32,000 nt of DNA. It comes from Candidatus Saccharimonadota bacterium. GTDB lineage: Archaea > Nanohalarchaeota > Nanosalinia > Nanosalinales > Nanosalinaceae. The notes beneath the pieces are model-generated. The model searched no databases and was not told the origin of the DNA. It saw only the letters and a list, made by a program, of their open reading frames with translations. Made by a program: the position numbers and the translations under genes. The DNA lies in contig NZ_CP180230.1 in the NCBI RefSeq assembly GCF_047555085.1, forward strand, positions 780,001-812,000. The letters are read 5' to 3'. Numbering within the stretch: the first letter of the stretch is position 1; the number at the start of each line of letters is the position of its first letter. Below, piece after piece: positions 1-32,000 of this stretch.

Positions 1-1
1 T

Positions 2-751
2 TGGGCGGAAGCTATGCGAGAGATCTCCGCAAGACTGGAGGAGATGCCTGGTGAAAGAGGTTATCCTGCTTATCTTGCTTCAAGGCTTGCAGAGTTCTAT
101 GAGCGTGCTGGAAGAGTTGATCCTCTTGCAGATGAGGATCCGGGTTCCGTCTCGATCATCGGAGCTGTTTCACCTCCGGGAGGAGACTTCTCGGAGCCTG
201 TTACTCAGAACACCTTGCGTGTTGTGAAGAACTTCTGGGCTCTGGACAAGGATCTGGCCGAGAAGAGGCACTTCCCATCGATTAACTGGGATGATTCTTA
301 CTCCGGTTATGAGGATATGCTTGCAGACTACTTCAAGGAAGAAGTAGACGACGACTGGAGTGACAACATTCAGAGAATGAAGGATCTGCTTCAGAAGGAC
401 GGCGAGCTTCAGGAGACAGTTCAGCTTGTCGGAAAGGATGCTCTTCCGGAAAGAGAAAGATTGACACTGGAGATTGGAACATTGATAAAGCAGTTCTACC
501 TGCAGCAGAATGCATTCCATCCTGTCGATCAGTACTCTTCACCGCAGAAGACTTTCGACATCCTTGAACTGATCCTGGACTGGGGAGACAACGCTTACCA
601 GGCACTTGAGGACGGTGCAGCTGTACAGGATATCGTTTCACTGGCCTCAAAGAACAGAATCAGTGAGGTCAAAACCGCAGATGACTACGAGGATAAGATA
701 AACGAACTCCGTGACCAGATGGATGAAGAGTTCTCGGAGCTTGAGAGGTGA
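2..751 (+). CDS. atpA: A-type (A1AO/V-type) ATP synthase catalytic subunit A, C-terminal part; the 5' end lies upstream of the window
   Basis: Frame is open to the window edge. Motifs EMPGERGYPAYLASRLAEFYERAG and SIIGAVSPPGGDFSEPVTQNT are typical of A subunits. Directly followed by the B and D subunit genes. Confidence 0.93.
   Translation, partial: WAEAMREISARLEEMPGERGYPAYLASRLAEFYERAGRVDPLADEDPGSVSIIGAVSPPGGDFSEPVTQNTLRVVKNFWALDKDLAEKRHFPSINWDDSYSGYEDMLADYFKEEVDDDWSDNIQRMKDLLQKDGELQETVQLVGKDALPERERLTLEIGTLIKQFYLQQNAFHPVDQYSSPQKTFDILELILDWGDNAYQALEDGAAVQDIVSLASKNRISEVKTADDYEDKINELRDQMDEEFSELER
745..751 (+). promoter_or_regulatory. Shine-Dalgarno-like GAGGTGA for atpB (overlaps the atpA stop)
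   Basis: GAGGTGA lies 10 nt before ATG 762. Similar (A)AGGTGA/AGGAGG elements sit at 2150-2155, 23097-23103, 26255-26261 and 27102-27107, each ahead of an operon-internal or leadered gene. Confidence 0.6.
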
Positions 752-761
752 TTTTTGAACA

Positions 762-2138
762 ATGACACAAGAAGAATACCAGACTATTGAACAGGTGAAA
801 GGACCGCTTGTCTACGTTGAGAAAACCAGAGACGTCGCCTATGGAGACATCGTTGAAATCGAGACTCCGGACGGAGAGGTCAAAAGAGGAGAAGTTCTGG
901 AGACTTCAAAAGACGTCGTAGTAGTCCAGGTGTACGAGGAGACACAGGGAATCGGACAGGATGCACGAGTCCGTTTCATGGACGAAAACGTCAAGATGCC
1001 TGTTACAGAGGATCTTCTGGGAAGAATCCTTGACGGTACCGGAGATCCAATCGACGATGGGCCTGAAGTAATCCCTGAAGAGGAACGAGACATTCAGGGA
1101 GAGGCCATCAACCCTTACTCAAGAGAGCTTCCGGAAGACTTCATCCAGACAGGAATCTCCACGATTGACGTGGCGAACACTCTTGTCAAGGGACAGAAAC
1201 TTCCGATCTTCTCCGGATCAGGCCTTCCGCACAACCGTCTTGCAAAACAGATCGCAAGACAGGCCGATGTAAAAGGAGAGGATACAGATTTCGCAGTAGT
1301 ATTCGCAGGAATGGGAATCACAGAGGAAGAATCTCAGGACTTCATCGAAGAGTTCGAGGACACAGGAGCACTTGAACGCTCCGTAGTTTTCCTGAACAAG
1401 GCCTCTGATCCTGCACCGGAAAGAATAATCACGCCAAGAATGGCGTTGACGACTGCAGAGTTCCTGGCTTTCGAGAAAGGTATGGATGTCCTTGTCATCA
1501 TGACAGACATGACAAACTACTGTAACGCACTGCGAGAAGTATCTGCAGCTAGAGAGGAAGTTCCAGGGCGAAGAGGATATCCTGGATACATGTATACAGA
1601 TCTTGCAGAGCTTTACGAGCGTGCTGGATTGATTGAAGGCGAGGAAGGATCTGTTACACAGCTTCCTATCCTTACAATGCCTAACGACGATCAGACACAT
1701 CCTATCCCAGACCTTACAGGTTACATTACAGAGGGACAGATCGTTGTCGACAGAGATCTCGATAATCAGGGCCTGAATCCGCCTATAGATATCCTTCCAA
1801 GTCTTTCCCGTCTGGAGGACAACGGTATCGGAGAGGGCTACACTCGCGAAGACCACGGAGATGTTTCAGATCAGCTATACGCTCTCTACGCAGAAGGTGA
1901 GAGCCTGAGAGATCTTGTTTCAATTGTAGGAGAAGATGCGTTGAGTGATAGAGATGAGAAAATCCTTAACTTCACACGTGAGTTCGAGAAAAAGTTTGTC
2001 GGACAGGGCTTCGATGAAGATAGAGACATCGAGGACTCCCTTGATCTGGCTTGGGAACTGCTTTCACTTGTTCCTGAAGCCGAGCTGACCAGGATTGACC
2101 CTGAAATGCGTGAGGAGAGGCTCCCTGACGGGGAGTAA
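762..2138 (+). CDS. atpB: A-type ATP synthase subunit B
   Basis: 458 aa with motifs [11 protein letters not shown] and [28 protein letters not shown] Shine-Dalgarno at 745-751. Canonical A-B-D gene order. Confidence 0.96.
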
Positions 2139-2159
2139 ACCTCTCTTTCAGGTGATAAA

Positions 2160-2789
2160 ATGTCACAGGACGTAAAGCCAACACGCAGTGAGGAACTCAG
2201 GCTGAAGGATCGTATCCAGCTCGCTGAAGATGGACACGACATACTTGAGAAAAAGCGGGATGGACTTATCCACGAGTTCATGCAGGTAATCGACGATGCA
2301 AGAGACGTCAACGAAGATCTTGCAAAACTCTACAGCGAGGCCCAGGAAAAACTGCAGCTGGCGAAGATCTACGACGGAGAGGAATCAGTACATGCCAACG
2401 CATTGAACATCACTGATGAGCCTCTTCTGAAGACCGAACAGCAGAATATCATGGGAGTAGTAGTACCTGAGATCGAATCAGTTGAAGTGCAGAAACACGT
2501 CCTGAACAGAGAATACGGCGTAACTTCATCCACTTCACGGATAGACTCAACAGCGGACAAGCACGAAGAGCTTCTCGAGAAAATCGTGGAGGCAGCAGAG
2601 ACACAGACAAAGATTCTCAAGCTGCTTGACGAAATAGAGAAGACAAAGAGGCGTGTGAACGCACTTGAGCACAAGACGATCCCGGAGATGAACTCTGCAC
2701 TGGACTACGTATCCCAGACACTGGAAGAAAATGCGCGAGAGGAAACTTTCCGCATGAAGAAGATCAAGGAAATGCAGGACGAAAGATAG
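2160..2789 (+). CDS. atpD: A-type ATP synthase subunit D (central stalk)
   Basis: N-terminus VKPTRSEELRLKDRIQLAEDGHDILEKKRDGLIHEF matches the D-subunit signature. Long coiled-coil protein located after atpB. AGGTGA at 2150-2155. Confidence 0.9.
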   Translation: MSQDVKPTRSEELRLKDRIQLAEDGHDILEKKRDGLIHEFMQVIDDARDVNEDLAKLYSEAQEKLQLAKIYDGEESVHANALNITDEPLLKTEQQNIMGVVVPEIESVEVQKHVLNREYGVTSSTSRIDSTADKHEELLEKIVEAAETQTKILKLLDEIEKTKRRVNALEHKTIPEMNSALDYVSQTLEENAREETFRMKKIKEMQDER

Positions 2790-2883
2790 ATTTTCCGCAA
2801 GGCCTTCAGATTTCCAAAAATATCCTTTTCTCCCTCTTCTTAATTCAAAAAATAATTTAATAGAGCAGTGGCGATGTTAGCCT

Positions 2884-3165
2884 ATGTCAGATATTTCGGA
2901 GTTAGATGCACAAGAGGCACAAGAACTTGACCAGATACGTCAGGAACTAGAAAACTTGGCAGGAGAGGTAGTAGACCTTACAGAAAATTTGAAAAGCAAC
3001 TTAAAGGAAGCTAAAGACATTCAGGAGAGGCTTGAACAAATCGATACGCAAGTTCAAACTGTTGAAGAACAAACTCAAGAAGAAGCTCAAAGAGAGCAGA
3101 AGAAAGAACAAGAAAGAAGCGCTGGATCAAATATTAATACTGTCGACGTTGGAGATGACTTTTAG
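2884..3165 (+). CDS. Small acidic coiled-coil protein, function unknown
   Basis: 93-aa ORF with E/Q/D-rich heptad-like sequence. AT-rich TATA-like stretch AATAATTTAATA lies about 25-35 nt upstream of the ATG. Composition matches the acidic proteome. Confidence 0.55.
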   Translation: MSDISELDAQEAQELDQIRQELENLAGEVVDLTENLKSNLKEAKDIQERLEQIDTQVQTVEEQTQEEAQREQKKEQERSAGSNINTVDVGDDF

Positions 3166-3191
3166 AGATAAAATAAGAGGATAGAGGATCT

Positions 3192-4445
3192 TTACTTTTC
3201 CTGCTCTTCAGGATTTTCCTCTTCATCTTCTACTTCTTTCTCGGCCTCTTTCTGTAGATTTGGTATTACATCTTCACCAGAGGCCTTCTTTGCGACATCG
3301 TTCGGATTTACGTCAGGAGTTATATCCTCATCCTCTTTCTTCATGTTCTGGATATCTTTCCCGACATCCGAGATGAACTCCCTTGTATCTGACTTGAGCT
3401 CGTAGAGTTCTTTCTCGTCGACTTCATCCATGCTCTTTTCTCTTACCTTGGAGATGATATCATCCCATTTCTGGAACATTTCCATGTGTTCTTCTCCGAA
3501 ATCAAGATTTTCTTCAACTACTTCTGGCAGATCATCTTTGTCCTGAGGCGGTTCTACACCGTTCGACTTGAGCGCTGCAACATTTGCCTTCAGGAAGTTC
3601 TTGTAGTCATCAACTATATCTTTGACTTTCTTCCTTGCACCGAGCTGTGAGACAAGCTTGTGCATCCTGCGGACAAAATCATCTGTCTTCTCCAGGTGCT
3701 CATCCAGGGCCTCTCCTGTGACTTCTTCAGGATTTTTCTCTCCTGTATCACCGAAGTCGTAGATCTCCCTTGCTTTCTCAACGTATTCTTCTTCAAGTAA
3801 ATCTTTCTCCACGAAAAGTTCCTCTAATGTATCAGGAACTTTCTCCTTGCCTGGAGGTGTCTTTCCTACAAGCATGATAGGTGCCTGTCCGGCGTTTGCC
3901 ATGACCTGTTCAAGCTTGTGCGGGATTGAAGACTTCATATTTTTCTCGGCCTTCTTGTAGCCGGTAGCGGCCAGTTTAAGTCTTTTCTTCACCGATTCCT
4001 GGGTGCCAGAGATCTTTCCTCTTTCAAGAAGCCTCTTAGCAGGCATAAACATACCTGTATCGTATACTGCTTCTCCGTTTCTCACTGCTTCTATAGCCAG
4101 AGGCTCCCCCTTTCTGAGAGAATCCCAGAACTCTGTAAGGAACGGGAAGTACTGAATAGTAATTCTTTCATCGACTTCATCTGCCAGAGAAGTTACCTTG
4201 CGTCTTATCTTTTTCTTGGCATCCTTCGGAACATCCTTCTTCAACTTCGTATCATCCAGAATAACAAGCGTATCTATATCGCTTTCTACACCATGTTCTC
4301 CCTGCGGGACACTTCCCCAGACAGCTACAACTTTTACCTTGTCACCAAGTTTTTCATTCAACTGTTTGGAGAACTCTTCAACCGACTCAAACCTTCTTTC
4401 CTGAGACTTTTCCCTCATCTTCTTCATCTTGTCCTTGGAGCTCAT
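3192..4445 (-). CDS. Pol-beta-type nucleotidyltransferase domain protein with long helical and acidic C-terminal extension
   Basis: Motif GSVPQGEHGVESDIDTLVILDD fits the minimal nucleotidyltransferase pattern (GS...DxD). I prefer the ATG at 4445 (MSSKDKMKK...) over the track's TTG at 4532, because GTTTATAA (4480-4487, minus sense) lies about 35 nt upstream of that ATG. Confidence 0.7.
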   Translation of the reverse strand: MSSKDKMKKMREKSQERRFESVEEFSKQLNEKLGDKVKVVAVWGSVPQGEHGVESDIDTLVILDDTKLKKDVPKDAKKKIRRKVTSLADEVDERITIQYFPFLTEFWDSLRKGEPLAIEAVRNGEAVYDTGMFMPAKRLLERGKISGTQESVKKRLKLAATGYKKAEKNMKSSIPHKLEQVMANAGQAPIMLVGKTPPGKEKVPDTLEELFVEKDLLEEEYVEKAREIYDFGDTGEKNPEEVTGEALDEHLEKTDDFVRRMHKLVSQLGARKKVKDIVDDYKNFLKANVAALKSNGVEPPQDKDDLPEVVEENLDFGEEHMEMFQKWDDIISKVREKSMDEVDEKELYELKSDTREFISDVGKDIQNMKKEDEDITPDVNPNDVAKKASGEDVIPNLQKEAEKEVEDEEENPEEQEK

Positions 4446-4530
4446 GGCAGATACACAGACAAGGATTTCCTGACGAGGCTTATAAACCTTAACAAATCCA
4501 TCTACAGAGCCTGAAACCTGATTTAACGGC

Positions 4531-4549
4531 AAAAGAAAAACTGAGGCCT
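4531..4549 (-). terminator. Putative archaeal oligo-T terminator after the 803-aa gene (minus sense TAGAGGCCTCAGTTTTTCTTTT)
   Basis: T-tract TTTTTCTTTT (4531-4540, minus sense) lies immediately downstream of the stop codon and an AGGCCT copy. The next gene has its own TATA-like element. Confidence 0.45.
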
Positions 4550-6961
4550 CTAACGATACTGCTCATTCAGCCATTCGCCAGGCCTTGTGCCGCTGTCAGT
4601 AGCTGCTCTGCCGGAGTAAGTATGATCAAAGCTTTCTGCCTCAAGGAGGCCTTGAAGAGGATCGAAAGCATGTTCCTCTATCTTCGTCCACTCCATGTTG
4701 GTGCTTGATTGATCTAGGCCGAAAAATCTTGCTATCAGGGCCTGTTTCCTGTTCTCGTACTCGCCGTCGTCGGGCACCTTCACCGGATCAAGATCGTCTG
4801 GCTCTACACCAAGCTCTATAAGATCCATAGCGATCCTTGTAGTGTAAAGCGTCTCAGCGTACTCTCCTCCGATCTCGAACATTACTATGCCTTCAGAGTC
4901 TTCACCGTCATTCCTGCAGAATCCTGCATCCACCATCATATACAGGTATCTGTAAAGCACTGTATCCCCTCTCATGAACGGTCCATGCCTGTGGATACCC
5001 TGCTGTTCAAATCCAGGCTTTGTAAGGTGGTAAGTCTTCAGTATATCAGCAAGAGGCTTCTCCTTGTCTATATCAAATCTTTCATCTTCAGCAAGAGCCT
5101 TCTCCTGATCAACAAGCTTCTGCAGCTCGACTTCAGGATCTACACCGAAACTGGCAGTATGCTCAAGGTCGACGGTGAACTTCAGAGGATTACCTCTGTA
5201 CTCTCCCTCCCATTCTTCACTCTCATTCCTGGCAGTAAGATTTACCGCCCTGCATGCCACTGCAATATCTTTAGGCCTCCATAATCGAAGCAAGTTCCCT
5301 GGATCACCGTACATGGCCTCTATATTTGTCTTCAGGCCATGCTTGTTCATCCACTGTATCCACGTCATGTTCTCTTCTGGCTCAAGGCCTGTATTTTTAT
5401 CTCCGTCGAACGTGTCTTCCCTCTGAGTGAACTGCCCCCATAGATAAGTTGCAGCGACAGCAGCAGTAATATCCAGTCTGAACTCTCTATCCGAATCCAG
5501 ACGCTCCTTCACTTCACTGTATTCGCTGAAGTCCAAATCATAATTATTCTCTACAATCGTCTCCCATATGAACTTAGGAGCCTCAAAGCTAGGATGATTC
5601 TCGTATTCTTTATCAGCAACTGTAAGCCAGGCAGGAATAATGTTGTAAAATACCGTCGATTCTTTCTCCATCTGTCTACCTATCTGCGTCCTGTCAATGA
5701 GGCGATGGAAAAGCTCAAGATATTTTTCTTCACCGCTCTCATCCGTATACTCCTCATAGGCCTTCTCATACCCTGAAAATACTTTTTTCGCCTTCTCCCT
5801 CATTGCATCAGTATCCGCCTCATCCGCTATATCCTGCTGCTGTATATCCAGTCTGTTAGTTAATGCAGAGACCTTTGCCTGGAAAGAAAGGCCTTTGTCA
5901 TTCCCATTGCCCGTCCAGAGCTTGTTCATCACAGAATTGATTGCCGAAAGAATCACCTTCCTGTCATTTTCAGAGAGGCCTTCATCATTCTGTATCTCGT
6001 AAACATTCTCGGCTAGCTGACGAACATTAGGCGTTCTACCAGCATATGCCTGAATAGCAGTTTCAAGCACCGCAACAGACTCAGGATCTTCTGTGTTAAC
6101 AGGCCTATGTGACAAGTCTACAGGCCTTTCAAGCTCTTTCTCCCCGATTTTCTCCCTGTAAATCAGAGATATTCCCTGATCTATGCCGGCTCCTGTCTCG
6201 ACAAGAGAGGCCTTGCCTCTTATGTCTCCTGAAAGCCTCTCAGCGTAAAGATCGTTGGCTACTTCGTCTCTGGCGTCACGCCATTCTTTTTCGAACCAGT
6301 CAGAGTACTCTCCGAACATTCCATAAAGCTGTATTGGCTCGATGTTTTCTGCGATAAGGTAGTCAAACAGTAGCTCCATGAACTCTTTATTTCTGTAGAT
6401 ATTAGGTTCCTTGTTATCTTTTACTTCCGTTATAGACTGTCCAAATGGATCAAGAGACTTGTCAGATGCAATCTGCTCTTCCAGAGGCGGTATCTGCTCT
6501 GTTGAAGCATGCATATTGACATAGCCTACGCTGAAGCCGTATTCATCTTCAACCTGTTTTTTGAAGCTTGCTAACTGATCCAGATATCTTGTAAAATATC
6601 TGTGGACAACATTATATCCTGCCTGAACCCCCTGTGCTCTTGTAGCATACGCTGCTCCGTATCCAAGATCTGTATTTCCGTGGAACGTGACATCTACTCC
6701 CAGCTGACCTACAACATTCAGTATATCCTCTCTGTCAACCTGAAAAGTTGCAGGATTCTGTAGAAGAACTTCAAGTACCTCTCCACCTTTCTGGGCCGTA
6801 CTTCCTATTCTCTGGGCTAGAGGGCCTGGCTCCTGCCCTACATCCATTCCTGTCGTGTTACCGACAAGATAGTTCATATCGTTGAACTTCGGGCCGTCTT
6901 CTTCATCCTCATTTTCCTTGAGTTTGTCCATAAAGTTCAGCAGGAAAGACATAGCGATCAC
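4550..6961 (-). CDS. Large (about 800 aa) protein; motif pattern suggests a xylose isomerase/endonuclease IV-like TIM-barrel metalloenzyme with a very large insertion
   Basis: Ordered motifs: VDVTFHGN, VGYVNMHAS, then a long insert, then TNIEAMYG, FTVDLEHTASFGVDPE, TYHLTKPG...GIHRHGPFMRGD and VMFEIGGE. This resembles the H/H/E/DxxH/H/H/E metal-ligand layout of the AP_endonuc_2-type barrel. Start is either GTG 6961 (GTGA overlap with the upstream stop) or ATG 6952. Confidence 0.75.
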   Translation of the reverse strand: MIAMSFLLNFMDKLKENEDEEDGPKFNDMNYLVGNTTGMDVGQEPGPLAQRIGSTAQKGGEVLEVLLQNPATFQVDREDILNVVGQLGVDVTFHGNTDLGYGAAYATRAQGVQAGYNVVHRYFTRYLDQLASFKKQVEDEYGFSVGYVNMHASTEQIPPLEEQIASDKSLDPFGQSITEVKDNKEPNIYRNKEFMELLFDYLIAENIEPIQLYGMFGEYSDWFEKEWRDARDEVANDLYAERLSGDIRGKASLVETGAGIDQGISLIYREKIGEKELERPVDLSHRPVNTEDPESVAVLETAIQAYAGRTPNVRQLAENVYEIQNDEGLSENDRKVILSAINSVMNKLWTGNGNDKGLSFQAKVSALTNRLDIQQQDIADEADTDAMREKAKKVFSGYEKAYEEYTDESGEEKYLELFHRLIDRTQIGRQMEKESTVFYNIIPAWLTVADKEYENHPSFEAPKFIWETIVENNYDLDFSEYSEVKERLDSDREFRLDITAAVAATYLWGQFTQREDTFDGDKNTGLEPEENMTWIQWMNKHGLKTNIEAMYGDPGNLLRLWRPKDIAVACRAVNLTARNESEEWEGEYRGNPLKFTVDLEHTASFGVDPEVELQKLVDQEKALAEDERFDIDKEKPLADILKTYHLTKPGFEQQGIHRHGPFMRGDTVLYRYLYMMVDAGFCRNDGEDSEGIVMFEIGGEYAETLYTTRIAMDLIELGVEPDDLDPVKVPDDGEYENRKQALIARFFGLDQSSTNMEWTKIEEHAFDPLQGLLEAESFDHTYSGRAATDSGTRPGEWLNEQYR

Positions 6962-8607
6962 TTCATAGTAAACAGGCCGAAGCCGATCTTCAGATCATAG
7001 TAGTACCTGAACTTCATCTCATGCTCCATATCAGCCCATGCTGTGCTTTCATCAACCAGATATTTATCCACCTGGCCTGTAAAGAGTTTAAGCTTCCTTT
7101 CTATACCCTGATAGAAATCAGGTCCGCCGCTTTCCGAATCCTCGTGGAATTCAGTGTCCAAGACTTCATCTAGGGCCTTTAACTGATCATCATTGAATAC
7201 AACATCCAGTTCATCCAGTCCGTCTTCCACCCTTCTGATACGTGAAGATACCTCCAGAGGGATTTGCTCGCCAATCTCTTCTTCTAGGGCCTCTCTCAGC
7301 TCCCTGACCGACATATCTTTTTCATGCCTGGCATCTTTCAGTTTCTTTCCTTTCTTGGTATCAATATTTCCTTTGTAGTCCTGAAGCTTCAGTTTCAAGT
7401 CTTTCTCAACTTCATCAATACGTTCCTTGAAAATATTCTCAAAGACAAACTTGTCGACAATCGCCGGATGCCAGAAAACCTTCGCTACAGAAGGCCCCTG
7501 CTTCGGATCAGTCGGCTCCTCACCACCGGCCAAGTTCGCATGCACCTGATGCAGAAAAATCACTCTGTAATGAGTGATCTCATCCTCATCATCCGTTACA
7601 ACTATGTCTTCTCCGGTATTCTTCAGGCCTCTGTAAATTATATATTCTCTTTCAGTAAACAGCGAGCTGTATCCCCGTAGCTGTATATGCCTCCGCATGT
7701 CAGAGGCCAGTTCCTCCTGAGACTTGTTGTTAATCATCTCCATATCCCGTACGTACGGCTCCAAATAATCCTCAGTCTCTTCTATAGCTCTCTCAATTCC
7801 TTTCAGCTCTCCTTTCAGCTCTTCAAGCTTCCTCTGAATCTCACTGCCGTACATGTCCTTCCATTTCTCGTACATCGCATACTTCTTCTTCAGAATCGCC
7901 TTAACGTTCGCTGGAAGATGAGCAAGCTTTCCATCCTCCAGATCCTCTTCATCCTTATCCTCGTACTTCTTTGCCTTATCCTCGGCAGACATCAGATCCT
8001 CCGTGGAATCCATCTCGTTGAAGTCAGCGACTATAGAAGGATACAGATTCTGATCACGCAGGAACTTAAGAGAAGCTCTATCGCCTCCCTGGCCTCCCGA
8101 AGCACCGGCTCCATCAACCAGTTCGACGAAGTCAGCCTTTATCCGGGTTTCGTTCCCTTCCTCGATGTCCTCTATGCGGGAACGGAGCTTCCTTATATCA
8201 TGTTCAAGCATATGCTTCTGTTTCAGAAGCTCCGAAAGATTACGCTTAGTCTCTTTTACACGTTGCTCCGCATTCTGATGCTGCTGCATCAACTGATTAT
8301 GCAACTGGCTGTCAGGAGAGACATAAACACTTTCCTCAACCTTTTCGGCAGTATAGTTAAGATCATCAGCGAACTTGTCAACAGAATTAATAACCATCCC
8401 ATAAGGGACTCCTCCACGTGTATTGGACTTTACCTTGATCGACTTCCACTGCTCTCCCATCAGACCTTTTATCGATCCTGGACCATCATCACTCCTTACA
8501 TCCTCCAAGGTCTCGATCTTGCCGCTGCGTACAGCTTTTTCCCACGGCGAACCGTTAGAGGTCTTGAAAACATATCCAAAACCCGGATGATCTTTTGAGT
8601 CTGACAC
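6958..8607 (-). CDS. 549-aa acidic coiled-coil protein, function unknown; first gene of a two-gene operon
   Basis: Long ORF with acidic composition. GTG start at 8607 with ATTTTAAG (8633-8640, minus sense) about 26 nt upstream. Central heptad-rich regions and a Gly-rich patch GAGASGGQGGD. Stop overlaps the start of the next gene. Confidence 0.78.
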   Translation of the reverse strand: MSDSKDHPGFGYVFKTSNGSPWEKAVRSGKIETLEDVRSDDGPGSIKGLMGEQWKSIKVKSNTRGGVPYGMVINSVDKFADDLNYTAEKVEESVYVSPDSQLHNQLMQQHQNAEQRVKETKRNLSELLKQKHMLEHDIRKLRSRIEDIEEGNETRIKADFVELVDGAGASGGQGGDRASLKFLRDQNLYPSIVADFNEMDSTEDLMSAEDKAKKYEDKDEEDLEDGKLAHLPANVKAILKKKYAMYEKWKDMYGSEIQRKLEELKGELKGIERAIEETEDYLEPYVRDMEMINNKSQEELASDMRRHIQLRGYSSLFTEREYIIYRGLKNTGEDIVVTDDEDEITHYRVIFLHQVHANLAGGEEPTDPKQGPSVAKVFWHPAIVDKFVFENIFKERIDEVEKDLKLKLQDYKGNIDTKKGKKLKDARHEKDMSVRELREALEEEIGEQIPLEVSSRIRRVEDGLDELDVVFNDDQLKALDEVLDTEFHEDSESGGPDFYQGIERKLKLFTGQVDKYLVDESTAWADMEHEMKFRYYYDLKIGFGLFTMK

Positions 8608-8632
8608 ATTTGAAGTATGGTATTAAATACTA

Positions 8633-8640
8633 CTTAAAAT
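8633..8640 (-). promoter_or_regulatory. TATA-like box (ATTTTAAG, minus sense) for the 549-aa/803-aa operon
   Basis: AT-rich octamer about 26 nt upstream of the GTG at 8607, within a 110-nt divergent intergenic region. Confidence 0.4.
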
Positions 8641-8717
8641 TCCGGCAAACCAGTAAATAATAAACCTCCACGATAATAAACAGTCCAAGAGGCCTCCTAG
8701 ATTGAAGGGGAAAAAAG

Positions 8718-9203
8718 ATGAGAGACAAACTGCTTAAAAGAAAACTGAATCCGTTCCTGCTTGTTACAACAGTTATGGTGCTTGCAATACTTGCAGGCCT
8801 GTCAGTCATGTACCAGCAGGAGCTTGGAGAGCTTGTAGGAACAAAAGATAATCTCAGCACCCAGTTAAAGGACACAGAGGCAGAGCTGGAACAGGCCCAG
8901 CAGAATATTACACGTCTAAGAGACACCAGAGACAGATTGAACAGCGAGATATCAAATCTCAGCACCACACTTGAAAACGTGAGAGAATCCAAAAACAGCG
9001 AGATATCAGGCCTTGAAGACGATCTTCAACAGGCCCGTAACGAAAGAGATAGCTGGCGAGAGAGATTCGAGGAGACAAACAGCTCTCTTGAACAGGTCAA
9101 AACTGAAAGAGATGAGCTGCTTTTCAGTCTTGAGCTCGTATGCAGCGATCTAAATGAATCAGCAAGCTCGTTCGAAGAATGCGAGGCACGTGGTTTCAGC
9201 TAA
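8718..9203 (+). CDS. Membrane-anchored coiled-coil protein
   Basis: N-terminal hydrophobic helix FLLVTTVMVLAILAGLSVM followed by about 110 aa of heptad-like acidic sequence. Stop is 3 nt before the next gene. Confidence 0.65.
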   Translation: MRDKLLKRKLNPFLLVTTVMVLAILAGLSVMYQQELGELVGTKDNLSTQLKDTEAELEQAQQNITRLRDTRDRLNSEISNLSTTLENVRESKNSEISGLEDDLQQARNERDSWRERFEETNSSLEQVKTERDELLFSLELVCSDLNESASSFEECEARGFS

Positions 9204-9206
9204 ATC

Positions 9207-9971
9207 ATGAAAGTAGAGAAACTTCTCCGGCGGCTGAAAATCGAGTTCGTGAAGGTGAACATCCTTCAGGCATGTCTAGACTCCATAATGTTCTTCCTTG
9301 GATTCAATCTTGTTCTTTACGTCTTCAATCTGGAGATAACAGGCCCTTACTCGAATTTTCACATACTTGTAGGCCTTACAGGAGCTTTTTTCCTTGGAGA
9401 TCTTATTTACCGTGTCAGAAAATATAATGTAGAGCTTTACGAGGAGAAAAATCCCGAGCTGGATGAGATACTGAGAACTGCGCGCGACAATATCGACCGC
9501 AAGAATATCGCGTCACAGGCCCTATTCGATGAGCTTGTAGATCGTGCCAGAAACGTGACATCAGAAAGTATTATACCAAGCCAGGAGATAATCAAGAAAG
9601 TCATGGCCATCGGAATACTCAGTTTCCTTACTCTTGCTTCAGGCCTTGCGGATTTCCAGATAGAAGGTCCCAGCGGAGAAATCGTGCCTTCAGACTTTGA
9701 ACTTCCAGGTACTGAAACAGGTCAAAACACGAGTGAACTGGATGTAAGGAACGGATCAAATATTCTTGGCGAACCATCCGATATCGATGTCGAGCAGAGG
9801 GATCTGGAGTTCGAGATCTCCGGCAACGGAAAGGCCTCTGATCAGCAGTTCTCATTCAGTTCAGGCAGCGAAGACTTCACTGTAGAGTCGTCCAGACAGG
9901 GCCTTGGTGAGGATCGTGAACTGGCGAAGCAGTACAGCAACGCCTTGCGGGAAATCGAGGCCTCTGAATAG
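9207..9971 (+). CDS. Integral membrane protein, function unknown, immediately upstream of moxR
   Basis: Two N-terminal TM helices, a helical soluble segment, a third TM helix (VMAIGILSFLTLASGL) and an acidic tail. Confidence 0.7.
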   Translation: MKVEKLLRRLKIEFVKVNILQACLDSIMFFLGFNLVLYVFNLEITGPYSNFHILVGLTGAFFLGDLIYRVRKYNVELYEEKNPELDEILRTARDNIDRKNIASQALFDELVDRARNVTSESIIPSQEIIKKVMAIGILSFLTLASGLADFQIEGPSGEIVPSDFELPGTETGQNTSELDVRNGSNILGEPSDIDVEQRDLEFEISGNGKASDQQFSFSSGSEDFTVESSRQGLGEDRELAKQYSNALREIEASE

Positions 9972-10002
9972 GAATTTAAATCTAGAAGAGTATTGTTAAG
10001 GT

Positions 10003-10971
10003 ATGAGCCTTGTAGGGACCGTGGATAATGCCGAGAAGTACAGGAAGTTGAATCAGAAAATCGAGGAGATTAAGAACGAGATCGGCAAGGTTATAGTTGG
10101 ACAGGAGGAGGTGATAGACCAGGTCATCGCCTCGATACTTTGTGATGGAAACATTCTGCTTGAATCAAATCCTGGTATGGGAAAGACGAAGATGGTACAT
10201 ACTCTTTCCAACGTTATAGGCCTGGATTTCTCCCGTATACAGGCTACACCGGATCTTATGCCTAGCGATATCACAGGGACACATATAATCGAGGAGACTG
10301 AGACAAGTACAGACTTTGTCTTCCAGAAAGGCCCTATATTTGCGAACATGGTGCTGGTGGACGAAATCAATCGAGCTACTCCGAAAACACAGTCCGCATT
10401 ACTGGAAGCTATGCAGGAGAAGCAGGTAACAGTAGGAAATCAGAGCTACAATCTTGATACACCGTTTTTCCTTATCGCCACGCAGAATCCGCTGGAACAG
10501 GAGGGAACATATCCGCTTCCAGAGGCCCAGAGAGACCGTTTCATGATGAAGATACATCTGGACTACCCTGACACAAACGAGGAAAGAGAGATCGTAAACC
10601 GTTTCACAAACGAACTTGACTTTTCTCCAGAACTTAACCAGGTAGTATCACAGGCCTCTGTGACAAAGATGCAGGAGTTCACAAGAGAAGTCCCTATCGC
10701 AGACGACATACGTGACAGAGCTATAAGGATAGTCAAGAGAACACGTAAAAATGATAAATTAGATTATGGTGCCTCTCCAAGGGCCTCAATCCAGTTGATA
10801 CTTGCTGGAAAAGCTAAAGCTCTTGTGGAGGGCAGAAACCATGTTTCAAACCAGGATATCAACGAAATGGCAAAACCCGTTCTCAGGCACAGGATAGGCC
10901 TGACTTTCCAGGCCGAGAAGGAAGGCCCGGATGCAGATCAAGTCATTGAAAATATTACGAACCGCGTATGA
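10003..10971 (+). CDS. moxR: MoxR-family AAA+ ATPase
   Basis: Walker A NPGMGKT, Walker B LVDEINRA, and GTYPLPEAQRDRF. 322 aa, the typical MoxR size. Confidence 0.93.
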   Translation: MSLVGTVDNAEKYRKLNQKIEEIKNEIGKVIVGQEEVIDQVIASILCDGNILLESNPGMGKTKMVHTLSNVIGLDFSRIQATPDLMPSDITGTHIIEETETSTDFVFQKGPIFANMVLVDEINRATPKTQSALLEAMQEKQVTVGNQSYNLDTPFFLIATQNPLEQEGTYPLPEAQRDRFMMKIHLDYPDTNEEREIVNRFTNELDFSPELNQVVSQASVTKMQEFTREVPIADDIRDRAIRIVKRTRKNDKLDYGASPRASIQLILAGKAKALVEGRNHVSNQDINEMAKPVLRHRIGLTFQAEKEGPDADQVIENITNRV

Positions 10972-11825
10972 TTCAACTAGATTACCTCGAGGAGCTGGAA
11001 AGATTTCAGCTGGCATTAAAACGTAATGCCTCCAGTATACAGAGTGGAGAGCATAAAAGCCCTCAGACAGGCCAGGGAATGGTATTCAAGGACCATAAAG
11101 AGTACATTCCTGGTGATGATATCAGGAAGATTGACTGGAAGGCCTATGCCCGTACAAAAGATTTTTTCGTGAAGCGTTTCGAGGAAGAGCGGCGTTTGAA
11201 CATACATATTCTTCTTGATCGAAGTAGCTCGATGGATTACGGGAATGTGAACAAGTACGAGTTCTCCGCAAAGCTTGGACTCGGGGTTGCGAAGATGAGT
11301 ATGAATACTAACGACAAGTTCAACTACTCGATTTTCTCCGAGACATTGACGAATATTTCCTCCGGGAGGCGTACAAACAATATCAGCGAGCTTGTTGAGG
11401 TTCTGAACAATACGCGTAAAACTCCTGAAAGCCGTATAGAGGACTGTATCACAGAGTATAGTGACAGGATTCAGAACGAGTCCGCAGTTATAATTTTCTC
11501 AGATTTCCTGGCTGATCCTGAAAAAGTAGAGGCCGGTATCGAAAGTTTGAAGCATACAAAACCGATCATAGTCAATGTTCTTGATTCCTCCGAGCTTGAT
11601 CCCGATTTTGAAGGAGATAAAATTCTGAAGGATCCCGAGTCTTCCTCGAAGTTGAGGACTTTTCTTTCACGGAAGACACGGCAGGACTACCGTAGCAAGA
11701 TGGAGGAACATGTGCAGGAGCTGGAAGAGATTTCCAGGCGGAACGGTGCAGAATTTATACAGGCCTCTACAGAGGACGATATCTTCCAGGTGCTTTTAAG
11801 CATCTGGGAAAAACTCAACAACTAG
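10968..11825 (+). CDS. DUF58-family protein (vWA-like partner of MoxR)
   Basis: Hallmark IPGDDIRKIDWKAYARTKDFFVKRFEEE, then ILLDRSSSM (MIDAS-like). ATGA overlap with the moxR stop. Confidence 0.87.
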   Translation: MIQLDYLEELERFQLALKRNASSIQSGEHKSPQTGQGMVFKDHKEYIPGDDIRKIDWKAYARTKDFFVKRFEEERRLNIHILLDRSSSMDYGNVNKYEFSAKLGLGVAKMSMNTNDKFNYSIFSETLTNISSGRRTNNISELVEVLNNTRKTPESRIEDCITEYSDRIQNESAVIIFSDFLADPEKVEAGIESLKHTKPIIVNVLDSSELDPDFEGDKILKDPESSSKLRTFLSRKTRQDYRSKMEEHVQELEEISRRNGAEFIQASTEDDIFQVLLSIWEKLNN

Positions 11826-11827
11826 TA

Positions 11828-12568
11828 ATGGATATCCAAGACTTTGAAACAGTAGATAGTATTCCTGCACTTTACCACCCGGATCTTGATCTTCTTGTTT
11901 TATCCGATCTTCATCTGGGCCTGGAAGGTAGTATGACCTCGGAAGGAGGTTACGTGCCGAAGTTCAATCTTGACGATGTCTTGGAGGAGATCGAGAAGGC
12001 TCGAAGCAGTACAGGAGCCTCCCGGGTACTTGTGAACGGCGACCTGAAGAACGAGTTCAGAAAGAGTTACTACAGTGAAAAAGAAGAAGTCAAGAAACTT
12101 GTCCAGCACCTGAAAAGACGCTTTAACGAAGCTATAATTGTAGAGGGCAACCACGACCAGTTCATTGAGAAAACTGTAGAGGATGAAGGCCTTGAGATGC
12201 ACGATTACTATCTGGAGGATGGCGTACTTTTCGTCCATGGAGACAGAAAGATAGAGGAAATAGAGGAAGGCCTGGAGTACAGTACAGTTGTTATAGGTCA
12301 TGAGCATCCATCACTTTCACTGAAAGATGAGATAGGTGTAGTAGAGAAAGTTGATTGCTTTCTTTACGGAGAAACAGAAGACGGCAAAAACATCATTGTT
12401 CTGCCAGCATTCTCCAACATCTCCAGCGGCACGCGTATAAACGAGACACCTCAGAGAGAGCTTCTATCGCCTATACTAAAAGAGAAAGTTGATGTGAAAG
12501 GCCTGAAAGCTATCGCTGTATCACGCGAAGCAGGCCTCTTCGACTTCCCGGAAATAGGAAAGCTCTAG
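11828..12568 (+). CDS. Calcineurin-like metallophosphoesterase (archaeal SbcD-related / MJ0037-like type)
   Basis: Motifs LSDLHLG, NGDLKN, EGNHD and GHEHP in canonical order. Confidence 0.85.
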   Translation: MDIQDFETVDSIPALYHPDLDLLVLSDLHLGLEGSMTSEGGYVPKFNLDDVLEEIEKARSSTGASRVLVNGDLKNEFRKSYYSEKEEVKKLVQHLKRRFNEAIIVEGNHDQFIEKTVEDEGLEMHDYYLEDGVLFVHGDRKIEEIEEGLEYSTVVIGHEHPSLSLKDEIGVVEKVDCFLYGETEDGKNIIVLPAFSNISSGTRINETPQRELLSPILKEKVDVKGLKAIAVSREAGLFDFPEIGKL

Positions 12569-13746
12569 CGCAGATTATAGGCCGTTACACCAAGTATAAT
12601 AACCGAGATAAGGCCTGCGGCGAAGAATGAAGCATTGACACTCCAGATCGAAGATACTGTTCCTGCCAGAATCGGGCCTATTACCTGTCCTGAATGCTTG
12701 AAAAGTTCATTGAATCCTACCATTTCGCTTTCGACTTCGTCAGGTACTCTTGAGTCGAACATTGCGTGTATAGCAGGCGACATACCTGATGATAGAAGGC
12801 GTGCGATGAAGAAGAATGCACCAATCACCAGAGTGCCGGAGAGGAAGTTCATGGCTACAAGAACAGGCGTCAAAAACAGGCTGAGAAGGCCTATAGTTTT
12901 GAGCTGTCCTATTCTGTCAGCAAGTTCTCCGAAGATGAACTGGAAGGCCTTTGGTAGAGCCGCGACACCGAAAATCAGTCCCATAACCGCAAAGTCTCCT
13001 GAAACCTTGTCAAGCAAGAGCGGGATGGCTACCCAGTAGAAAGAGAAGATTATAGAGTACAGGAATACCAGGCTGAAAGGCAGTCTCAGGTGCTTCCAGT
13101 TGTCTTTGAGGTGATGCCAGTCATCTGAATACGTTTTTCTATGTAGAACTTCCTCTACAGAGTCTACAAGTGATTCTTTAGTGTTTATACCGATGTAGGA
13201 GAGATAAATCAAGACTGCAAGTGTTGAAGTGAATACCCATAGGCCGAAAGTTAGTGAAAAGCCACGAGATGCTATCAGAAATCCTCCTATAACAGGACCT
13301 ATTATCACTGCAAGATTAACGCCCAGTAGAAACACTGAAACAGTTTCAGACTCCACATCATCGTCAGAACTTTTCAGGGAGAGGCTCCAGCTGCCATTCC
13401 AGATAAAGGCCTTGCAGAGACCTTCAGATATTTTTCCAAGGACCAGCATCACCGGTATAGCAAAGTAGTAGAACAGAGGAGGGAATGCTGCCGTGATAAG
13501 GCCCAGAAAGATAACAACTTTTTCTCCTGCTCTCTGAACAAGATTACCTGTAGGAATATCAAGCATTATAGTAAGTAAAGCAGGTATCGACGTGGCTATA
13601 CCGACCAGAAATACGCTCATATGTTGCTCGAAATATATCGGCAGGAAGTTCCATACCGTGCTCCGCCCCAGCCATCCAACAAGAAAAACCAGGGAGAGAT
13701 ACTTCGCTATCCGAGGTACTCTATCTATCTCCACAGTAAAATACAA
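12565..13746 (-). CDS. MFS-type transporter
   Basis: About 12 hydrophobic helices and a loop GNLVQRAGEK resembling MFS motif A. Start is uncertain: TTG 13746 or GTG 13734, with no early ATG. Confidence 0.82.
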   Translation of the reverse strand: MYFTVEIDRVPRIAKYLSLVFLVGWLGRSTVWNFLPIYFEQHMSVFLVGIATSIPALLTIMLDIPTGNLVQRAGEKVVIFLGLITAAFPPLFYYFAIPVMLVLGKISEGLCKAFIWNGSWSLSLKSSDDDVESETVSVFLLGVNLAVIIGPVIGGFLIASRGFSLTFGLWVFTSTLAVLIYLSYIGINTKESLVDSVEEVLHRKTYSDDWHHLKDNWKHLRLPFSLVFLYSIIFSFYWVAIPLLLDKVSGDFAVMGLIFGVAALPKAFQFIFGELADRIGQLKTIGLLSLFLTPVLVAMNFLSGTLVIGAFFFIARLLSSGMSPAIHAMFDSRVPDEVESEMVGFNELFKHSGQVIGPILAGTVSSIWSVNASFFAAGLISVIILGVTAYNLR

Positions 13747-13749
13747 AAT

Positions 13750-14007
13750 CTAGTGCGTTATAAAACCTTCTTGGCCTTCATCTTCATCCTGTTCCTCATC
13801 AGAGGCCTCTTCATTACTTTCCACCAGCTCCTTCTTCGTCTCTTCCTTCAAACGGTTATACCTCTTCTCTGCAGGAGTCTTCTTTTCAACATCTGCTTCT
13901 TCCTGTTTGACCTCGTTGTAACGCTCCCTGCTTGGATCCTCATCCTCTGTATCAGAGGCCTCGGAATCATTCTTGCTATTATTTATGGCTTCAAGAAAGT
14001 CGTTCAA
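13750..14007 (-). CDS. Highly acidic small protein (85 aa), unknown; the only available start is a TTG
   Basis: ORF with extreme D/E content. TTGA overlap with the upstream ORF's stop. Stop is 3 nt before the MFS gene start. It could be part of a frameshifted longer gene (see findings). Confidence 0.45.
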   Translation of the reverse strand: MNDFLEAINNSKNDSEASDTEDEDPSRERYNEVKQEEADVEKKTPAEKRYNRLKEETKKELVESNEEASDEEQDEDEGQEGFITH

Positions 14008-14267
14008 GCTTCTTCCACCTCGACATCCCTCTTCTTTTTCCTTTTCCTGCCGACGAACGGGATTCTGTCAACAAGAGATACGAAGTCACGGACTGTTTCA
14101 GAGGCCTCCTCAACATTTTCAAAGGCCTGCTCTATACTTTCCGAGGACTTCACCCATGAGGCAATTATCCTGTCAATTCTATACAGCAGAATCGCTAGAA
14201 AGACGAGTACAACCGCTGTAAGTAGCTTAACGATTATATTAAGGCCGGCGACAGGATCTTCTATCAT
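14004..14267 (-). CDS. Small single-pass membrane protein (87 aa) with a basic RKRKKKR patch
   Basis: ATG start with ATATAAAA (14291-14298, minus sense) about 24 nt upstream. TM helix IIVKLLTAVVLVFLAILLY. Confidence 0.55.
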   Translation of the reverse strand: MIEDPVAGLNIIVKLLTAVVLVFLAILLYRIDRIIASWVKSSESIEQAFENVEEASETVRDFVSLVDRIPFVGRKRKKKRDVEVEEA

Positions 14268-14290
14268 AAGACTTGTACTGTTCTGAAAGA

Positions 14291-14298
14291 TTTTATAT
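14291..14298 (-). promoter_or_regulatory. TATA-like box (ATATAAAA, minus sense) for the small-ORF/MFS operon
   Basis: About 24 nt upstream of the ATG at 14267. Confidence 0.4.
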
Positions 14299-14342
14299 CT
14301 GTCCTTTATGATTGATCGATACCGTCACCACGCCTTAGAAAG

Positions 14343-14350
14343 GCTTAAAA
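14343..14350 (+). promoter_or_regulatory. TATA-like box GCTTAAAA for the histone-fold gene
   Basis: Ends 33 nt upstream of ATG 14383. The same octamer recurs at 18163-18170 and 29053-29060 upstream of other genes. Confidence 0.4.
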
Positions 14351-14382
14351 GCTTCTAGACGCAATTTTTTCCGTGATAATCA

Positions 14383-14724
14383 ATGGTTGAAGTACCTGAA
14401 GACGTTGAAATTGCAGATCTGCCTTTCACCCACGCAAGAATCAAGAGAATGGTAAGAGAAGAGGCCTCAGAAGGCCAGTACGTCCGTTCAAATGTTTATT
14501 ACGGATTGAATCTCCTGCTAGGTGAAATCGCAGACGAAGTAATCGAAAAAATGATGGACACCGAGGCAGCGTACGTCGAGAAACATGATCTTGATCGCGC
14601 CGCAAGGAAATACGAGAAAGTGGAGAACATCATCCAGGAAAAAGAGAGAGTATCACGAAAACTGGATGCACTGGCAGCGGATATCGAAAAGCTTTCGAGA
14701 GACGTACAGCAGGCCGACCACTAG
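14383..14724 (+). CDS. Histone-fold (CBF/NF-Y/archaeal histone family) protein with C-terminal coiled-coil extension
   Basis: LPFTHARIKRMVRE resembles the lP.aRIKkImk alpha-1 signature. A long alpha-2 (VYYGLNLLLGEIADEVIEKMMD) and a short alpha-3 (HDLDRAARKY) follow, then about 40 aa of heptad-like tail. GCTTAAAA at 14343-14350. Confidence 0.6.
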   Translation: MVEVPEDVEIADLPFTHARIKRMVREEASEGQYVRSNVYYGLNLLLGEIADEVIEKMMDTEAAYVEKHDLDRAARKYEKVENIIQEKERVSRKLDALAADIEKLSRDVQQADH

Positions 14725-14752
14725 AGGCCTCAACTTTTCCCCTCTATTTTTA
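14725..14752 (+). terminator. Putative oligo-T terminator after the histone-fold gene (AGGCCTCAACTTTTCCCCTCTATTTTTA)
   Basis: T-tracts directly follow the stop TAG 14722-14724 and an AGGCCT copy. Confidence 0.4.
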
Positions 14753-14762
14753 TCGACAGTTT

Positions 14763-15509
14763 CTAAACAAGATTTTCAAGGCCTTTTACTTCAGGAGCAT
14801 CCTGACTGTAGCCCGGGAATCTAGGCATCTCGACCTCAAGATCTTTAGGCCCGGCAGTGTAGACGACTGTTTCCTCATCGCGTCCTATACAGACTACTCC
14901 TGTAACCCCGTCCACGTCGACAGGATTCAAAGTATTTTCTGACTGGAACTCTCTGTACTGTTCAGAGGCCTCCGGATCACCGGTGTACGTGAAAAATATC
15001 TGGAATCCAAGCTGATCCTCGAAGTCGCTGTAGGCCTGAAGCAGTTCATCTGATTCGATGTACCTGTTTTCAAATCCTGTGTCCATACGGACGTTCTCAC
15101 TTCGGAACTCGGGATGAGTTCTCAGGCCTTGATCCACATCTCTGACCTCTTCAAGACATGCATCAAGATTGGCAAGTTTCAGCGGAGCCGAGAAAAAATC
15201 AACATTATCAGAATCTGCTCCGAAGAACTCCCTGTAAAACTCGGCGTGCCTTTCACCTTTACTGGCTGACACAGTATTTTTTCTACTGTCCAGAACACCA
15301 CCATCAAGCTGTCCGCCATCTCTGAACACTCCTGCGATCTGGAGATTGTCCAGGCGAGGCATCAACCGTTCAACGCTGGAGGCCTCAACTACTCTTCCCT
15401 GTCCTGTTACATCCAGTGCAATCTCAGCCTCATCGTGTGCATAAGAATTCTCTACAACCCATTCGAAGAGCTCATCAGTATCAGGCCTCTCTACAGTCAT
15501 CTCCGGCAT
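14763..15509 (-). CDS. Acidic hypothetical protein (about 248 aa)
   Basis: Long ORF with acidic composition and no motif I recognise. I prefer the ATG at 15509 over the track's TTG at 15515. Confidence 0.68.
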   Translation of the reverse strand: MPEMTVERPDTDELFEWVVENSYAHDEAEIALDVTGQGRVVEASSVERLMPRLDNLQIAGVFRDGGQLDGGVLDSRKNTVSASKGERHAEFYREFFGADSDNVDFFSAPLKLANLDACLEEVRDVDQGLRTHPEFRSENVRMDTGFENRYIESDELLQAYSDFEDQLGFQIFFTYTGDPEASEQYREFQSENTLNPVDVDGVTGVVCIGRDEETVVYTAGPKDLEVEMPRFPGYSQDAPEVKGLENLV

Positions 15510-15588
15510 ATTCAAGAATGCTTTACTTACTGTGAAGTATCTTTCGCAGCGGTGAGAGATTAAAAGATTTCACTGATAAAACACCGTT

Positions 15589-15933
15589 ATGAGATTTGAG
15601 GTCGAAGTTGTCTCGGAGGAAGTACTGCCCGCTATCAGAAGTATGATCGCAAAAGAACTGAAGGACGACTACGGCCTCATACAGCGGGAGATAGCGAACA
15701 AACTGGACGTGACACAGCCTGCCGTATCCAACTACCTTAACGACACACGTGCCAATCCAGAAATACTTCAGAAGATAAGAGATGATCCACAGATACAATT
15801 GCTTATCGACGATGCAGCAGGGAAAGCAGCCAAAAACGAGAACTACTCTGATGAGATATCACAGATAATATGGAACATCCGTGACAAAGGCCTGATAAAG
15901 GAAAGATTCGAAGGAACAGAAAAAATAATATAG
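15589..15933 (+). CDS. Small archaeal HTH transcriptional regulator (XRE-like helix-turn-helix)
   Basis: LIQREIANKLDVTQPAVSNYLN is a classic HTH. 114 aa. AGATTAAAAG TATA-like element lies about 25 nt upstream. Confidence 0.7.
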   Translation: MRFEVEVVSEEVLPAIRSMIAKELKDDYGLIQREIANKLDVTQPAVSNYLNDTRANPEILQKIRDDPQIQLLIDDAAGKAAKNENYSDEISQIIWNIRDKGLIKERFEGTEKII

Positions 15934-15941
15934 AAAAATTT

Positions 15942-18059
15942 TCAGTGGAAGCCTTCAAAGGCCTCCTCAGCTTTCTCCTCCTCTTCAGCCATCTTATCTC
16001 GGAACCTGTCTACAGCAGCTTCAATCTTCTCCGAAAATGCTGAAACGGCAGGAATCTGAGGCAATTCAAGGCCTCTAGGAATCTGAAGATCAAGATCTCT
16101 TCTGTCGCTTGTATACAGGAATGCTCCTCCTGCACCGCCTATAATCACAAGGCCTAGCAACATCATCATCAATGTCTGTCGGAACTCGTTGGATTCATGC
16201 TGTTTTTTCACTTCTTCTACAGTTGAAGAAGCTGACTGATAGCTTGACTCAAGGCCTTCAACAACTGAAAGCGCTCTATGATACTCGCCGCTTTCCTGGA
16301 ACTGCTCAGCTCTCTCCACCATCTCCACGAATTCTGAAGTCCCGGATTCAAGAGAACTATCAAGCTCCCCGTTGATACCGGAACTTCGAAGGCTGGAAAT
16401 ATTTGACTCAATCTCCGCTAAGCGGGAAGAATAAGTCTCAATCCTGCTATCAACTTTCTCCCTCTGAGCGCTGTTAGCCTTCACAAGAATCTCCACCGAA
16501 TCAGAAGCCGAAGGACTATCAGACTCAAAAGTTGCATTCCAGAGGCCTGTCTGATTCTCGGAAGGAGAGATCTCGAACTCTGCATTAGCTGAATCACCTT
16601 CCTCTAGGCCTTCAACAGTCTTTGTGCCTTCGAAAAGCTGCGAAGAAGCCGTTACTTCAACAGATTCTACAAGAAGCTTCCCTGTATTCTCAACTACAAC
16701 ATCAATATTTCCTGTGCTTCCAGCCTCTACCGAAAAATTATCAGAGGCCTCCAGAGCAATCCTTGGTGTCGCATCAGGATGGTACTCGAAATCAATAGAT
16801 CTCACATCACTCCAGTGCCCCACACGATCACGCGCACGGACATAGACAGTCTGCTGAGTATCCTCACTGTCAAGCAAAGCAGTATCAACAGTGAAACGCC
16901 CTTCCCCATCGTACTCAACAGTATTTCCATCTCCTTCGCTTGTACCAGCGTAGAAGAAATACTCCAGCTCCTGAACTCCAGAAGCCGAGTCAGAGGCCTC
17001 GTAAGTAACATCAAAATCATCACTGTAAACTTTGTAATCCCTTGCTGCCTCAAAATTTTCAAGCACAGGATCAGAGGAATCAAAAGTATAAAATCTTTCA
17101 TCAGACTCCGCACAGTTACCTGCACGATCACAGGCCTCTACACTCACGTCTACTGTATCATCATCGACTTCCTCAGAAGGAATCTCACATGAGAAATCTT
17201 CCTCATCATCCCAGTCAGTTGTAGAAACTTCATCGCCGTCTACAAGACACTTCACCTGCACATCGCTCTCCTCCTCATCAATATTCCCTACAGTTACATC
17301 AAGGCCTACATCCCCGTTCAGATCAACATTATCGCCGTCAGCATCCTCAACAGTAAATTCAGGATCATCCGCCTGGAATTCATTATCGAAAGTTAAAGTT
17401 GGATTAGACTCTCCAGAGTTACCTACTTGATCAACCGCCTCAAGATTGAGAGAAATTTCGTACCCGATATTAAGATTATCAGTATCCAAGTCAAATTCTT
17501 TGAGACATCTACTTCCGGACGAACAGTCAACATCCTTTTCATCAAGAATATCTGTATTATCTGCATATGCAGATAGATCATCAATATTGCTGTATTCATC
17601 TTCAGCTAAAACAGTTATAGAAGGATTGTCACTGACAAAATCCAAATCACCATCTTGAAGAGAAACAGATGGAGGGCCCTGATCTTTTGTTAGATCAATC
17701 TCGGCTAGCTCAATCTCACTGGTACCGTCTGTGAGATTAGCTCTAATAGTATACTGCCCACTACCTTCATCACTCAACTGTGCTGTCCAGTAATTTCTAT
17801 CCCCCCCAGAGTAACTTTCTGGGGAACTATCTGTATCAAACTGCGTCCAGTCGTCCTGGCCTTGATCGCTCCAATAGAAAATCACTTCTGAACCTGTTCC
17901 TGACTCATGTGTTACGTTAAGAGTGTAATCAGAACCTATGACTGTATCAGCATTAGAAGGGGAATCCCAGTCAAGTGCTGCTGCGTTTCCGATTACTAGT
18001 GTTGTGAAAATTAGAGTGATTGCTACTTTGAGCGCTTTCTGGCCTTTGATACTTATCAC
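15942..18059 (-). CDS. Type-I membrane surface protein with several Ig-like/CARDB-like beta domains, coiled-coil stalk, C-terminal TM anchor and acidic cytoplasmic tail
   Basis: Signal-peptide-like N-terminus (KGQKALKVAITLIFTTLVIGNAAA). Recurrent motifs AVDQVGNSGES, ACDRAGNCAES and ARDRVGHWSDV. VVVENTGKLLVESVEV is CARDB-like. TM anchor LMMMLLGLVIIGGAGGAFLY. GTG start. Confidence 0.8.
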   Translation of the reverse strand: MISIKGQKALKVAITLIFTTLVIGNAAALDWDSPSNADTVIGSDYTLNVTHESGTGSEVIFYWSDQGQDDWTQFDTDSSPESYSGGDRNYWTAQLSDEGSGQYTIRANLTDGTSEIELAEIDLTKDQGPPSVSLQDGDLDFVSDNPSITVLAEDEYSNIDDLSAYADNTDILDEKDVDCSSGSRCLKEFDLDTDNLNIGYEISLNLEAVDQVGNSGESNPTLTFDNEFQADDPEFTVEDADGDNVDLNGDVGLDVTVGNIDEEESDVQVKCLVDGDEVSTTDWDDEEDFSCEIPSEEVDDDTVDVSVEACDRAGNCAESDERFYTFDSSDPVLENFEAARDYKVYSDDFDVTYEASDSASGVQELEYFFYAGTSEGDGNTVEYDGEGRFTVDTALLDSEDTQQTVYVRARDRVGHWSDVRSIDFEYHPDATPRIALEASDNFSVEAGSTGNIDVVVENTGKLLVESVEVTASSQLFEGTKTVEGLEEGDSANAEFEISPSENQTGLWNATFESDSPSASDSVEILVKANSAQREKVDSRIETYSSRLAEIESNISSLRSSGINGELDSSLESGTSEFVEMVERAEQFQESGEYHRALSVVEGLESSYQSASSTVEEVKKQHESNEFRQTLMMMLLGLVIIGGAGGAFLYTSDRRDLDLQIPRGLELPQIPAVSAFSEKIEAAVDRFRDKMAEEEEKAEEAFEGFH

Positions 18060-18162
18060 TAGAAAAAGTTGAGTAGTGCAGGTTTAAGTAAATTATTTCG
18101 ATTATCCAGTCGAGGCCGTGTTTAAACGGATAAAAACGGAGAAAACATAGAAGAAACAAAAA

Positions 18163-18170
18163 GCTTAAAA
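18163..18170 (+). promoter_or_regulatory. TATA-like box GCTTAAAA for the 112-aa gene
   Basis: Ends 26 nt upstream of ATG 18196, spacing typical of a leaderless transcript. Confidence 0.4.
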
Positions 18171-18195
18171 ACTTTAGTCACTATACAGTAGTAAT

Positions 18196-18534
18196 ATGAC
18201 AGGCCTGGATCGTACCTACGGTGATCTTCTTGATGCAGCCGGAGATGATGTTGCAGATTATGTAAGAATTGAGCATGAGAGAGGCCGTGGCGAGGGAACT
18301 GCAGTTATTGATCCCGATATAGGAGGCTACGGCACTGACAGCGTCGATTCTCTTTCAGGCCTTGCTGTGGAAGTTGCTGACGGCCTCAGTGATTTTTATC
18401 AGGGCGTTCACATGTATGATGTTGAGGGAGCGGATGATAGAAGTGCTGAGGAGGCCTTGGAAGAGGTTATACATGATTTGACTCCTGATAGTCCTTCCAG
18501 AAATAACATGTTTGCTGATGCTGCGCTGGAGTAA
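18196..18534 (+). CDS. Acidic hypothetical protein (112 aa)
   Basis: ATG preceded by GCTTAAAA at 18163-18170, about 26 nt upstream, consistent with a leaderless or short-leader transcript. Acidic composition. Confidence 0.6.
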   Translation: MTGLDRTYGDLLDAAGDDVADYVRIEHERGRGEGTAVIDPDIGGYGTDSVDSLSGLAVEVADGLSDFYQGVHMYDVEGADDRSAEEALEEVIHDLTPDSPSRNNMFADAALE

Positions 18535-18540
18535 GTTAAG

Positions 18541-19404
18541 TTATATTGAGATGAGTATTGCTCCGAGTACCATCAGGCCTGAGCCTATTATTCTTTCTCT
18601 GAAGCTTTCTTTTTCGTCGAGCATGAAGTAGCTGAATACTACTGTGAGCGGTATGCTGAGGCGTTTTATCGATATTACGTAGGAGACCAGTGTAGTGTTG
18701 ATCGCTGTCATCTGCAGGATTATTGCGACTGCTCCAAGTACACCAAGAAGTGCCAGAGGCCTCCATTCGGTTTTCACCTGTTTTTTCCAGTCATCGGATT
18801 TTCGCATCATGACAGGCATCAGGAATATCGATGAAAGACTGTATACTGCCAGAGGCCACATCACGGGCGAAGAAAGGCCTACTCCGATCTTATCAGTGTT
18901 GGCCGTTATTGAGTAAATCAGTAATACTACAAGTATGAGCTGTACTCCTCTTTCCTGCCAGAGTTTTCTCACCGGCTCCAGAACACTTTTCGCACCTTTT
19001 ATCTTCAGGGCATAGGCTCCAAGAGCAATACATAAAACACCTATACCACCGGAAACACTGGGGATTTCCCCAAGTATTAGGAATGAAGTCACCAGCACAA
19101 GCATAGGCGATATAGCATACATAGGAGTTACTATAGATGCATCAGATTCTTTGTAGGCCTTTGCAATCAGTATAGATGCAGCTGCAATAGCAAGGCTCTG
19201 TGGAACAATCATAAGGAAAAACTGGAGGCCTAGATCCGGCACACCGTAGAAAAGTATAGCAGCTAAAAGCACCGGCACACCGAAAGCTCTTGAACTCCAG
19301 GCCGTGATGAACTCATCAGTTCCAAGAGCGTTCCTCCGCTGGTAAATCGCCTGATAGCCCTTGATAAGTGCCACACCAAGCGCCAGCATAATCCCCGGAT
19401 CCAT
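18541..19404 (-). CDS. EamA/DMT-family transporter
   Basis: About 10 TM helices in two EamA-like halves. I prefer the ATG at 19404 (MDPGIMLALGV...) to the track's TTG at 19413. Confidence 0.83.
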   Translation of the reverse strand: MDPGIMLALGVALIKGYQAIYQRRNALGTDEFITAWSSRAFGVPVLLAAILFYGVPDLGLQFFLMIVPQSLAIAAASILIAKAYKESDASIVTPMYAISPMLVLVTSFLILGEIPSVSGGIGVLCIALGAYALKIKGAKSVLEPVRKLWQERGVQLILVVLLIYSITANTDKIGVGLSSPVMWPLAVYSLSSIFLMPVMMRKSDDWKKQVKTEWRPLALLGVLGAVAIILQMTAINTTLVSYVISIKRLSIPLTVVFSYFMLDEKESFRERIIGSGLMVLGAILISI

Positions 19405-19429
19405 ATCACTCAACTCGAAGGCCTAATTT

Positions 19430-20854
19430 TTAATCCTCGTCCCTGACTTCCTCAAAACGTTCGATCGCAGTCTTTCTTTTCTCATCGTGATCAACGATAG
19501 GCCTTGGATAATCCTCACCGATCTCGACACCGCAATCCTCCTGTTGGAGCTTGTTCATCTCGTGAGGCCTGTGAATATGTTCATCGGGAACGTCTTCCAG
19601 CTCCGGCACCCATTTCCGGATGTACTCGCCATCAGGATCGTAGTCCTCTCCCTGAGAAAACGGATTAAAGACTCTGAAGTACGGCTGGGCGTCGGTACCG
19701 ATTGAATAGGCCCATTGGATCCCTCCTATCATTGAGGCGATCTCTGCATCCACAAAATTCTCGTTGAAGAACTCATGCAGGTCCTTCCAGTCCAGCCACA
19801 GATCCTTGCATGCAAAGCTTGTGACAACCATACGTAGACGGTTGTGCATCCATCCCGTCTTCTTCAACTGACGCATACCGGCGTCGACAAACGGATAACC
19901 TGTCTTGCCGTTGATAAAGGCCTTCCAGTCCTCCTTGGCCTCTTCTTTACTCCTCCATTCGATTTCCTCGTACTGTTCTAGGAAAGGCCTCTCCGCTGAC
20001 TCCGGCCAGTTCCAGAGTACCTGCATGTAGAAGTCGCGCCACGCTAGCTCTTCCTGCCAGGTCTTGATGCCCGAAGTATCGTCGTTGGGATTTCTGGCTT
20101 TCATTCTTTCGGCCTCCCAGAACACCTCTCTGATCGAAACAGTTCCGAACTTGAGATGCGGAGAAAGCTTACTCGTGGAGTCTTTCCAGGCATAGTCTCT
20201 GTTCTCGTCGTAGTTCCATATCTTGTCCTTGAAGGCCTCTATCCTGTCTTTTGCGCCTTCTCTCGAAGGATCCCAGTTCCATTCAAAATCTTCAGGCCTT
20301 TCAAATCCTAGCTCTTTCAGCGAAGGAATTTCATCGCTTTCGACATCAGGAACTTCATATTCTTCGACGTCCTGAGGCCTTCTATGCTCTTTTTTGAACC
20401 ATTTCTTGCTGTAGTAAGTGTAGACTTTGTAAGGAGTACCTGAATTCGTTAAAATTTCTTCCTTCTCGGACATGACGATGTCTTTGAAAGTTTTGACTGG
20501 AACATTAAGGCCTTCTTCGATTTTCTCGTCTCTTTCTCTGCTATACGGCGTGTAATCCCTGTTGTGGTATACTGCATCTGCATCGACTTCATCTACTATT
20601 TTTTCCAGTTCTTCCAGCGGCTTTCCTTTCCTGACTACAAGATCTTTACTCTCTTCGCCTCCAAGTTTTTCCTTGAAATTCTGTAACGCATCGTGCCAGA
20701 ACTTAACTCTTGGATAGCCGAGGGAGGCTTTTTTGAAGTAGTTATCATCCACTACGTAGAAAGGGATTACTTCATCGTGTTTTTTCGAGGCCTCTACAAG
20801 TGCTGTATTGTCGTATTCTCTCAGGGATCTGCGGATCCAGACTATCGCTGTCAC
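19430..20854 (-). CDS. phr: Deoxyribodipyrimidine photolyase / cryptochrome-family flavoprotein
   Basis: Motifs WIRRSLREYDNTAL, TSKLSPHLKFGTVSIREV, WRDFY, GWMHNRLRMVVTSF and GGIQW. GTG start. Confidence 0.95.
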   Translation of the reverse strand: MTAIVWIRRSLREYDNTALVEASKKHDEVIPFYVVDDNYFKKASLGYPRVKFWHDALQNFKEKLGGEESKDLVVRKGKPLEELEKIVDEVDADAVYHNRDYTPYSRERDEKIEEGLNVPVKTFKDIVMSEKEEILTNSGTPYKVYTYYSKKWFKKEHRRPQDVEEYEVPDVESDEIPSLKELGFERPEDFEWNWDPSREGAKDRIEAFKDKIWNYDENRDYAWKDSTSKLSPHLKFGTVSIREVFWEAERMKARNPNDDTSGIKTWQEELAWRDFYMQVLWNWPESAERPFLEQYEEIEWRSKEEAKEDWKAFINGKTGYPFVDAGMRQLKKTGWMHNRLRMVVTSFACKDLWLDWKDLHEFFNENFVDAEIASMIGGIQWAYSIGTDAQPYFRVFNPFSQGEDYDPDGEYIRKWVPELEDVPDEHIHRPHEMNKLQQEDCGVEIGEDYPRPIVDHDEKRKTAIERFEEVRDED

Positions 20855-20886
20855 AGAGAATATTTTGGAGGCCTGATTTTATGGAT

Positions 20887-21537
20887 TTACTGGCTCTGGA
20901 AGAAGCTGTCAAGTTTTTCCTTGTCTTTTTCAGGGCCTATCATGATAAGCTGGTCGTTTTCTCTGAGTTCGACGTCTTCTACTTTTTCTTCATCTCTAAG
21001 TACAGATGTGATTTCGAAGGACTGTGGGAATTTCTTCATCTTCTCGATCTCGTCTACTGTTCTGTCCTCCAGTTCTGAGCTTTCCTTTACAGAGGCCTTT
21101 ACAAGTTCAAGGTCTCCTTTCAGGTTGGCGAGTTTGACGAGATACGGGTGCTCTACAGTTGAGAGGAACTCTGATAGAAGTATATCGTTGTGGCTTATCG
21201 GCTGTGCATCGATTATCTGGAAGGCGTCAACGTATTCGTCGTCTTCAACTCGTGTTACTACTTTCGGCACTCCGTATTTTTTGGCCAGTGTGCATACAAC
21301 CATGTTTTCGTTATCTTCTTTTTCAGCTGCTATAAGAACGTCTGCTTTTTCTATACCTGCATCTTCAAGCGCCGAGATAGTTGTAGGAGATTTATTTATG
21401 ACTGTAGCTCCGCTTGAGGAGTAGAGTCTGTCGCATTTATCTTTATCTGCATCTACTGCGACTACATCGTGATTTCCTTCCAGCTTCTTCACGAGTCTTT
21501 TCGACATCGAGTTTATCCCGGCTACTACTACATACAT
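20887..21537 (-). CDS. trkA: TrkA-type (RCK) potassium-uptake regulatory subunit, single N+C module
   Basis: 216 aa with an N-terminal Rossmann-like VVVAGINSMSKRLVKKL...VVAVD and a C-terminal TrkA-C-like domain. Sits directly downstream of trkH in the same operon. Confidence 0.87.
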   Translation of the reverse strand: MYVVVAGINSMSKRLVKKLEGNHDVVAVDADKDKCDRLYSSSGATVINKSPTTISALEDAGIEKADVLIAAEKEDNENMVVCTLAKKYGVPKVVTRVEDDEYVDAFQIIDAQPISHNDILLSEFLSTVEHPYLVKLANLKGDLELVKASVKESSELEDRTVDEIEKMKKFPQSFEITSVLRDEEKVEDVELRENDQLIMIGPEKDKEKLDSFFQSQ

Positions 21538-21541
21538 TGTA

Positions 21542-22957
21542 TCAGTCTTTGATTGTGCTCCTATTAAATATTGCCAGAACCGGCAGCATCTCCAGTCTAC
21601 CTGCCACCATTGCCACTGTAAGAATGATTTTAGAGACTACAGAGGCCTCTGAAAGAAGCGAATCGGTGAATATCGGCCCCATATTCCCTATAGTTGAGAA
21701 AGCTACAGATACAGCGCCTTTGAAACTGTATCCTTCAAGGCCTACAAGCGAGATAGCTATCAGAAAAGAAACTGATATCCACGTAAAGAAAAGCACCGAT
21801 ACAGTCTTGACTGTTGAACTATCAAGTATCTCCCCATCTATCTTAACTTTATTTACAGCTGTATCAGGGAGAGAATAGGCCTTTAATCTAGTTTTCAGCA
21901 TCTCCAGCATTGTTTTTATCCTGAATATTTTGAGGCCTCCTGCTGTAGATCCTACTGATCCTCCTACAAACATGACTGCGAGGAGCATGATCTGTACTGC
22001 CGGTGCAGCTACCATGATATCTATAGTGGCGAATCCTGTGGAGGATATGAATGCTGCACTCTGGAAAGCTCCATGGAGCACAGGATCAGCTGTTTTACCG
22101 ATTAAATCGAATGTCAGTACTGCTGTAACAACAGCGAATATGGAGAGATACAACTTGAATTCCGAGTTGTTTCTCAGAGGCCTGTAATCTGATCTAAGTA
22201 CTCTGTAAAGTATTACGAAGTTGATTCCTCCAAGAAGCATGAAAAGCGTTGAAATGGCCTGTATCTGTGGCGTGTATACTGCGAAGCTTGCTCCCTGAGT
22301 GGAGAATCCTCCTGTTGAAAGTGTTGAGAAAGCGTGTATAACTGCCTGGAATACAGGCATCTTTGATGCAACGAACAGGCCTATTAGAAGCGTCGTAAGG
22401 AATCCGTATACTCTCCACAGATCGATTACTGATTTCTTGAGCGAAGGCCTTATGCTTCCTGGATCTGTTTTATGAGCTTCTGCGGAGAAAAGCCGCTGTG
22501 AAATACCTCCTGACTGCTTCAGTACTGCTATGAAAAATGTCAGTATGCCGAGGCCTCCTATCCATTGCATGAAGCTTCTCCAGAAAAGTATCGAGTGCGG
22601 AAGATTTTCTGGTGCAGAAAAAATGGATATGCCTGTTGTTGTGAGGCCTGAAGCTGCTTCAAAAATAGCATCGGCCACAGGAAGGTATTCTGTCAGCGGT
22701 ATCGATCCCAGAAGTATCGCCGAGGCCCATCCAAGCAAGGTAAGTATGATGGCCTCCTGGACAGAGGGATCTCCAGTAGATCCGTAACGATGCATCAATG
22801 TTCCTGCTACAAGACTCAGAAGAGACGTTCCTGTGAAAAGGTAGAAGTTGAGAGCTTTCTCAGGGTATACAAGTGTAAGAACTGCAGGGAGAAAAGTAAG
22901 GACTGCGTATATCTGCAGGAATCTTCCAAGCACCCCCATCAATAGGCCTCTCCGCAT
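21542..22957 (-). CDS. trkH: TrkH-type potassium uptake membrane subunit
   Basis: Four pore-loop-like motifs (GLTTTGIS, LSTGGFST, SSTGFAT, TIGNMGP) within a polytopic membrane protein of 471 aa. Confidence 0.93.
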   Translation of the reverse strand: MRRGLLMGVLGRFLQIYAVLTFLPAVLTLVYPEKALNFYLFTGTSLLSLVAGTLMHRYGSTGDPSVQEAIILTLLGWASAILLGSIPLTEYLPVADAIFEAASGLTTTGISIFSAPENLPHSILFWRSFMQWIGGLGILTFFIAVLKQSGGISQRLFSAEAHKTDPGSIRPSLKKSVIDLWRVYGFLTTLLIGLFVASKMPVFQAVIHAFSTLSTGGFSTQGASFAVYTPQIQAISTLFMLLGGINFVILYRVLRSDYRPLRNNSEFKLYLSIFAVVTAVLTFDLIGKTADPVLHGAFQSAAFISSTGFATIDIMVAAPAVQIMLLAVMFVGGSVGSTAGGLKIFRIKTMLEMLKTRLKAYSLPDTAVNKVKIDGEILDSSTVKTVSVLFFTWISVSFLIAISLVGLEGYSFKGAVSVAFSTIGNMGPIFTDSLLSEASVVSKIILTVAMVAGRLEMLPVLAIFNRSTIKD

Positions 22958-23111
22958 AAGTTCTTGATGGTCTGTGTTTGAATAAAAAACGCTCTGTAGA
23001 AAGAGAAAGGTTGGAGATGGCGGAGGGTTTCATAAAGTTTTACAGGTCATCTTGTTCATGCTCGGAAAGATATCTTCAGGATTATTGGACTGAGCAAAGG
23101 TGAATCAAATT

Positions 23112-23477
23112 ATGCAGATTACAGTTGGAACACAGGACGGCGAAACATTCCAGAAAGAAATTGAAGAAACATCTCAGCTTGTAGGTAAGAAAATCGGCGA
23201 GACTTTTGAAGGAGGAGTTCTAGGCCTTGATGGTTACAAGCTTGAAGTTACTGGCGGTAGCGATAAGCAGGGCTTCCCTATGAAGAAGTCAATGGAAGGT
23301 GCTGAGAGAAGAAAGGTTCTACTGAAAGAAGGTACAGGCATCCGTGAAGATGTTGACGGTGTAAGGAAGCGGAAATCTGTACGTGGAGATACTGTTTCGC
23401 AGGAGATCCAGCAGCTTAATACAAAAGTTGTTGAGGCAGGGGATAAACCCGTTGAAGAGCTTCTTGAAGAAGAATAA
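23112..23477 (+). CDS. rps6e: 30S ribosomal protein S6e
   Basis: GYKLEVTGGSDKQGFPMKKSMEGAERRKVLL is the S6e signature. ATG 23112 is preceded by AAGGTGA at 23097-23103; the track's GTG at 23100 lies inside that SD. Confidence 0.93.
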   Translation: MQITVGTQDGETFQKEIEETSQLVGKKIGETFEGGVLGLDGYKLEVTGGSDKQGFPMKKSMEGAERRKVLLKEGTGIREDVDGVRKRKSVRGDTVSQEIQQLNTKVVEAGDKPVEELLEEE

Positions 23478-23480
23478 ATC

Positions 23481-24674
23481 ATGAATAAAGAACTACCCGA
23501 AGTGAATGTAGGCCTTGTAGGGCACGTTGATCACGGAAAGACAACTCTTACCAGAGCTCTCTCCGGTAAATGGACTGATGAGCACAGCGAAGAACTGAAG
23601 AAAGGCATCACGATCAGGCTTGGATACGCTGACGTCACATACTACAGAGACGATGAAGGAAACCTGAACGTTGATGGAGACGGCGAGACAGTTCGTTCGC
23701 TTTCTCTTGTTGATGCTCCAGGCCACGAAACATTGATGGCTAACGTGCTTTCCGGTGCCGCAATCATGGACGGTGCTGTTCTAATTATTGCCGCTAACGA
23801 AGAGTGTCCTCAGCCACAGACGCGCGAACATCTGGCAGCTCTTGACATCATAGGAATAGAGAACATAGTTATTGTCCAGAACAAGATCGATCTCGTGGAC
23901 AAGGAGCAGGTACGTGAAAATTATAACGAGATAAAAGACTTTGTCGAAGGCACAGTAGCCGAAGACGCACCTATCATTCCTGTATCGGCACAGCACGAAA
24001 TCAATATAGATGCTCTTCTGGAGGCAGTTGATGAGGAAATCCCTACACCAGAAAGAGATCTGGAAGCCGATCCAAAGATGCTTGTCGCACGATCATTCGA
24101 TATCAACAAGCCAGGACAGCTACCTGAAGAAGTCAGCGGAGGAGTAGTTGGCGGAAGCCTCACACGTGGAAAACTTGAGCCCGAAGATGAAATAGAACTG
24201 AAACCAGGCCGCAAAGTCGGCGAGGAAAAATGGGAGACAGTCACAACAACTGTAGAAAATATAATCCACGGAAACGATATCGTGGACGAAGGAAGGCCTG
24301 GAGGCCTTCTAGGAGTCGAAACAAAGCTTGATCCATCGATGACGAAGTCCGATGGCCTTGAAGGAAACGTTTTAGGCCTTAAGGGGACTCTTCCAGATAC
24401 AACTTACAATATAGAGCTAGAGGCAGAGCTCATGGAAAGTCTTGTTGGATCTGAAGACGATAAAGAGATTGAGAACATCAAGGAGCACGAGCCTTTGATG
24501 ATCAACGTAGGTACAGGGAAGTCAGCAGGCTTTGTTACACAGGCAGGTAAGAACGTCAAGCTCGACTTAAAAGTGCCGATCTGCGCTGAGGAAGGCGATA
24601 GAATAGCTATTTCACGCCAGATAGGTTCTAGATGGCGCTTAATCGGTCACGGCAAGATTACAGGCGTTGAATGA
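23481..24674 (+). CDS. eif2g: Translation initiation factor aIF2 gamma subunit
   Basis: G motifs GHVDHGKTTL, DAPGHE and NKIDL, with domain II/III architecture. 397 aa. Confidence 0.96.
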   Translation: MNKELPEVNVGLVGHVDHGKTTLTRALSGKWTDEHSEELKKGITIRLGYADVTYYRDDEGNLNVDGDGETVRSLSLVDAPGHETLMANVLSGAAIMDGAVLIIAANEECPQPQTREHLAALDIIGIENIVIVQNKIDLVDKEQVRENYNEIKDFVEGTVAEDAPIIPVSAQHEINIDALLEAVDEEIPTPERDLEADPKMLVARSFDINKPGQLPEEVSGGVVGGSLTRGKLEPEDEIELKPGRKVGEEKWETVTTTVENIIHGNDIVDEGRPGGLLGVETKLDPSMTKSDGLEGNVLGLKGTLPDTTYNIELEAELMESLVGSEDDKEIENIKEHEPLMINVGTGKSAGFVTQAGKNVKLDLKVPICAEEGDRIAISRQIGSRWRLIGHGKITGVE

Positions 24675-24720
24675 AAAATAGTAGATTTTTAACTAACCAT
24701 AACAAGGTTGTATCTGTACA

Positions 24721-26292
24721 ATGTCACTCTCGACAGCACTCGCCGATCTCTCCGCAGGCCAGGGAGCATTATTTCGCACACTTGTAACACTTGGCCTTCT
24801 TGTAGGAGGACACATTCTGGTGAAAATCTTTGCAGTTATAGTAAGGAAAACCTGGATGCAGCGAGGAGAGGATCTGACAAAGAAAGCGATCCAGAAGCGT
24901 TACGATGCTGTAAAGAACATTACATACATACTTGATGCTGTAGTTATCGCCGCAGCACTTCTATACTTGAATACAGGCCTGACCACCACACTTACAGAAA
25001 AACTGACTTCAGGCCTTCCGGATATACTTTCCGTACTGCTGATAGGTATACTCGGGATTTTGCTTGTCAACTTTGTGACAAAGTTCGCAAGCGGATTCCT
25101 GAACCGTCTTGGAACAAGAAACTACCTGAGAGAGATAGGCCTATCACAGAACGCTACACGACTGCTAAGCCTTATAGTGAAGGGCTTCCTGTACCTTGTA
25201 GTTTTCCAGGTAGTGCTTGAACAACTGGGAATCGGAAACACGTTCCTTGACAAAGCGATAACTGCTTCAGCATATGCAGCAGTCTTCCTTGTAGCAGGCC
25301 TCGCATTCTGGGGATTCAAAGATCTAGCAAGAAACATGGCAGCAGGCCTCTATCTAAAGAACTCCAGACTTGTAAGGCCTGGAGAAAAAGTCTATCTCGA
25401 GGAAGAGAGCGGAGAAATCCGCGACGTTGATCTGTTCAGCACCGAAGTAGAGACTGACGGCGGATACCGGCTGCTGACACAGAACTCAAAGATCATGGAT
25501 GCCGATCTGAAGTTCAAAGATACACAGAGCGATATAGAAACACTTGAAGACGTGAAGAGACATTTCACAGCTCAGGATCCATCTTACTGTGGGCCTGCTT
25601 CAGCAGAGATGGCCTTAAGTATCTTTGGATACCGATACGGTCAGGAAACAATCGGAGAAATGTGTGATACAGAAGTAGGCGTTGGAACGATGCCTGACGA
25701 TCTTATCGAATCCATTGAAACTCTCACCGATGGAGAAGTTAAAGCTGCGTACGTTGAGTACGACAAGATCACGGATCTTGCGGACGAGTTCAAGATCTGG
25801 TTCAACGACGGTGCACTGATAATACCGAACTTTGCAAAGCCTGTGCTATTCCCTCAGGCTGATACAGCACACTACAGCTTGTGTGTCGGAGTTGAAGGCG
25901 AGGATCTTCTGATTGTTGATCCAAGTACTTCAACAGTATCAGGCGGAGTCTACTATGCAGATAGCTCTGAGATGCTGGAGGCTATGGGAGAGTTCGAGGG
26001 CAGAAGCAGAGGATATCTTGTGCTTGCTCCTGAAGATACAACAGCTTACTGGAGGATCAACAAAGGCCTGATCTACGCAGACAAGAGCTTCTACGATGAG
26101 ATCAGCAAGAACATGGAGCTTCAGCTCAGAAGGATTCTGCGTCAGGGAAGGATTCTGAAGAACGTTCTTCCAGAGGACTTGCAGTCTTACCTGGATAAAT
26201 GGAAGAAAGAGGAGAAAGTAGGAAGAGTATGGAAACCTGAGAGCAAGCGGAAAGAAGGTGAAGAAGATGGAACTACTGATTCTGGCGAATGA
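24721..26292 (+). CDS. Fusion protein: MscS-like mechanosensitive channel core plus C-terminal papain-fold (peptidase C39-like) cysteine peptidase domain
   Basis: N-terminal TM helices, then the MscS pore helix/beta-domain pattern FLVAGLAFWGFKDLARNMAAGLYLKNSRLVRPGEKVYLEEESGEIRDVDLFSTEVETDGGYRLLTQNSKIM. The C-terminal domain carries DPSYCGPASAEMAL (Cys nucleophile context) and TAHYSLCVGVEGEDLLIVDPS (His/Asp). Confidence 0.78.
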   Translation: MSLSTALADLSAGQGALFRTLVTLGLLVGGHILVKIFAVIVRKTWMQRGEDLTKKAIQKRYDAVKNITYILDAVVIAAALLYLNTGLTTTLTEKLTSGLPDILSVLLIGILGILLVNFVTKFASGFLNRLGTRNYLREIGLSQNATRLLSLIVKGFLYLVVFQVVLEQLGIGNTFLDKAITASAYAAVFLVAGLAFWGFKDLARNMAAGLYLKNSRLVRPGEKVYLEEESGEIRDVDLFSTEVETDGGYRLLTQNSKIMDADLKFKDTQSDIETLEDVKRHFTAQDPSYCGPASAEMALSIFGYRYGQETIGEMCDTEVGVGTMPDDLIESIETLTDGEVKAAYVEYDKITDLADEFKIWFNDGALIIPNFAKPVLFPQADTAHYSLCVGVEGEDLLIVDPSTSTVSGGVYYADSSEMLEAMGEFEGRSRGYLVLAPEDTTAYWRINKGLIYADKSFYDEISKNMELQLRRILRQGRILKNVLPEDLQSYLDKWKKEEKVGRVWKPESKRKEGEEDGTTDSGE

Positions 26293-27097
26293 CTTCGACA
26301 CACAGGAAAAAAGATTCAGCAACTACTTTGAAGAAGTAGAAAAAAAATCCCTGGCAGACGTCCTTATAGACACAGATAAAGATGAAAACGTCCTCGTGGA
26401 CGGAGAAAGGATAGAGGCCTGGGACGCAGTTTACATCGATCCGGAGCCAAAGGCCTTCAACTACCTGCGAGTGCTAGTCGAGGCCCTTGGACAGAAAGAT
26501 ATCTCATGCAACCTTGATCCATCTTCAATATTTATACTGGCCAAAAAACCTTACCTGTTCAGCGTAATGGCAGAAAGAGGAGTTTCAATACCTGACCAGG
26601 TGGCGATATCTACAGAGAAAGGCCTTACAGAGCTCGAGAAAGATGTAGATTTCCCTGTAGTGGCTAAAAAATATTCAAGCTTTGAGCTAGCCGAAGCAAA
26701 AATTTTCGAGGATTTCGACAATCTGAAATCTTTTGCAGAAATCTCTGAACACGGAAAGGACTTCATCATGATTCAGGAGTACAGTGATGAAGATATTTTT
26801 GACGTTCTGTACATAGACGGCAATTTGATATCTTTGAAGCTGGAGGAATCTCCGTGGGTGGCCTCTGAAAGCACTTCTGTTGCCAAAAAGTATCACAGCA
26901 TATCTACAGATCAGAAGGAGACTGTTGAAGATGCTGTAAGTTCTCTGGGCACCAGCATATGCCAGATCAGGATGAAAGGCAACAAAGTGATGGATATCGA
27001 CAGCAGCCCGGATCTTGAGGCCTTCAAGGAGAAAAGCGGGAAGAATATCTACGGAAGAATTTCCGATATGTTGAAGGAGGGAAACGAGGATGAATAG
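26267..27097 (+). CDS. Degenerate (probably catalytically inactive) ATP-grasp paralog of the downstream RimK-type ligase
   Basis: Colinear with the next gene: WDAVYI~FDAVYL, FPVVAKKYSS~YPAVIKIISG, IMIQEY~CLQEFI, VMDIDSSPD~IGEINASPG. It lacks the Gly-rich loop, the R-x-N...GG motif and the E-x-N motif. ATG 26267 is preceded by AAGGTGA at 26255-26261 and overlaps the upstream gene's end. Confidence 0.65.
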   Translation: MELLILANDFDTQEKRFSNYFEEVEKKSLADVLIDTDKDENVLVDGERIEAWDAVYIDPEPKAFNYLRVLVEALGQKDISCNLDPSSIFILAKKPYLFSVMAERGVSIPDQVAISTEKGLTELEKDVDFPVVAKKYSSFELAEAKIFEDFDNLKSFAEISEHGKDFIMIQEYSDEDIFDVLYIDGNLISLKLEESPWVASESTSVAKKYHSISTDQKETVEDAVSSLGTSICQIRMKGNKVMDIDSSPDLEAFKEKSGKNIYGRISDMLKEGNEDE

Positions 27098-27115
27098 TTT
27101 CAGGAGGCAGATAAA

Positions 27116-28003
27116 ATGAAATGCGCTGTTATATACGGCAAGAAATCGGCCCAGCATCACCACTTCATAGAGGCAGGAAAAAAACATTTTGACAAGGTTC
27201 TTGGAGCCCCGCTGGAAGGTATAAGAACAGTATATACAGAAGAAGGCACGAAGCTGATGTATAATAATACTGATTTATGCGAGTTTGATGCAGTGTATCT
27301 GCGGCTTCTTGGAAACGATCTGATGTACGGAGAACATATTCCGGAAGTACTGAGGGACAACGAGGTGTACACACAGCTTGAATCTGACTCTCTCGCTATC
27401 GCCTCCAACAAGTTCCATATGATGAAGGTGCTTGCTGATGGAGGCCTTCCTGTTCCGAGATCAACTTATACTCTTTCAACACGTGAAACAGAGAGAGCCG
27501 GAGACATGCTCGGATACCCTGCTGTAATCAAAATAATATCCGGATACGGCGGGAAAGGAGTGATGAAGGCCGATTCAAGATCCGATATAGGGCCTATAAC
27601 AGATACTTTGACTCTTTTCGAGCAGGATATCTGCTTGCAGGAATTCATCGACAATCCCGGAGAAGATATACGAGTCCTTGTCGTAGGCGATGAAACGTAC
27701 GCCTACAAAAGGGTAGGCGGGGAAGAAGAGTTCCGTTCCAATATTTCTGCTGGAGGAGCGCGTGAAAAAATAGAGCCAAGCGAAGAGATGATAGAGGCCT
27801 CTATAGGAGCTGCAGAGCTCTGCGGACTTGACATAGCAGGTATAGATATCATAGAAGATGAAAGCGAAGAAGGAGGATTCTACATCGGCGAGATAAATGC
27901 CTCTCCTGGAGTAGAAGGTACAGGAGAAGTTATAGACGCCGATCTGGCGGATGAGTTCATGGCTTTCATAAAGAGAAAGACGCTGGAAGAGGACCAGCTA
28001 TAA
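27116..28003 (+). CDS. RimK-family ATP-grasp ligase (alpha-L-glutamate-ligase-like)
   Basis: Motifs VIKIISGYGGKGV, LQEFI, DIRVLVVGD, FRSNISAGG, AGIDII and IGEINASPG. AGGAGG at 27102-27107. Confidence 0.9.
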   Translation: MKCAVIYGKKSAQHHHFIEAGKKHFDKVLGAPLEGIRTVYTEEGTKLMYNNTDLCEFDAVYLRLLGNDLMYGEHIPEVLRDNEVYTQLESDSLAIASNKFHMMKVLADGGLPVPRSTYTLSTRETERAGDMLGYPAVIKIISGYGGKGVMKADSRSDIGPITDTLTLFEQDICLQEFIDNPGEDIRVLVVGDETYAYKRVGGEEEFRSNISAGGAREKIEPSEEMIEASIGAAELCGLDIAGIDIIEDESEEGGFYIGEINASPGVEGTGEVIDADLADEFMAFIKRKTLEEDQL

Positions 28004-29032
28004 TTCCTCAAAATCTCTTTCCACTGTCTTAACTGCTTCATCCAGCTGTTCTTCCTTGAAAGCGTTGTATGCCGGTATCCCGACATTGTCTTCTATAGTC
28101 TTCTTCCCTGCTGTTGTATCAGTGATAGGGCCTGAGATAAAGCTTATACGGTAGTCCATGTCGCCGAGAACTTCTTTAAGGCCGTAAGCACCCATAACAT
28201 CAAGTGATACAGCACATACGCTGAAAATAGATTTCTTAACGTCAAGATCTCTTATAACTTCCCTGACTCTGTAGTTACTGATCAGGCCTGCGCCGAACTC
28301 CACTACAACAAAATCTAGATCGTTTTCACGCCATGCATAGTTCATCAGGCCTTTAGCGGAAGATATAACTGTTTCAGGATCTTCTACAGTAGTCGGGATT
28401 CCTGCATCAACAAAGTCCAGTGAAACTTTTGATCCGGCATCGTACATACTCAGGCGATCTCTTTCACGGGCTGATCCTGTAAGCTTCAGAGATCCTACAT
28501 CGTAGTCCTCGCTCAGATTCTCGATAAGTCTTGTAGCAAGAGTTGTCTTACCTGCGTCCATCCTTGAAGCGACTACGGCAACCATTTTCACGTCTTCAGT
28601 TACTTCATCGGATCTTTCGATGCCGTAATGCTTCATATTTCTGATCTCATCACCGTTCCTCACATAACCAAGGAATTCGGCCTCACAGGGATCCTGAAGC
28701 TCTTTCGCTGAGCTCTCGTAATCTCCAAATATCCCTCCTGAACCCAGGAAGTAGACTTCGTCGCCTTTCTCAATTTTCTCCGGCACGTCACCTATGTATC
28801 CTTTAACGCCGGCCCTGTTACCGAAAGCTCCTACAACTATATCTCCCTCTTCAAGATCTACCAACTCTCCTCCTTCCAAGTCGAGCTCCCTGTAATTATC
28901 ATTTACATCCGTAATTCTTACGGCAACTACGTCGCCGCTTTGAGGCCTGTGGCCGCTGTACTCTATATTTACCTCTTCTCCAAGTTCAACGCGTTTGAGA
29001 CATGAGGCCTTGTAATCGTATTCTGTAGCCAT
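27998..29032 (-). CDS. Two-domain protein: N-terminal beta-rich domain plus C-terminal P-loop NTPase-like domain, function unknown
   Basis: Walker-A-like VAVVASRMDAGKTTLATRL and Walker-B-like DLDFVVVEFGAG. Convergent with the ATP-grasp gene, sharing the 6-nt CTATAA stop region. Confidence 0.72.
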   Translation of the reverse strand: MATEYDYKASCLKRVELGEEVNIEYSGHRPQSGDVVAVRITDVNDNYRELDLEGGELVDLEEGDIVVGAFGNRAGVKGYIGDVPEKIEKGDEVYFLGSGGIFGDYESSAKELQDPCEAEFLGYVRNGDEIRNMKHYGIERSDEVTEDVKMVAVVASRMDAGKTTLATRLIENLSEDYDVGSLKLTGSARERDRLSMYDAGSKVSLDFVDAGIPTTVEDPETVISSAKGLMNYAWRENDLDFVVVEFGAGLISNYRVREVIRDLDVKKSIFSVCAVSLDVMGAYGLKEVLGDMDYRISFISGPITDTTAGKKTIEDNVGIPAYNAFKEEQLDEAVKTVERDFEEL

Positions 29033-29099
29033 AAATTCTTCAACGATAGCGGAGCTTAAAATACTATTTACTTGAAACTTCAGGCCTCAAAGATTCTAC

Positions 29100-29477
29100 A
29101 TGACTAAGAAAATCCTGCTTGACACAAATTTCCTGGTAGCGCCGTTCCAGTTGAGTATAACGATATTCGGGGAGCTGGACAGACTGTATCCTGTCAACAG
29201 TATCTATACACTGGATGATGCAGTGCAGGAGGCGAAAAGTATTGAAGGCGGGAAGTACGGCAAGCTTGTTGAAAAGTTGATAGAAACACAGGACATCAAA
29301 GTGCTTGAGACTGAGGGAGAGGGAAGTGTAGACGACTTGCTTGTGGATATTTCTGACGAATTCGCTGTAGCTACTAACGACAAAGAACTGAAGGAACGAC
29401 TCGTGGATGAAGGAAAAGAAGTCGTGATTATACGTGGCGGAAATCACCTGGAGGCCGTCAACGGGAACAGGCTGTGA
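29100..29477 (+). CDS. PIN-domain protein of the archaeal Fcf1/Utp24-like type usually found upstream of rpoE'
   Basis: N-terminal LLDTNFL acidic motif and VATNDKELKERL. 125 aa. Conserved position before rpoE'. Confidence 0.8.
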   Translation: MTKKILLDTNFLVAPFQLSITIFGELDRLYPVNSIYTLDDAVQEAKSIEGGKYGKLVEKLIETQDIKVLETEGEGSVDDLLVDISDEFAVATNDKELKERLVDEGKEVVIIRGGNHLEAVNGNRL

Positions 29478-29487
29478 ACTTGGGGAG

Positions 29488-29522
29488 AGGCCTGAGAATG
29501 AATTTTTCTACCACTGCTTTTT
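29488..29522 (+). terminator. Putative terminator region after the PIN gene (AGGCCT, then AATTTTTCT and GCTTTTT)
   Basis: AGGCCT lies 11 nt after the stop at 29475-29477 and is followed by two T-tracts. This region may overlap the rpo7 promoter (TTTTTAAG 29518-29525). Confidence 0.35.
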
Positions 29523-29570
29523 AAGAATTAACACCGACTGGTTTACTGTTCCATAGAGGTAGAATTTATA

Positions 29571-30146
29571 ATGTACAAGAGGCTGGATATGTCGGACTCG
29601 ATTCGAGTTCCTCCCGAGCATCTCGGTGAGGACGTCAATGAAAGCGTCGTAGGCGCTTTAAGCAAGAATGTAGAAGGAAACATCTTCGAAGATGCAGGAG
29701 TAGTCCTCGCTGTCGAAGAAGTTACTTCTGTAGAAGGTGGAAAAATAGAGCCCGAAGACGCAGGTATCCACTACGATGTCGAGTTCACAGCTATTGCATA
29801 CCAGCCAGAGCTACAGGAAGTAGTTGAAGGAGAAGTAGTTGATATCACAAGCTTCGGAGCTTTCATCCGTATCGGGCCTCTAGACGGGCTATGCCATGTT
29901 TCACAGATCATGGATGAGTACGTCAACATGGATGAAGAGAACAACATGCTTGTCTCAGAGGAAGGAGAAAAAACTCTCGAGATCGGAGACTTCGTAACTT
30001 CAAGAATGATCGCAGTCTCAATGAAAAATCAGGACAGCAACAAGATCAACCTGACGATGAGACAGCCAGGCCTCGGAAAAGAGGAATGGATCGAACTTTA
30101 CGAAGAAGAACAGGCAGAAGAAGACGACGAAGAAGGTGACAACTAG
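29571..30146 (+). CDS. rpo7: DNA-directed RNA polymerase subunit E' (Rpo7)
   Basis: N-terminal Rpb7-like domain plus S1 domain GEVVDITSFGAFIRIGPLDGLCHVSQI, with an acidic tail. Confidence 0.93.
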   Translation: MYKRLDMSDSIRVPPEHLGEDVNESVVGALSKNVEGNIFEDAGVVLAVEEVTSVEGGKIEPEDAGIHYDVEFTAIAYQPELQEVVEGEVVDITSFGAFIRIGPLDGLCHVSQIMDEYVNMDEENNMLVSEEGEKTLEIGDFVTSRMIAVSMKNQDSNKINLTMRQPGLGKEEWIELYEEEQAEEDDEEGDN

Positions 30147-30148
30147 AT

Positions 30149-30337
30149 ATGGCAGAAAAAGCTTGTTCCGAATGCCACAGACTTGTAGAAGAGTCAACAG
30201 AATGCCCTATCGACAAGAACAACGATTTAAGAAGTAACTGGAGCGGCTTAGCCGTTATATACGATCCAGAAGACTCAGAAATCGCAGACAAACTAGGCGT
30301 AAGCGTCGCAGGACGATACGCGATCAGTGTAAGGTGA
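30149..30337 (+). CDS. spt4: Transcription elongation factor Spt4 (RpoE'')
   Basis: 62 aa with zinc-ribbon-like CSEC...CPID and the conserved WSGLAVIYDPEDSEIADKLGV...GRYAISV. Located right after rpo7. Confidence 0.85.
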   Translation: MAEKACSECHRLVEESTECPIDKNNDLRSNWSGLAVIYDPEDSEIADKLGVSVAGRYAISVR

Positions 30338-30348
30338 AAAAATAATTT

Positions 30349-30789
30349 ATGGAAGTTCAAATTGAATCAGTACGAGAAAATCCTCTTCTGGAACGCAGAC
30401 AGGTAACACTGGCTGTAGACCATGAAGACGATTCAACCCCAAGTAGAGAAGATATCAAAAGCAGATTCGCTGCTGAAAACGCAGTCGACGAAGAAAAAAT
30501 CGAAGTAGGCACAATCCACACAGGATTCGGCCGAAACTCTTCGAAAACAGAGCTTAAAGTCTACGAAGAATTCGATTACAGCGAAGATCTTGAAGAAGAG
30601 GCCTCTACAACTTCAGAGACAGTTGAAGTAACTGAAGAATACGAGGAAATCGTCGCAGGAACAATCACAGATGCAAAAGACGCAATCAACGATCTTGAGG
30701 ATCCTGACTACAAGGCCTTGATCGAGGCAGAAGTAGAGAACAAAAACCGCACAACACTAGTTGACTGGCTTGAAGGCCAGATGGAGTGA
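30349..30789 (+). CDS. rps24e: 30S ribosomal protein S24e with about 45-aa C-terminal extension
   Basis: ENPLLERRQVTLAVDHEDDSTPSREDIKSRFAAE...IHTGFGRNSSKTELKVYE matches S24e. The extra acidic C-terminal segment ends in ...KNRTTLVDWLEGQME. Confidence 0.9.
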   Translation: MEVQIESVRENPLLERRQVTLAVDHEDDSTPSREDIKSRFAAENAVDEEKIEVGTIHTGFGRNSSKTELKVYEEFDYSEDLEEEASTTSETVEVTEEYEEIVAGTITDAKDAINDLEDPDYKALIEAEVENKNRTTLVDWLEGQME

Positions 30790-30795
30790 TTCAAG

Positions 30796-30942
30796 ATGGG
30801 AAAGAACGCTAACGTAGCAATCTACGAGAAGTACAACGAAGACGGGACATTCAACGGAGAAAAATGCCCTGTCTGCGGAAGCTTCCTGGCAGAACACGAC
30901 GACAGGAAAAGCTGCGGCAAGTGCGGCTACACACAGCACTAG
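30796..30942 (+). CDS. rps27ae: 30S ribosomal protein S27ae (48 aa; below the ORF-track cutoff)
   Basis: My translation is [48 protein letters not shown], with a C4 zinc ribbon. Canonical position after rps24e. Confidence 0.9.
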
Positions 30943-31016
30943 GGCCTCTAAATTTACAGGCCTCTCAATCTTTTCATCATATCTCTTAACGTTTTTCTCA
31001 CAAACATTTTCTCATA

Positions 31017-31997
31017 ATGAAAGTTCTTGGTATTGAGTCCACTGCTCATACGCTTGGAGTAGGGATAGTAGATGAGGATGATGTCCTTGCCAACAAGAAG
31101 TCGATGTACAAGCCTGAGGAAGGAGGTATTCATCCACGGAAGGCCTCAGAGCATCATTATCAGCATGCCTTGGAGGTATTGAATAATGCTCTTGATAAAG
31201 CGGGCCTTGAAGAGGAGGATCTGGATGCCGTGGCTTTTGCTCAGGGGCCTGGTATACCGCAGTGTCTGGAGATAGGGGCTGTTATGGCGCGGAGTATTGC
31301 GGAGCGTTACGATCTGAAGTTGATCGGTGTCAATCACTGTTTATCTCATATCTCGATCGGCACCAGAACGACTGAAGCTGAAAATCCGACTACGCTGTAC
31401 GTTTCTGGCGGGAACAGCCAGATAATCGAGTACAGGAATGGACGTTACAGGATAATTGGAGAGACTCTGGATATCGCTCTGGGAAATGCCTTGGACAAGT
31501 TCGCTAGAAAACTTGGATATCCGCATCCCGGCGGACCTGAGATCGAAAAGTTAGCGGAGAAGACTGACGATATAATTGAATTAAGTTATCCCATCAAGGG
31601 CATGGATTTCTCTTTTTCAGGCCTGACAACAGAGGCCGAGAGAAAGATCGGAGAAGTATCGGATGAGGTGCTTGCCAACAGTTTCCAGGAACACGCATAC
31701 TCTGCCGTGGTGGAGGCACTGGAAAGAGCGATGGCGCAGGAAGGCAGCAACGAGGCCCTTCTCACAGGAGGAGTAGCGATGAACTCCCGGCTTAGAGAGA
31801 TGGTGGAAACTATGTGCGAGCAGCGAGATGCAGAAGCTTACTTCCCTCCTGCCGAGTTCTGTATGGACAACGGAGCCATGATCGCACACCAGGGACTTGT
31901 TGAACTGAAAGACGGAAGAGGAACAAAGATAGATGATTCAGGTAAGAGGCCTGACTGGAGGCCTGACGAGGTGGAAGCAACATGGATAGAGAAATAG
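31017..31997 (+). CDS. kae1: tRNA N6-adenosine threonylcarbamoyltransferase Kae1 (stand-alone, not fused to Bud32)
   Basis: Motifs GIESTAHTLGVGIV, NHCLSHI, YVSGGNSQ, LTGGVAMNSRLREM and CMDNGAMIA. Stop at 31995-31997. Confidence 0.95.
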   Translation: MKVLGIESTAHTLGVGIVDEDDVLANKKSMYKPEEGGIHPRKASEHHYQHALEVLNNALDKAGLEEEDLDAVAFAQGPGIPQCLEIGAVMARSIAERYDLKLIGVNHCLSHISIGTRTTEAENPTTLYVSGGNSQIIEYRNGRYRIIGETLDIALGNALDKFARKLGYPHPGGPEIEKLAEKTDDIIELSYPIKGMDFSFSGLTTEAERKIGEVSDEVLANSFQEHAYSAVVEALERAMAQEGSNEALLTGGVAMNSRLREMVETMCEQRDAEAYFPPAEFCMDNGAMIAHQGLVELKDGRGTKIDDSGKRPDWRPDEVEATWIEK

Positions 31998-32000
31998 AGA

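Follow-up and report, generated by a model that had tools for sequence, protein, structure and literature searches.

AGGCCT, a highly iterated palindrome in nanohaloarchaea resembling cyanobacterial HIP1

The closest described systems are the highly iterated palindromes (HIPs) of cyanobacteria, i.e., HIP1 (GCGATCGC) and its alternates, notably the Calothrix PCC 7103 hexamer GGCGCC (observed/expected ratio ca. 15 or more). HIPs reach 500 to 2,500 copies per Mb. The inner CGATCG of HIP1 is a methylase site, the alternate HIPs, GGCGCC included, are found together with a methyltransferase specific for the same word, and methylated HIP1 boosts transformation. The uptake sequences of Pasteurellaceae (USS) and Neisseriaceae (DUS) are also hyper-abundant short words that accumulate in coding DNA; they are 9 to 12 nt long, asymmetric, present about once per kb and tied to a known competence apparatus. 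Chi, another over-represented word, marks self DNA for the recombination and nuclease machinery. Unlike AGGCCT, this octamer is asymmetric, follows the direction of replication in its strand orientation, occurs about once per 5 kb and is read by RecBCD, which is not known from archaea. The hexamer AGGCCT described here is a highly iterated palindrome and, extrapolating from 32 kb, a genome-wide DNA-level signature like HIP1. We found no published report of its hyper-abundance, and it apparently represents an undescribed archaeal equivalent of the cyanobacterial palindromes, themselves unexplained.

The window, a stretch of 32,000 nucleotides (45.7% GC), comes from “Ca. Nanosalina sp. VS9-1” (Nanohaloarchaeota), a tiny, salt-loving, symbiotic archaeon (DPANN). 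A programmatic count gave 121 copies of AGGCCT, one per 264 bp (3.8 per kb), in agreement with the 115 to 125 copies and ca. one per 265 bp of the original prediction. It is the top hexamer of the window by more than two-fold, and the runners-up, GGCCTC (55) and GAGGCC (54), are overlaps of AGGCCT itself. Base composition alone would give 6.4 copies, order 0 and 1 Markov models 6 to 8, and dinucleotide-preserving shuffles 7.7 ± 2.6 (maximum of 18 in 100 shuffles), so the predicted ca. 20-fold over-representation holds. Shuffling synonymous codons in 31 genes, with protein sequence and codon usage preserved, yielded 12.6 ± 3.3 copies (maximum of 23 in 500 shuffles) versus 108 observed; this background, proposed at the outset as a check, thus does not reproduce the count. 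An order 4 (maximal-order) Markov model does (118.9), and that result would favor the absence of any special signal, AGGCCT then simply reflecting base composition, codon or amino acid usage, or copies of a dispersed repeat. However, the model matches only because it is conditioned on AGGCC (162) and GGCCT (160), pentamers that already embody the signal; the Markov test proposed for refuting the excess was therefore ill-posed, even though its prediction comes close to the count. What it does show is a roughly independent action of the two flanks; it does not make the excess compositional. The low-order and codon-shuffled expectations, the AT-rich spacers, the absence of conservation beyond one base either side of the sites, the recurrence of the excess in independent assemblies (NCBI, ENA, JGI and Logan) and the syntenic relatives that have the same gene order, similar GC content and similar proteins but only 1 to 2 times the expected number of sites make a compositional or repeat origin hardly credible.

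The 121 sites are dispersed over the whole window (positions 1 to 32000) with near-random spacing (CV of the gaps, 1.03; KS test against an exponential, p = 0.12) and 2 to 13 sites per 2-kb bin. Neither regular spacing nor clustering was seen at the window scale, nor any extended repeat around the sites. The 31 large genes carry them in a frame split of 18/35/55, four more fall in two small genes of the minus strand (13750 to 14267), 30 of the 35 genes have at least one, and the true spacers (1,505 nt, 35% GC) hold nine where 0.15 would be expected (60-fold). This confirms the claim that the motif is found in every reading frame, in genes of both strands and in spacers. So are its coding examples: two sites at 31947 to 31964 (plus strand, starting at 31947 and 31959) read AGG CCT, Arg-Pro, in the KRPDWRPDE of Kae1/TsaD; the one at 18201 to 18206 (plus strand) reads A-GGC-CT in MTGLD and exemplifies the commonest coding context, xxA-GGC-CTx (Gly-Leu); and GAG-GCC-T at 14462 to 14467 (plus strand) represents the context xAG-GCC-Txx (Glu/Lys/Gln-Ala-Ser/Tyr/Phe, among others). 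The nine spacer sites listed originally all exist, but the one placed at 29081 starts at 29082. Since AGGCCT is palindromic, AGGCCU will appear in every transcript whichever strand is transcribed, and its presence in 30 of 35 genes and in short, probably transcribed spacers would suit an RNA-level signal for processing, modification or binding. Such a role seems highly improbable; an RNA motif has no reason to be palindromic (only 64 of the 4,096 hexamers are), the sites have no positional preference inside genes or spacers, no RNA family matches the window, and no RNA role has been found for HIP1.

As predicted, most GGCC tetramers (121 of 218) are flanked as A-GGCC-T. The bases outside the hexamer had been described as unbiased and palindromic octamers as being at the chance level of 25%, and neither statement stood. 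T is scarce at −1, as is A at +6 (9 to 12% in the window and 6 to 10% in relatives) and G/C is favored, the commonest octamer is GAGGCCTC, and 32% of the sites are palindromic octamers. No base bias was found past about ±4. The palindromic nature of AGGCCT itself was counted toward symmetric recognition.

The motif occupies ca. 80% of the positions that the proteins permit (108 of 136, 79%). All 18 Arg-Pro dipeptides are written AGGCCT, although AGG makes up 22% of the Arg codons and CCT 50% of those for Pro; GGCCT encodes 69 of the 80 Gly-Leu dipeptides, 55 of them preceded by A, and 35 of the 52 tripeptides capable of xAG-GCC-Txx are realized. The share of GGC among Gly codons is 19% at baseline, 18% with only the core, 50 to 56% when one flank is present, and 92% when both are (A_CT), where GGA drops from 52% to 2%. 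Similarly graded, the share of GCC among Ala codons goes from 15% to 97% in the AG_T context. Recognition therefore appears symmetric and graded; a site missing an outer base keeps part of the advantage, as the partial gain of five-of-six matches indicates, and the bare GGCC core has none. The excess is independent of coding, and the original argument for a DNA-level signal rather than an amino acid or codon effect is borne out by a motif that outlasts codon shuffling, extends to spacers, and overrides both codon preference and amino acid identity.

Amino acid sequences are indeed pulled toward permissive dipeptides. Permissive contexts number 5.0 to 5.2 per kb in enriched genomes and 3.2 to 3.5 in non-enriched ones (ca. 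45% more frequent in the former), with 4.5 in the weakly enriched L002; in orthologous genes the realized fractions are 73 to 87%, 3 to 16% and 21%, respectively. Arg-Pro is found at 1.6 to 2.0 times expectation, and in the window it often stands where non-enriched relatives have Lys-Pro or Glu-Pro. Tripeptides encoded at AGGCCT sites in frames 1 and 2 share 24 to 31% identity with outgroups, versus a background of 41%, and less conserved genes tend to carry more sites per kb (rho = −0.44, p = 0.06). USS and DUS likewise raise the peptides that they encode, prefer poorly conserved residues and form lineage dialects, and they serve as a self-DNA tag, which for AGGCCT is a proposal. A molecular drive of this kind, without methylation, would start from an uptake or transfer receptor preferring AGGCCT DNA; motif-rich conspecific fragments would be imported and recombined more often, so that new sites would spread in the population, as modeled for Pasteurellaceae and Neisseriaceae. 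The peptide and conservation biases above, the graded advantage of partial matches and the flank dialects fit this reading, environmental DNA uptake for nucleotides has been proposed for nanohaloarchaea, and an uptake-signal function is now argued for HIP1, too. We consider it unlikely, though a live rival, given that a 6-nt palindrome at 3.8 per kb differs in length, symmetry and density from known uptake sequences, that nanohaloarchaea have no known competence machinery or receptor, and that the spacing is random and not more even than that. Besides, a receptor that evolves vertically accounts less well than a mobile enzyme for the same hexamer turning up repeatedly in separate lineages.

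Between genomes of 85 to 89% identity, AGGCCT was identical in 78 to 87% of cases versus 41 to 55% for hexamers of the same composition (Fisher p ≤ 1e-8). Synonymous third positions were 68 to 87% identical inside the motif and 50 to 58% outside, an excess seen only between enriched genomes. These alignments indicate that the sites are retained far better than neutrally evolving DNA. AGGCCT thus passes the conservation tests used for HIP1, and the likeness to HIP1 or uptake sequences suggested originally is upheld. Among spacer sites, the one upstream of a PIN-domain gene (29082 to 29087) is AGGCCT in all six aligning enriched relatives (L081, L207, L209, L082, L205 and L210), and the one between the S27e and Kae1 genes (30958 to 30963) is kept in the five of five whose alignment covers it. 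The site right after the stop codon of a conserved 113-aa gene (14725 to 14730) is present in L082 and L205 (AGGCCG in L081), and that between the photolyase and TrkA genes (20869 to 20874) in L207 and L082 (AGGCCC in L081). Conservation in both genes and spacers could reflect the binding sites of an abundant dimeric protein involved in nucleoid structuring, segregation or condensation, for which a high density would be functionally required. The palindrome suggests a dimer, the roughly log-additive flank contributions resemble binding energy, and selection for chromosome structure was the conclusion reached for HIP1. This second live rival is rather doubtful, because sites are neither regularly spaced nor clustered at the window scale, sister lineages of the same gene order live without them, the trait is patchy whereas chromatin proteins are usually inherited vertically, near-saturation exceeds the apparent need of a structural role, and no candidate was found. 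The conserved 113-aa gene mentioned above, which is histone-like (14383 to 14724), was discarded as the binder since non-enriched relatives have it too.

In Dcm/Vsr of Escherichia coli and in the archaeal pair of the GGCC methyltransferase M.MthTI and the T:G mismatch glycosylase Mig.Mth (plasmid pFV1), a cytosine methylated in a short palindrome and biased T:G repair shift the frequencies of the site and its neighbors. An orphan cytosine methyltransferase with Vsr-like very-short-patch repair, turning T:G into C:G in near-sites, had been put forward for AGGCCT, and the four inner G/C bases would agree with it, as would the somewhat low counts of AGACCT and AGGTCT (4 to 5 versus 10 to 13 at order 1). 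However, the one-mismatch neighbors, expected to be depleted, are not clearly so, and GGT, the supposed substrate in AGGTCT, which should suffer the strongest depletion, turns out to be less depleted than any other alternative Gly codon in the AGG-N-CT context (5%). Neither GGA nor GGG could be converted in this way, yet GGA almost disappears. Close genomes differ evenly across the six positions, by transitions and transversions alike, with no positional C-to-T excess and thus no trace of 5-methylcytosine, which, together with the lack of gain for bare GGCC and the partial gain of five-of-six matches, argues against a Vsr-type drive. T:G repair biases only the methylated C of each strand, leaving the outer A/T and the ca. 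80% saturation unexplained. The two known pairs act on one base per strand with small shifts, whereas AGGCCT involves six positions, transversions and amino acid changes; the Vsr effect on E. coli word frequencies is modest, far below 20-fold or 80% saturation. We regard this mechanism as very improbable.

AGGCCT hyper-abundance is lineage-specific, recurring in no fewer than three lineages. A comparison of motif density in related genomes, also proposed originally, found seven syntenic relatives of one clade enriched (15 to 23 times) and sister lineages not (1 to 2 times); bootstrap values of 100 and 99 support the monophyly of the enriched Nanosalina clade and its pairing with a non-enriched sister, respectively. 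Separate lineages are also formed by the SG9 group (20 times) and the Nanohalovita group (11 to 13 times; 12.9 in the locus sampled of the cultivated Nanohalovita haloferacivicina BNXNv). Preferred flanks vary among lineages (GAGGCCTC versus AAGGCCTT), and both the separate lineages and the differing flanks speak for a mobile cause. Like the HIPs, AGGCCT is a short, GC-rich palindrome, at least 15-fold enriched, found in all frames and in spacers, conserved between genomes past neutral expectation, with one-base deviants mostly at outer positions and a sporadic, lineage-specific distribution (with alternate words, in the case of HIPs). It differs in being archaeal, in its word, in its density (ca. 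3,800 per Mb), in its inner GGCC not being favored, in its methyltransferase being only putative, and in the same word appearing in three separate lineages.

Tentatively, we explain the pattern best by horizontal acquisition of a recognition system specific for AGGCCT, the most probable candidate being a StuI-type methyltransferase, acting alone or with partners. The HIPs provide a precedent, and restriction-modification systems that methylate a cytosine in AGGCCT are known; the StuI-type system of Alcanivorax borkumensis SK2 (methylating AgGCcT) has the identical palindromic word, read by a symmetric enzyme, and systems of this type are mobile between genomes. In carrier genomes, such a two-fold symmetric system would lead to completed sites being preferentially fixed and existing ones protected, and each lineage would drift to near-saturation; graded recognition would leave part of the advantage to sites lacking one outer base and none to the GGCC core. 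The route might be a methyl-directed bias in repair or recombination or, alternatively, dense marks labeling self DNA in recombination, uptake or nuclease discrimination, as proposed for HIP1. The methyl-directed ratchet model predicts no advantage for five-of-six sites and saturation near one site per kb, versus one per 265 bp here. Genomes with StuI-type systems show site neutrality or avoidance, unlike nanohaloarchaea, known here from window and locus sequences. A. borkumensis, with active AGGCCT restriction-modification, has only 1,674 sites and no hyper-abundance, so a methyltransferase alone is not sufficient. By arithmetic from its genome size and G+C, this is ca. 0.5 per kb, about twice expectation. 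Neither the window nor the flanks examined contain methyltransferase, restriction or repair genes, and the published BNXNv inventory lists a type III Mod/Res system alone, a type II cytosine methyltransferase being absent from it.

An orphan gene of 250 aa (14763 to 15515, minus strand), also found in L081 and L082, has the second-highest density among the genes (8.0 per kb), with six of six permissive positions realized; family searches gave no matches and its structure model was unusable. It was rejected as the cause because L205, likewise enriched, lacks it at the syntenic position. The closest pair of sites (AGGCCTNNAGGCCT, 24294 to 24307, plus strand, starting at 24294 and 24302) lies inside the aIF2-gamma gene. 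A low-density stretch (14 to 4532, three sites in 4.5 kb) covers V-type ATPase subunit genes and one nucleotidyltransferase gene, with zero to four synonymous-permissive positions each, seven in total and three realized; the deficit is thus due to few permissive dipeptides and not to a foreign origin.

AGGCCT occurs 121 times in the 32,000 bases of the window (45.7% G+C), 18.8 times the expected number, and is its commonest hexamer by more than twofold. The count agrees with the original prediction (about 115 to 125 copies, rather than far below 100), and the positions quoted there were all right except 29081, which should read 29082. Base composition predicts 6.4 copies, dinucleotide-preserving shuffles 7.7 ± 2.6 (maximum 18 in 100 shuffles), and a synonymous-codon shuffle of 31 genes 12.6 ± 3.3 (maximum 23 in 500) versus 108 observed. 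Of the null models proposed as a check, the codon shuffle thus fails to reproduce the count, but a maximal-order Markov model does (118.9 copies), because it is fed the counts of the signal-bearing pentamers AGGCC (162) and GGCCT (160). Properly read, the value indicates near-independent action of the two bases flanking GGCC. Sites are found in all three reading frames (18, 35, and 55), and 30 of the 35 genes carry at least one, with an overall density of 3.8 per kb. Once the genes for Spt4 and S27e and two small minus-strand genes at 13750-14267 are recognized, 112 copies are coding and 9 lie in the spacers, which amount to only 1,505 nt (35% G+C) and for which 0.15 copies are expected. The two small genes encode acidic proteins of 85 and 87 aa, agree with the gene calls of relatives, and hold four AGGCCT; a 221-aa plus-strand ORF at 13621-14286 is almost certainly spurious. 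The presence in all frames, the excess in spacers, and the codon shuffle uphold the earlier view that neither peptides nor codon usage account for the signal.

Distances from one site to the next follow an exponential distribution (coefficient of variation, 1.03), and no periodic or regular spacing could be detected at the 32-kb scale. The bases outside the hexamer had been described as unbiased, but T before and A after it are depleted and G and C are favored, GAGGCCTC being the commonest octamer. Farther out there is no conservation, and only weak effects of composition extend to ±4. Since the copies share nothing beyond the core word and one flanking base, AGGCCT is not a repeat family, and a dispersed element of the REP or MITE kind was rejected.

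Protein sequence restricts where the hexamer can be placed. The permissive contexts are Arg-Pro, Gly-Leu after a residue whose codon can end in A, and Glu-, Lys-, or Gln-Ala followed by a residue whose codon can start with T. In the window, AGGCCT is realized at 108 of 136 such places, including 18 of 18 Arg-Pro, and most of the others could be filled only with rare codons for Leu (TTR) or Gln (CAA). Genes poor in AGGCCT, such as those for the V-ATPase subunits, offer few permissive places because the permissive dipeptides are scarce in them, and so the uneven density is no sign of foreign DNA, an origin that we considered for these genes and discarded. Codon choice, tabulated for the window and two relatives, follows the quality of the match. 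At baseline, Gly is encoded as GGC in 19% of cases and Ala as GCC in 15%; the values are 18% and 13% when only the GGCC core can be formed, 50 to 56% and 32 to 38% with one outer base, and 92% and 97% with both. The advantage is therefore graded, with none for the bare core and a partial one for a five-of-six match. In the strongly enriched genomes, GGCC with both flanks reaches 11 to 24 times the expectation, with one flank 1.1 to 2.9 times, and bare 0.3 to 0.8 times (0.2 to 0.7 times in non-enriched relatives). Inner one-base variants are at or below expectation and deviants concentrate at the first and last positions, a pattern partly forced by coding; a general depletion of one-mismatch neighbors, proposed as a check in the original prediction, is not clear at the sample size of the window.

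The DNA signal has also changed protein sequences, given that, where the window carries the hexamer, outgroups often show Lys-Pro or Glu-Pro for Arg-Pro and Gly-Ile for Gly-Leu, and that AGGCCT sits at residues of below-average conservation. Permissive dipeptides are about 45% more frequent, with replacement of Lys or Glu by Arg before Pro. A single case can be seen in the translation initiation factor aIF2-gamma (gene at 23481-24674 in the window), of which the versions of two close relatives (P0005 and P0002) differ in having Gly-Arg-Pro and Gly-Lys-Pro, respectively, and are otherwise 98% identical. At the protein level, this looks like one AGGCCT lost or gained (AGG CCT versus AAG CCT) between near-identical strains.

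Sites are maintained over time. Between enriched genomes with 85 to 89% nucleotide identity, 78 to 87% of AGGCCT copies are unchanged versus 41 to 55% of hexamers of the same composition (Fisher p, 9e-9 to 6e-17), and in deeper pairs the figures are 50 to 68% versus 14 to 24%. At third codon positions, when the amino acid is the same in both genomes, identity is 68 to 87% inside the motif and 50 to 58% outside; the same test against non-enriched outgroups gave no difference (39 to 42% versus 43 to 47%). In the spacers, the site at 29082 is kept in six of six enriched relatives and that at 30958 in five of the five that align. Turnover is considerable, too: an alignment of three genomes contains 94 sites, 32 of them common to all and 38 present in one alone. 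The differences favor none of the six positions and neither transitions nor transversions, and genome comparisons revealed no C-to-T hotspot of the kind expected as a 5-methylcytosine footprint. The original prediction had suggested a methyltransferase coupled to very-short-patch repair, in which the correction of T:G mismatches drives the sequence toward AGGCCT. This is argued against by the data, as such repair biases only one base per strand and cannot set the outer A and T, whereas all six positions and also transversions are affected. Furthermore, the bias should be limited to the C-to-T neighbor, making AGGTCT the rarest variant, but among the alternative Gly codons between A and CT (the A_CT context) GGT shows the smallest depletion.

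Across a panel of ca. 75 other archaea, AGGCCT reached at most 2.7 times the expectation. The window and the syntenic loci of six relatives (L081, L207, L209, L082, L205, and L210) have ratios of 15 to 23.5, and these seven enriched genomes form one clade (bootstrap, 100) in a tree of ten shared proteins. Its sister group (L083 and L211; bootstrap, 99) is at 1.0 to 1.8 times and Nanosalina J07AB43 at 1.9 times; all trees used here are neighbor-joining trees of up to ten proteins. In orthologous genes, the enriched clade has 73 to 87% of the permissive places realized and 5.0 to 5.2 places per kb, the non-enriched L083, L084, and L001 have 3 to 16% and 3.2 to 3.5 per kb, and the weakly enriched L002 has 21% and 4.5 per kb. 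Saturation was found as well, by a metagenome scan and contig look-ups, in two further nanohaloarchaeal lineages. One is the SG9 group, with locus L215 (20.5 times, 82% of permissive places realized) and locus L291 (20.4 times), which has an aIF2-gamma identical with the one of Nanohaloarchaea archaeon SG9; the sister of this group reaches only 3 times. The other is the Nanohalovita group, with L218 (11.3 times) and L290 (CP107255.1, 803104-824294; 12.9 times), a locus from the complete genome of the cultivated “Candidatus Nanohalovita haloferacivicina” BNXNv. The two groups were joined as one clade in 0 of 100 bootstraps, and the cultivated Nanohalococcus occultus is at 1.1 times. A fourth lineage (L002/L224; LKMP01000002.1 = LFCJ01000007.1) is at 7 times, and L002, L212, and L213 (7, 3, and 4 times, with 12 to 21% of permissive places realized) could be lineages gaining or losing the signal. 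The preferred flanks also vary: the Nanosalina clade favors GAGGCCTC, the SG9 and Nanohalovita groups AAGGCCTT. The trait is thus patchy and recurrent, a pattern that horizontal movement or frequent loss of the cause would lead one to expect.

Haloarchaea are the potential hosts, and 11 of their loci (L035 to L074, 176 kb) contain 20 AGGCCT versus 59 expected (0.34 times, 0.11 per kb), a deficit that is possibly a simple consequence of their G+C-rich third codon positions. Clustered AGGCCT was also searched for in viral contigs, and the matches listed, at least 120, were mostly due to chance or tandem repeats. Among viral contigs, IMGVR_UViG_3300029432_000018 (L086, 3.6 kb, A+T rich) has 13 AGGCCT, mostly as AAGGCCTT; its proteins are non-acidic, and therefore it is unrelated to halophiles and a separate case of iterated palindrome. 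Another one (L171, 10.8 kb, 52.5% G+C) is rich in GGCCT, with 22 AGGCCT and 34 CGGCCT.

For the regions sampled (32 kb of “Candidatus Nanosalina sp.” VS9-1 and 5 to 21 kb per relative, so that “genome-wide” is an extrapolation), we consider it established that the signal is real, maintained, DNA-level, and lineage-restricted. No report of AGGCCT, or of any iterated palindrome, in nanohaloarchaea was found in the searchable literature, the coverage of which is incomplete. The closest described systems are the highly iterated palindromes (HIPs) of cyanobacteria, with HIP1 as the prototype, and the likeness to HIP1 noted in the original prediction holds in several respects. Both are short G+C-rich palindromes at least about 15-fold over composition (18.8 in the window), occur in all reading frames and between genes, are conserved above control words in both, and have their one-base deviants at the first and last positions. 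They differ in that HIPs have been described from cyanobacterial hosts and not from an archaeon. HIPs have a periodic distribution at 10 to 90 kb, largely beyond the scale of our 32-kb window, in which the spacing is random at short range. They are also accompanied by a genomic DNA methyltransferase of matching specificity; none was found for AGGCCT in the window or its flanks. Alternate HIPs, including the hexamer GGCGCC, are sporadic and occur together with a methyltransferase of the corresponding specificity, and they have been explained by a proposed ratchet of methyl-directed repair. HIP conservation has been interpreted as selection, and recent work has shown that transformation is more efficient with methylated HIP1, leading to its view as an uptake or recombination signal.

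The palindromic form suggests that a symmetric protein reads the word in double-stranded DNA. All six positions are subject to the force, transversions no less than transitions; it operates in spacers and in defiance of amino acid conservation, and its strength follows match quality. This breadth and grading exclude composition, codon usage, and repeats. Two options remain, namely, selection for a certain density of sites and a fixation bias that works on the whole word. We tentatively propose, with less than even confidence, that the cause is a horizontally acquired recognition system specific for AGGCCT, most likely a methyltransferase, and that marked sites would be favored either as a label of self-DNA or by a methyl-directed bias in repair or recombination. 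Against this methyltransferase proposal, no such gene was seen in the window, its flanks, or the enriched loci, the published inventory of the enriched BNXNv gives only a type III system (Mod/Res), and the ratchet model predicts no advantage for five-of-six sites. The search for such genes covered poorly annotated window proteins, among which Pfam, PADLOC, and NCBIfam gave no match to DNA methyltransferase, restriction, or Vsr-type families, and included scans for C5 and N4/N6 methyltransferase motifs, without a credible match in either the window or the enriched loci. The sole motif match, a 109-aa ORF in L215 (SG9 group) with one motif, was dismissed. StuI-type type II restriction-modification systems do recognize this very word; that of A. 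borkumensis both methylates and cuts it. However, such targets are neutral or avoided in their hosts, in contrast to the 19-fold excess found here, and a bacterium with an active AGGCCT restriction-modification system has no hyper-abundance of the site.

A drive similar to that of the uptake sequences of Pasteurellaceae and Neisseriaceae, also raised in the original prediction, seems unlikely. In common with AGGCCT, these words raise the frequency of the encoded peptides (which are doubled), prefer poorly conserved residues, and have lineage dialects. On the other hand, they are asymmetric, of 9 to 12 nt and at about 1 per kb, as opposed to a palindrome of six bases at 3.8 per kb with a weak ±1 preference. 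Their effect depends on a competence machinery whose specific receptor takes up such DNA preferentially. Selection for the binding sites of a DNA-binding protein, which the symmetry of the site would suit, strikes us as rather improbable. Returning to the label of self-DNA, nanohaloarchaea have been proposed to import host or environmental DNA and to degrade it for its nucleotides, and the density of AGGCCT is about 30-fold higher here than in the pooled haloarchaeal loci (3.8 versus 0.11 per kb). Together, these are suggestive of an obvious use for a dense label by which DNA-scavenging ectosymbiotic archaea would distinguish their own chromosome from such imported DNA, and its reader would be a mobile module that has spread between nanohaloarchaeal lineages. 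We give this specific scenario only a small chance of being right. If true, it would explain why the same word was saturated at least three times, and the food-versus-self problem of a symbiont would have reshaped its codon use and protein sequences.

HIPs have remained an unsolved puzzle over three decades, studied so far in one phylum only, and AGGCCT adds a comparable signal, stronger per kilobase, from a different domain of life. The enriched and non-enriched sister lineages provide an unusually clean natural experiment; as they have a common gene order, the gain can be dated on the tree and the causal gene found by phylogenetic profiling. At least one enriched organism (BNXNv) is cultured with its host, and so is Nanohalococcus occultus as a non-enriched control, which makes direct tests of methylation, binding, and uptake feasible. 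A signal that overrides codon preference and changes amino acids represents a measurable non-protein force on the proteome evolution of a ca. 1-Mb genome. AGGCCT can serve to mark the lineage in binning and to recognize DNA of recent acquisition, and it distorts codon-based or k-mer-based inference on these genomes.

The aIF2-gamma proteins of the window and of “Candidatus Nanosalina sp.” VS9-1 are 100% identical. The gene set of the window (V-type ATPase subunits, aIF2-gamma, S6e, S24e, S27e, Spt4, RpoE', Kae1, TrkAH, and a photolyase), with strongly acidic proteins, matches that of other Nanohaloarchaeota, small-genome symbionts of haloarchaea. Two fast-evolving orphan genes, at 14763-15515 (minus strand, 250 aa) and 18196-18534 (plus strand), are found only inside the enriched Nanosalina clade and have the highest AGGCCT densities of the window, 8 to 9 per kb. 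The 250-aa orphan has only two relatives in the databases, and its structure model was useless (pLDDT, 29); it was rejected as the cause because it is missing at the syntenic position of the enriched L205. The gene at 14383-14724 (plus strand) codes for a 113-aa protein, 83 to 97% identical across all the nanohaloarchaeal relatives sampled, that looks like a histone fold in its N-terminal half followed by a coiled coil, Pfam giving only a weak coiled-coil match. Two large adjacent proteins (803 and 549 aa; 4550-8607, minus strand) have no Pfam or NCBIfam match, and adjoining them is a nucleotidyltransferase-domain protein, for which PADLOC gave weak matches to candidate defense families. As for other words in the window, CCTAGG, GGCGCC, TGCGCA, and CCGCGG are absent (2 to 6 expected of each), CTAG is strongly depleted (46 versus 141 expected from dinucleotides), and GTATAC and GATATC are 3 to 5 times over-represented.

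Follow-up and report, generated by a model that had tools for sequence, protein, structure and literature searches.

A conserved archaeal gene pair encoding a helical partner and a divergent xylose-isomerase-like TIM-barrel protein with an endonuclease IV-type set of candidate metal ligands

Genes and signals at the locus

The gene pair described here is found on the minus strand of the window, i.e., the whole stretch of 32,000 nucleotides that was analysed, together with a nucleotidyltransferase gene and several putative expression signals:

8621..8640, minus strand: A/T-rich TATA-like stretch ATTTTAAGTAGTATTTAATA, 14-33 nt upstream of GTG 8607 (sequence reading)
6958..8607, minus strand: gene 1, 549-aa helical/coiled-coil partner, starting with GTG and ending with TGA at 6958-6960 (ORF list)
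6956..6961, minus strand: Shine-Dalgarno-like GTGATC, overlapping the gene 1 stop, 3 nt before ATG 6952
4550..6952, minus strand: gene 2, predicted TIM-barrel metalloenzyme of 800 aa from ATG 6952, with a TAG stop at 4550-4552
4531..4540, minus strand: T-tract TTTTTCTTTT, candidate archaeal terminator, 9 nt past the gene 2 stop (sequence reading)
3192..4445, minus strand: gene 3, Pol-beta/MNT-type nucleotidyltransferase of 417 aa, starting at ATG 4445, with a helical, HEPN-derived C-terminal part

At 549 and 800 codons, the two open reading frames are much longer than chance would produce. The junction between genes 1 and 2 reads ...ATGAAG TGA TCGCT ATG, in which TGA 6958-6960 is overlapped by GTG 6961-6959 and ATG 6952 lies 5 nt past the gene 1 stop. 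The preliminary description of this DNA as holding two tightly coupled minus-strand genes of 549 and 803 aa, the latter counted from the GTG (ORF 4550..6961, minus strand), is confirmed, overlapping junction included, and the pair is conserved. Although GTG 6961 does overlap the stop as described, ATG 6952 is the likelier start of gene 2, because the public gene call for the barrel protein of the window (P0001) is 800 aa long and GTGATC matches the Shine-Dalgarno consensus GGAGGTGATC, which we take to be the complement of the anti-Shine-Dalgarno sequence at the archaeal 16S 3' end. GTG 6961 probably belongs to the ribosome-binding site rather than being a start. The TATA-like box and T-tract previously assigned to the pair are both present as sequence (8640-8621 and 4540-4531), and the former would fit an archaeal promoter with a short leader or none. 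The T-tract and a second TATA-like box before gene 3 (TTTATAA at 4480-4486) part gene 2 from gene 3.

As also reported earlier, P-loops and trans-membrane segments are absent: neither the 549-aa nor the 803-aa protein contains a Walker A motif, and their maximum 19-residue Kyte-Doolittle means reach only 0.73-0.74, so neither has a trans-membrane segment. No signal sequence is found in the two proteins. Gene 3 scores 31.8 bits on PF01909 (cut-off, 21), its family profile matches kanamycin nucleotidyltransferase (E 1.5e-8), and a weak HEPN signal is present in four of its nine relatives.

The TIM-barrel protein and its candidate metal ligands

The barrel protein of the window is itself not matched by any sequence model of Pfam, NCBIfam or the PDB. 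Its full-length homologues form 50 clusters with identity down to ~37-45%, and an exhaustive profile search with the barrel family recovers 134 clusters. PF01261 is matched by 30 of 65 diverse family members (best E 1e-19). The relatives P0204, P0216 and P0225 match the nanohaloarchaeal barrel profile with E of 1.9e-17, 2.7e-13 and 8e-11, respectively, and on PF01261, with its cut-off of 31.1 bits, they reach 58, 63 and 68 bits. Judged from these profile matches, the 803-aa protein is demonstrably a remote member of the xylose-isomerase-like/AP_endonuc_2 (PF01261) TIM-barrel superfamily, an assignment that we regard as firmly established. Its AlphaFold2 model (pLDDT 83.6, pTM 0.81) has eight strands, and the best Foldseek matches in the PDB are UlaE, the ASFV AP endonuclease, ketose 3-epimerases and xylose isomerase; mostly xylose-isomerase-like barrels stand at the top, with E-values of only 0.05-0.5. 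The protein is divided as follows:

6425..6889, minus strand: barrel N part (aa ~22-176), comprising four strands and carrying the putative ligands H91 and H148
5393..6424, minus strand: insertion of ~340 aa, mostly helical, that separates barrel strands 4 and 5 (aa ~177-520; AlphaFold2)
4709..5392, minus strand: barrel C part (aa ~521-748), carrying E545, D595-x-E597-H598, H642, P646, H654-x-H656 and E693
4553..4708, minus strand: predicted-disordered C-terminal tail (aa 749-800), ...EEHAFDPLQGLLEAE...RPGEWLNEQYR-COOH, pLDDT <50

The relatives align to the barrel profile as two separate stretches, and their PF01261 matches likewise fall into two pieces, covering profile positions 7-89 (N part) and 101-248 (C part). 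DSSP on the model places the N-part strands at 28-33, 59-63, 87-91 and 142-148 and the C-part strands at 542-545, 590-595, 638-642 and 688-692, each of the latter terminating at a ligand candidate or one residue earlier. The tail is kept to its final residue in all 65 diverse members, with H761, D764, P765 and the ending ...EEW-x-x-EE-[LYF]-[RKQ]. A glutaredoxin domain is fused to one aenigmatarchaeal member of the family.

Within the superfamily, the family most resembles endonuclease IV. Five of the seven matches in a barrel-profile search of PDB sequences belong to the endonuclease IV family (Nfo/Apn1/ASFV), with motif-for-motif alignments. After manual excision of the insertion, without which this score was not obtained, hhalign aligns the family with E. 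coli Nfo over 247 columns (score 35.7, E 1.7e-4, probability 49.5%), compared with scores of 21.1 for UlaE, 20.0 for YcjR and 11-17 for shuffled Nfo. Each of the nine zinc ligands in E. coli endonuclease IV maps onto a conserved barrel residue (H91=H69, H148=H109, E545=E145, D595=D179, H598=H182, H642=H216, H654=D229, H656=H231 and E693=E261), although H654, a His in place of the ninth Nfo ligand D229, is conserved only within Nanohaloarchaea and the position is variable elsewhere. H91 is found in 64 and H148 in 65 of 65 sequences, and the C-part set, except H654, in 59-65 of 65. Conservation of the ligand set is thus firmly established: in two phyla whose sequences share ~20% overall identity, five of the putative ligands or residues near them never vary, and another four are kept in >90% of sequences.

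The helical partner and the conserved gene neighborhood

Full-length nanohaloarchaeal homologues of gene 1 form >178 clusters, with identity down to ~37-45%. The AlphaFold2 model of the partner (pLDDT 74.6) shows long helices (101-150, 233-291) followed by a beta-sheet domain (316-385), and two further regions can be delimited:

7708..8445, minus strand: conserved core (aa ~55-300), common to aenigmatarchaeal partners (alignment)
7225..7356, minus strand: XRE/MBF1-like helix-turn-helix sub-domain (aa ~418-461; Foldseek, Pfam and NCBI names)

The core carries the invariant motifs EHD-x-RK (H136, D137, R139, K140) and DF-V-x-x-VD (F160, V164, D165), in addition to invariant P190, F196, W249 and P284. 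As a whole, the partner is not significantly matched by anything in the PDB, BFVD, Pfam, NCBIfam or PADLOC, and its core has no detectable relatives of known function. The helix-turn-helix sub-domain is matched in Foldseek by the CI repressor N-domain 3zhi (probability 0.91, rmsd 2.6, 70 columns) and by helix-turn-helix proteins of BFVD (probability 0.99, rmsd 2.2); 6 of 43 family members weakly match Pfam HTH_31, and NCBI labels some orthologues as 'helix-turn-helix domain-containing' or 'MBF1 family'. This sub-domain is present in Nanohaloarchaea but is not conserved in aenigmatarchaeal partners. Hence, of the earlier statement that neither protein is recognisable, only the part on the partner core stands; the helix-turn-helix is recognisable, as is the 803-aa protein by its PF01261 link and endonuclease-IV-type ligands. 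The C-terminus of the partner (...FRYYYDLKIGFGLFTMK), described before as conserved-looking, is indeed kept in Nanohaloarchaea (Y536, K540, G544, T547, M548), and the acidic linker is also present (aa ~205-226). Among non-halophilic members, the pI of the partner is 7.6-9.1, versus 5.7-6.4 for the enzyme, which is thus acidic even there.

The pair and its conservation are firmly established. In nine of the ten other loci examined, from Nanohaloarchaeota and Aenigmatarchaeota (both very small symbiotic archaea), the partner gene directly precedes the barrel gene, and at least 17 nanohaloarchaeal contigs hold both families (e.g., the neighboring tags ABEJ56_00585 and ABEJ56_00590). Six loci (the window, L001, L003, L004, L005 and L009) have -4 to +16 nt between the two genes, and the junctions of L010-L012 are also short. 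The protein upstream of the barrel is matched by the partner profile in nine of the ten other loci (hmmsearch, E 1e-226 to 1.5e-7), and hhalign of the nanohaloarchaeal profile against these upstream proteins gives E of 4e-52 for L005, 2.7e-24 for L007, 1.4e-8 for L004 and 3.1e-8 for L009. An MNT-type transferase gene lies within one or two genes 3' of the pair in the window and in nine of the ten other loci, with an extra gene in between in L001 and L005; the barrel gene of L008 has neither partner nor transferase neighbor. As this synteny includes a second phylum, the conserved unit consists of three genes, and the pair is not the stand-alone operon that it was first taken for. Trm1 and TFIIB adjoin the module in five loci, NurA and NYN genes are further neighbors in several, and in distant Nanohaloarchaea the locus holds the same chromosomal position, adjoining ATP synthase. 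Distant barrel relatives that bear a name are all from Aenigmarchaeota/Aenigmatarchaeota, so lineage specificity holds for a narrow archaeal clade but not for Nanohaloarchaeota alone.

Possible functions of the module

A divergent endonuclease IV relative that keeps the metal site and has an adjacent helical partner is therefore most likely a two-part phosphodiester-cleaving enzyme. From the sequences, we tentatively propose that the pair forms a two-subunit, metal-dependent phosphodiesterase that, with the transferase, may constitute a housekeeping module for processing or repairing nucleic-acid ends. The same chemistry might instead act on a substrate other than nucleic acid: the enzyme might strip a nucleotidyl group that the transferase has placed on a protein or small molecule, as a writer/eraser system, or it might cleave a cofactor-type phosphodiester in the manner of CbiR, with the helical partner as target or regulator in either case. 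Enzymes of the MNT-HEPN/kanamycin-nucleotidyltransferase type, to which gene 3 belongs, transfer nucleotidyl groups to proteins or small molecules instead of acting as polymerases; gene 3 is strictly syntenic with the pair, the enzyme is acidic, and the top NCBIfam match among barrel relatives is CbiR (E 5e-9), a cobamide-remodelling phosphodiesterase of the superfamily that acts on small molecules. However, the CbiR score is far under the cut-off (36 vs. 105 bits), the PDB sequence matches and ligand mapping favor endonuclease IV, and the helix-turn-helix and basic pI of the partner as well as the Trm1, NurA and NYN neighbors indicate nucleic acids, so that the two versions together are unlikely. 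It is improbable that the barrel is a sugar or sugar-phosphate isomerase/epimerase of symbiont carbohydrate metabolism and the helical protein an unrelated neighbor or scaffold. This is the commonest PF01261 activity and that of many top Foldseek matches; relatives weakly match the NCBIfam models of hydroxypyruvate isomerase and L-ribulose-5-P 3-epimerase, two are labelled 'sugar phosphate isomerase/epimerase' by JGI, and a pullulanase/amylase-like gene lies within the L005 cluster. Nevertheless, an E-D-H-E tetrad suffices for sugar epimerases, whereas the family also keeps H91, H148, H598 and H656 (59-65 of 65), which is the endonuclease IV pattern; its profile scores Nfo well above UlaE and YcjR, and sugar-metabolism genes are absent around the locus in the window and most other loci.

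The multi-His/carboxylate ligands on a TIM barrel also resemble those of MNIO (DUF692/MbnB-type) multinuclear iron oxidases, for which a constantly adjacent partner gene is typical, and the use of similar multi-His ligands by such non-nucleases makes phosphodiester chemistry a likely rather than a certain reading. The barrel might accordingly modify a peptide or protein with the helical protein as its obligatory substrate-binding partner, and the glutaredoxin fusion hints at redox chemistry. We consider this quite improbable: the 65 members yield matches to PF01261 but none to PF05114, the window holds no candidate gene for a precursor peptide, the small upstream ORFs of L004 and L009 encode two-trans-membrane peptides, the gene is part of the syntenic core, unlike sporadic biosynthetic clusters, and many carriers of the family are likely anaerobes. 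The long coiled-coil regions of gene 1, the large insertion of gene 2 and the big coding outlay in a ~1-Mb genome would suit a cytoskeleton-like or attachment complex with a catalytically dead barrel scaffold, but dead enzymes lose their ligands, which are conserved here, and both trans-membrane segments and signal sequences are absent. Of the structural or enzymatic complex envisaged in the preliminary description, a complex of the two proteins with an enzymatic component is most likely and a purely structural one very improbable. MNT/HEPN modules are typical of toxin-antitoxin and defence systems, and the MNT domain of gene 3 matches PDC-S09, a candidate family of PADLOC. A mobile three-gene system of this kind around the MNT-HEPN protein is still extremely improbable given that genes 1 and 2 have no PADLOC match, the locus is fixed beside ATP synthase, housekeeping genes surround it, nanohaloarchaeal gene 3 proteins have lost the Rx4H motif of HEPN, and a DPANN MNT-HEPN fusion family has been placed 'typically in house-keeping context' (Makarova et al., 2019; PMC6393860).

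In the proposed two-subunit phosphodiesterase, gene 2 would encode the catalytic subunit, with a two- to three-metal site formed by H91, H148, E545, D595, H598, H642, H654/H656 and E693 and the ~340-aa insertion sitting over the barrel. Gene 1 would supply a helical coiled-coil adaptor with basic, nucleic-acid-binding character, which in Nanohaloarchaea bears the added helix-turn-helix domain. Translational coupling would keep adaptor synthesis in step with the enzyme, and the adaptor probably grips the enzyme via its invariant, disordered C-terminal tail. We infer that the phosphodiesterase hydrolytically cuts or cleans phosphodiester or 3'-blocked ends, to which the MNT-HEPN-type transferase would then add nucleotides. 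Because of the fixed position of the locus, the lack of PADLOC matches for the pair and the Trm1/TFIIB neighbors, the context appears to be housekeeping. The module, which may have been inherited vertically in Nanohaloarchaeota and Aenigmatarchaeota, would thus serve these archaea in housekeeping DNA or tRNA/RNA end processing or repair.

Gene organization and conserved neighbourhood

The window is derived from a nanohaloarchaeal contig of ~1.05 Mb, and its ORF listing returned the same two long minus-strand ORFs that the preliminary description had reported. They encode a 549-aa protein (the partner) and a larger protein (the barrel protein), and are followed by a nucleotidyltransferase gene.

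6958..8607, minus strand: gene 1 (partner), 549 aa, GTG start, ORF call
4550..6961, minus strand: gene 2 (barrel protein), 803 aa when read from the GTG, 800 aa with the in-frame ATG 6952 as start
4553-4708, minus strand: conserved C-terminal tail of the barrel protein (aa 749-800), from the alignment, predicted to be disordered
3192-4445, minus strand: third gene (nucleotidyltransferase), 417 aa from ATG 4445, same transferase family as in the other loci
8621-8640, minus strand: TATA-like A/T-rich stretch, putative promoter, from reading of the sequence
4531-4540, minus strand: T-tract, candidate terminator 9 nt past the TAG stop of gene 2, from reading of the sequence

At the junction of genes 1 and 2 (ATGAAG-TGA-TCGCT-ATG), the TGA stop at 6958-6960 is overlapped by GTG 6961, and ATG 6952 is found 5 nt downstream. 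ATG 6952 is taken as the start of gene 2, because a sequence that agrees well with a Shine-Dalgarno motif, GTGATC (6956-6961), precedes it by 3 nt; the public call for the barrel protein, P0001, is also 800 aa. With either start, the two genes are translationally coupled. A TTTATAA box (4480-4486) and a T-tract between genes 2 and 3 suggest that in the window the pair has its own transcript and the transferase another. A promoter and terminator scan of the window, in which counts equalled the shuffled expectation, was for bacterial-type signals and is uninformative for an archaeon.

Full-length homologues, down to ~37-45% identity, were found in 50 clusters for the barrel protein and in >178 for the partner, and all that are named belong to Nanohaloarchaea. 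Both families occur on at least 17 of the same contigs, for instance under the neighbouring locus tags ABEJ56_00585 and ABEJ56_00590. The gene pair is coupled and inherited vertically.

Ten other loci around barrel-family genes were compared with the window. In nine of them a partner homologue is the immediate upstream gene on the same strand, and a Pol-beta/MNT-type nucleotidyltransferase is found downstream in the same nine. The upstream partners match the profile built from nanohaloarchaeal sequences only with E from 1e-226 to 1.5e-7 (Z=1e6), and hhalign of profile A2 against those of L005, L007, L004 and L009 gave E of 4e-52, 2.7e-24, 1.4e-8 and 3.1e-8. Between -4 and +16 nt separate the partner and barrel genes in the window and in L001, L003, L004, L005 and L009; the junctions of L010-L012 are short too. 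Pair and third gene are conserved across two phyla, Nanohaloarchaeota and Aenigmatarchaeota.

Table. Neighbours of barrel-family genes at ten other loci (partner upstream; nucleotidyltransferase downstream; Trm1-type tRNA methyltransferase after it, with coordinates of the stretch concerned)
L001: yes; yes, beyond another gene of 178 aa; no
L003: yes; yes; no
L004: yes; yes, as two paralogues; no
L005: yes; yes, past an intervening amylase-like gene; yes, 12675-15017
L007: yes; yes; yes, 7579-10670
L008: no; no; no (sole locus with the barrel gene but neither neighbour)
L009: yes; yes, as two paralogues; no
L010: yes; yes; yes, 7162-9521
L011: yes; yes; yes, 7497-10029
L012: yes; yes; yes, 6856-9473

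In L001 and L003, which come from two distant Nanohaloarchaea, the whole neighbourhood is syntenic with that of the window: an A-type ATP synthase, the nucleotidyltransferase, the large protein and the small protein are followed divergently by a transmembrane coiled-coil protein, DUF7502, MoxR, DUF58, a metallophosphoesterase and an MFS transporter. In the window, the divergent set at 8718-12568 (plus strand) consists of a 161-aa protein with a transmembrane segment and a coiled coil, DUF7502, a MoxR AAA+ ATPase, DUF58 and the metallophosphoesterase, and is probably a MoxR-DUF58-type module. Five loci outside the lineage of the window carry a Trm1-type tRNA methyltransferase gene (PF02005) directly after the nucleotidyltransferase gene or, in L007, past one opposite-strand gene. 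A TFIIB gene is close by in four of the five, and L010 and L011 also have genes for NurA or NYN-domain proteins in the vicinity. The longer syntenic stretch, which hints at a tRNA/RNA connection, is absent from the window, L001 and L003.

In the two aenigmatarchaeal loci L004 (4824-6201) and L009 (1861-3330), peptides of 52-60 aa with two transmembrane segments are encoded before the partner gene on the same strand, while the opposite strand carries a paralogous pair of 165-182-aa proteins (MPxFARxKxVxxDDCF...) conserved between both loci. The remainder of the window is ordinary chromosomal content, in which no tRNA genes were found within the 32 kb. Three ORFs on its minus strand, at 15942-18059 (705 aa), 27998-29032 (344 aa) and 14763-15515 (250 aa), have no Pfam match at E<=1e-4, and the genes with named products include:

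19430-20854, minus strand: DNA photolyase
21542-22957, minus strand: TrkH
23481-24674, plus strand: aIF2-gamma
27116-28003, plus strand: RimK-type ATP-grasp protein
31017-31997, plus strand: Kae1/TsaD

Predicted fold and candidate metal ligands of the barrel protein

Direct Pfam, NCBIfam and PDB sequence searches with the partner and the barrel protein gave no significant match, those to Apolipoprotein, FapA, GH127, Csy3 and SPX-domain proteins being noise (E>0.001), and profiles A1 (barrel family) and A2 (partner) found nothing in PDB. PF01261 (AP_endonuc_2, "xylose isomerase-like TIM barrel"; gathering threshold 31.1 bits) does not match the barrel protein of the window even at E<=1. When 1.84 billion representatives were searched exhaustively with the profile, 134 clusters were matched, of which those beyond Nanohaloarchaea are 500-750 aa in length; the named relatives among the latter are all from Aenigmarchaeota/Aenigmatarchaeota or the deep nanohaloarchaeote QJJ-7. 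PF01261 is matched by 30 of 65 diverse family members, with a best E of 1e-19. Four relatives matching the nanohaloarchaeal profile also exceed the PF01261 cut-off: P0204 (profile E 1.9e-17; PF01261 58 bits), P0216 (2.7e-13; 63.2 bits), P0217 (2.9e-13; 48.8 bits) and P0225 (8e-11; 68.1 bits). Because of these transitive profile links, membership of the barrel protein in the AP endonuclease 2 superfamily is established at the level of sequence profiles, and the preliminary view that neither protein is recognisable no longer applies to it.

An AlphaFold2 model built with 35 homologues is confident (pLDDT 83.6, pTM 0.81) and contains eight beta strands alternating with helices, in which a helical insertion of ~340 residues splits the barrel between strands 4 and 5 and the last ~50 residues are disordered. 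The best Foldseek matches in PDB are mostly xylose-isomerase-like TIM barrels, including UlaE, the ASFV AP endonuclease, ketose 3-epimerases and xylose isomerase, with E of only 0.05-0.5. The TM-scores are low because of the insertion, and weak E-values are expected of a split barrel.

Conservation was counted over 65 barrel-family sequences, whose mean column identity in family alignment A3 is 18%. P646 is invariant and E597 is kept in 63 of them, in addition to the residues listed in the table below. Every candidate ligand is placed by the model at the C-terminal end of a predicted strand; E545, D595, H642 and E693 form a Glu-Asp-His-Glu set at the ends of strands 542-545, 590-595, 638-642 and 688-692. 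The best PDB sequence matches of the family profile are endonuclease IV of T. maritima (0.008) and the ASFV AP endonuclease (0.009), followed by APN1 and M. tuberculosis End, and the alignments agree motif for motif. With E. coli endonuclease IV (Nfo), the corresponding local motifs (family/Nfo) are fHG/pHD, NMHAS/NFHPG, IEA/IEN, VDLEH/IDTCH, YHL/MHL, HRHGPFxRGD/DRHHSLGEGN and FEIGG/LILET.

Table. Zinc ligands of E. coli Nfo (residue types verified against the K-12 sequence), aligned barrel-family residues and their conservation
H69: H91, 64/65
H109: H148, 65/65
E145: E545, 65/65
D179: D595, 65/65
H182: H598, 59/65
H216: H642, 64/65
D229: H654, His in Nanohaloarchaea, variable elsewhere
H231: H656, 64/65
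E261: E693, 65/65

All nine zinc ligands of Nfo align to conserved family residues and eight are identical; the sole exception is the position of D229. The alignment was made with hhalign after manual excision of the insertion columns from the family profile and covers 247 columns with a score of 35.7 and E of 1.7e-4, while the probability is only 49.5%. Against the same trimmed profile UlaE scored 21.1, YcjR 20.0 and ten shuffled Nfo sequences 11-17, and the untrimmed family alignment gave a probability of 1.5% with Nfo. The statistical strength of this key alignment is moderate and depends on the manual removal of the insertion. The protein is a predicted TIM barrel of the AP endonuclease 2 superfamily with, on this alignment, an intact endonuclease-IV-like ligand set.

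The sugar epimerases of the PF01261 superfamily use only the E-D-H-E tetrad. Four results favour endonuclease IV over a sugar isomerase: the PDB sequence matches of the family profile, the phosphodiesterase CbiR as best NCBIfam family of the relatives, the scores with the trimmed profile and the ligand correspondence. We therefore interpret the barrel protein as a multinuclear metallo-phosphodiesterase that descends from the endonuclease IV branch. It is not placed in the Nfo family proper, since curated Nfo models failed, the protein is three times larger and it carries extra modules: the NCBIfam deoxyribonuclease IV model does not match the window protein, and with the best relative, P0211, it gives E of 0.067 and 12 bits (cut-off 376).

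All 65 family members end in ...F(F/Y)G...EHAxDPLxGLL...(P)EEWxxEE[L/Y/F][R/K/Q]-COOH. As conservation reaches the free carboxyl end, the sequence suggests that this C-terminal peptide docks into a partner protein, possibly the 549-aa protein. An HbYX proteasome-docking motif was considered and rejected, as the position before the penultimate aromatic residue is Glu/Lys and not hydrophobic. One aenigmatarchaeal member, P0251 (L012 5001-6854; NCBI name "glutaredoxin"), has an N-terminal glutaredoxin domain (Pfam E 3.4e-10), possibly a sign of control by redox state or of redox chemistry.

The partner and the nucleotidyltransferase

The AlphaFold2 model of the partner (pLDDT 74.6) contains five elements: a small N-terminal alpha/beta unit; two helices of ~50-60 residues (101-150 and 233-291), which lie on either side of the acidic linker and of a head segment that is conserved, and which could pair as a coiled coil; a four-stranded sheet (aa 316-385); a helix-turn-helix (HTH) unit (aa ~418-461); and a C-terminal amphipathic helix. 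The acidic linker and the hydrophobic C-terminus noted in the preliminary description are present, the latter conserved, and neither the partner nor the barrel protein has a Walker A motif or a hydrophobic segment, as that description had also stated. Foldseek searches of PDB and BFVD with the model gave nothing at E<=0.001, and the matches to START/CoxG-like, phage tail, levivirus maturation and Smc5/6-arm proteins are of low probability. An SMC/Rad50-type coiled-coil ATPase was rejected, given the missing Walker A motif and matches that reach only Smc5/6 coiled-coil arms at E>0.3.

The HTH unit alone matches CI repressor and phage HTH proteins over 63-70 residues with Foldseek probabilities of 0.91-0.99, and Pfam HTH_31 is found below threshold in six of 43 partner-family members (E>=0.005). 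It is this small unit that accounts for some orthologues being named "HTH domain-containing", "MBF1 family" or aMBF1 by NCBI and JGI: P0138 (Ca. Nanohalobium constans LC1Nh), P0146, P0166 and P0327 carry the public annotations "multiprotein-bridging factor 1 family protein" or "ribosome-binding protein aMBF1". No MBF1 model matches the partner. Although a segment of ~45 aa is predicted to fold like an XRE HTH, it is a small lineage-specific insert, and the conserved core of 250 aa is unrelated to MBF1. The MBF1/aMBF1 names, based solely on the insert, are probably misleading.

Outside Nanohaloarchaea, conservation of the partner is confined to aa ~55-300, where G66, P98, H136, D137, R139, K140, F160, V164, D165, P190, F196, W249 and P284 are invariant. 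In non-halophiles the partner is basic (pI 7.6-9.1), whereas the barrel enzyme has a pI of 5.7-6.4. With the wide partner alignment A6 as query, the homologues were once more from Nanohaloarchaea only. The partner has a conserved helical core, basic in non-halophiles and joined by a predicted HTH in Nanohaloarchaea, and its linkage to the nucleotidyltransferase is conserved.

The third gene matches PF01909 with 31.8 bits (cut-off 21), and G44, S45, D56 and D58 (GS...DxD) are invariant. The profile of the transferase family matches kanamycin nucleotidyltransferase with E of 1.5e-8. The HEPN Rx4H motif (RKKIEH/RKDVEH) is kept in the aenigmatarchaeal transferases (copies of L004, L007 and L009) and lost in Nanohaloarchaea (GDTGE-K in the window and others); the HEPN Pfam match is weak and found in four of nine relatives. 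In L004 (9950-11890) and L009 (7493-9505), two transferase paralogues of 277-292 aa and 368-377 aa are arranged in tandem. A class I CCA-adding enzyme was dropped as a candidate, because the best relatives of the third gene are kanamycin nucleotidyltransferase and MNT; neither tRNA_NucTransf2 nor NCBIfam cca matches it. In the available part of one preprint on CCA addition, DPANN genomes other than a Pacearchaeota clade are described as carrying CCA1 (10.64898/2026.05.29.728689).

The accessible portion of the survey by Makarova, Wolf and Koonin (2019; PMC6393860) lists the DPANN-specific cluster cls.004259, "MNT fused to HEPN ... house-keeping context", and cls.004340, "alpha helical protein, house-keeping context", also a priority dark-matter family. 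The third gene is MNT with HEPN-like features and the partner is alpha-helical, both in a housekeeping context, and they may be these two families; that portion of the survey mentions no TIM-barrel enzyme linked to either cluster.

Known relatives, rival explanations and proposed function

The predicted TIM-barrel fold of the barrel protein is that of endonuclease IV (Nfo/Apn1/ASFV AP endonuclease, PF01261). However, endonuclease IV is compact (~285 aa) and acts alone, whereas the barrel protein has 800 aa, an insertion of ~340 aa, an invariant tail of ~50 aa and an obligatory adjacent partner gene. We propose that the barrel enzyme would use two or three metal ions in hydrolysing phosphodiester bonds, that the partner would bind it, perhaps via the tail, and target it to nucleic acid, and that the module would clean or cut ends that are then modified by the transferase, in housekeeping maintenance of DNA or tRNA/RNA. 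This mechanism as a whole is put forward tentatively, as quite possible though short of probable.

The same chemistry might instead act on a nucleotidylated protein or cofactor, with barrel enzyme and transferase as eraser and writer, which we consider unlikely. CbiR, a cobamide-remodelling phosphodiesterase of the same superfamily (NF041277), is an example of phosphodiester hydrolysis on non-DNA substrates by this type of barrel, and it is the top NCBIfam family for six of ten aenigmatarchaeal relatives tested (E down to 5.2e-9), with scores <=36 bits, far under the equivalog cut-off of 105 bits. The CbiR model does not match the barrel protein of the window, and no cobamide context of the barrel genes was found. 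A sugar isomerase or epimerase is a less likely identity again: UlaE, D-psicose/D-tagatose 3-epimerase, YcjR and hydroxypyruvate isomerase have the fold and E-D-H-E core in common with the family, and such enzymes supply many of the top Foldseek matches, but they are single-gene enzymes of ~260-300 aa that lack the additional conserved histidines, and UlaE and YcjR score 21 and 20 against the family profile where Nfo scores 36. That the barrel is a dead structural scaffold is highly improbable.

MNIO enzymes (DUF692: MbnB, TglH, ChrH) resemble the family as read here, for they have a related TIM barrel that carries a multinuclear metal site and an obligatory partner encoded next to it. An MNIO-like oxidase acting with the partner would be in keeping with the glutaredoxin fusion of one aenigmatarchaeal member, yet the barrel family has a core-gene distribution and lacks a precursor peptide, and we regard this identity as very unlikely. 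PF05114 (DUF692) is absent among the Pfam families listed for the 65 members, no small same-strand ORF lies between 8608 and 8717, and a RiPP precursor upstream of the pair was rejected, the small upstream ORFs in L004 and L009 being membrane peptides. A defence or toxin-antitoxin system made of the three genes is scarcely credible, as PADLOC matched neither gene 1 nor gene 2.

We return to the phosphodiesterase reading. The barrel fold and its probable chemistry are known, and literature searches returned no description of this gene pair and no such architecture, which is made up of the insertion, the docking-like tail, the obligatory partner without relatives of known function and the three-gene module. 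As far as named sequences show, the module is limited to Nanohaloarchaeota and Aenigmatarchaeota. In its most extended form, which is rather doubtful, the proposal makes the locus the nanohaloarchaeal copy of an undescribed three-component machine core to both phyla. An adaptor without detectable relatives would capture the endonuclease-IV-derived multinuclear metallo-phosphodiesterase by the invariant C-terminal peptide of the latter (...EEWxxEE[LYF][RK]-COOH). Together with an MNT-HEPN-derived nucleotidyltransferase they would cut tRNA/RNA or DNA ends and add to them, an essential reaction that would stand in for repair or maturation enzymes lost from these reduced genomes.

DPANN archaea have tiny genomes with a large share of uncharacterised genes. 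Functions that are essential and define a lineage are best sought among those genes that are large, kept universally and found in synteny in two phyla. Two "hypothetical proteins" occupying ~4 kb of a ~1-Mb genome become a testable hypothesis with a catalytic subunit of nine named active-site residues, a defined partner and a defined third component, and the database names "MBF1 family" and "ribosome-binding protein aMBF1" of the partner are corrected as misleading. If the module does function in nucleic-acid end-processing or repair, it would close a gap in what these symbionts, with their reduced repertoire, have for DNA/RNA maintenance, and would represent a new way to elaborate the endonuclease IV barrel, by an insertion, a docking tail and an adaptor.

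Follow-up and report, generated by a model that had tools for sequence, protein, structure and literature searches.

The window, a 32,000-nucleotide stretch of DNA from the Ca. Nanosalina clade (Nanohaloarchaeota, DPANN), contains four genes at 24721-29032 that set the aIF2-gamma gene apart from a PIN gene, as a preliminary description of this DNA had stated; all open reading frames lie where it had placed them. Upstream, on the plus strand, are rps6e (23112..23477, or from an alternative GTG at 23100; Pfam Ribosomal_S6e, E=2.3e-37), whose product ends in LLEEE, and the aIF2-gamma gene (23481..24674; Pfam GTP_EFTU and eIF2_C), the upstream edge of the cassette. The downstream edge is the gene of a PIN_9 protein (29100..29477, plus strand; PF18477, E=1.7e-12), and the rest of the string, rpoE' - spt4 - rps24e - rps27ae, follows on the plus strand at 29571..30942. 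RpoE' (SHS2_Rpb7-N and S1), Spt4 and S24e were matched by Pfam, and S27ae was assigned as a 48-aa zinc-ribbon ORF (30796-30942).

The cassette begins 46 nt after the aIF2-gamma stop codon. Gene 1, a channel-peptidase fusion of 523 aa (24721-26292, plus strand), shares its last 26 nt with gene 2, called pGrasp (26267-27097, plus strand; ATG at 26267, GTG at 26258 also being a possible start). An 18-nt gap (27098-27115) with a Shine-Dalgarno-like AGGAGG (27102-27107, plus strand) precedes gene 3, a RimK-family ligase of 295 aa (27116-28003, plus strand). Gene 4, a P-loop protein of 344 aa (27998-29032, minus strand), is convergent with gene 3, their stop codons overlapping by 6 nt, and divergent from the PIN gene, 67 nt away. 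The overlaps, the AGGAGG gap and the common stop region noted earlier were read directly from the sequence. The element TTTTTAAC (24686-24693, plus strand), approximately 30 nt upstream of the fusion ATG, is kept in a 7-species intergenic alignment in which the bases around it vary. It is a candidate archaeal TATA box, which would give a short-leader transcript.

Domain architecture of the four proteins

Gene 1 encodes a homolog of the MscS channel core in which a papain-fold peptidase domain stands in for the usual cytoplasmic alpha/beta cage. The MscS-like part (aa 1-265; 24721..25515, plus strand) has five predicted TM helices followed by the MscS beta-domain, and the last of these helices, as placed by the AF2 model, is the equivalent of the MscS pore helix TM3. 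The profile of the fusion family matched residues 93-175 of E. coli MscS (E=5e-10), and Foldseek related the fusion to MscS at E ~3e-6. PF00924 and PF05552 were matched in fusion homologs; the MscS matches of the window protein itself are weak, with an NCBIfam MscS score of 25 bits against a cut-off of 321. The Gly/Ala packing pattern seen in E. coli MscS is missing from its pore helix and, consequently, channel activity is not assured. Homology to MscS and the K/R-rich loops after TM1 and TM3 suggest an N-out, C-in topology. Since the MscS beta-domain is cytoplasmic, these features would place the peptidase where the ATP-dependent ligases are.

The papain-fold cysteine peptidase domain (aa ~275-445; 25543..26055, plus strand) was delimited by PF13529, Foldseek and its conserved catalytic residues, and the catalytic set is intact in the window (Gln285, Cys290, His384, Asp400). 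The Peptidase_C39_2 (PF13529) score of gene 1 is 24.6 bits, the cut-off being 24. The best structural match is the primitive phytochelatin synthase Alr0975 (E=2.8e-7, TMt 0.64, rmsd 3.3 A); other Foldseek matches are PeiR and the C39 domains of PCAT1 and ComA (TMt 0.73-0.78), and the nearest non-fusion relatives of the domain are generic C39 domains. PF05023 gave faint matches in some fusion homologs and none for the window protein. A helical C-terminal extension with a disordered acidic tail, defined by alignments and pLDDT, closes the protein (26056..26292, plus strand). W444, R445, Y452, Y458, K463, E466, R474, W494, R502 and W504 are invariant in the extension, and pLDDT falls below 50 at aa 498-523, within a whole-fusion AF2 model of moderate quality (pLDDT 72, pTM 0.41).

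Every locus with a P-loop or GCS2 gene has kept the catalytic residues of the peptidase, whereas most loci having only a third ATP-grasp, and the most divergent members, have lost them. This pattern indicates that binding is the conserved role of the domain, with hydrolysis an add-on. The loss of Cys and His in many lineages also rules out a ligase/peptidase "cycle" as a function common to all of them.

Judged by its sequence, gene 3 encodes an intact RimK-family ATP-grasp ligase of the alpha-L-glutamate ligase type. Every ATP-grasp motif is intact, and the protein matched Pfam RimK (PF08443, E=7.5e-32) and E. coli RimK (4iwx/5zct, E=3e-28); with 144.0 bits for TIGR00768 against a cut-off of 143.4, its NCBIfam membership of the RimK family is marginal. 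This family spans ligases with very different acceptors, such as MptN, CofF and LysX. Taking the added residue to be glutamate is, for both reasons, an extrapolation. Gene 2 had no Pfam match and weak NCBIfam ATP-grasp matches, and the pGrasp family profile matched the RimK structures 7qyr/7qys over its full length (E ~1e-7). Motif comparison revealed loss of the Gly-rich loop and of the R-x-N...GG motif, together with altered Mg ligands. These features identify pGrasp as a divergent, predicted catalytically degenerate paralog of gene 3, probably a pseudo-enzyme subunit or adaptor.

Gene 4 joins an N-terminal beta-rich domain (aa 1-126), for which no match was found, to a SIMIBI-class NTPase domain of the MobB/BioD/DUF1611_C type (27998..29032, minus strand, for the whole gene). 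Its motifs are Walker A G161-K-T, K183 and E245-x-G-A-G, its AF2 model has a pLDDT of 93.6, and Foldseek retrieved HypB (8e-7), BioD (2e-6) and TM0796 (4e-5). The window protein gave a weak Pfam match to the MobB P-loop, and among 33 family members MobB was matched in 27, CbiA in 18 and DUF1611_C in 11. On these similarities gene 4 is classed as a BioD/MobB-like P-loop protein and clade-specific accessory gene; any enzymatic role read from its fold class would be a guess. The identities first proposed for the four products (MscS/papain-like fusion, degenerate ATP-grasp, RimK-type ATP-grasp and P-loop protein) are thus supported.

Conservation and age of the cassette

The cassette takes up this aIF2-gamma/PIN site in 28 species-level nanohaloarchaeal loci for which both flanks can be seen, and in a further 7 showing one flank, with fusion-protein identity as low as ~46%. 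GC content is 0.458 in the cassette and 0.457 in the flanks, and codon usage correlates with that of the flanks at r = 0.94. The shared site and the native composition make the cassette an old insertion fixed across the lineage, not a recent one. The module is ancestral to Nanohaloarchaeota, a lineage of very small halophilic symbionts, and has been fixed within the core translation gene string since early in the lineage. We compared it with aIF2-gamma loci of other archaea, drawn from metagenomes by motif pattern. The PIN gene lies within 150 nt of aIF2-gamma in 26 of the 51 informative loci, in agreement with the adjacency expected from the preliminary description, within 1 kb in 6/51, and was not detected in 19/51; none of the 51 carries any of the four cassette families.

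The four-gene unit originally proposed resolves into a conserved three-gene core (the MscS-core/papain-fold fusion, the degenerate RimK paralog and the intact RimK-family ligase) and a fourth gene that is one of several clade-specific alternatives. All 42 loci holding the three core genes have the order fusion > pGrasp > RimK, in 37 of them the fusion and pGrasp genes still overlap, by 23-32 nt, and pGrasp and RimK lie at a median distance of -4 nt. The pair of fusion and RimK genes occurs in at least five unrelated genomic contexts: between aIF2g and PIN, beside aS21-S12-S7-EF2 in soda-lake MAGs, and at three loci away from translation genes (L051, L057 and L058). The tight coupling and functional coherence attributed to the module are likewise supported. 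Depending on the clade, the fourth position holds the BioD/MobB-like P-loop gene (as in the window), a YbdK/GCS2 ligase, a third ATP-grasp (YheCD-type/glutathione-synthase-like, in sister clades) or combinations, and the P-loop gene accompanies the core in two distinct genomic contexts. The accessory genes seen, in whichever lineage, are all of carboxylate-amine ligase or glutamyl-amide hydrolase types (YbdK/GCS2, ATP-grasp and, at one locus, the N-formylglutamate amidohydrolase family). It had been envisaged that relatives might carry the same genes at this position with a characterised function: relatives do have the genes there, though with no characterised function. The view that the combination is not a described system also stands, as no published description was found in the literature searched.

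Possible functions of the module

The cassette had been seen as a module dropped into the housekeeping locus of this genome, which does not agree with the 28 + 7 occupied loci and the native composition. A recent acquisition, as a mobile accessory island or a defence system, would fit the interruption of a gene string contiguous in other archaea and the 3' gene content that differs between clades. However, the identical site is filled across Nanohaloarchaeota, GC and codon usage are like those of the flanks, no integrase or transposase appeared in the ORF lists or in Pfam/NCBIfam scans of cassette and flanks, and PADLOC matched none of the four proteins. Contradicted by site occupancy and native composition, this origin was rejected as extremely improbable. 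It is also very unlikely that the module works in PCAT-like peptide export, with the C39-type domain cutting the leader from a ribosomal peptide, ATP-grasps perhaps modifying it as in graspetides and the channel releasing it; an exit of the mature peptide towards, for example, a haloarchaeal host would be just as hard to credit. The C39 family is chiefly familiar from bacteriocin ABC exporters, where it acts as cytoplasmic leader peptidase; the peptidase domains of PCAT1 and ComA are structural matches, and RiPPs are modified by ATP-grasp ligases (PMC8939145). Nevertheless, a precursor gene would not fit into the spacers of 46, -26, 18, -6 and 67 nt, related loci show no conserved small ORF, the ligases are RimK-family and not of graspetide families, pores of the MscS type do not export peptides actively, and the peptidase of many lineages is no longer active.

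Modification of a translation component seems unlikely, be it polyglutamylation of the acidic S6e C-terminus or of, for example, aIF2-gamma by the RimK-type ligase with trimming by the papain domain; with as little likelihood, the module would have converged on what RimK does to bS6 in bacteria. In bacteria, RimK/RimB polyglutamylate and trim RpsF (PMC11957051). In most Nanohaloarchaeota the cassette lies within the translation gene string, and in the soda-lake clade beside aS21-S12-S7-EF2. Moreover, nanohaloarchaeal S6e has at least three acidic residues among its last four in ~25/30 loci (hand count), and ends in Glu in 21/31 nanohaloarchaeal loci versus 2/32 in other archaea. But S6e-aIF2g adjacency, found in 25/48 archaeal loci, is ancestral in archaea, so proximity to translation genes needs no functional explanation; halophilic proteome acidification predicts acidic tails, the comparison archaea holding no cassette-free halophile; and the pair lies elsewhere in three loci. 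This proposal also leaves the membrane channel without a role, and pGrasp is a RimK paralog and not a CDC123/R2K-clade protein. A small-molecule pathway is possible, though doubtful: the ligases would build a small gamma-glutamyl/glutathione-like peptide or else a solute of the dipeptide type, to be hydrolysed or transpeptidated by the phytochelatin-synthase-like domain, and the MscS-like pore would release this product on osmotic down-shock, either whole or, no less doubtfully, as parts such as glutamate. MscS-family channels such as Corynebacterium MscCG are known to release glutamate, Alr0975 makes a gamma-Glu-Cys acyl-enzyme from glutathione, and the faint PF05023 matches, the sister-clade accessories (YbdK/GCS2, of the glutamate-cysteine-ligase family, and glutathione-synthase-like ATP-grasps) and the N-formylglutamate-amidohydrolase-family gene point the same way. 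On the other hand, the clade of the window has neither GCS2 nor a third ATP-grasp, the domain is C39-like and not PCS-like in sequence, many RimK-keeping lineages have an inactivated peptidase, and the core ligase is RimK-type (alpha-linkage, polymerising) and not a glutathione synthase.

We tentatively favour, with a probability of about 0.45, a membrane-anchored glutamyl-peptide ligase/peptidase module analogous to RimK-RimB and RloABC. Probably joined to its inactive paralog pGrasp in a hetero-oligomer, the RimK ligase would use ATP to add glutamates, alpha-linked as in RimK, to a cytoplasmic carboxylate acceptor. The peptidase domains would hang below the MscS-like heptamer and bind the glutamyl chain, which they may cleave or transfer in lineages with an intact triad, that of the window included. 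In this way a tension-sensitive channel could link synthesis of the chain to its removal. The fourth enzyme, which differs between clades (P-loop protein, YbdK/GCS2 ligase or YheCD-type ATP-grasp), might provide an extra ATP-dependent carboxylate-activating step, for instance for a primer or cap. By analogy with MscS and the Pseudomonas rlo operon, ion/osmotic homeostasis is the likely physiological theme. Neighbouring TrkAH and Na+/H+ exchanger genes form part of the osmotic argument, yet may be coincidental.

Comparison with known systems

RimK-RimB (rimABK; Pseudomonas, E. coli) resembles the module in pairing the genes of a RimK-family ATP-grasp ligase and a peptidase, the latter counteracting the former. 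Its ligase, matched in the E. coli form by that of the window, extends a protein C-terminus with alpha-linked glutamates or produces poly-alpha-glutamate in free form. The module differs in its papain-fold instead of retropepsin-like peptidase, in the fusion of the latter to an MscS-like membrane channel, in always having a second, co-translated RimK paralog predicted to be catalytically dead, and in lacking a RimA (EAL) gene; moreover, the RimK-RimB target bS6 is absent from archaea. RloABC of Pseudomonas aeruginosa pairs a cytoplasmic RimK-like ATP-grasp with a polytopic membrane protein whose papain-superfamily (transglutaminase-like) domain is often catalytically inactive (PMC11957051). 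The inactive transglutaminase membrane protein RloB works with the RimK-like RloC in hypo-osmotic tolerance, to which the operon is genetically linked (PMC11957051). Catalytic Cys/His are likewise lost in many members of the channel-peptidase family. However, the 7 TM helices of RloB are unrelated to MscS and the domain that it carries is a predicted periplasmic one, whereas that of the module is predicted to be cytoplasmic and keeps its catalytic residues in this genome. The module has no secreted retropepsin (RloA) and belongs to DPANN archaea, RloABC being bacterial (Proteobacteria).

The fusion shares with MscS channels the homologous pore-lining helix, with conserved N and G hinge residues, and the beta-domain, and would be expected to form a heptameric cytoplasmic vestibule; it differs in the peptidase domain and helical extension that take the place of the C-terminal alpha/beta domain, and the Gly/Ala packing of TM3a is not kept. 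With PCAT/ComA C39 and Peptidase_C39_2 it has in common a papain fold with Gln/Cys/His/Asp, barely over the Peptidase_C39_2 sequence cut-off, and with PCAT/ComA also a cytoplasmic peptidase domain joined to a membrane transport protein. Here, the partner is a channel instead of an ABC transporter, and no double-glycine precursor is evident. Alr0975 (Nostoc) is another papain-fold protein, acting on a gamma-glutamyl peptide, but it shows 19% identity and is soluble and stand-alone. Gene 4 resembles BioD/MobB/DUF1611_C SIMIBI P-loop proteins in Walker A GKT, fold and Pfam families, and its Lys after strand 2 and E-x-G-A-G Walker B are as in dethiobiotin synthetase. Yet it scores below the cut-offs of all these families, and its N-terminal beta-rich domain differs from the N-terminal domain of DUF1611 proteins.

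A fixed cassette inside a translation gene string

The window carries on its plus strand the genes for S6e (23112-23477, or from 23100) and aIF2-gamma (23481-24674) and, further on, those for a PIN protein (29100-29477), RpoE' (29571-30146), Spt4 (30149-30337), S24e (30349-30789) and S27ae (30796-30942). The ORF map agrees with the preliminary description in placing four genes between aIF2-gamma and PIN, and Pfam names the flanks, with S27ae taken from the ORF map. Gene 1 encodes a predicted fusion of an MscS core with a papain-fold peptidase domain (24721-26292, plus strand, 523 aa), gene 2 a degenerate RimK paralog, pGrasp (26267-27097, plus strand, 276 aa counted from ATG), gene 3 a predicted RimK-family ligase (27116-28003, plus strand, 295 aa) and gene 4 a P-loop protein (27998-29032, minus strand, 344 aa). 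The junctions are also as first described. Behind a 46-nt spacer from aIF2-gamma, genes 1 and 2 overlap by 26 nt, genes 2 and 3 are separated by an 18-nt gap with AGGAGG inside it, and the stop codons of the convergent genes 3 and 4 share 6 nt. Gene 4 and PIN are divergent, and the P-loop gene and the PIN operon appear to have the 67-nt spacer between them in common.

The element TTTTTAAC (24686-24693), about 30 nt 5' of the fusion ATG, is kept in seven species in varying surroundings. This conservation suggests that the cassette owns an archaeal promoter, with the element as candidate TATA, and a short leader. Scanning for sigma-70 promoters and intrinsic terminators, a type of scan unsuited to archaea, gave nothing beyond shuffled expectation. 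Elsewhere in the window, the minus-strand ORFs 4550-6961 (803 aa), 6958-8607 (549 aa) and 15942-18059 (705 aa) have no Pfam match at E<=1e-5; the last has an unannotated syntenic counterpart in the compared locus L004.

It had been claimed that the string is normally contiguous in archaea and interrupted here. Since our literature search did not document this contiguity, aIF2-gamma loci were sampled directly, being drawn from metagenome contigs by a degenerate pattern for the a/eIF2-gamma motif RSFD[VI]NKPG and annotated with HMMs made from nanohaloarchaeal proteins. Among 51 informative loci, 26 have PIN no more than 150 nt from aIF2-gamma and 6 have it within 1 kb; it was undetected in 19. 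S6e is immediately 5' of aIF2-gamma in 25/48 sampled loci, RpoE'-Spt4-S24e usually come next, and HMMs of the cassette families found no match in 80 sampled loci. The claim is thus upheld, and the interruption of the string by the cassette is special.

The string is occasionally broken at other points too, as seen in two unrelated archaeal metagenome contigs with about 2 kb of other DNA between PIN and RpoE' (L065, 3930-6062; L128, 4362-6458). Several nanohaloarchaeal lineages have a second, smaller lineage-specific interruption, absent from the window: between rps6e and aIF2-gamma lies an ORF of some 102-110 aa, unmatched in Pfam (6466-6774 in locus L001; also in L003/L021, L011 and L024). 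In two Nanoanaerosalina loci (L038, L053) the cassette follows aIF2-gamma and PIN-RpoE'-Spt4-S24e is not found within 6 kb downstream, so that in Nanoanaerosalina the string is broken at the cassette.

What has to be given up is the idea of an accessory module dropped into the housekeeping locus of this particular genome. A scan of species-representative genomes with the fusion alignment yielded 46 loci, whose gene order was tabulated. The order TrkA< TrkH< S6e> aIF2g> [cassette] PIN> RpoE'> Spt4> S24e> is present in 28 distinct loci, and 7 further, shorter contigs show one matching flank. The cassette sits at this site in Nanosalina, Nanohalobium, Nanohalovita, Asbonarchaeum and QJJ lineages, with fusion proteins as little as about 46% identical. 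Fusion homologs are nearly all labelled Nanohaloarchaea. An exact-match look-up of the fusion itself gave no record, and Ca. Nanosalina sp. VS9-1 has a protein with 100% identity to the P-loop protein. GC content is 0.458 for the cassette versus 0.457 for the window, and codon usage correlates at r = 0.94 between cassette and flanks versus 0.81 between the two flank halves. Because the same site is filled over such a range and the composition resembles that of the flanks, the cassette is an old, fixed insertion and not an accessory element of this genome.

The TrkA-TrkH genes for K+ uptake (20887-22957 in the window) are always directly upstream of the string, and four lineages (L025, L038, L039, L053) have an ordinary MscS-like gene inserted between TrkH and S6e. 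Downstream of the string come Kae1-Sua5 and then a Na+/H+ exchanger with a TrkA_N domain; ion-homeostasis genes thus bracket the translation string.

A predicted channel core joined to a papain-like domain

The N-terminal half of gene 1 comprises the MscS pore helix TM3 with its hinge and the beta-domain, and is predicted to be an MscS-family channel core. The fusion family profile aligns at E=5e-10 with E. coli MscS residues 93-175 (pore helix TM3a/b and beta-domain). It keeps the hinge Asn and Gly but not the Gly/Ala packing of TM3a, and PF00924 is found in fusion homologs. The alignment of gene 1 stops at MscS residue 175, with no C-terminal alpha/beta domain or beta-barrel of the cytoplasmic cage, and gene 1 reaches 25 bits against the NCBIfam MscS model (cut-off 321). 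The region of the cage is taken by the peptidase domain.

In the AF2 model of the fusion (pLDDT 72 overall, 80-91 in the peptidase domain), the N-terminal half matches MscS in the structure search. The best match of the C-terminal half is Alr0975, a 'primitive phytochelatin synthase' (E=2.8e-7, TMt 0.64), followed by the pseudomurein endoisopeptidase PeiR and then by PCAT1/ComA C39 domains (TMt 0.73-0.78). The papain fold has an ordered, conserved catalytic set (Gln285, Cys290, His384, Asp400), and gene 1 scores 24.6 against PF13529 (Peptidase C39_2; cut-off 24). The phytochelatin synthase family PF05023 does not match the window fusion, and so this likeness is structural only; some homologs have faint precomputed matches. 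The peptidase would lie in the cytoplasm, judging by the five hydrophobic helices, by the loops rich in K/R that follow TM1 and TM3, and by the homology to the MscS beta-domain, which is cytoplasmic.

The C-terminal half, searched against 1.84 billion cluster representatives, gave only 74 matches, about 50 of which are proteins of about 500 aa aligned at the same position. The divergent matches all have an MscS beta-domain, and outside this set the closest proteins are small C39 domains of a generic kind. The MscS-core/papain architecture is narrow and specific, essentially confined to this fusion family. The acidic C-terminal tail of the fusion was considered as a RimK acceptor of the LysW/S6 kind, a proposal weakened by its last residue (N in 17, E in 11, K in 5, and others; n=44). 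As the tail is encoded in the 23-32-nt overlap of the fusion and pGrasp genes, its conservation may stem from the pGrasp frame.

A conserved core with a variable 3' end

Gene 3 is predicted to be a RimK-family alpha-L-glutamate ligase. It scores 110.9 against PF08443 (cut-off 21) and, marginally, 144.0 bits against TIGR00768 (cut-off 143.4), and it matches E. coli RimK at E=3e-28. As judged by alignment to E. coli RimK and paralogs, its central-strand Lys, Gly-rich loop, Q-E hinge, R-x-N...GG and E-x-N Mg ligands are intact. It stays at 117.5 bits against the equivalog NF007764 for RimK as S6--glutamate ligase (cut-off 331), and far under the cut-offs of the MptN, LysX and CofF equivalogs. The pGrasp profile aligns with Pseudomonas RimK structures over its full length (E about 1e-7), and the catalytic motifs of an active ATP-grasp are missing: there is no Gly-rich loop and no R-x-N...GG, E-x-N has become D-x-D/N, and some members have lost the Lys. 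It is a probable pseudo-enzyme. An identity as archaeal CDC123, of the eIF2-gamma-binding CDC123/R2K clade, considered for a divergent ATP-grasp so close to aIF2-gamma, was rejected, for the profile retrieves RimK, cyanophycin synthetase and Ddl structures and no Cdc123, and the Pfam models D123 and DUF4343 do not match pGrasp.

The P-loop protein gives a confident model (pLDDT 93.6). Its last 200 residues are a SIMIBI NTPase, nearest in the structure search to HypB, dethiobiotin synthetase and TM0796; its N-terminal beta-domain matched no known domain, and weak MobB, CbiA, DUF1611_C and AAA_26 matches run across the family. Assignment to DUF1611 was set aside: scores are sub-threshold (PF07755 is weak in 11/33 family members, the window protein not among them), TM0796 matches the P-loop half only (TMq 0.38), the N-terminal domain differs, and a PDB profile search with the family retrieved no DUF1611 structure. 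A bacterial homolog (30% identity; L009/L010, 5832-8008) shares 4 nt with the stop region of a Peptidase_M20 gene, a hint that the family at large may act on amino-acid or peptide amides. A lone homolog of 49% identity follows topoisomerase VI genes in a 'Halobacteria archaeon' MAG (GCA_042218125.1; L005, 6038-7066), which could be symbiont-to-host transfer or bin contamination.

The order fusion, pGrasp, RimK is found in every locus holding all three. In 37 of 42 loci the fusion and pGrasp genes still overlap, by 23-32 nt, and pGrasp and RimK lie a median of -4 nt apart. Divergent members retain the fusion-RimK pair at other sites. The two genes are convergent in a Woesearchaeota MAG (L051) and adjacent in L057; in L058 the fusion is followed by a pGrasp-like gene, RimK, an N-formylglutamate-amidohydrolase-family gene and a YheCD-type ATP-grasp. 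The kept overlap, the short distance and the recurring pair are strong evidence that the cassette core is a functional unit, with channel-peptidase and RimK as the obligate pair.

The 3' end differs between clades. It holds the convergent P-loop gene in Nanosalina-like clades, Asbonarchaeum, QJJ-5 and Nanoanaerosalina, GCS2 plus a convergent third ATP-grasp in Nanohalobium-like genomes, and GCS2 alone or the third ATP-grasp alone in some other clades. In locus L037 the third ATP-grasp gene is duplicated as two tandem copies 3' of RimK (9334-11217), with Q>K and C>T in the fusion. Soda-lake MAGs labelled Aenigmatarchaeota have the third ATP-grasp together with the P-loop gene, in a module away from aIF2g-PIN that adjoins aS21-S12-S7-EF2; the P-loop gene is tied to the core in two genomic contexts. 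Of the coherent four-gene module first described, the coherence stands by order and overlap, and the four-gene content falls with this clade-dependent 3' gene.

The four catalytic positions (Q/C/H/D) were scored in 72 fusion homologs. No locus that carries a P-loop or GCS2 gene has lost any of them, and at least one is missing in most loci where the third ATP-grasp is the sole accessory (H>N; Q>E with H>E; C>S with H>E; C>T; C>N with H>S). The set is E/S/E/D throughout a large subclade of metagenomic sequences, and Cys and His are gone too in the most divergent fusions (L057, L058 and others). Since RimK is kept throughout, with or without such losses, the conserved role of the papain domain is most likely binding. 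Predicted peptidase catalysis would most likely be confined to some lineages, those that also have the P-loop or GCS2 enzyme.

Possible functions and relation to known systems

Domain identities, gene linkage, translational coupling and the catalytic-residue pattern are established. From them we propose, with a probability of roughly 0.45, that a glutamyl chain is made by RimK and pGrasp and bound or cleaved by the channel-borne peptidases. RimK, probably with pGrasp as non-catalytic partner, would build the chain on a cytoplasmic carboxylate; seven peptidase domains under the MscS-like pore would serve to bind it and, in this genome, also to cleave or transfer it; and the P-loop protein may contribute a further ATP-dependent step. 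An osmotic theme is suggested by analogy and by the neighbouring TrkAH and Na+/H+ exchanger genes.

It is possible, if unlikely, that the cassette instead encodes a small gamma-glutamyl-peptide or solute pathway. We also regard as rather improbable a bolder scheme, in which the channel with its cage of seven papain-fold domains is both sensor and effector of non-ribosomal oligo-glutamate. RimK and its dead paralog, docked on the channel, would condense cytoplasmic glutamate to chains, and the channel-borne domain would bind these, gate the pore and, where still active, cleave them. One coupled device could then both alter how many osmotically active anions the cell has and open a release valve; in a variant, the chain would be built on a protein C-terminus such as that of S6e or of the channel itself. 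If true, this would add a hitherto unknown kind of osmoregulation, used by salt-in, minimal-genome archaea.

Modification of S6e or another translation protein is improbable. At least three of the last four S6e residues are acidic in about 25/30 nanohaloarchaeal sequences versus 2/32 from other archaea; nanohaloarchaeal S6e (window 23100-23477, L001-L053) has a poly-acidic end such as ...LLEEE, and the other archaea sampled have mixed K/E tails. The difference is real but confounded by halophilic acidification. PCAT-like peptide export is very unlikely: the cassette spacers leave no room for a double-glycine precursor gene, and no fusion of the peptidase to an ABC exporter was seen, all of about 60 cluster representatives having MscS core plus peptidase. 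A recent mobile island is hardly credible, as recent horizontal acquisition or a defence island is contradicted by the relatives' gene order, the native composition and the lack of any match of the four cassette proteins to PADLOC anti-phage component models. The remaining probability goes to something else. 

Nanohaloarchaeota have small genomes, about 1 Mb, and scant biosynthetic capacity. Throughout the lineage they nevertheless retain, at a fixed position within a core string of translation genes, three to five genes for ATP-dependent peptide-bond formation joined to a channel protein, which in genomes of this size argues for an important function, so far without explanatory annotation. 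The fusion architecture is also a natural experiment on replacing the cytoplasmic domain of MscS-type channels.

The combination had not been recognised as a described system, and our literature search agrees, finding in the library searched no description of the MscS-peptidase fusion, of this module or of the gene string. Iyer et al., in 2009, reportedly catalogued similar ATP-grasp/peptidase neighbourhoods. A design that gives a RimK-like ligase a partner at the membrane, a papain-superfamily protein or another peptidase, is already known; the novelty lies in the MscS-peptidase architecture and in its being fixed across the lineage within a string of translation genes. In RimK-RimB, a glutamate tail is added by RimK and trimmed by a peptidase, and RloB serves hypo-osmotic tolerance together with secreted retropepsins and the RimK-like RloC (PMC11957051). 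The ligase and peptidase domain of the cassette mirror the RimK-RimB pairing. The retropepsin-like peptidase gene (RimB/RloA) of rlo/rim operons is absent from all cassette loci examined. With the chemistry of RloABC still unsolved, the parallel to it and to RimK-RimB is of use: it points to a recurrent design in which a RimK-like ligase is paired, at the membrane and in connection with osmotic stress, with a papain- or retropepsin-type partner, so that an answer for one system could shed light on the others.

Follow-up and report, generated by a model that had tools for sequence, protein, structure and literature searches.

Organization of the locus

The analysed stretch of DNA (the window, 32,000 nt) carries a gene that joins the core of an MscS-type mechanosensitive channel to a papain-fold, C39-like domain, followed on the same strand by two ATP-grasp genes and on the opposite strand by a gene for a P-loop protein. 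The features are listed below, with amino acid (aa) numbers of the fusion protein.

24685..24692, + strand: candidate TATA-like element ATTTTTAA, about 30 nt 5' of the ATG (read from the sequence)
24721..26292, + strand: MscS-peptidase fusion ORF, 523 aa and stop codon (ORF list, homologues, genome loci)
24721..25242, + strand: four N-terminal transmembrane (TM) helices, aa 15-47, 54-86, 89-129 and 143-169 (AF2 secondary structure, MscS/YnaI alignment, positive-inside loop counts)
25243..25362, + strand: pore-lining TM3 helix, aa 175-214 (phmmer alignment to E. coli MscS, column conservation)
25363..25506, + strand: MscS beta domain, aa 215-262 (PF00924, AF2 strands, Foldseek)
25507..25572, + strand: linker, aa 263-284, with the conserved helix motif D271-x-x-T274-L275-E (AF2, conservation)
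25573..26031, + strand: papain-fold C39/phytochelatin-synthase-like predicted peptidase domain, aa 285-437 (PF13529, Foldseek, triad alignment with Alr0975)
25573-25575, + strand: Gln285 codon, catalytic candidate (codon verified)
25588-25590, + strand: Cys290 codon, catalytic candidate (codon verified)
25870-25872, + strand: His384 codon, catalytic candidate (codon verified)
25918-25920, + strand: Asp400 codon, catalytic candidate (codon verified)
26032..26235, + strand: conserved helical tail, aa 438-505 (conservation, AF2 helices)
26236..26289, + strand: disordered acidic C-terminal end, aa 506-523 (pLDDT, variable sequence)
26258..27097, + strand: grasp1, degenerate ATP-grasp paralogue, 279 aa (GTG at 26258) or 276 aa (ATG at 26267) (hhalign, motif comparison)
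27116..28003, + strand: grasp2, intact RimK-family ATP-grasp ligase, 295 aa (Pfam RimK, TIGR00768, PDB match)
27998..29032, - strand: SIMIBI-type P-loop protein, uncharacterised, 344 aa (weak profile matches)

The fusion gene is intact and forms a single reading frame. The element ATTTTTAA lies in the 46-nt gap between the stop codon of the eIF2-gamma gene and the fusion ATG and is possibly an archaeal TATA-like element of the fusion gene; a tRNA gene search found no tRNA genes in the window. More than 150 full-length homologues (46-94% identity) have been found, the full-length fusions form about 55 clusters at 50% identity, and 62 species-level genome loci, closed genomes among them, carry the gene. 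Since the same single ORF is found in over 150 proteins and in 62 genomes, the fusion is neither a chance event nor an assembly artefact, and a chimeric assembly or read-through from one gene into another can for practical purposes be dismissed. The fusion of an MscS core with a papain fold is real, and the survey of its architecture and neighbours proposed in the earlier note returned a family spread across the DPANN archaea.

The start of grasp1 overlaps the end of the fusion gene. Its product is related to the grasp2 family over 258 columns (hhalign, probability 99.7%, E 1.5e-25) and gives weak matches to RimK; it has other residues in place of the Gly-rich loop, Arg186, the Arg-Ser-Asn motif, Asp244 and Glu259/Asn261. 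The grasp2 protein belongs to the RimK family (Pfam RimK, E 7.5e-32; TIGR00768, 144 bits vs a cut-off of 143.4) and is closest to the RimK proteins of E. coli and Pseudomonas, with E. coli RimK 5zct (E 3e-28) as its top PDB match; all 26 sequences compared share K139, the G143-G148 loop, D184, R186, R207-S208-N209, D244, E259 and N261. Judged by these motifs, the pair of ATP-grasp peptide ligases postulated earlier comes down to one protein that looks active, grasp2, and a partner that looks catalytically degenerate or inactive. Oligo-glutamate, put forward as the ligase product, is a reasonable candidate for a RimK-like enzyme, but grasp2 falls far below the RimK equivalog cut-off (PRK10446, S6--L-glutamate ligase, 117.5 vs 331) and its glutamate specificity is therefore putative. 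It also stays below the equivalog cut-offs of MptN (130.5 vs 350), CofF (61.8 vs 300) and LysX (104 vs 276).

The order fusion-grasp1-grasp2 on one strand is found in every Nanohaloarchaeal locus with downstream sequence (about 58 of the 62), where the genes overlap translationally with the fusion first, and it survives rearrangements on both flanks. The triad is also present, among other neighbours, in the non-halophilic contig L066, and partially in L068 and L063. Such recurrence outside the halophiles and in another setting means that the linkage is functional and goes beyond the synteny of one clade, which bears out the proposed tie between the fusion and the ATP-grasp ligases. The same does not hold for trkAH, whose proximity had been taken as evidence: these genes are encoded on the other strand, beyond two translation genes, and are missing from the deep-branching loci that retain the triad, so that their functional linkage was rejected as plain synteny.

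Many loci add GCS2 and YheC/D-like ligases in the slot after grasp2. The P-loop gene, convergent with grasp2 and overlapping its 3' end, was detected in this position or close to it in 27 loci out of 62, with a near-full-length match in 19, and GCS2 and YheC/D-like ligases fill the slot in other loci; profile searches with its product gave weak matches of MobB, CbiA and dethiobiotin-synthetase type, and its membership of the module is uncertain.

Two further suggestions about substrates were considered. An action of grasp1 on the upstream eIF2-gamma in the manner of CDC123, an idea taken from PMC4431377, was rejected, as grasp1 has no D123 match and eIF2-gamma is displaced in a deep clade that keeps the triad. 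The acidic tail of S6e (…EELLEEE), which ends in E in 28 of 43 cases, is a lead only, acidic tails being common in halophile proteins.

Channel core and membrane topology

The N-terminal part of the fusion has the MscS architecture proposed for it in the earlier note. Residues 105-262 align with residues 29-174 of E. coli MscS, i.e. TM1-TM3 and the beta domain (phmmer vs PDB, E 3e-5 to 7e-4), and Foldseek searches with the AF2 model matched MscS, YnaI and MSL10. The Pfam profile PF00924 matches residues 201-260 with 15.7 bits vs a cut-off of 20.2, which most homologues exceed; MS_channel_1st_1 and MS_channel_2nd likewise are below cut-off in the window copy and above it in most homologues. The third and fourth TM helices are the equivalents of MscS TM1 and TM2, and the AF2 strands of the beta domain span residues 223-254.

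In the alignment with MscS, the hydrophobic seal corresponds to Leu190 and Leu194 of TM3, the kink to Gly198 and the TM3b hinge motif to Asn205-x-Ala-Ala-Gly209; L194 is conserved in 115, N205 in 121 and G209 in 117 of 121 sequences. Fusion residues L190/L194/G198/N205/A207-A208-G209 stand opposite what we take to be L105/L109/G113/N117/A119-A120-G121 of the E. coli protein, and TM3b has a 3-residue insertion relative to it. These features suggest that the fusion is a subunit of an MscS-type channel that would be gated by tension and is presumably heptameric; the pTM of the AF2 monomer model is 0.49.

Counts of K+R in the loops give an N-out, 5-TM, C-in topology. C39_2 and PeiR-type domains are known in cell-wall lytic enzymes, but the positive-inside rule and the MscS topology place the C-terminal domain in the cytoplasm; its action as an extracellular cell-wall hydrolase was rejected on these grounds and is about as improbable as the artefactual origin discussed above.

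The beta domain is followed by a linker with low pLDDT at residues 265-270 and an AF2 helix at 269-281. The alpha/beta domain of MscS proteins (MS_channel_3rd, PF21082) had no match in the window protein or in the roughly 200 homologues listed. It is replaced rather than followed by the C-terminal domain, as the stretch between the beta domain and Gln285 is no more than about 20 residues long.

The papain-fold domain and its conservation

The claim that a papain/C39-like domain with an aligned Cys-His-Asp set stands in place of the alpha/beta vestibule has been confirmed at the level of profile, model and alignment. Peptidase_C39_2 (PF13529) matches residues 285-401 above its cut-off of 24 (24.6 bits, 26.4 for the isolated domain), the AF2 model of residues 287-437 is a papain fold with pLDDT of 85-95, and Cys290, His384 and Asp400, which fall within the motifs YCGPASAEMAL and AHYSLCVGVEGEDLLIVDP, align with the Cys/His/Asp of Nostoc Alr0975. 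Foldseek matched the domain to Alr0975 (E 5e-7), PeiR, the C39 domain of ComA (TM 0.78), PCAT1 and LahT. Given the intact Gln-Cys-His-Asp set of the window copy, we infer an active cytoplasmic cysteine peptidase or amidase placed directly under the pore.

By both profile and fold the top match among solved structures is Alr0975, including its glutathione acyl-enzyme (18% identity, profile E 0.014). This enzyme processes gamma-glutamylcysteine and is not a poly-alpha-Glu hydrolase, which counts against the reading that we prefer below. The match raises the question of whether the fusion is a primitive phytochelatin-synthase-like enzyme, its domain cleaving or transpeptidating a small gamma-glutamyl peptide, of the kind of glutathione or gamma-Glu-Cys, that carboxylate-amine and ATP-grasp ligases encoded nearby would supply, and its channel releasing or sensing the metabolite. 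Several homologues give faint or weak matches to the phytochelatin synthase profile PF05023, a GCS2/YbdK-family ligase is encoded 3' of grasp2 on the same strand in 12 loci, and grasp2 also matches ATP-grasp models of glutathione-synthetase type. However, the window protein has no match to PF05023 in Pfam, its clade has no GCS2, grasp2 resembles RimK far more than it does glutathione synthetase, and an exhaustive profile search found the nearest non-fused relatives of the domain among small stand-alone C39 and C39_2 proteins and not among phytochelatin synthases. We regard this explanation as distinctly unlikely.

Similarity to the double-glycine peptidases ComA, PCAT1 and LahT (TM 0.71-0.79) suggests another function, that of a PCAT-like exporter working without ATP, in which the C39 domain would cut the double-glycine leader of a ribosomal peptide, possibly modified by the ATP-grasp enzymes, and the product would leave through the MscS pore. 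It has a precedent, since C39 peptidases are typically fused to exporters and C39-ABC transporters are frequent in ATP-grasp RiPP loci (PMC8939145). Against it, the profile of C39 proper (PF03412) reaches 13.7-16 bits on the fusion vs a cut-off of 22, grasp2 belongs to the RimK family and not to the graspetide ligases, the cluster has no conserved precursor-like small gene and its flanking genes are housekeeping ones, and the catalytic residues are often lost. The MscS pore is, moreover, narrow and unenergised, and such an exporter is very unlikely. An ABC transporter was looked for in the fusion cluster and not found.

The papain fold is followed by a helical tail with AF2 helices at 441-447, 463-477 and 485-497 (pLDDT 82-95) and the invariant residues W444, R445, Y452, Y458, K463, E466, R474, G476, W494 and W504. 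With the MscS C-terminus missing, the tail may serve in its stead for assembly or docking. Residues 498-523 have pLDDT below 50 and are variable in sequence. The acidic end of the fusion itself was considered as a RimK substrate and rejected, its last residue varying among homologues (N in 21 and E in 15, followed by K, S, D, R, Q and others).

The fusions make up a discrete DPANN family that is not specific to halophiles, with members in the Nanohaloarchaeota, Woesearchaeota, Aenigmarchaeota and Nanoarchaeota. The Gln-Cys-His-Asp set is retained in 98 of 121 close homologues, in 90 of 97 (93%) non-halophilic members (25-45% identity), in every deep Nanohaloarchaeal branch and in 60% of Nanohaloarchaeal species, the window copy included. 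Where the set persists, its retention over such deep divergence points to selection for catalysis. About 23 of 62 Nanohaloarchaeal species (about 40%) have lost Cys and/or His, in at least four independent clades that keep the domain, grasp1 and an intact grasp2; catalytic residues are also missing from several divergent representatives of the family that retain the domain. Peptide turnover, as postulated in the earlier note, cannot be the sole conserved role, since the set is lost in so many species. In the Nanohaloarchaeal lineages without catalytic residues the ligases would work without the peptidase activity of the fusion.

These losses lend weight to an alternative in which the papain-like domain serves chiefly as a structural or regulatory substitute for the vestibule, a ring binding a ligand or partner that sets gating, selectivity or the docking of the ATP-grasp pair, with catalysis ancestral and dispensable. 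On this view the module would be a channel regulated by a peptide or by the ligases and not a peptidase system. When the catalytic residues go, the domain, the tail and the ligase genes stay, and among the residues near-invariant across DPANN archaea (G221, E356, W360, D400, G409 and R445) all but D400 lie outside the catalytic set. A precedent is provided by the membrane protein RloB, which carries an inactive papain-like domain and partners a RimK-like ligase (PMC11957051). The full catalytic set in most non-halophilic members and Nanohaloarchaeal species speaks against it, and structural and catalytic roles are not mutually exclusive; as the main explanation this one is possible, if on the doubtful side.

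An adjacent ATP-grasp gene was absent in seven of ten sampled non-halophilic members, so the fusion can act alone. With a family that is DPANN-wide, mostly non-halophilic and usually without adjacent ligases, the salt-in K+/glutamate rationale offered earlier does not apply generally.

Proposed function and related systems

The reading that we tentatively prefer, while giving it somewhat less than an even chance, is a tension-gated channel whose cytoplasmic cysteine peptidase trims glutamyl peptides or tails made by the neighbouring ligase, and it is built by analogy with known ligase/hydrolase pairs. Each subunit, with five TM helices, an intact pore/gate helix and a beta domain, would hold the peptidase domain directly under the pore. 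The grasp2 protein, as an alpha-L-glutamate-type ligase, would build a glutamyl peptide or a glutamylated protein tail, which the peptidase would trim or hydrolyse, the two forming a pair like RimK/RimB. Under rising membrane tension, small anions, glutamate among them, would leave through the pore, and gating and hydrolysis may be coupled.

A bolder form of the idea is a prokaryotic 'chanzyme', with seven peptidase domains forming the chamber of a tension-gated MscS pore, in which tension would switch hydrolysis or the chamber would turn a polyanionic peptide (e.g. oligo-glutamate) into vented monomers. We consider it unlikely. If true, venting of monomers would amount to a polymer/monomer osmotic buffer inside a safety valve, conserved across DPANN archaea, and tension-switched hydrolysis to a mechanosensitive protease for signalling.

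The cytoplasmic alpha/beta cage, to which solute filtering and the sensing of crowding are ascribed, is to our knowledge present in all MscS relatives that have been studied well. A conserved family with an enzyme domain in its place would show that the cage is exchangeable. The literature searches returned nothing on an MscS core combined with a papain/C39-like domain and no report of an MscS relative with an enzyme domain replacing the alpha/beta vestibule; the single report of a 'novel gene next to mscS' concerns another lineage and another gene. The design is conserved, a published description of it was not found, and the fusion would be the first MscS-type channel-enzyme hybrid. DPANN archaea have genomes of about 1 Mb and depend on hosts, and a gene that Nanohaloarchaeota, Woesearchaeota and Aenigmarchaeota have all kept probably matters for their envelope, osmotic physiology or metabolite exchange. 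As far as we know, archaeal protein/peptide glutamylation is essentially unexplored, and the fixed pairing of the fusion with a RimK-like ligase, predicted to be active, and a pseudo-ligase offers a tractable way into it. The repeated loss of catalytic residues is a natural experiment parting catalytic from structural roles.

Among known systems, E. coli MscS and YnaI (TC 1.A.23) share with the fusion the alignable TM1-TM3 and beta domain, the Leu seal, the N-x-A-A-G hinge and the N-out/C-in topology, and YnaI also the five TM helices. Unlike them, the fusion lacks the alpha/beta domain and the C-terminal beta-barrel of the cytoplasmic cage and has the papain-fold domain and helical tail instead. 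MscS-like channels with extra sensor domains include the bCNG channels (cNMP-binding domains), MscK, the EF-hand proteins Msy1/2 and the glutamate exporter MscCG, and TRPM7 and TRPM2 are eukaryotic 'chanzymes'; like all of these, the fusion joins a channel core to an added cytoplasmic module. The MscS relatives that we know of append their domains yet keep the alpha/beta vestibule. MscCG ties MscS-type channels to glutamate efflux.

ComA, PCAT1 and LahT resemble the fusion in the papain fold, the Gln/Cys/His/Asp set and the joining of a cytoplasmic peptidase to a membrane conduit, and the His-Asp spacing of 16 residues is presumably that of ComA. Their domain is N-terminal on an ABC pump, whereas that of the fusion is at the C-terminus of a passive MscS channel, where no GG-leader substrates are evident. 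Alr0975, a primitive phytochelatin synthase, shares the fold and the aligned Cys/His/Asp; it is a papain-like gamma-Glu-Cys transpeptidase/hydrolase acting on a ligase-made gamma-glutamyl peptide and, unlike the fusion, a soluble protein.

A parallel to the module as a whole is found in the RimK/RimB(/RimA) and RloABC systems of Pseudomonas, in which a gene for a RimK-like ATP-grasp ligase likewise lies beside a peptidase gene. Hypo-osmotic tolerance requires RloABC, made up of a ligase resembling RimK, a peptidase that cleaves polyGlu and a membrane protein whose papain-like domain is inactive (PMC11957051). The papain-like (transglutaminase) domain of RloB is periplasmic and carried by a 7-TM protein, whereas that of the fusion is carried by an ion channel. 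The RimB/Rlo peptidase is retropepsin-like (PF05618), cuts poly-glutamate and is secreted in Rlo, in contrast to the papain fold of the fusion, and the pseudo-ATP-grasp partner present at the fusion loci is absent from the RimK and RloABC modules. The resemblance to RimABK/RloABC would be one of function and organisation, not of whole-module homology.

Locus and channel core

The fusion gene lies in a Nanohaloarchaeon housekeeping region (~45% GC, strongly acidic proteome) that carries genes for A-type ATPase subunits, S6e, eIF2-gamma, RpoE', S24e and Kae1, and the names of its nearest homologues are Candidatus Nanosalina, Nanohalobium and Nanohalovita. The genes considered, two of them in another Nanohaloarchaeal locus (L012), are the following.

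23100-23477, +, ribosomal protein S6e, two genes upstream of the fusion, with an acidic Glu-rich tail (…VEELLEEE)
23481-24674, +, eIF2-gamma, directly upstream of the fusion cluster
24721-26292, +, the fusion, an uninterrupted ORF of 523 aa (ORF list)
26258/26267-27097, +, grasp1, an ATP-grasp paralogue overlapping the 3' end of the fusion gene (ORF list)
27116-28003, +, grasp2, a bona fide RimK-family ATP-grasp ligase
27998-29032, -, uncharacterised P-loop protein of 344 aa, convergent with grasp2 (6-nt overlap)
L012:11230-12261, +, GCS2/YbdK-family carboxylate-amine ligase, its start overlapping the grasp2 stop
L012:12258-13175, -, convergent YheC/D-like ATP-grasp gene

Elsewhere in the window, Pfam gave no match at E <= 1e-4 for two large overlapping ORFs of 803 and 549 aa (4550-6961 and 6958-8607, both -). 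The very acidic 705-aa product of 15942-18059 (-) matches Ig-like models (Big_13) weakly, contains a coiled coil and has a hydrophobic stretch near its C-terminus; it may be a symbiont surface or adhesion protein.

The N-terminal half of the fusion protein proved to be MscS-like, as the earlier note had read it. In a phmmer search against all PDB sequences (E 3e-5 to 7e-4), residues 105-262 aligned with residues 29-174 of E. coli MscS, and a YnaI-MscS chimera matched over residues 37-262; the Pfam models for the MscS TM helix and beta domain score below cut-off in the window protein but above it in most homologues. The AF2 model (mean pLDDT 77) has five long helices (aa 15-47, 54-86, 89-129, 143-169 and 175-214) followed by a small beta domain (aa 223-254), and its Foldseek matches are MscS, YnaI, MSL1 and MSL10. 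Functional landmarks of the pore helix are retained in the phmmer alignment to E. coli MscS: Leu190 and Leu194 pair with the seal residues Leu105 and Leu109, Gly198 with the kink at Gly113, and Asn205-Met-Ala-Ala-Gly209 with Asn117-Leu-Ala-Ala-Gly121; Asn205 is invariant in 121 fusion homologues. Since Lys and Arg average 7.6 in loop 42-65 and 2.6 in loop 128-144 of these homologues, against 0.1-0.4 in loops 87-99 and 170-178 and at the N-terminus, the protein has its N-terminus outside, five TM helices and its C-terminus inside, as is standard for MscS.

The C-terminal domain and its active site

The cytoplasmic domain is papain/C39-like with a Cys-His-Asp arrangement. Pfam Peptidase_C39_2 matches residues 285-401 and narrowly clears its cut-off of 24 bits (24.6, or 26.4 with the domain taken alone); C39 proper scores below its own cut-off, and AF2 models aa 287-437 confidently (pLDDT 85-95). 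The top Foldseek match is the primitive phytochelatin synthase Alr0975 of Nostoc (E 5e-7), the other top matches including the pseudomurein endoisopeptidase PeiR and the double-glycine peptidase domains of ComA (TM 0.78), PCAT1 and LahT. The profile match to Alr0975 is weak (E 0.014), and in that alignment its motifs YCG, GH and (L/I)xDxS fall on Cys290, His384 and Asp400. Two rival roles recall these relatives, both less well supported: phytochelatin-synthase-like work on gamma-glutamyl peptides is improbable, and a PCAT-like leader-cleaving exporter more improbable still.

The MscS alpha/beta domain model matches neither the window protein nor any homologue examined, and because only ~20 residues separate the beta domain from Gln285, the vestibule domain has indeed been replaced. 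Both halves on which the earlier note had staked its proposal, a papain-like domain with an aligned Cys/His pair and an MscS-like N-terminus, were thus found; an artefactual fusion is excluded. The domain is followed by a helical tail (aa 438-505; conservation, AF2) with many invariant aromatic and basic residues and by a disordered acidic end. The tail may stand in for the missing MscS C-terminus in assembly or docking.

Gln285, Cys290, His384 and Asp400 are all present in the window protein. The full set occurs in 98 of 121 close homologues and, at 25-45% identity, in 90 of 97 non-halophilic members, which is good evidence that the ancestral domain was an enzyme. Among the 62 species-level Nanohaloarchaeal loci only 37 keep it; Cys and/or His is replaced in ~23 (E-S-E-D, E-T-Q-D, Q-C-N-D and G-Q-S-D among other patterns), in at least four separate clades of a neighbour-joining tree. 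The catalytic residues are under selection in most lineages and have been lost repeatedly in the Nanohaloarchaea. The interpretation offered in the earlier note is supported only in part, catalysis having often disappeared within this very group. Asp400, Glu356, Trp360, Gly409 and Arg445 are nearly invariant throughout, and all dead-site loci still carry domain, tail and both grasp genes, so that the domain has a second, non-catalytic role. The repeated losses suggest the main, non-exclusive rival to the trimming role proposed below: the domain would serve mainly, in structure or regulation, as vestibule and docking ring, and catalysis would be dispensable. We consider this somewhat less likely than the trimming role.

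Family distribution and linked ligase genes

An exhaustive search with the C-domain profile gave, below E 1e-10, 62 representatives of clusters at 50% identity. The majority measure 480-545 aa and have the domain at ~250-500, others are shorter (83-455 aa), and because the domain is C-terminal or the entry a short fragment in all but one, these representatives seem to make up the fusion family itself; beyond them scores drop to small stand-alone C39/C39_2 proteins matching the catalytic core only. Most clusters contain non-acidic sequences, whose members are named Woesearchaeota, Aenigmarchaeota and Nanoarchaeota and include marine Tara samples. The fusion therefore forms a discrete DPANN archaeal family and is no halophile invention, and the salt-in osmolyte rationale once offered does not hold generally. 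The nearness of trkAH is synteny only. Some labels look wrong or inconsistent: L038 (JBLGBK010000004.1), titled 'Colwellia polaris' MAG, holds the full Nanohaloarchaeal synteny block, and several contigs titled Aenigmatarchaeota (among L034-L036, L041, L043 and L057) carry the acidic Nanohaloarchaeal-type fusion and gene triad.

Grasp2 matches Pfam RimK (E 7.5e-32) and TIGR00768 (144 bits, cut-off 143.4), its top PDB matches are the RimK proteins of E. coli (E 3e-28) and Pseudomonas, and its catalytic motifs are all invariant across loci. It falls well short of the equivalog cut-offs for RimK, MptN, CofF and LysX, so that glutamate is at most a candidate substrate. Grasp1 is a full-length grasp2 homologue (hhalign 99.7%, E 1.5e-25) that evolves faster and has kept none of the glycine-rich loop, Arg186, the Arg-Ser-Asn motif and the Mg ligands, all of which are substituted. 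The most fitting description is a pseudo-ATP-grasp partner, and of the two peptide ligases named in the earlier note only grasp2 qualifies.

The order fusion, grasp1, grasp2 holds in every Nanohaloarchaeal locus extending downstream (in L049 grasp2 is displaced by ~4 kb), despite upstream eIF2-gamma rearrangement and a variable downstream slot. Outside the clade, the same triad with degenerate grasp1 occurs among otherwise unrelated neighbours on a non-halophilic contig of 51% GC (L066), fusion and grasp1 occur in L068 before the contig ends, and a dead-site fusion precedes grasp2 in L063. This recurrence shows that the linkage is functional and not clade synteny alone, and the peptidase-ligase coupling is stronger than could be known from the window. 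As an ATP-grasp neighbour is missing in 7 of the 10 non-halophilic members sampled, the fusion protein can also work alone. In L066 a third, RimK-like ATP-grasp gene and an FGase-family gene (PF05013, N-formylglutamate amidohydrolase-like) precede the triad divergently (3182-4871, -), another hint at glutamate chemistry. L065 and L067, of non-halophilic type with a non-acidic C-domain, have no ATP-grasp genes nearby; in both a tRNA_deacylase (PF04414) gene (L065:7508-8311 and L067:3225-4094, both -) is convergent with the fusion and slightly overlaps its 3' end.

Many Nanohaloarchaea carry further amide ligases in the slot after grasp2, forming a 'ligase island': same-strand GCS2/YbdK in 12 loci and one to three YheC/D-like genes in ~33 (two or three tandem copies in L028, L032, L038, L039, L045, L054 and L060). 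The clade to which the window belongs lacks both, and there the slot is occupied by the P-loop protein. This has a conserved GKT P-loop and an N-terminal beta-rich region, matches MobB, CbiA or dethiobiotin-synthetase-type proteins only weakly, and recurs in or close to the same position in 27 of 62 loci. Upstream, the S6e C-terminal residue is Glu in 28 of 43 orthologues, recalling bacterial S6, whose Glu-Glu terminus is the site of extension by RimK; the two proteins are, however, not related, and halophile proteins often have acidic tails. Eukaryotic eIF2-gamma is bound by an ATP-grasp protein, CDC123 (PMC4431377). Such a link is probably coincidental here, as grasp1 has no D123 match and the adjacency is broken in L035, L036, L041 and L043.

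A possible glutamyl ligase-peptidase pair and its precedents

A cytoplasmic papain-fold domain with an intact catalytic set is tethered to a conserved MscS pore, and by gene order it is coupled to a ligase predicted to be active and a paralogue predicted to be inactive. We tentatively favour, as quite possible though short of probable, a scheme in which the RimK-type ligase would make a peptide of glutamyl units, or add a tail of them to a protein, for the peptidase tethered to the channel to trim. MscS-type channels pass glutamate, and with a hydrolase at the mouth of the pore, conversion of polymer to monomer could be coupled to release; alternatively, gating movements could control access to the active site.

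Both halves come from known superfamilies, and members are already labelled 'C39 family peptidase' or 'mechanosensitive ion channel domain-containing protein'. Literature searches for the architecture found no description, and the combination of an enzyme domain replacing the MscS cage, DPANN-wide conservation and fixed pairing with an active/inactive RimK-like pair appears undescribed. The fusion should surprise channel specialists and is directly testable; its function we infer entirely.

The proposed logic is that of RimK/RimB, in which a peptidase removes the glutamates added by RimK. It is also that of Pseudomonas RloABC, where survival of hypo-osmotic stress requires a RimK-like ligase together with peptidases that cleave poly-Glu and a membrane protein whose papain-like domain is inactive, and for which glutamate/poly-glutamate homeostasis was raised as a possibility (PMC11957051).
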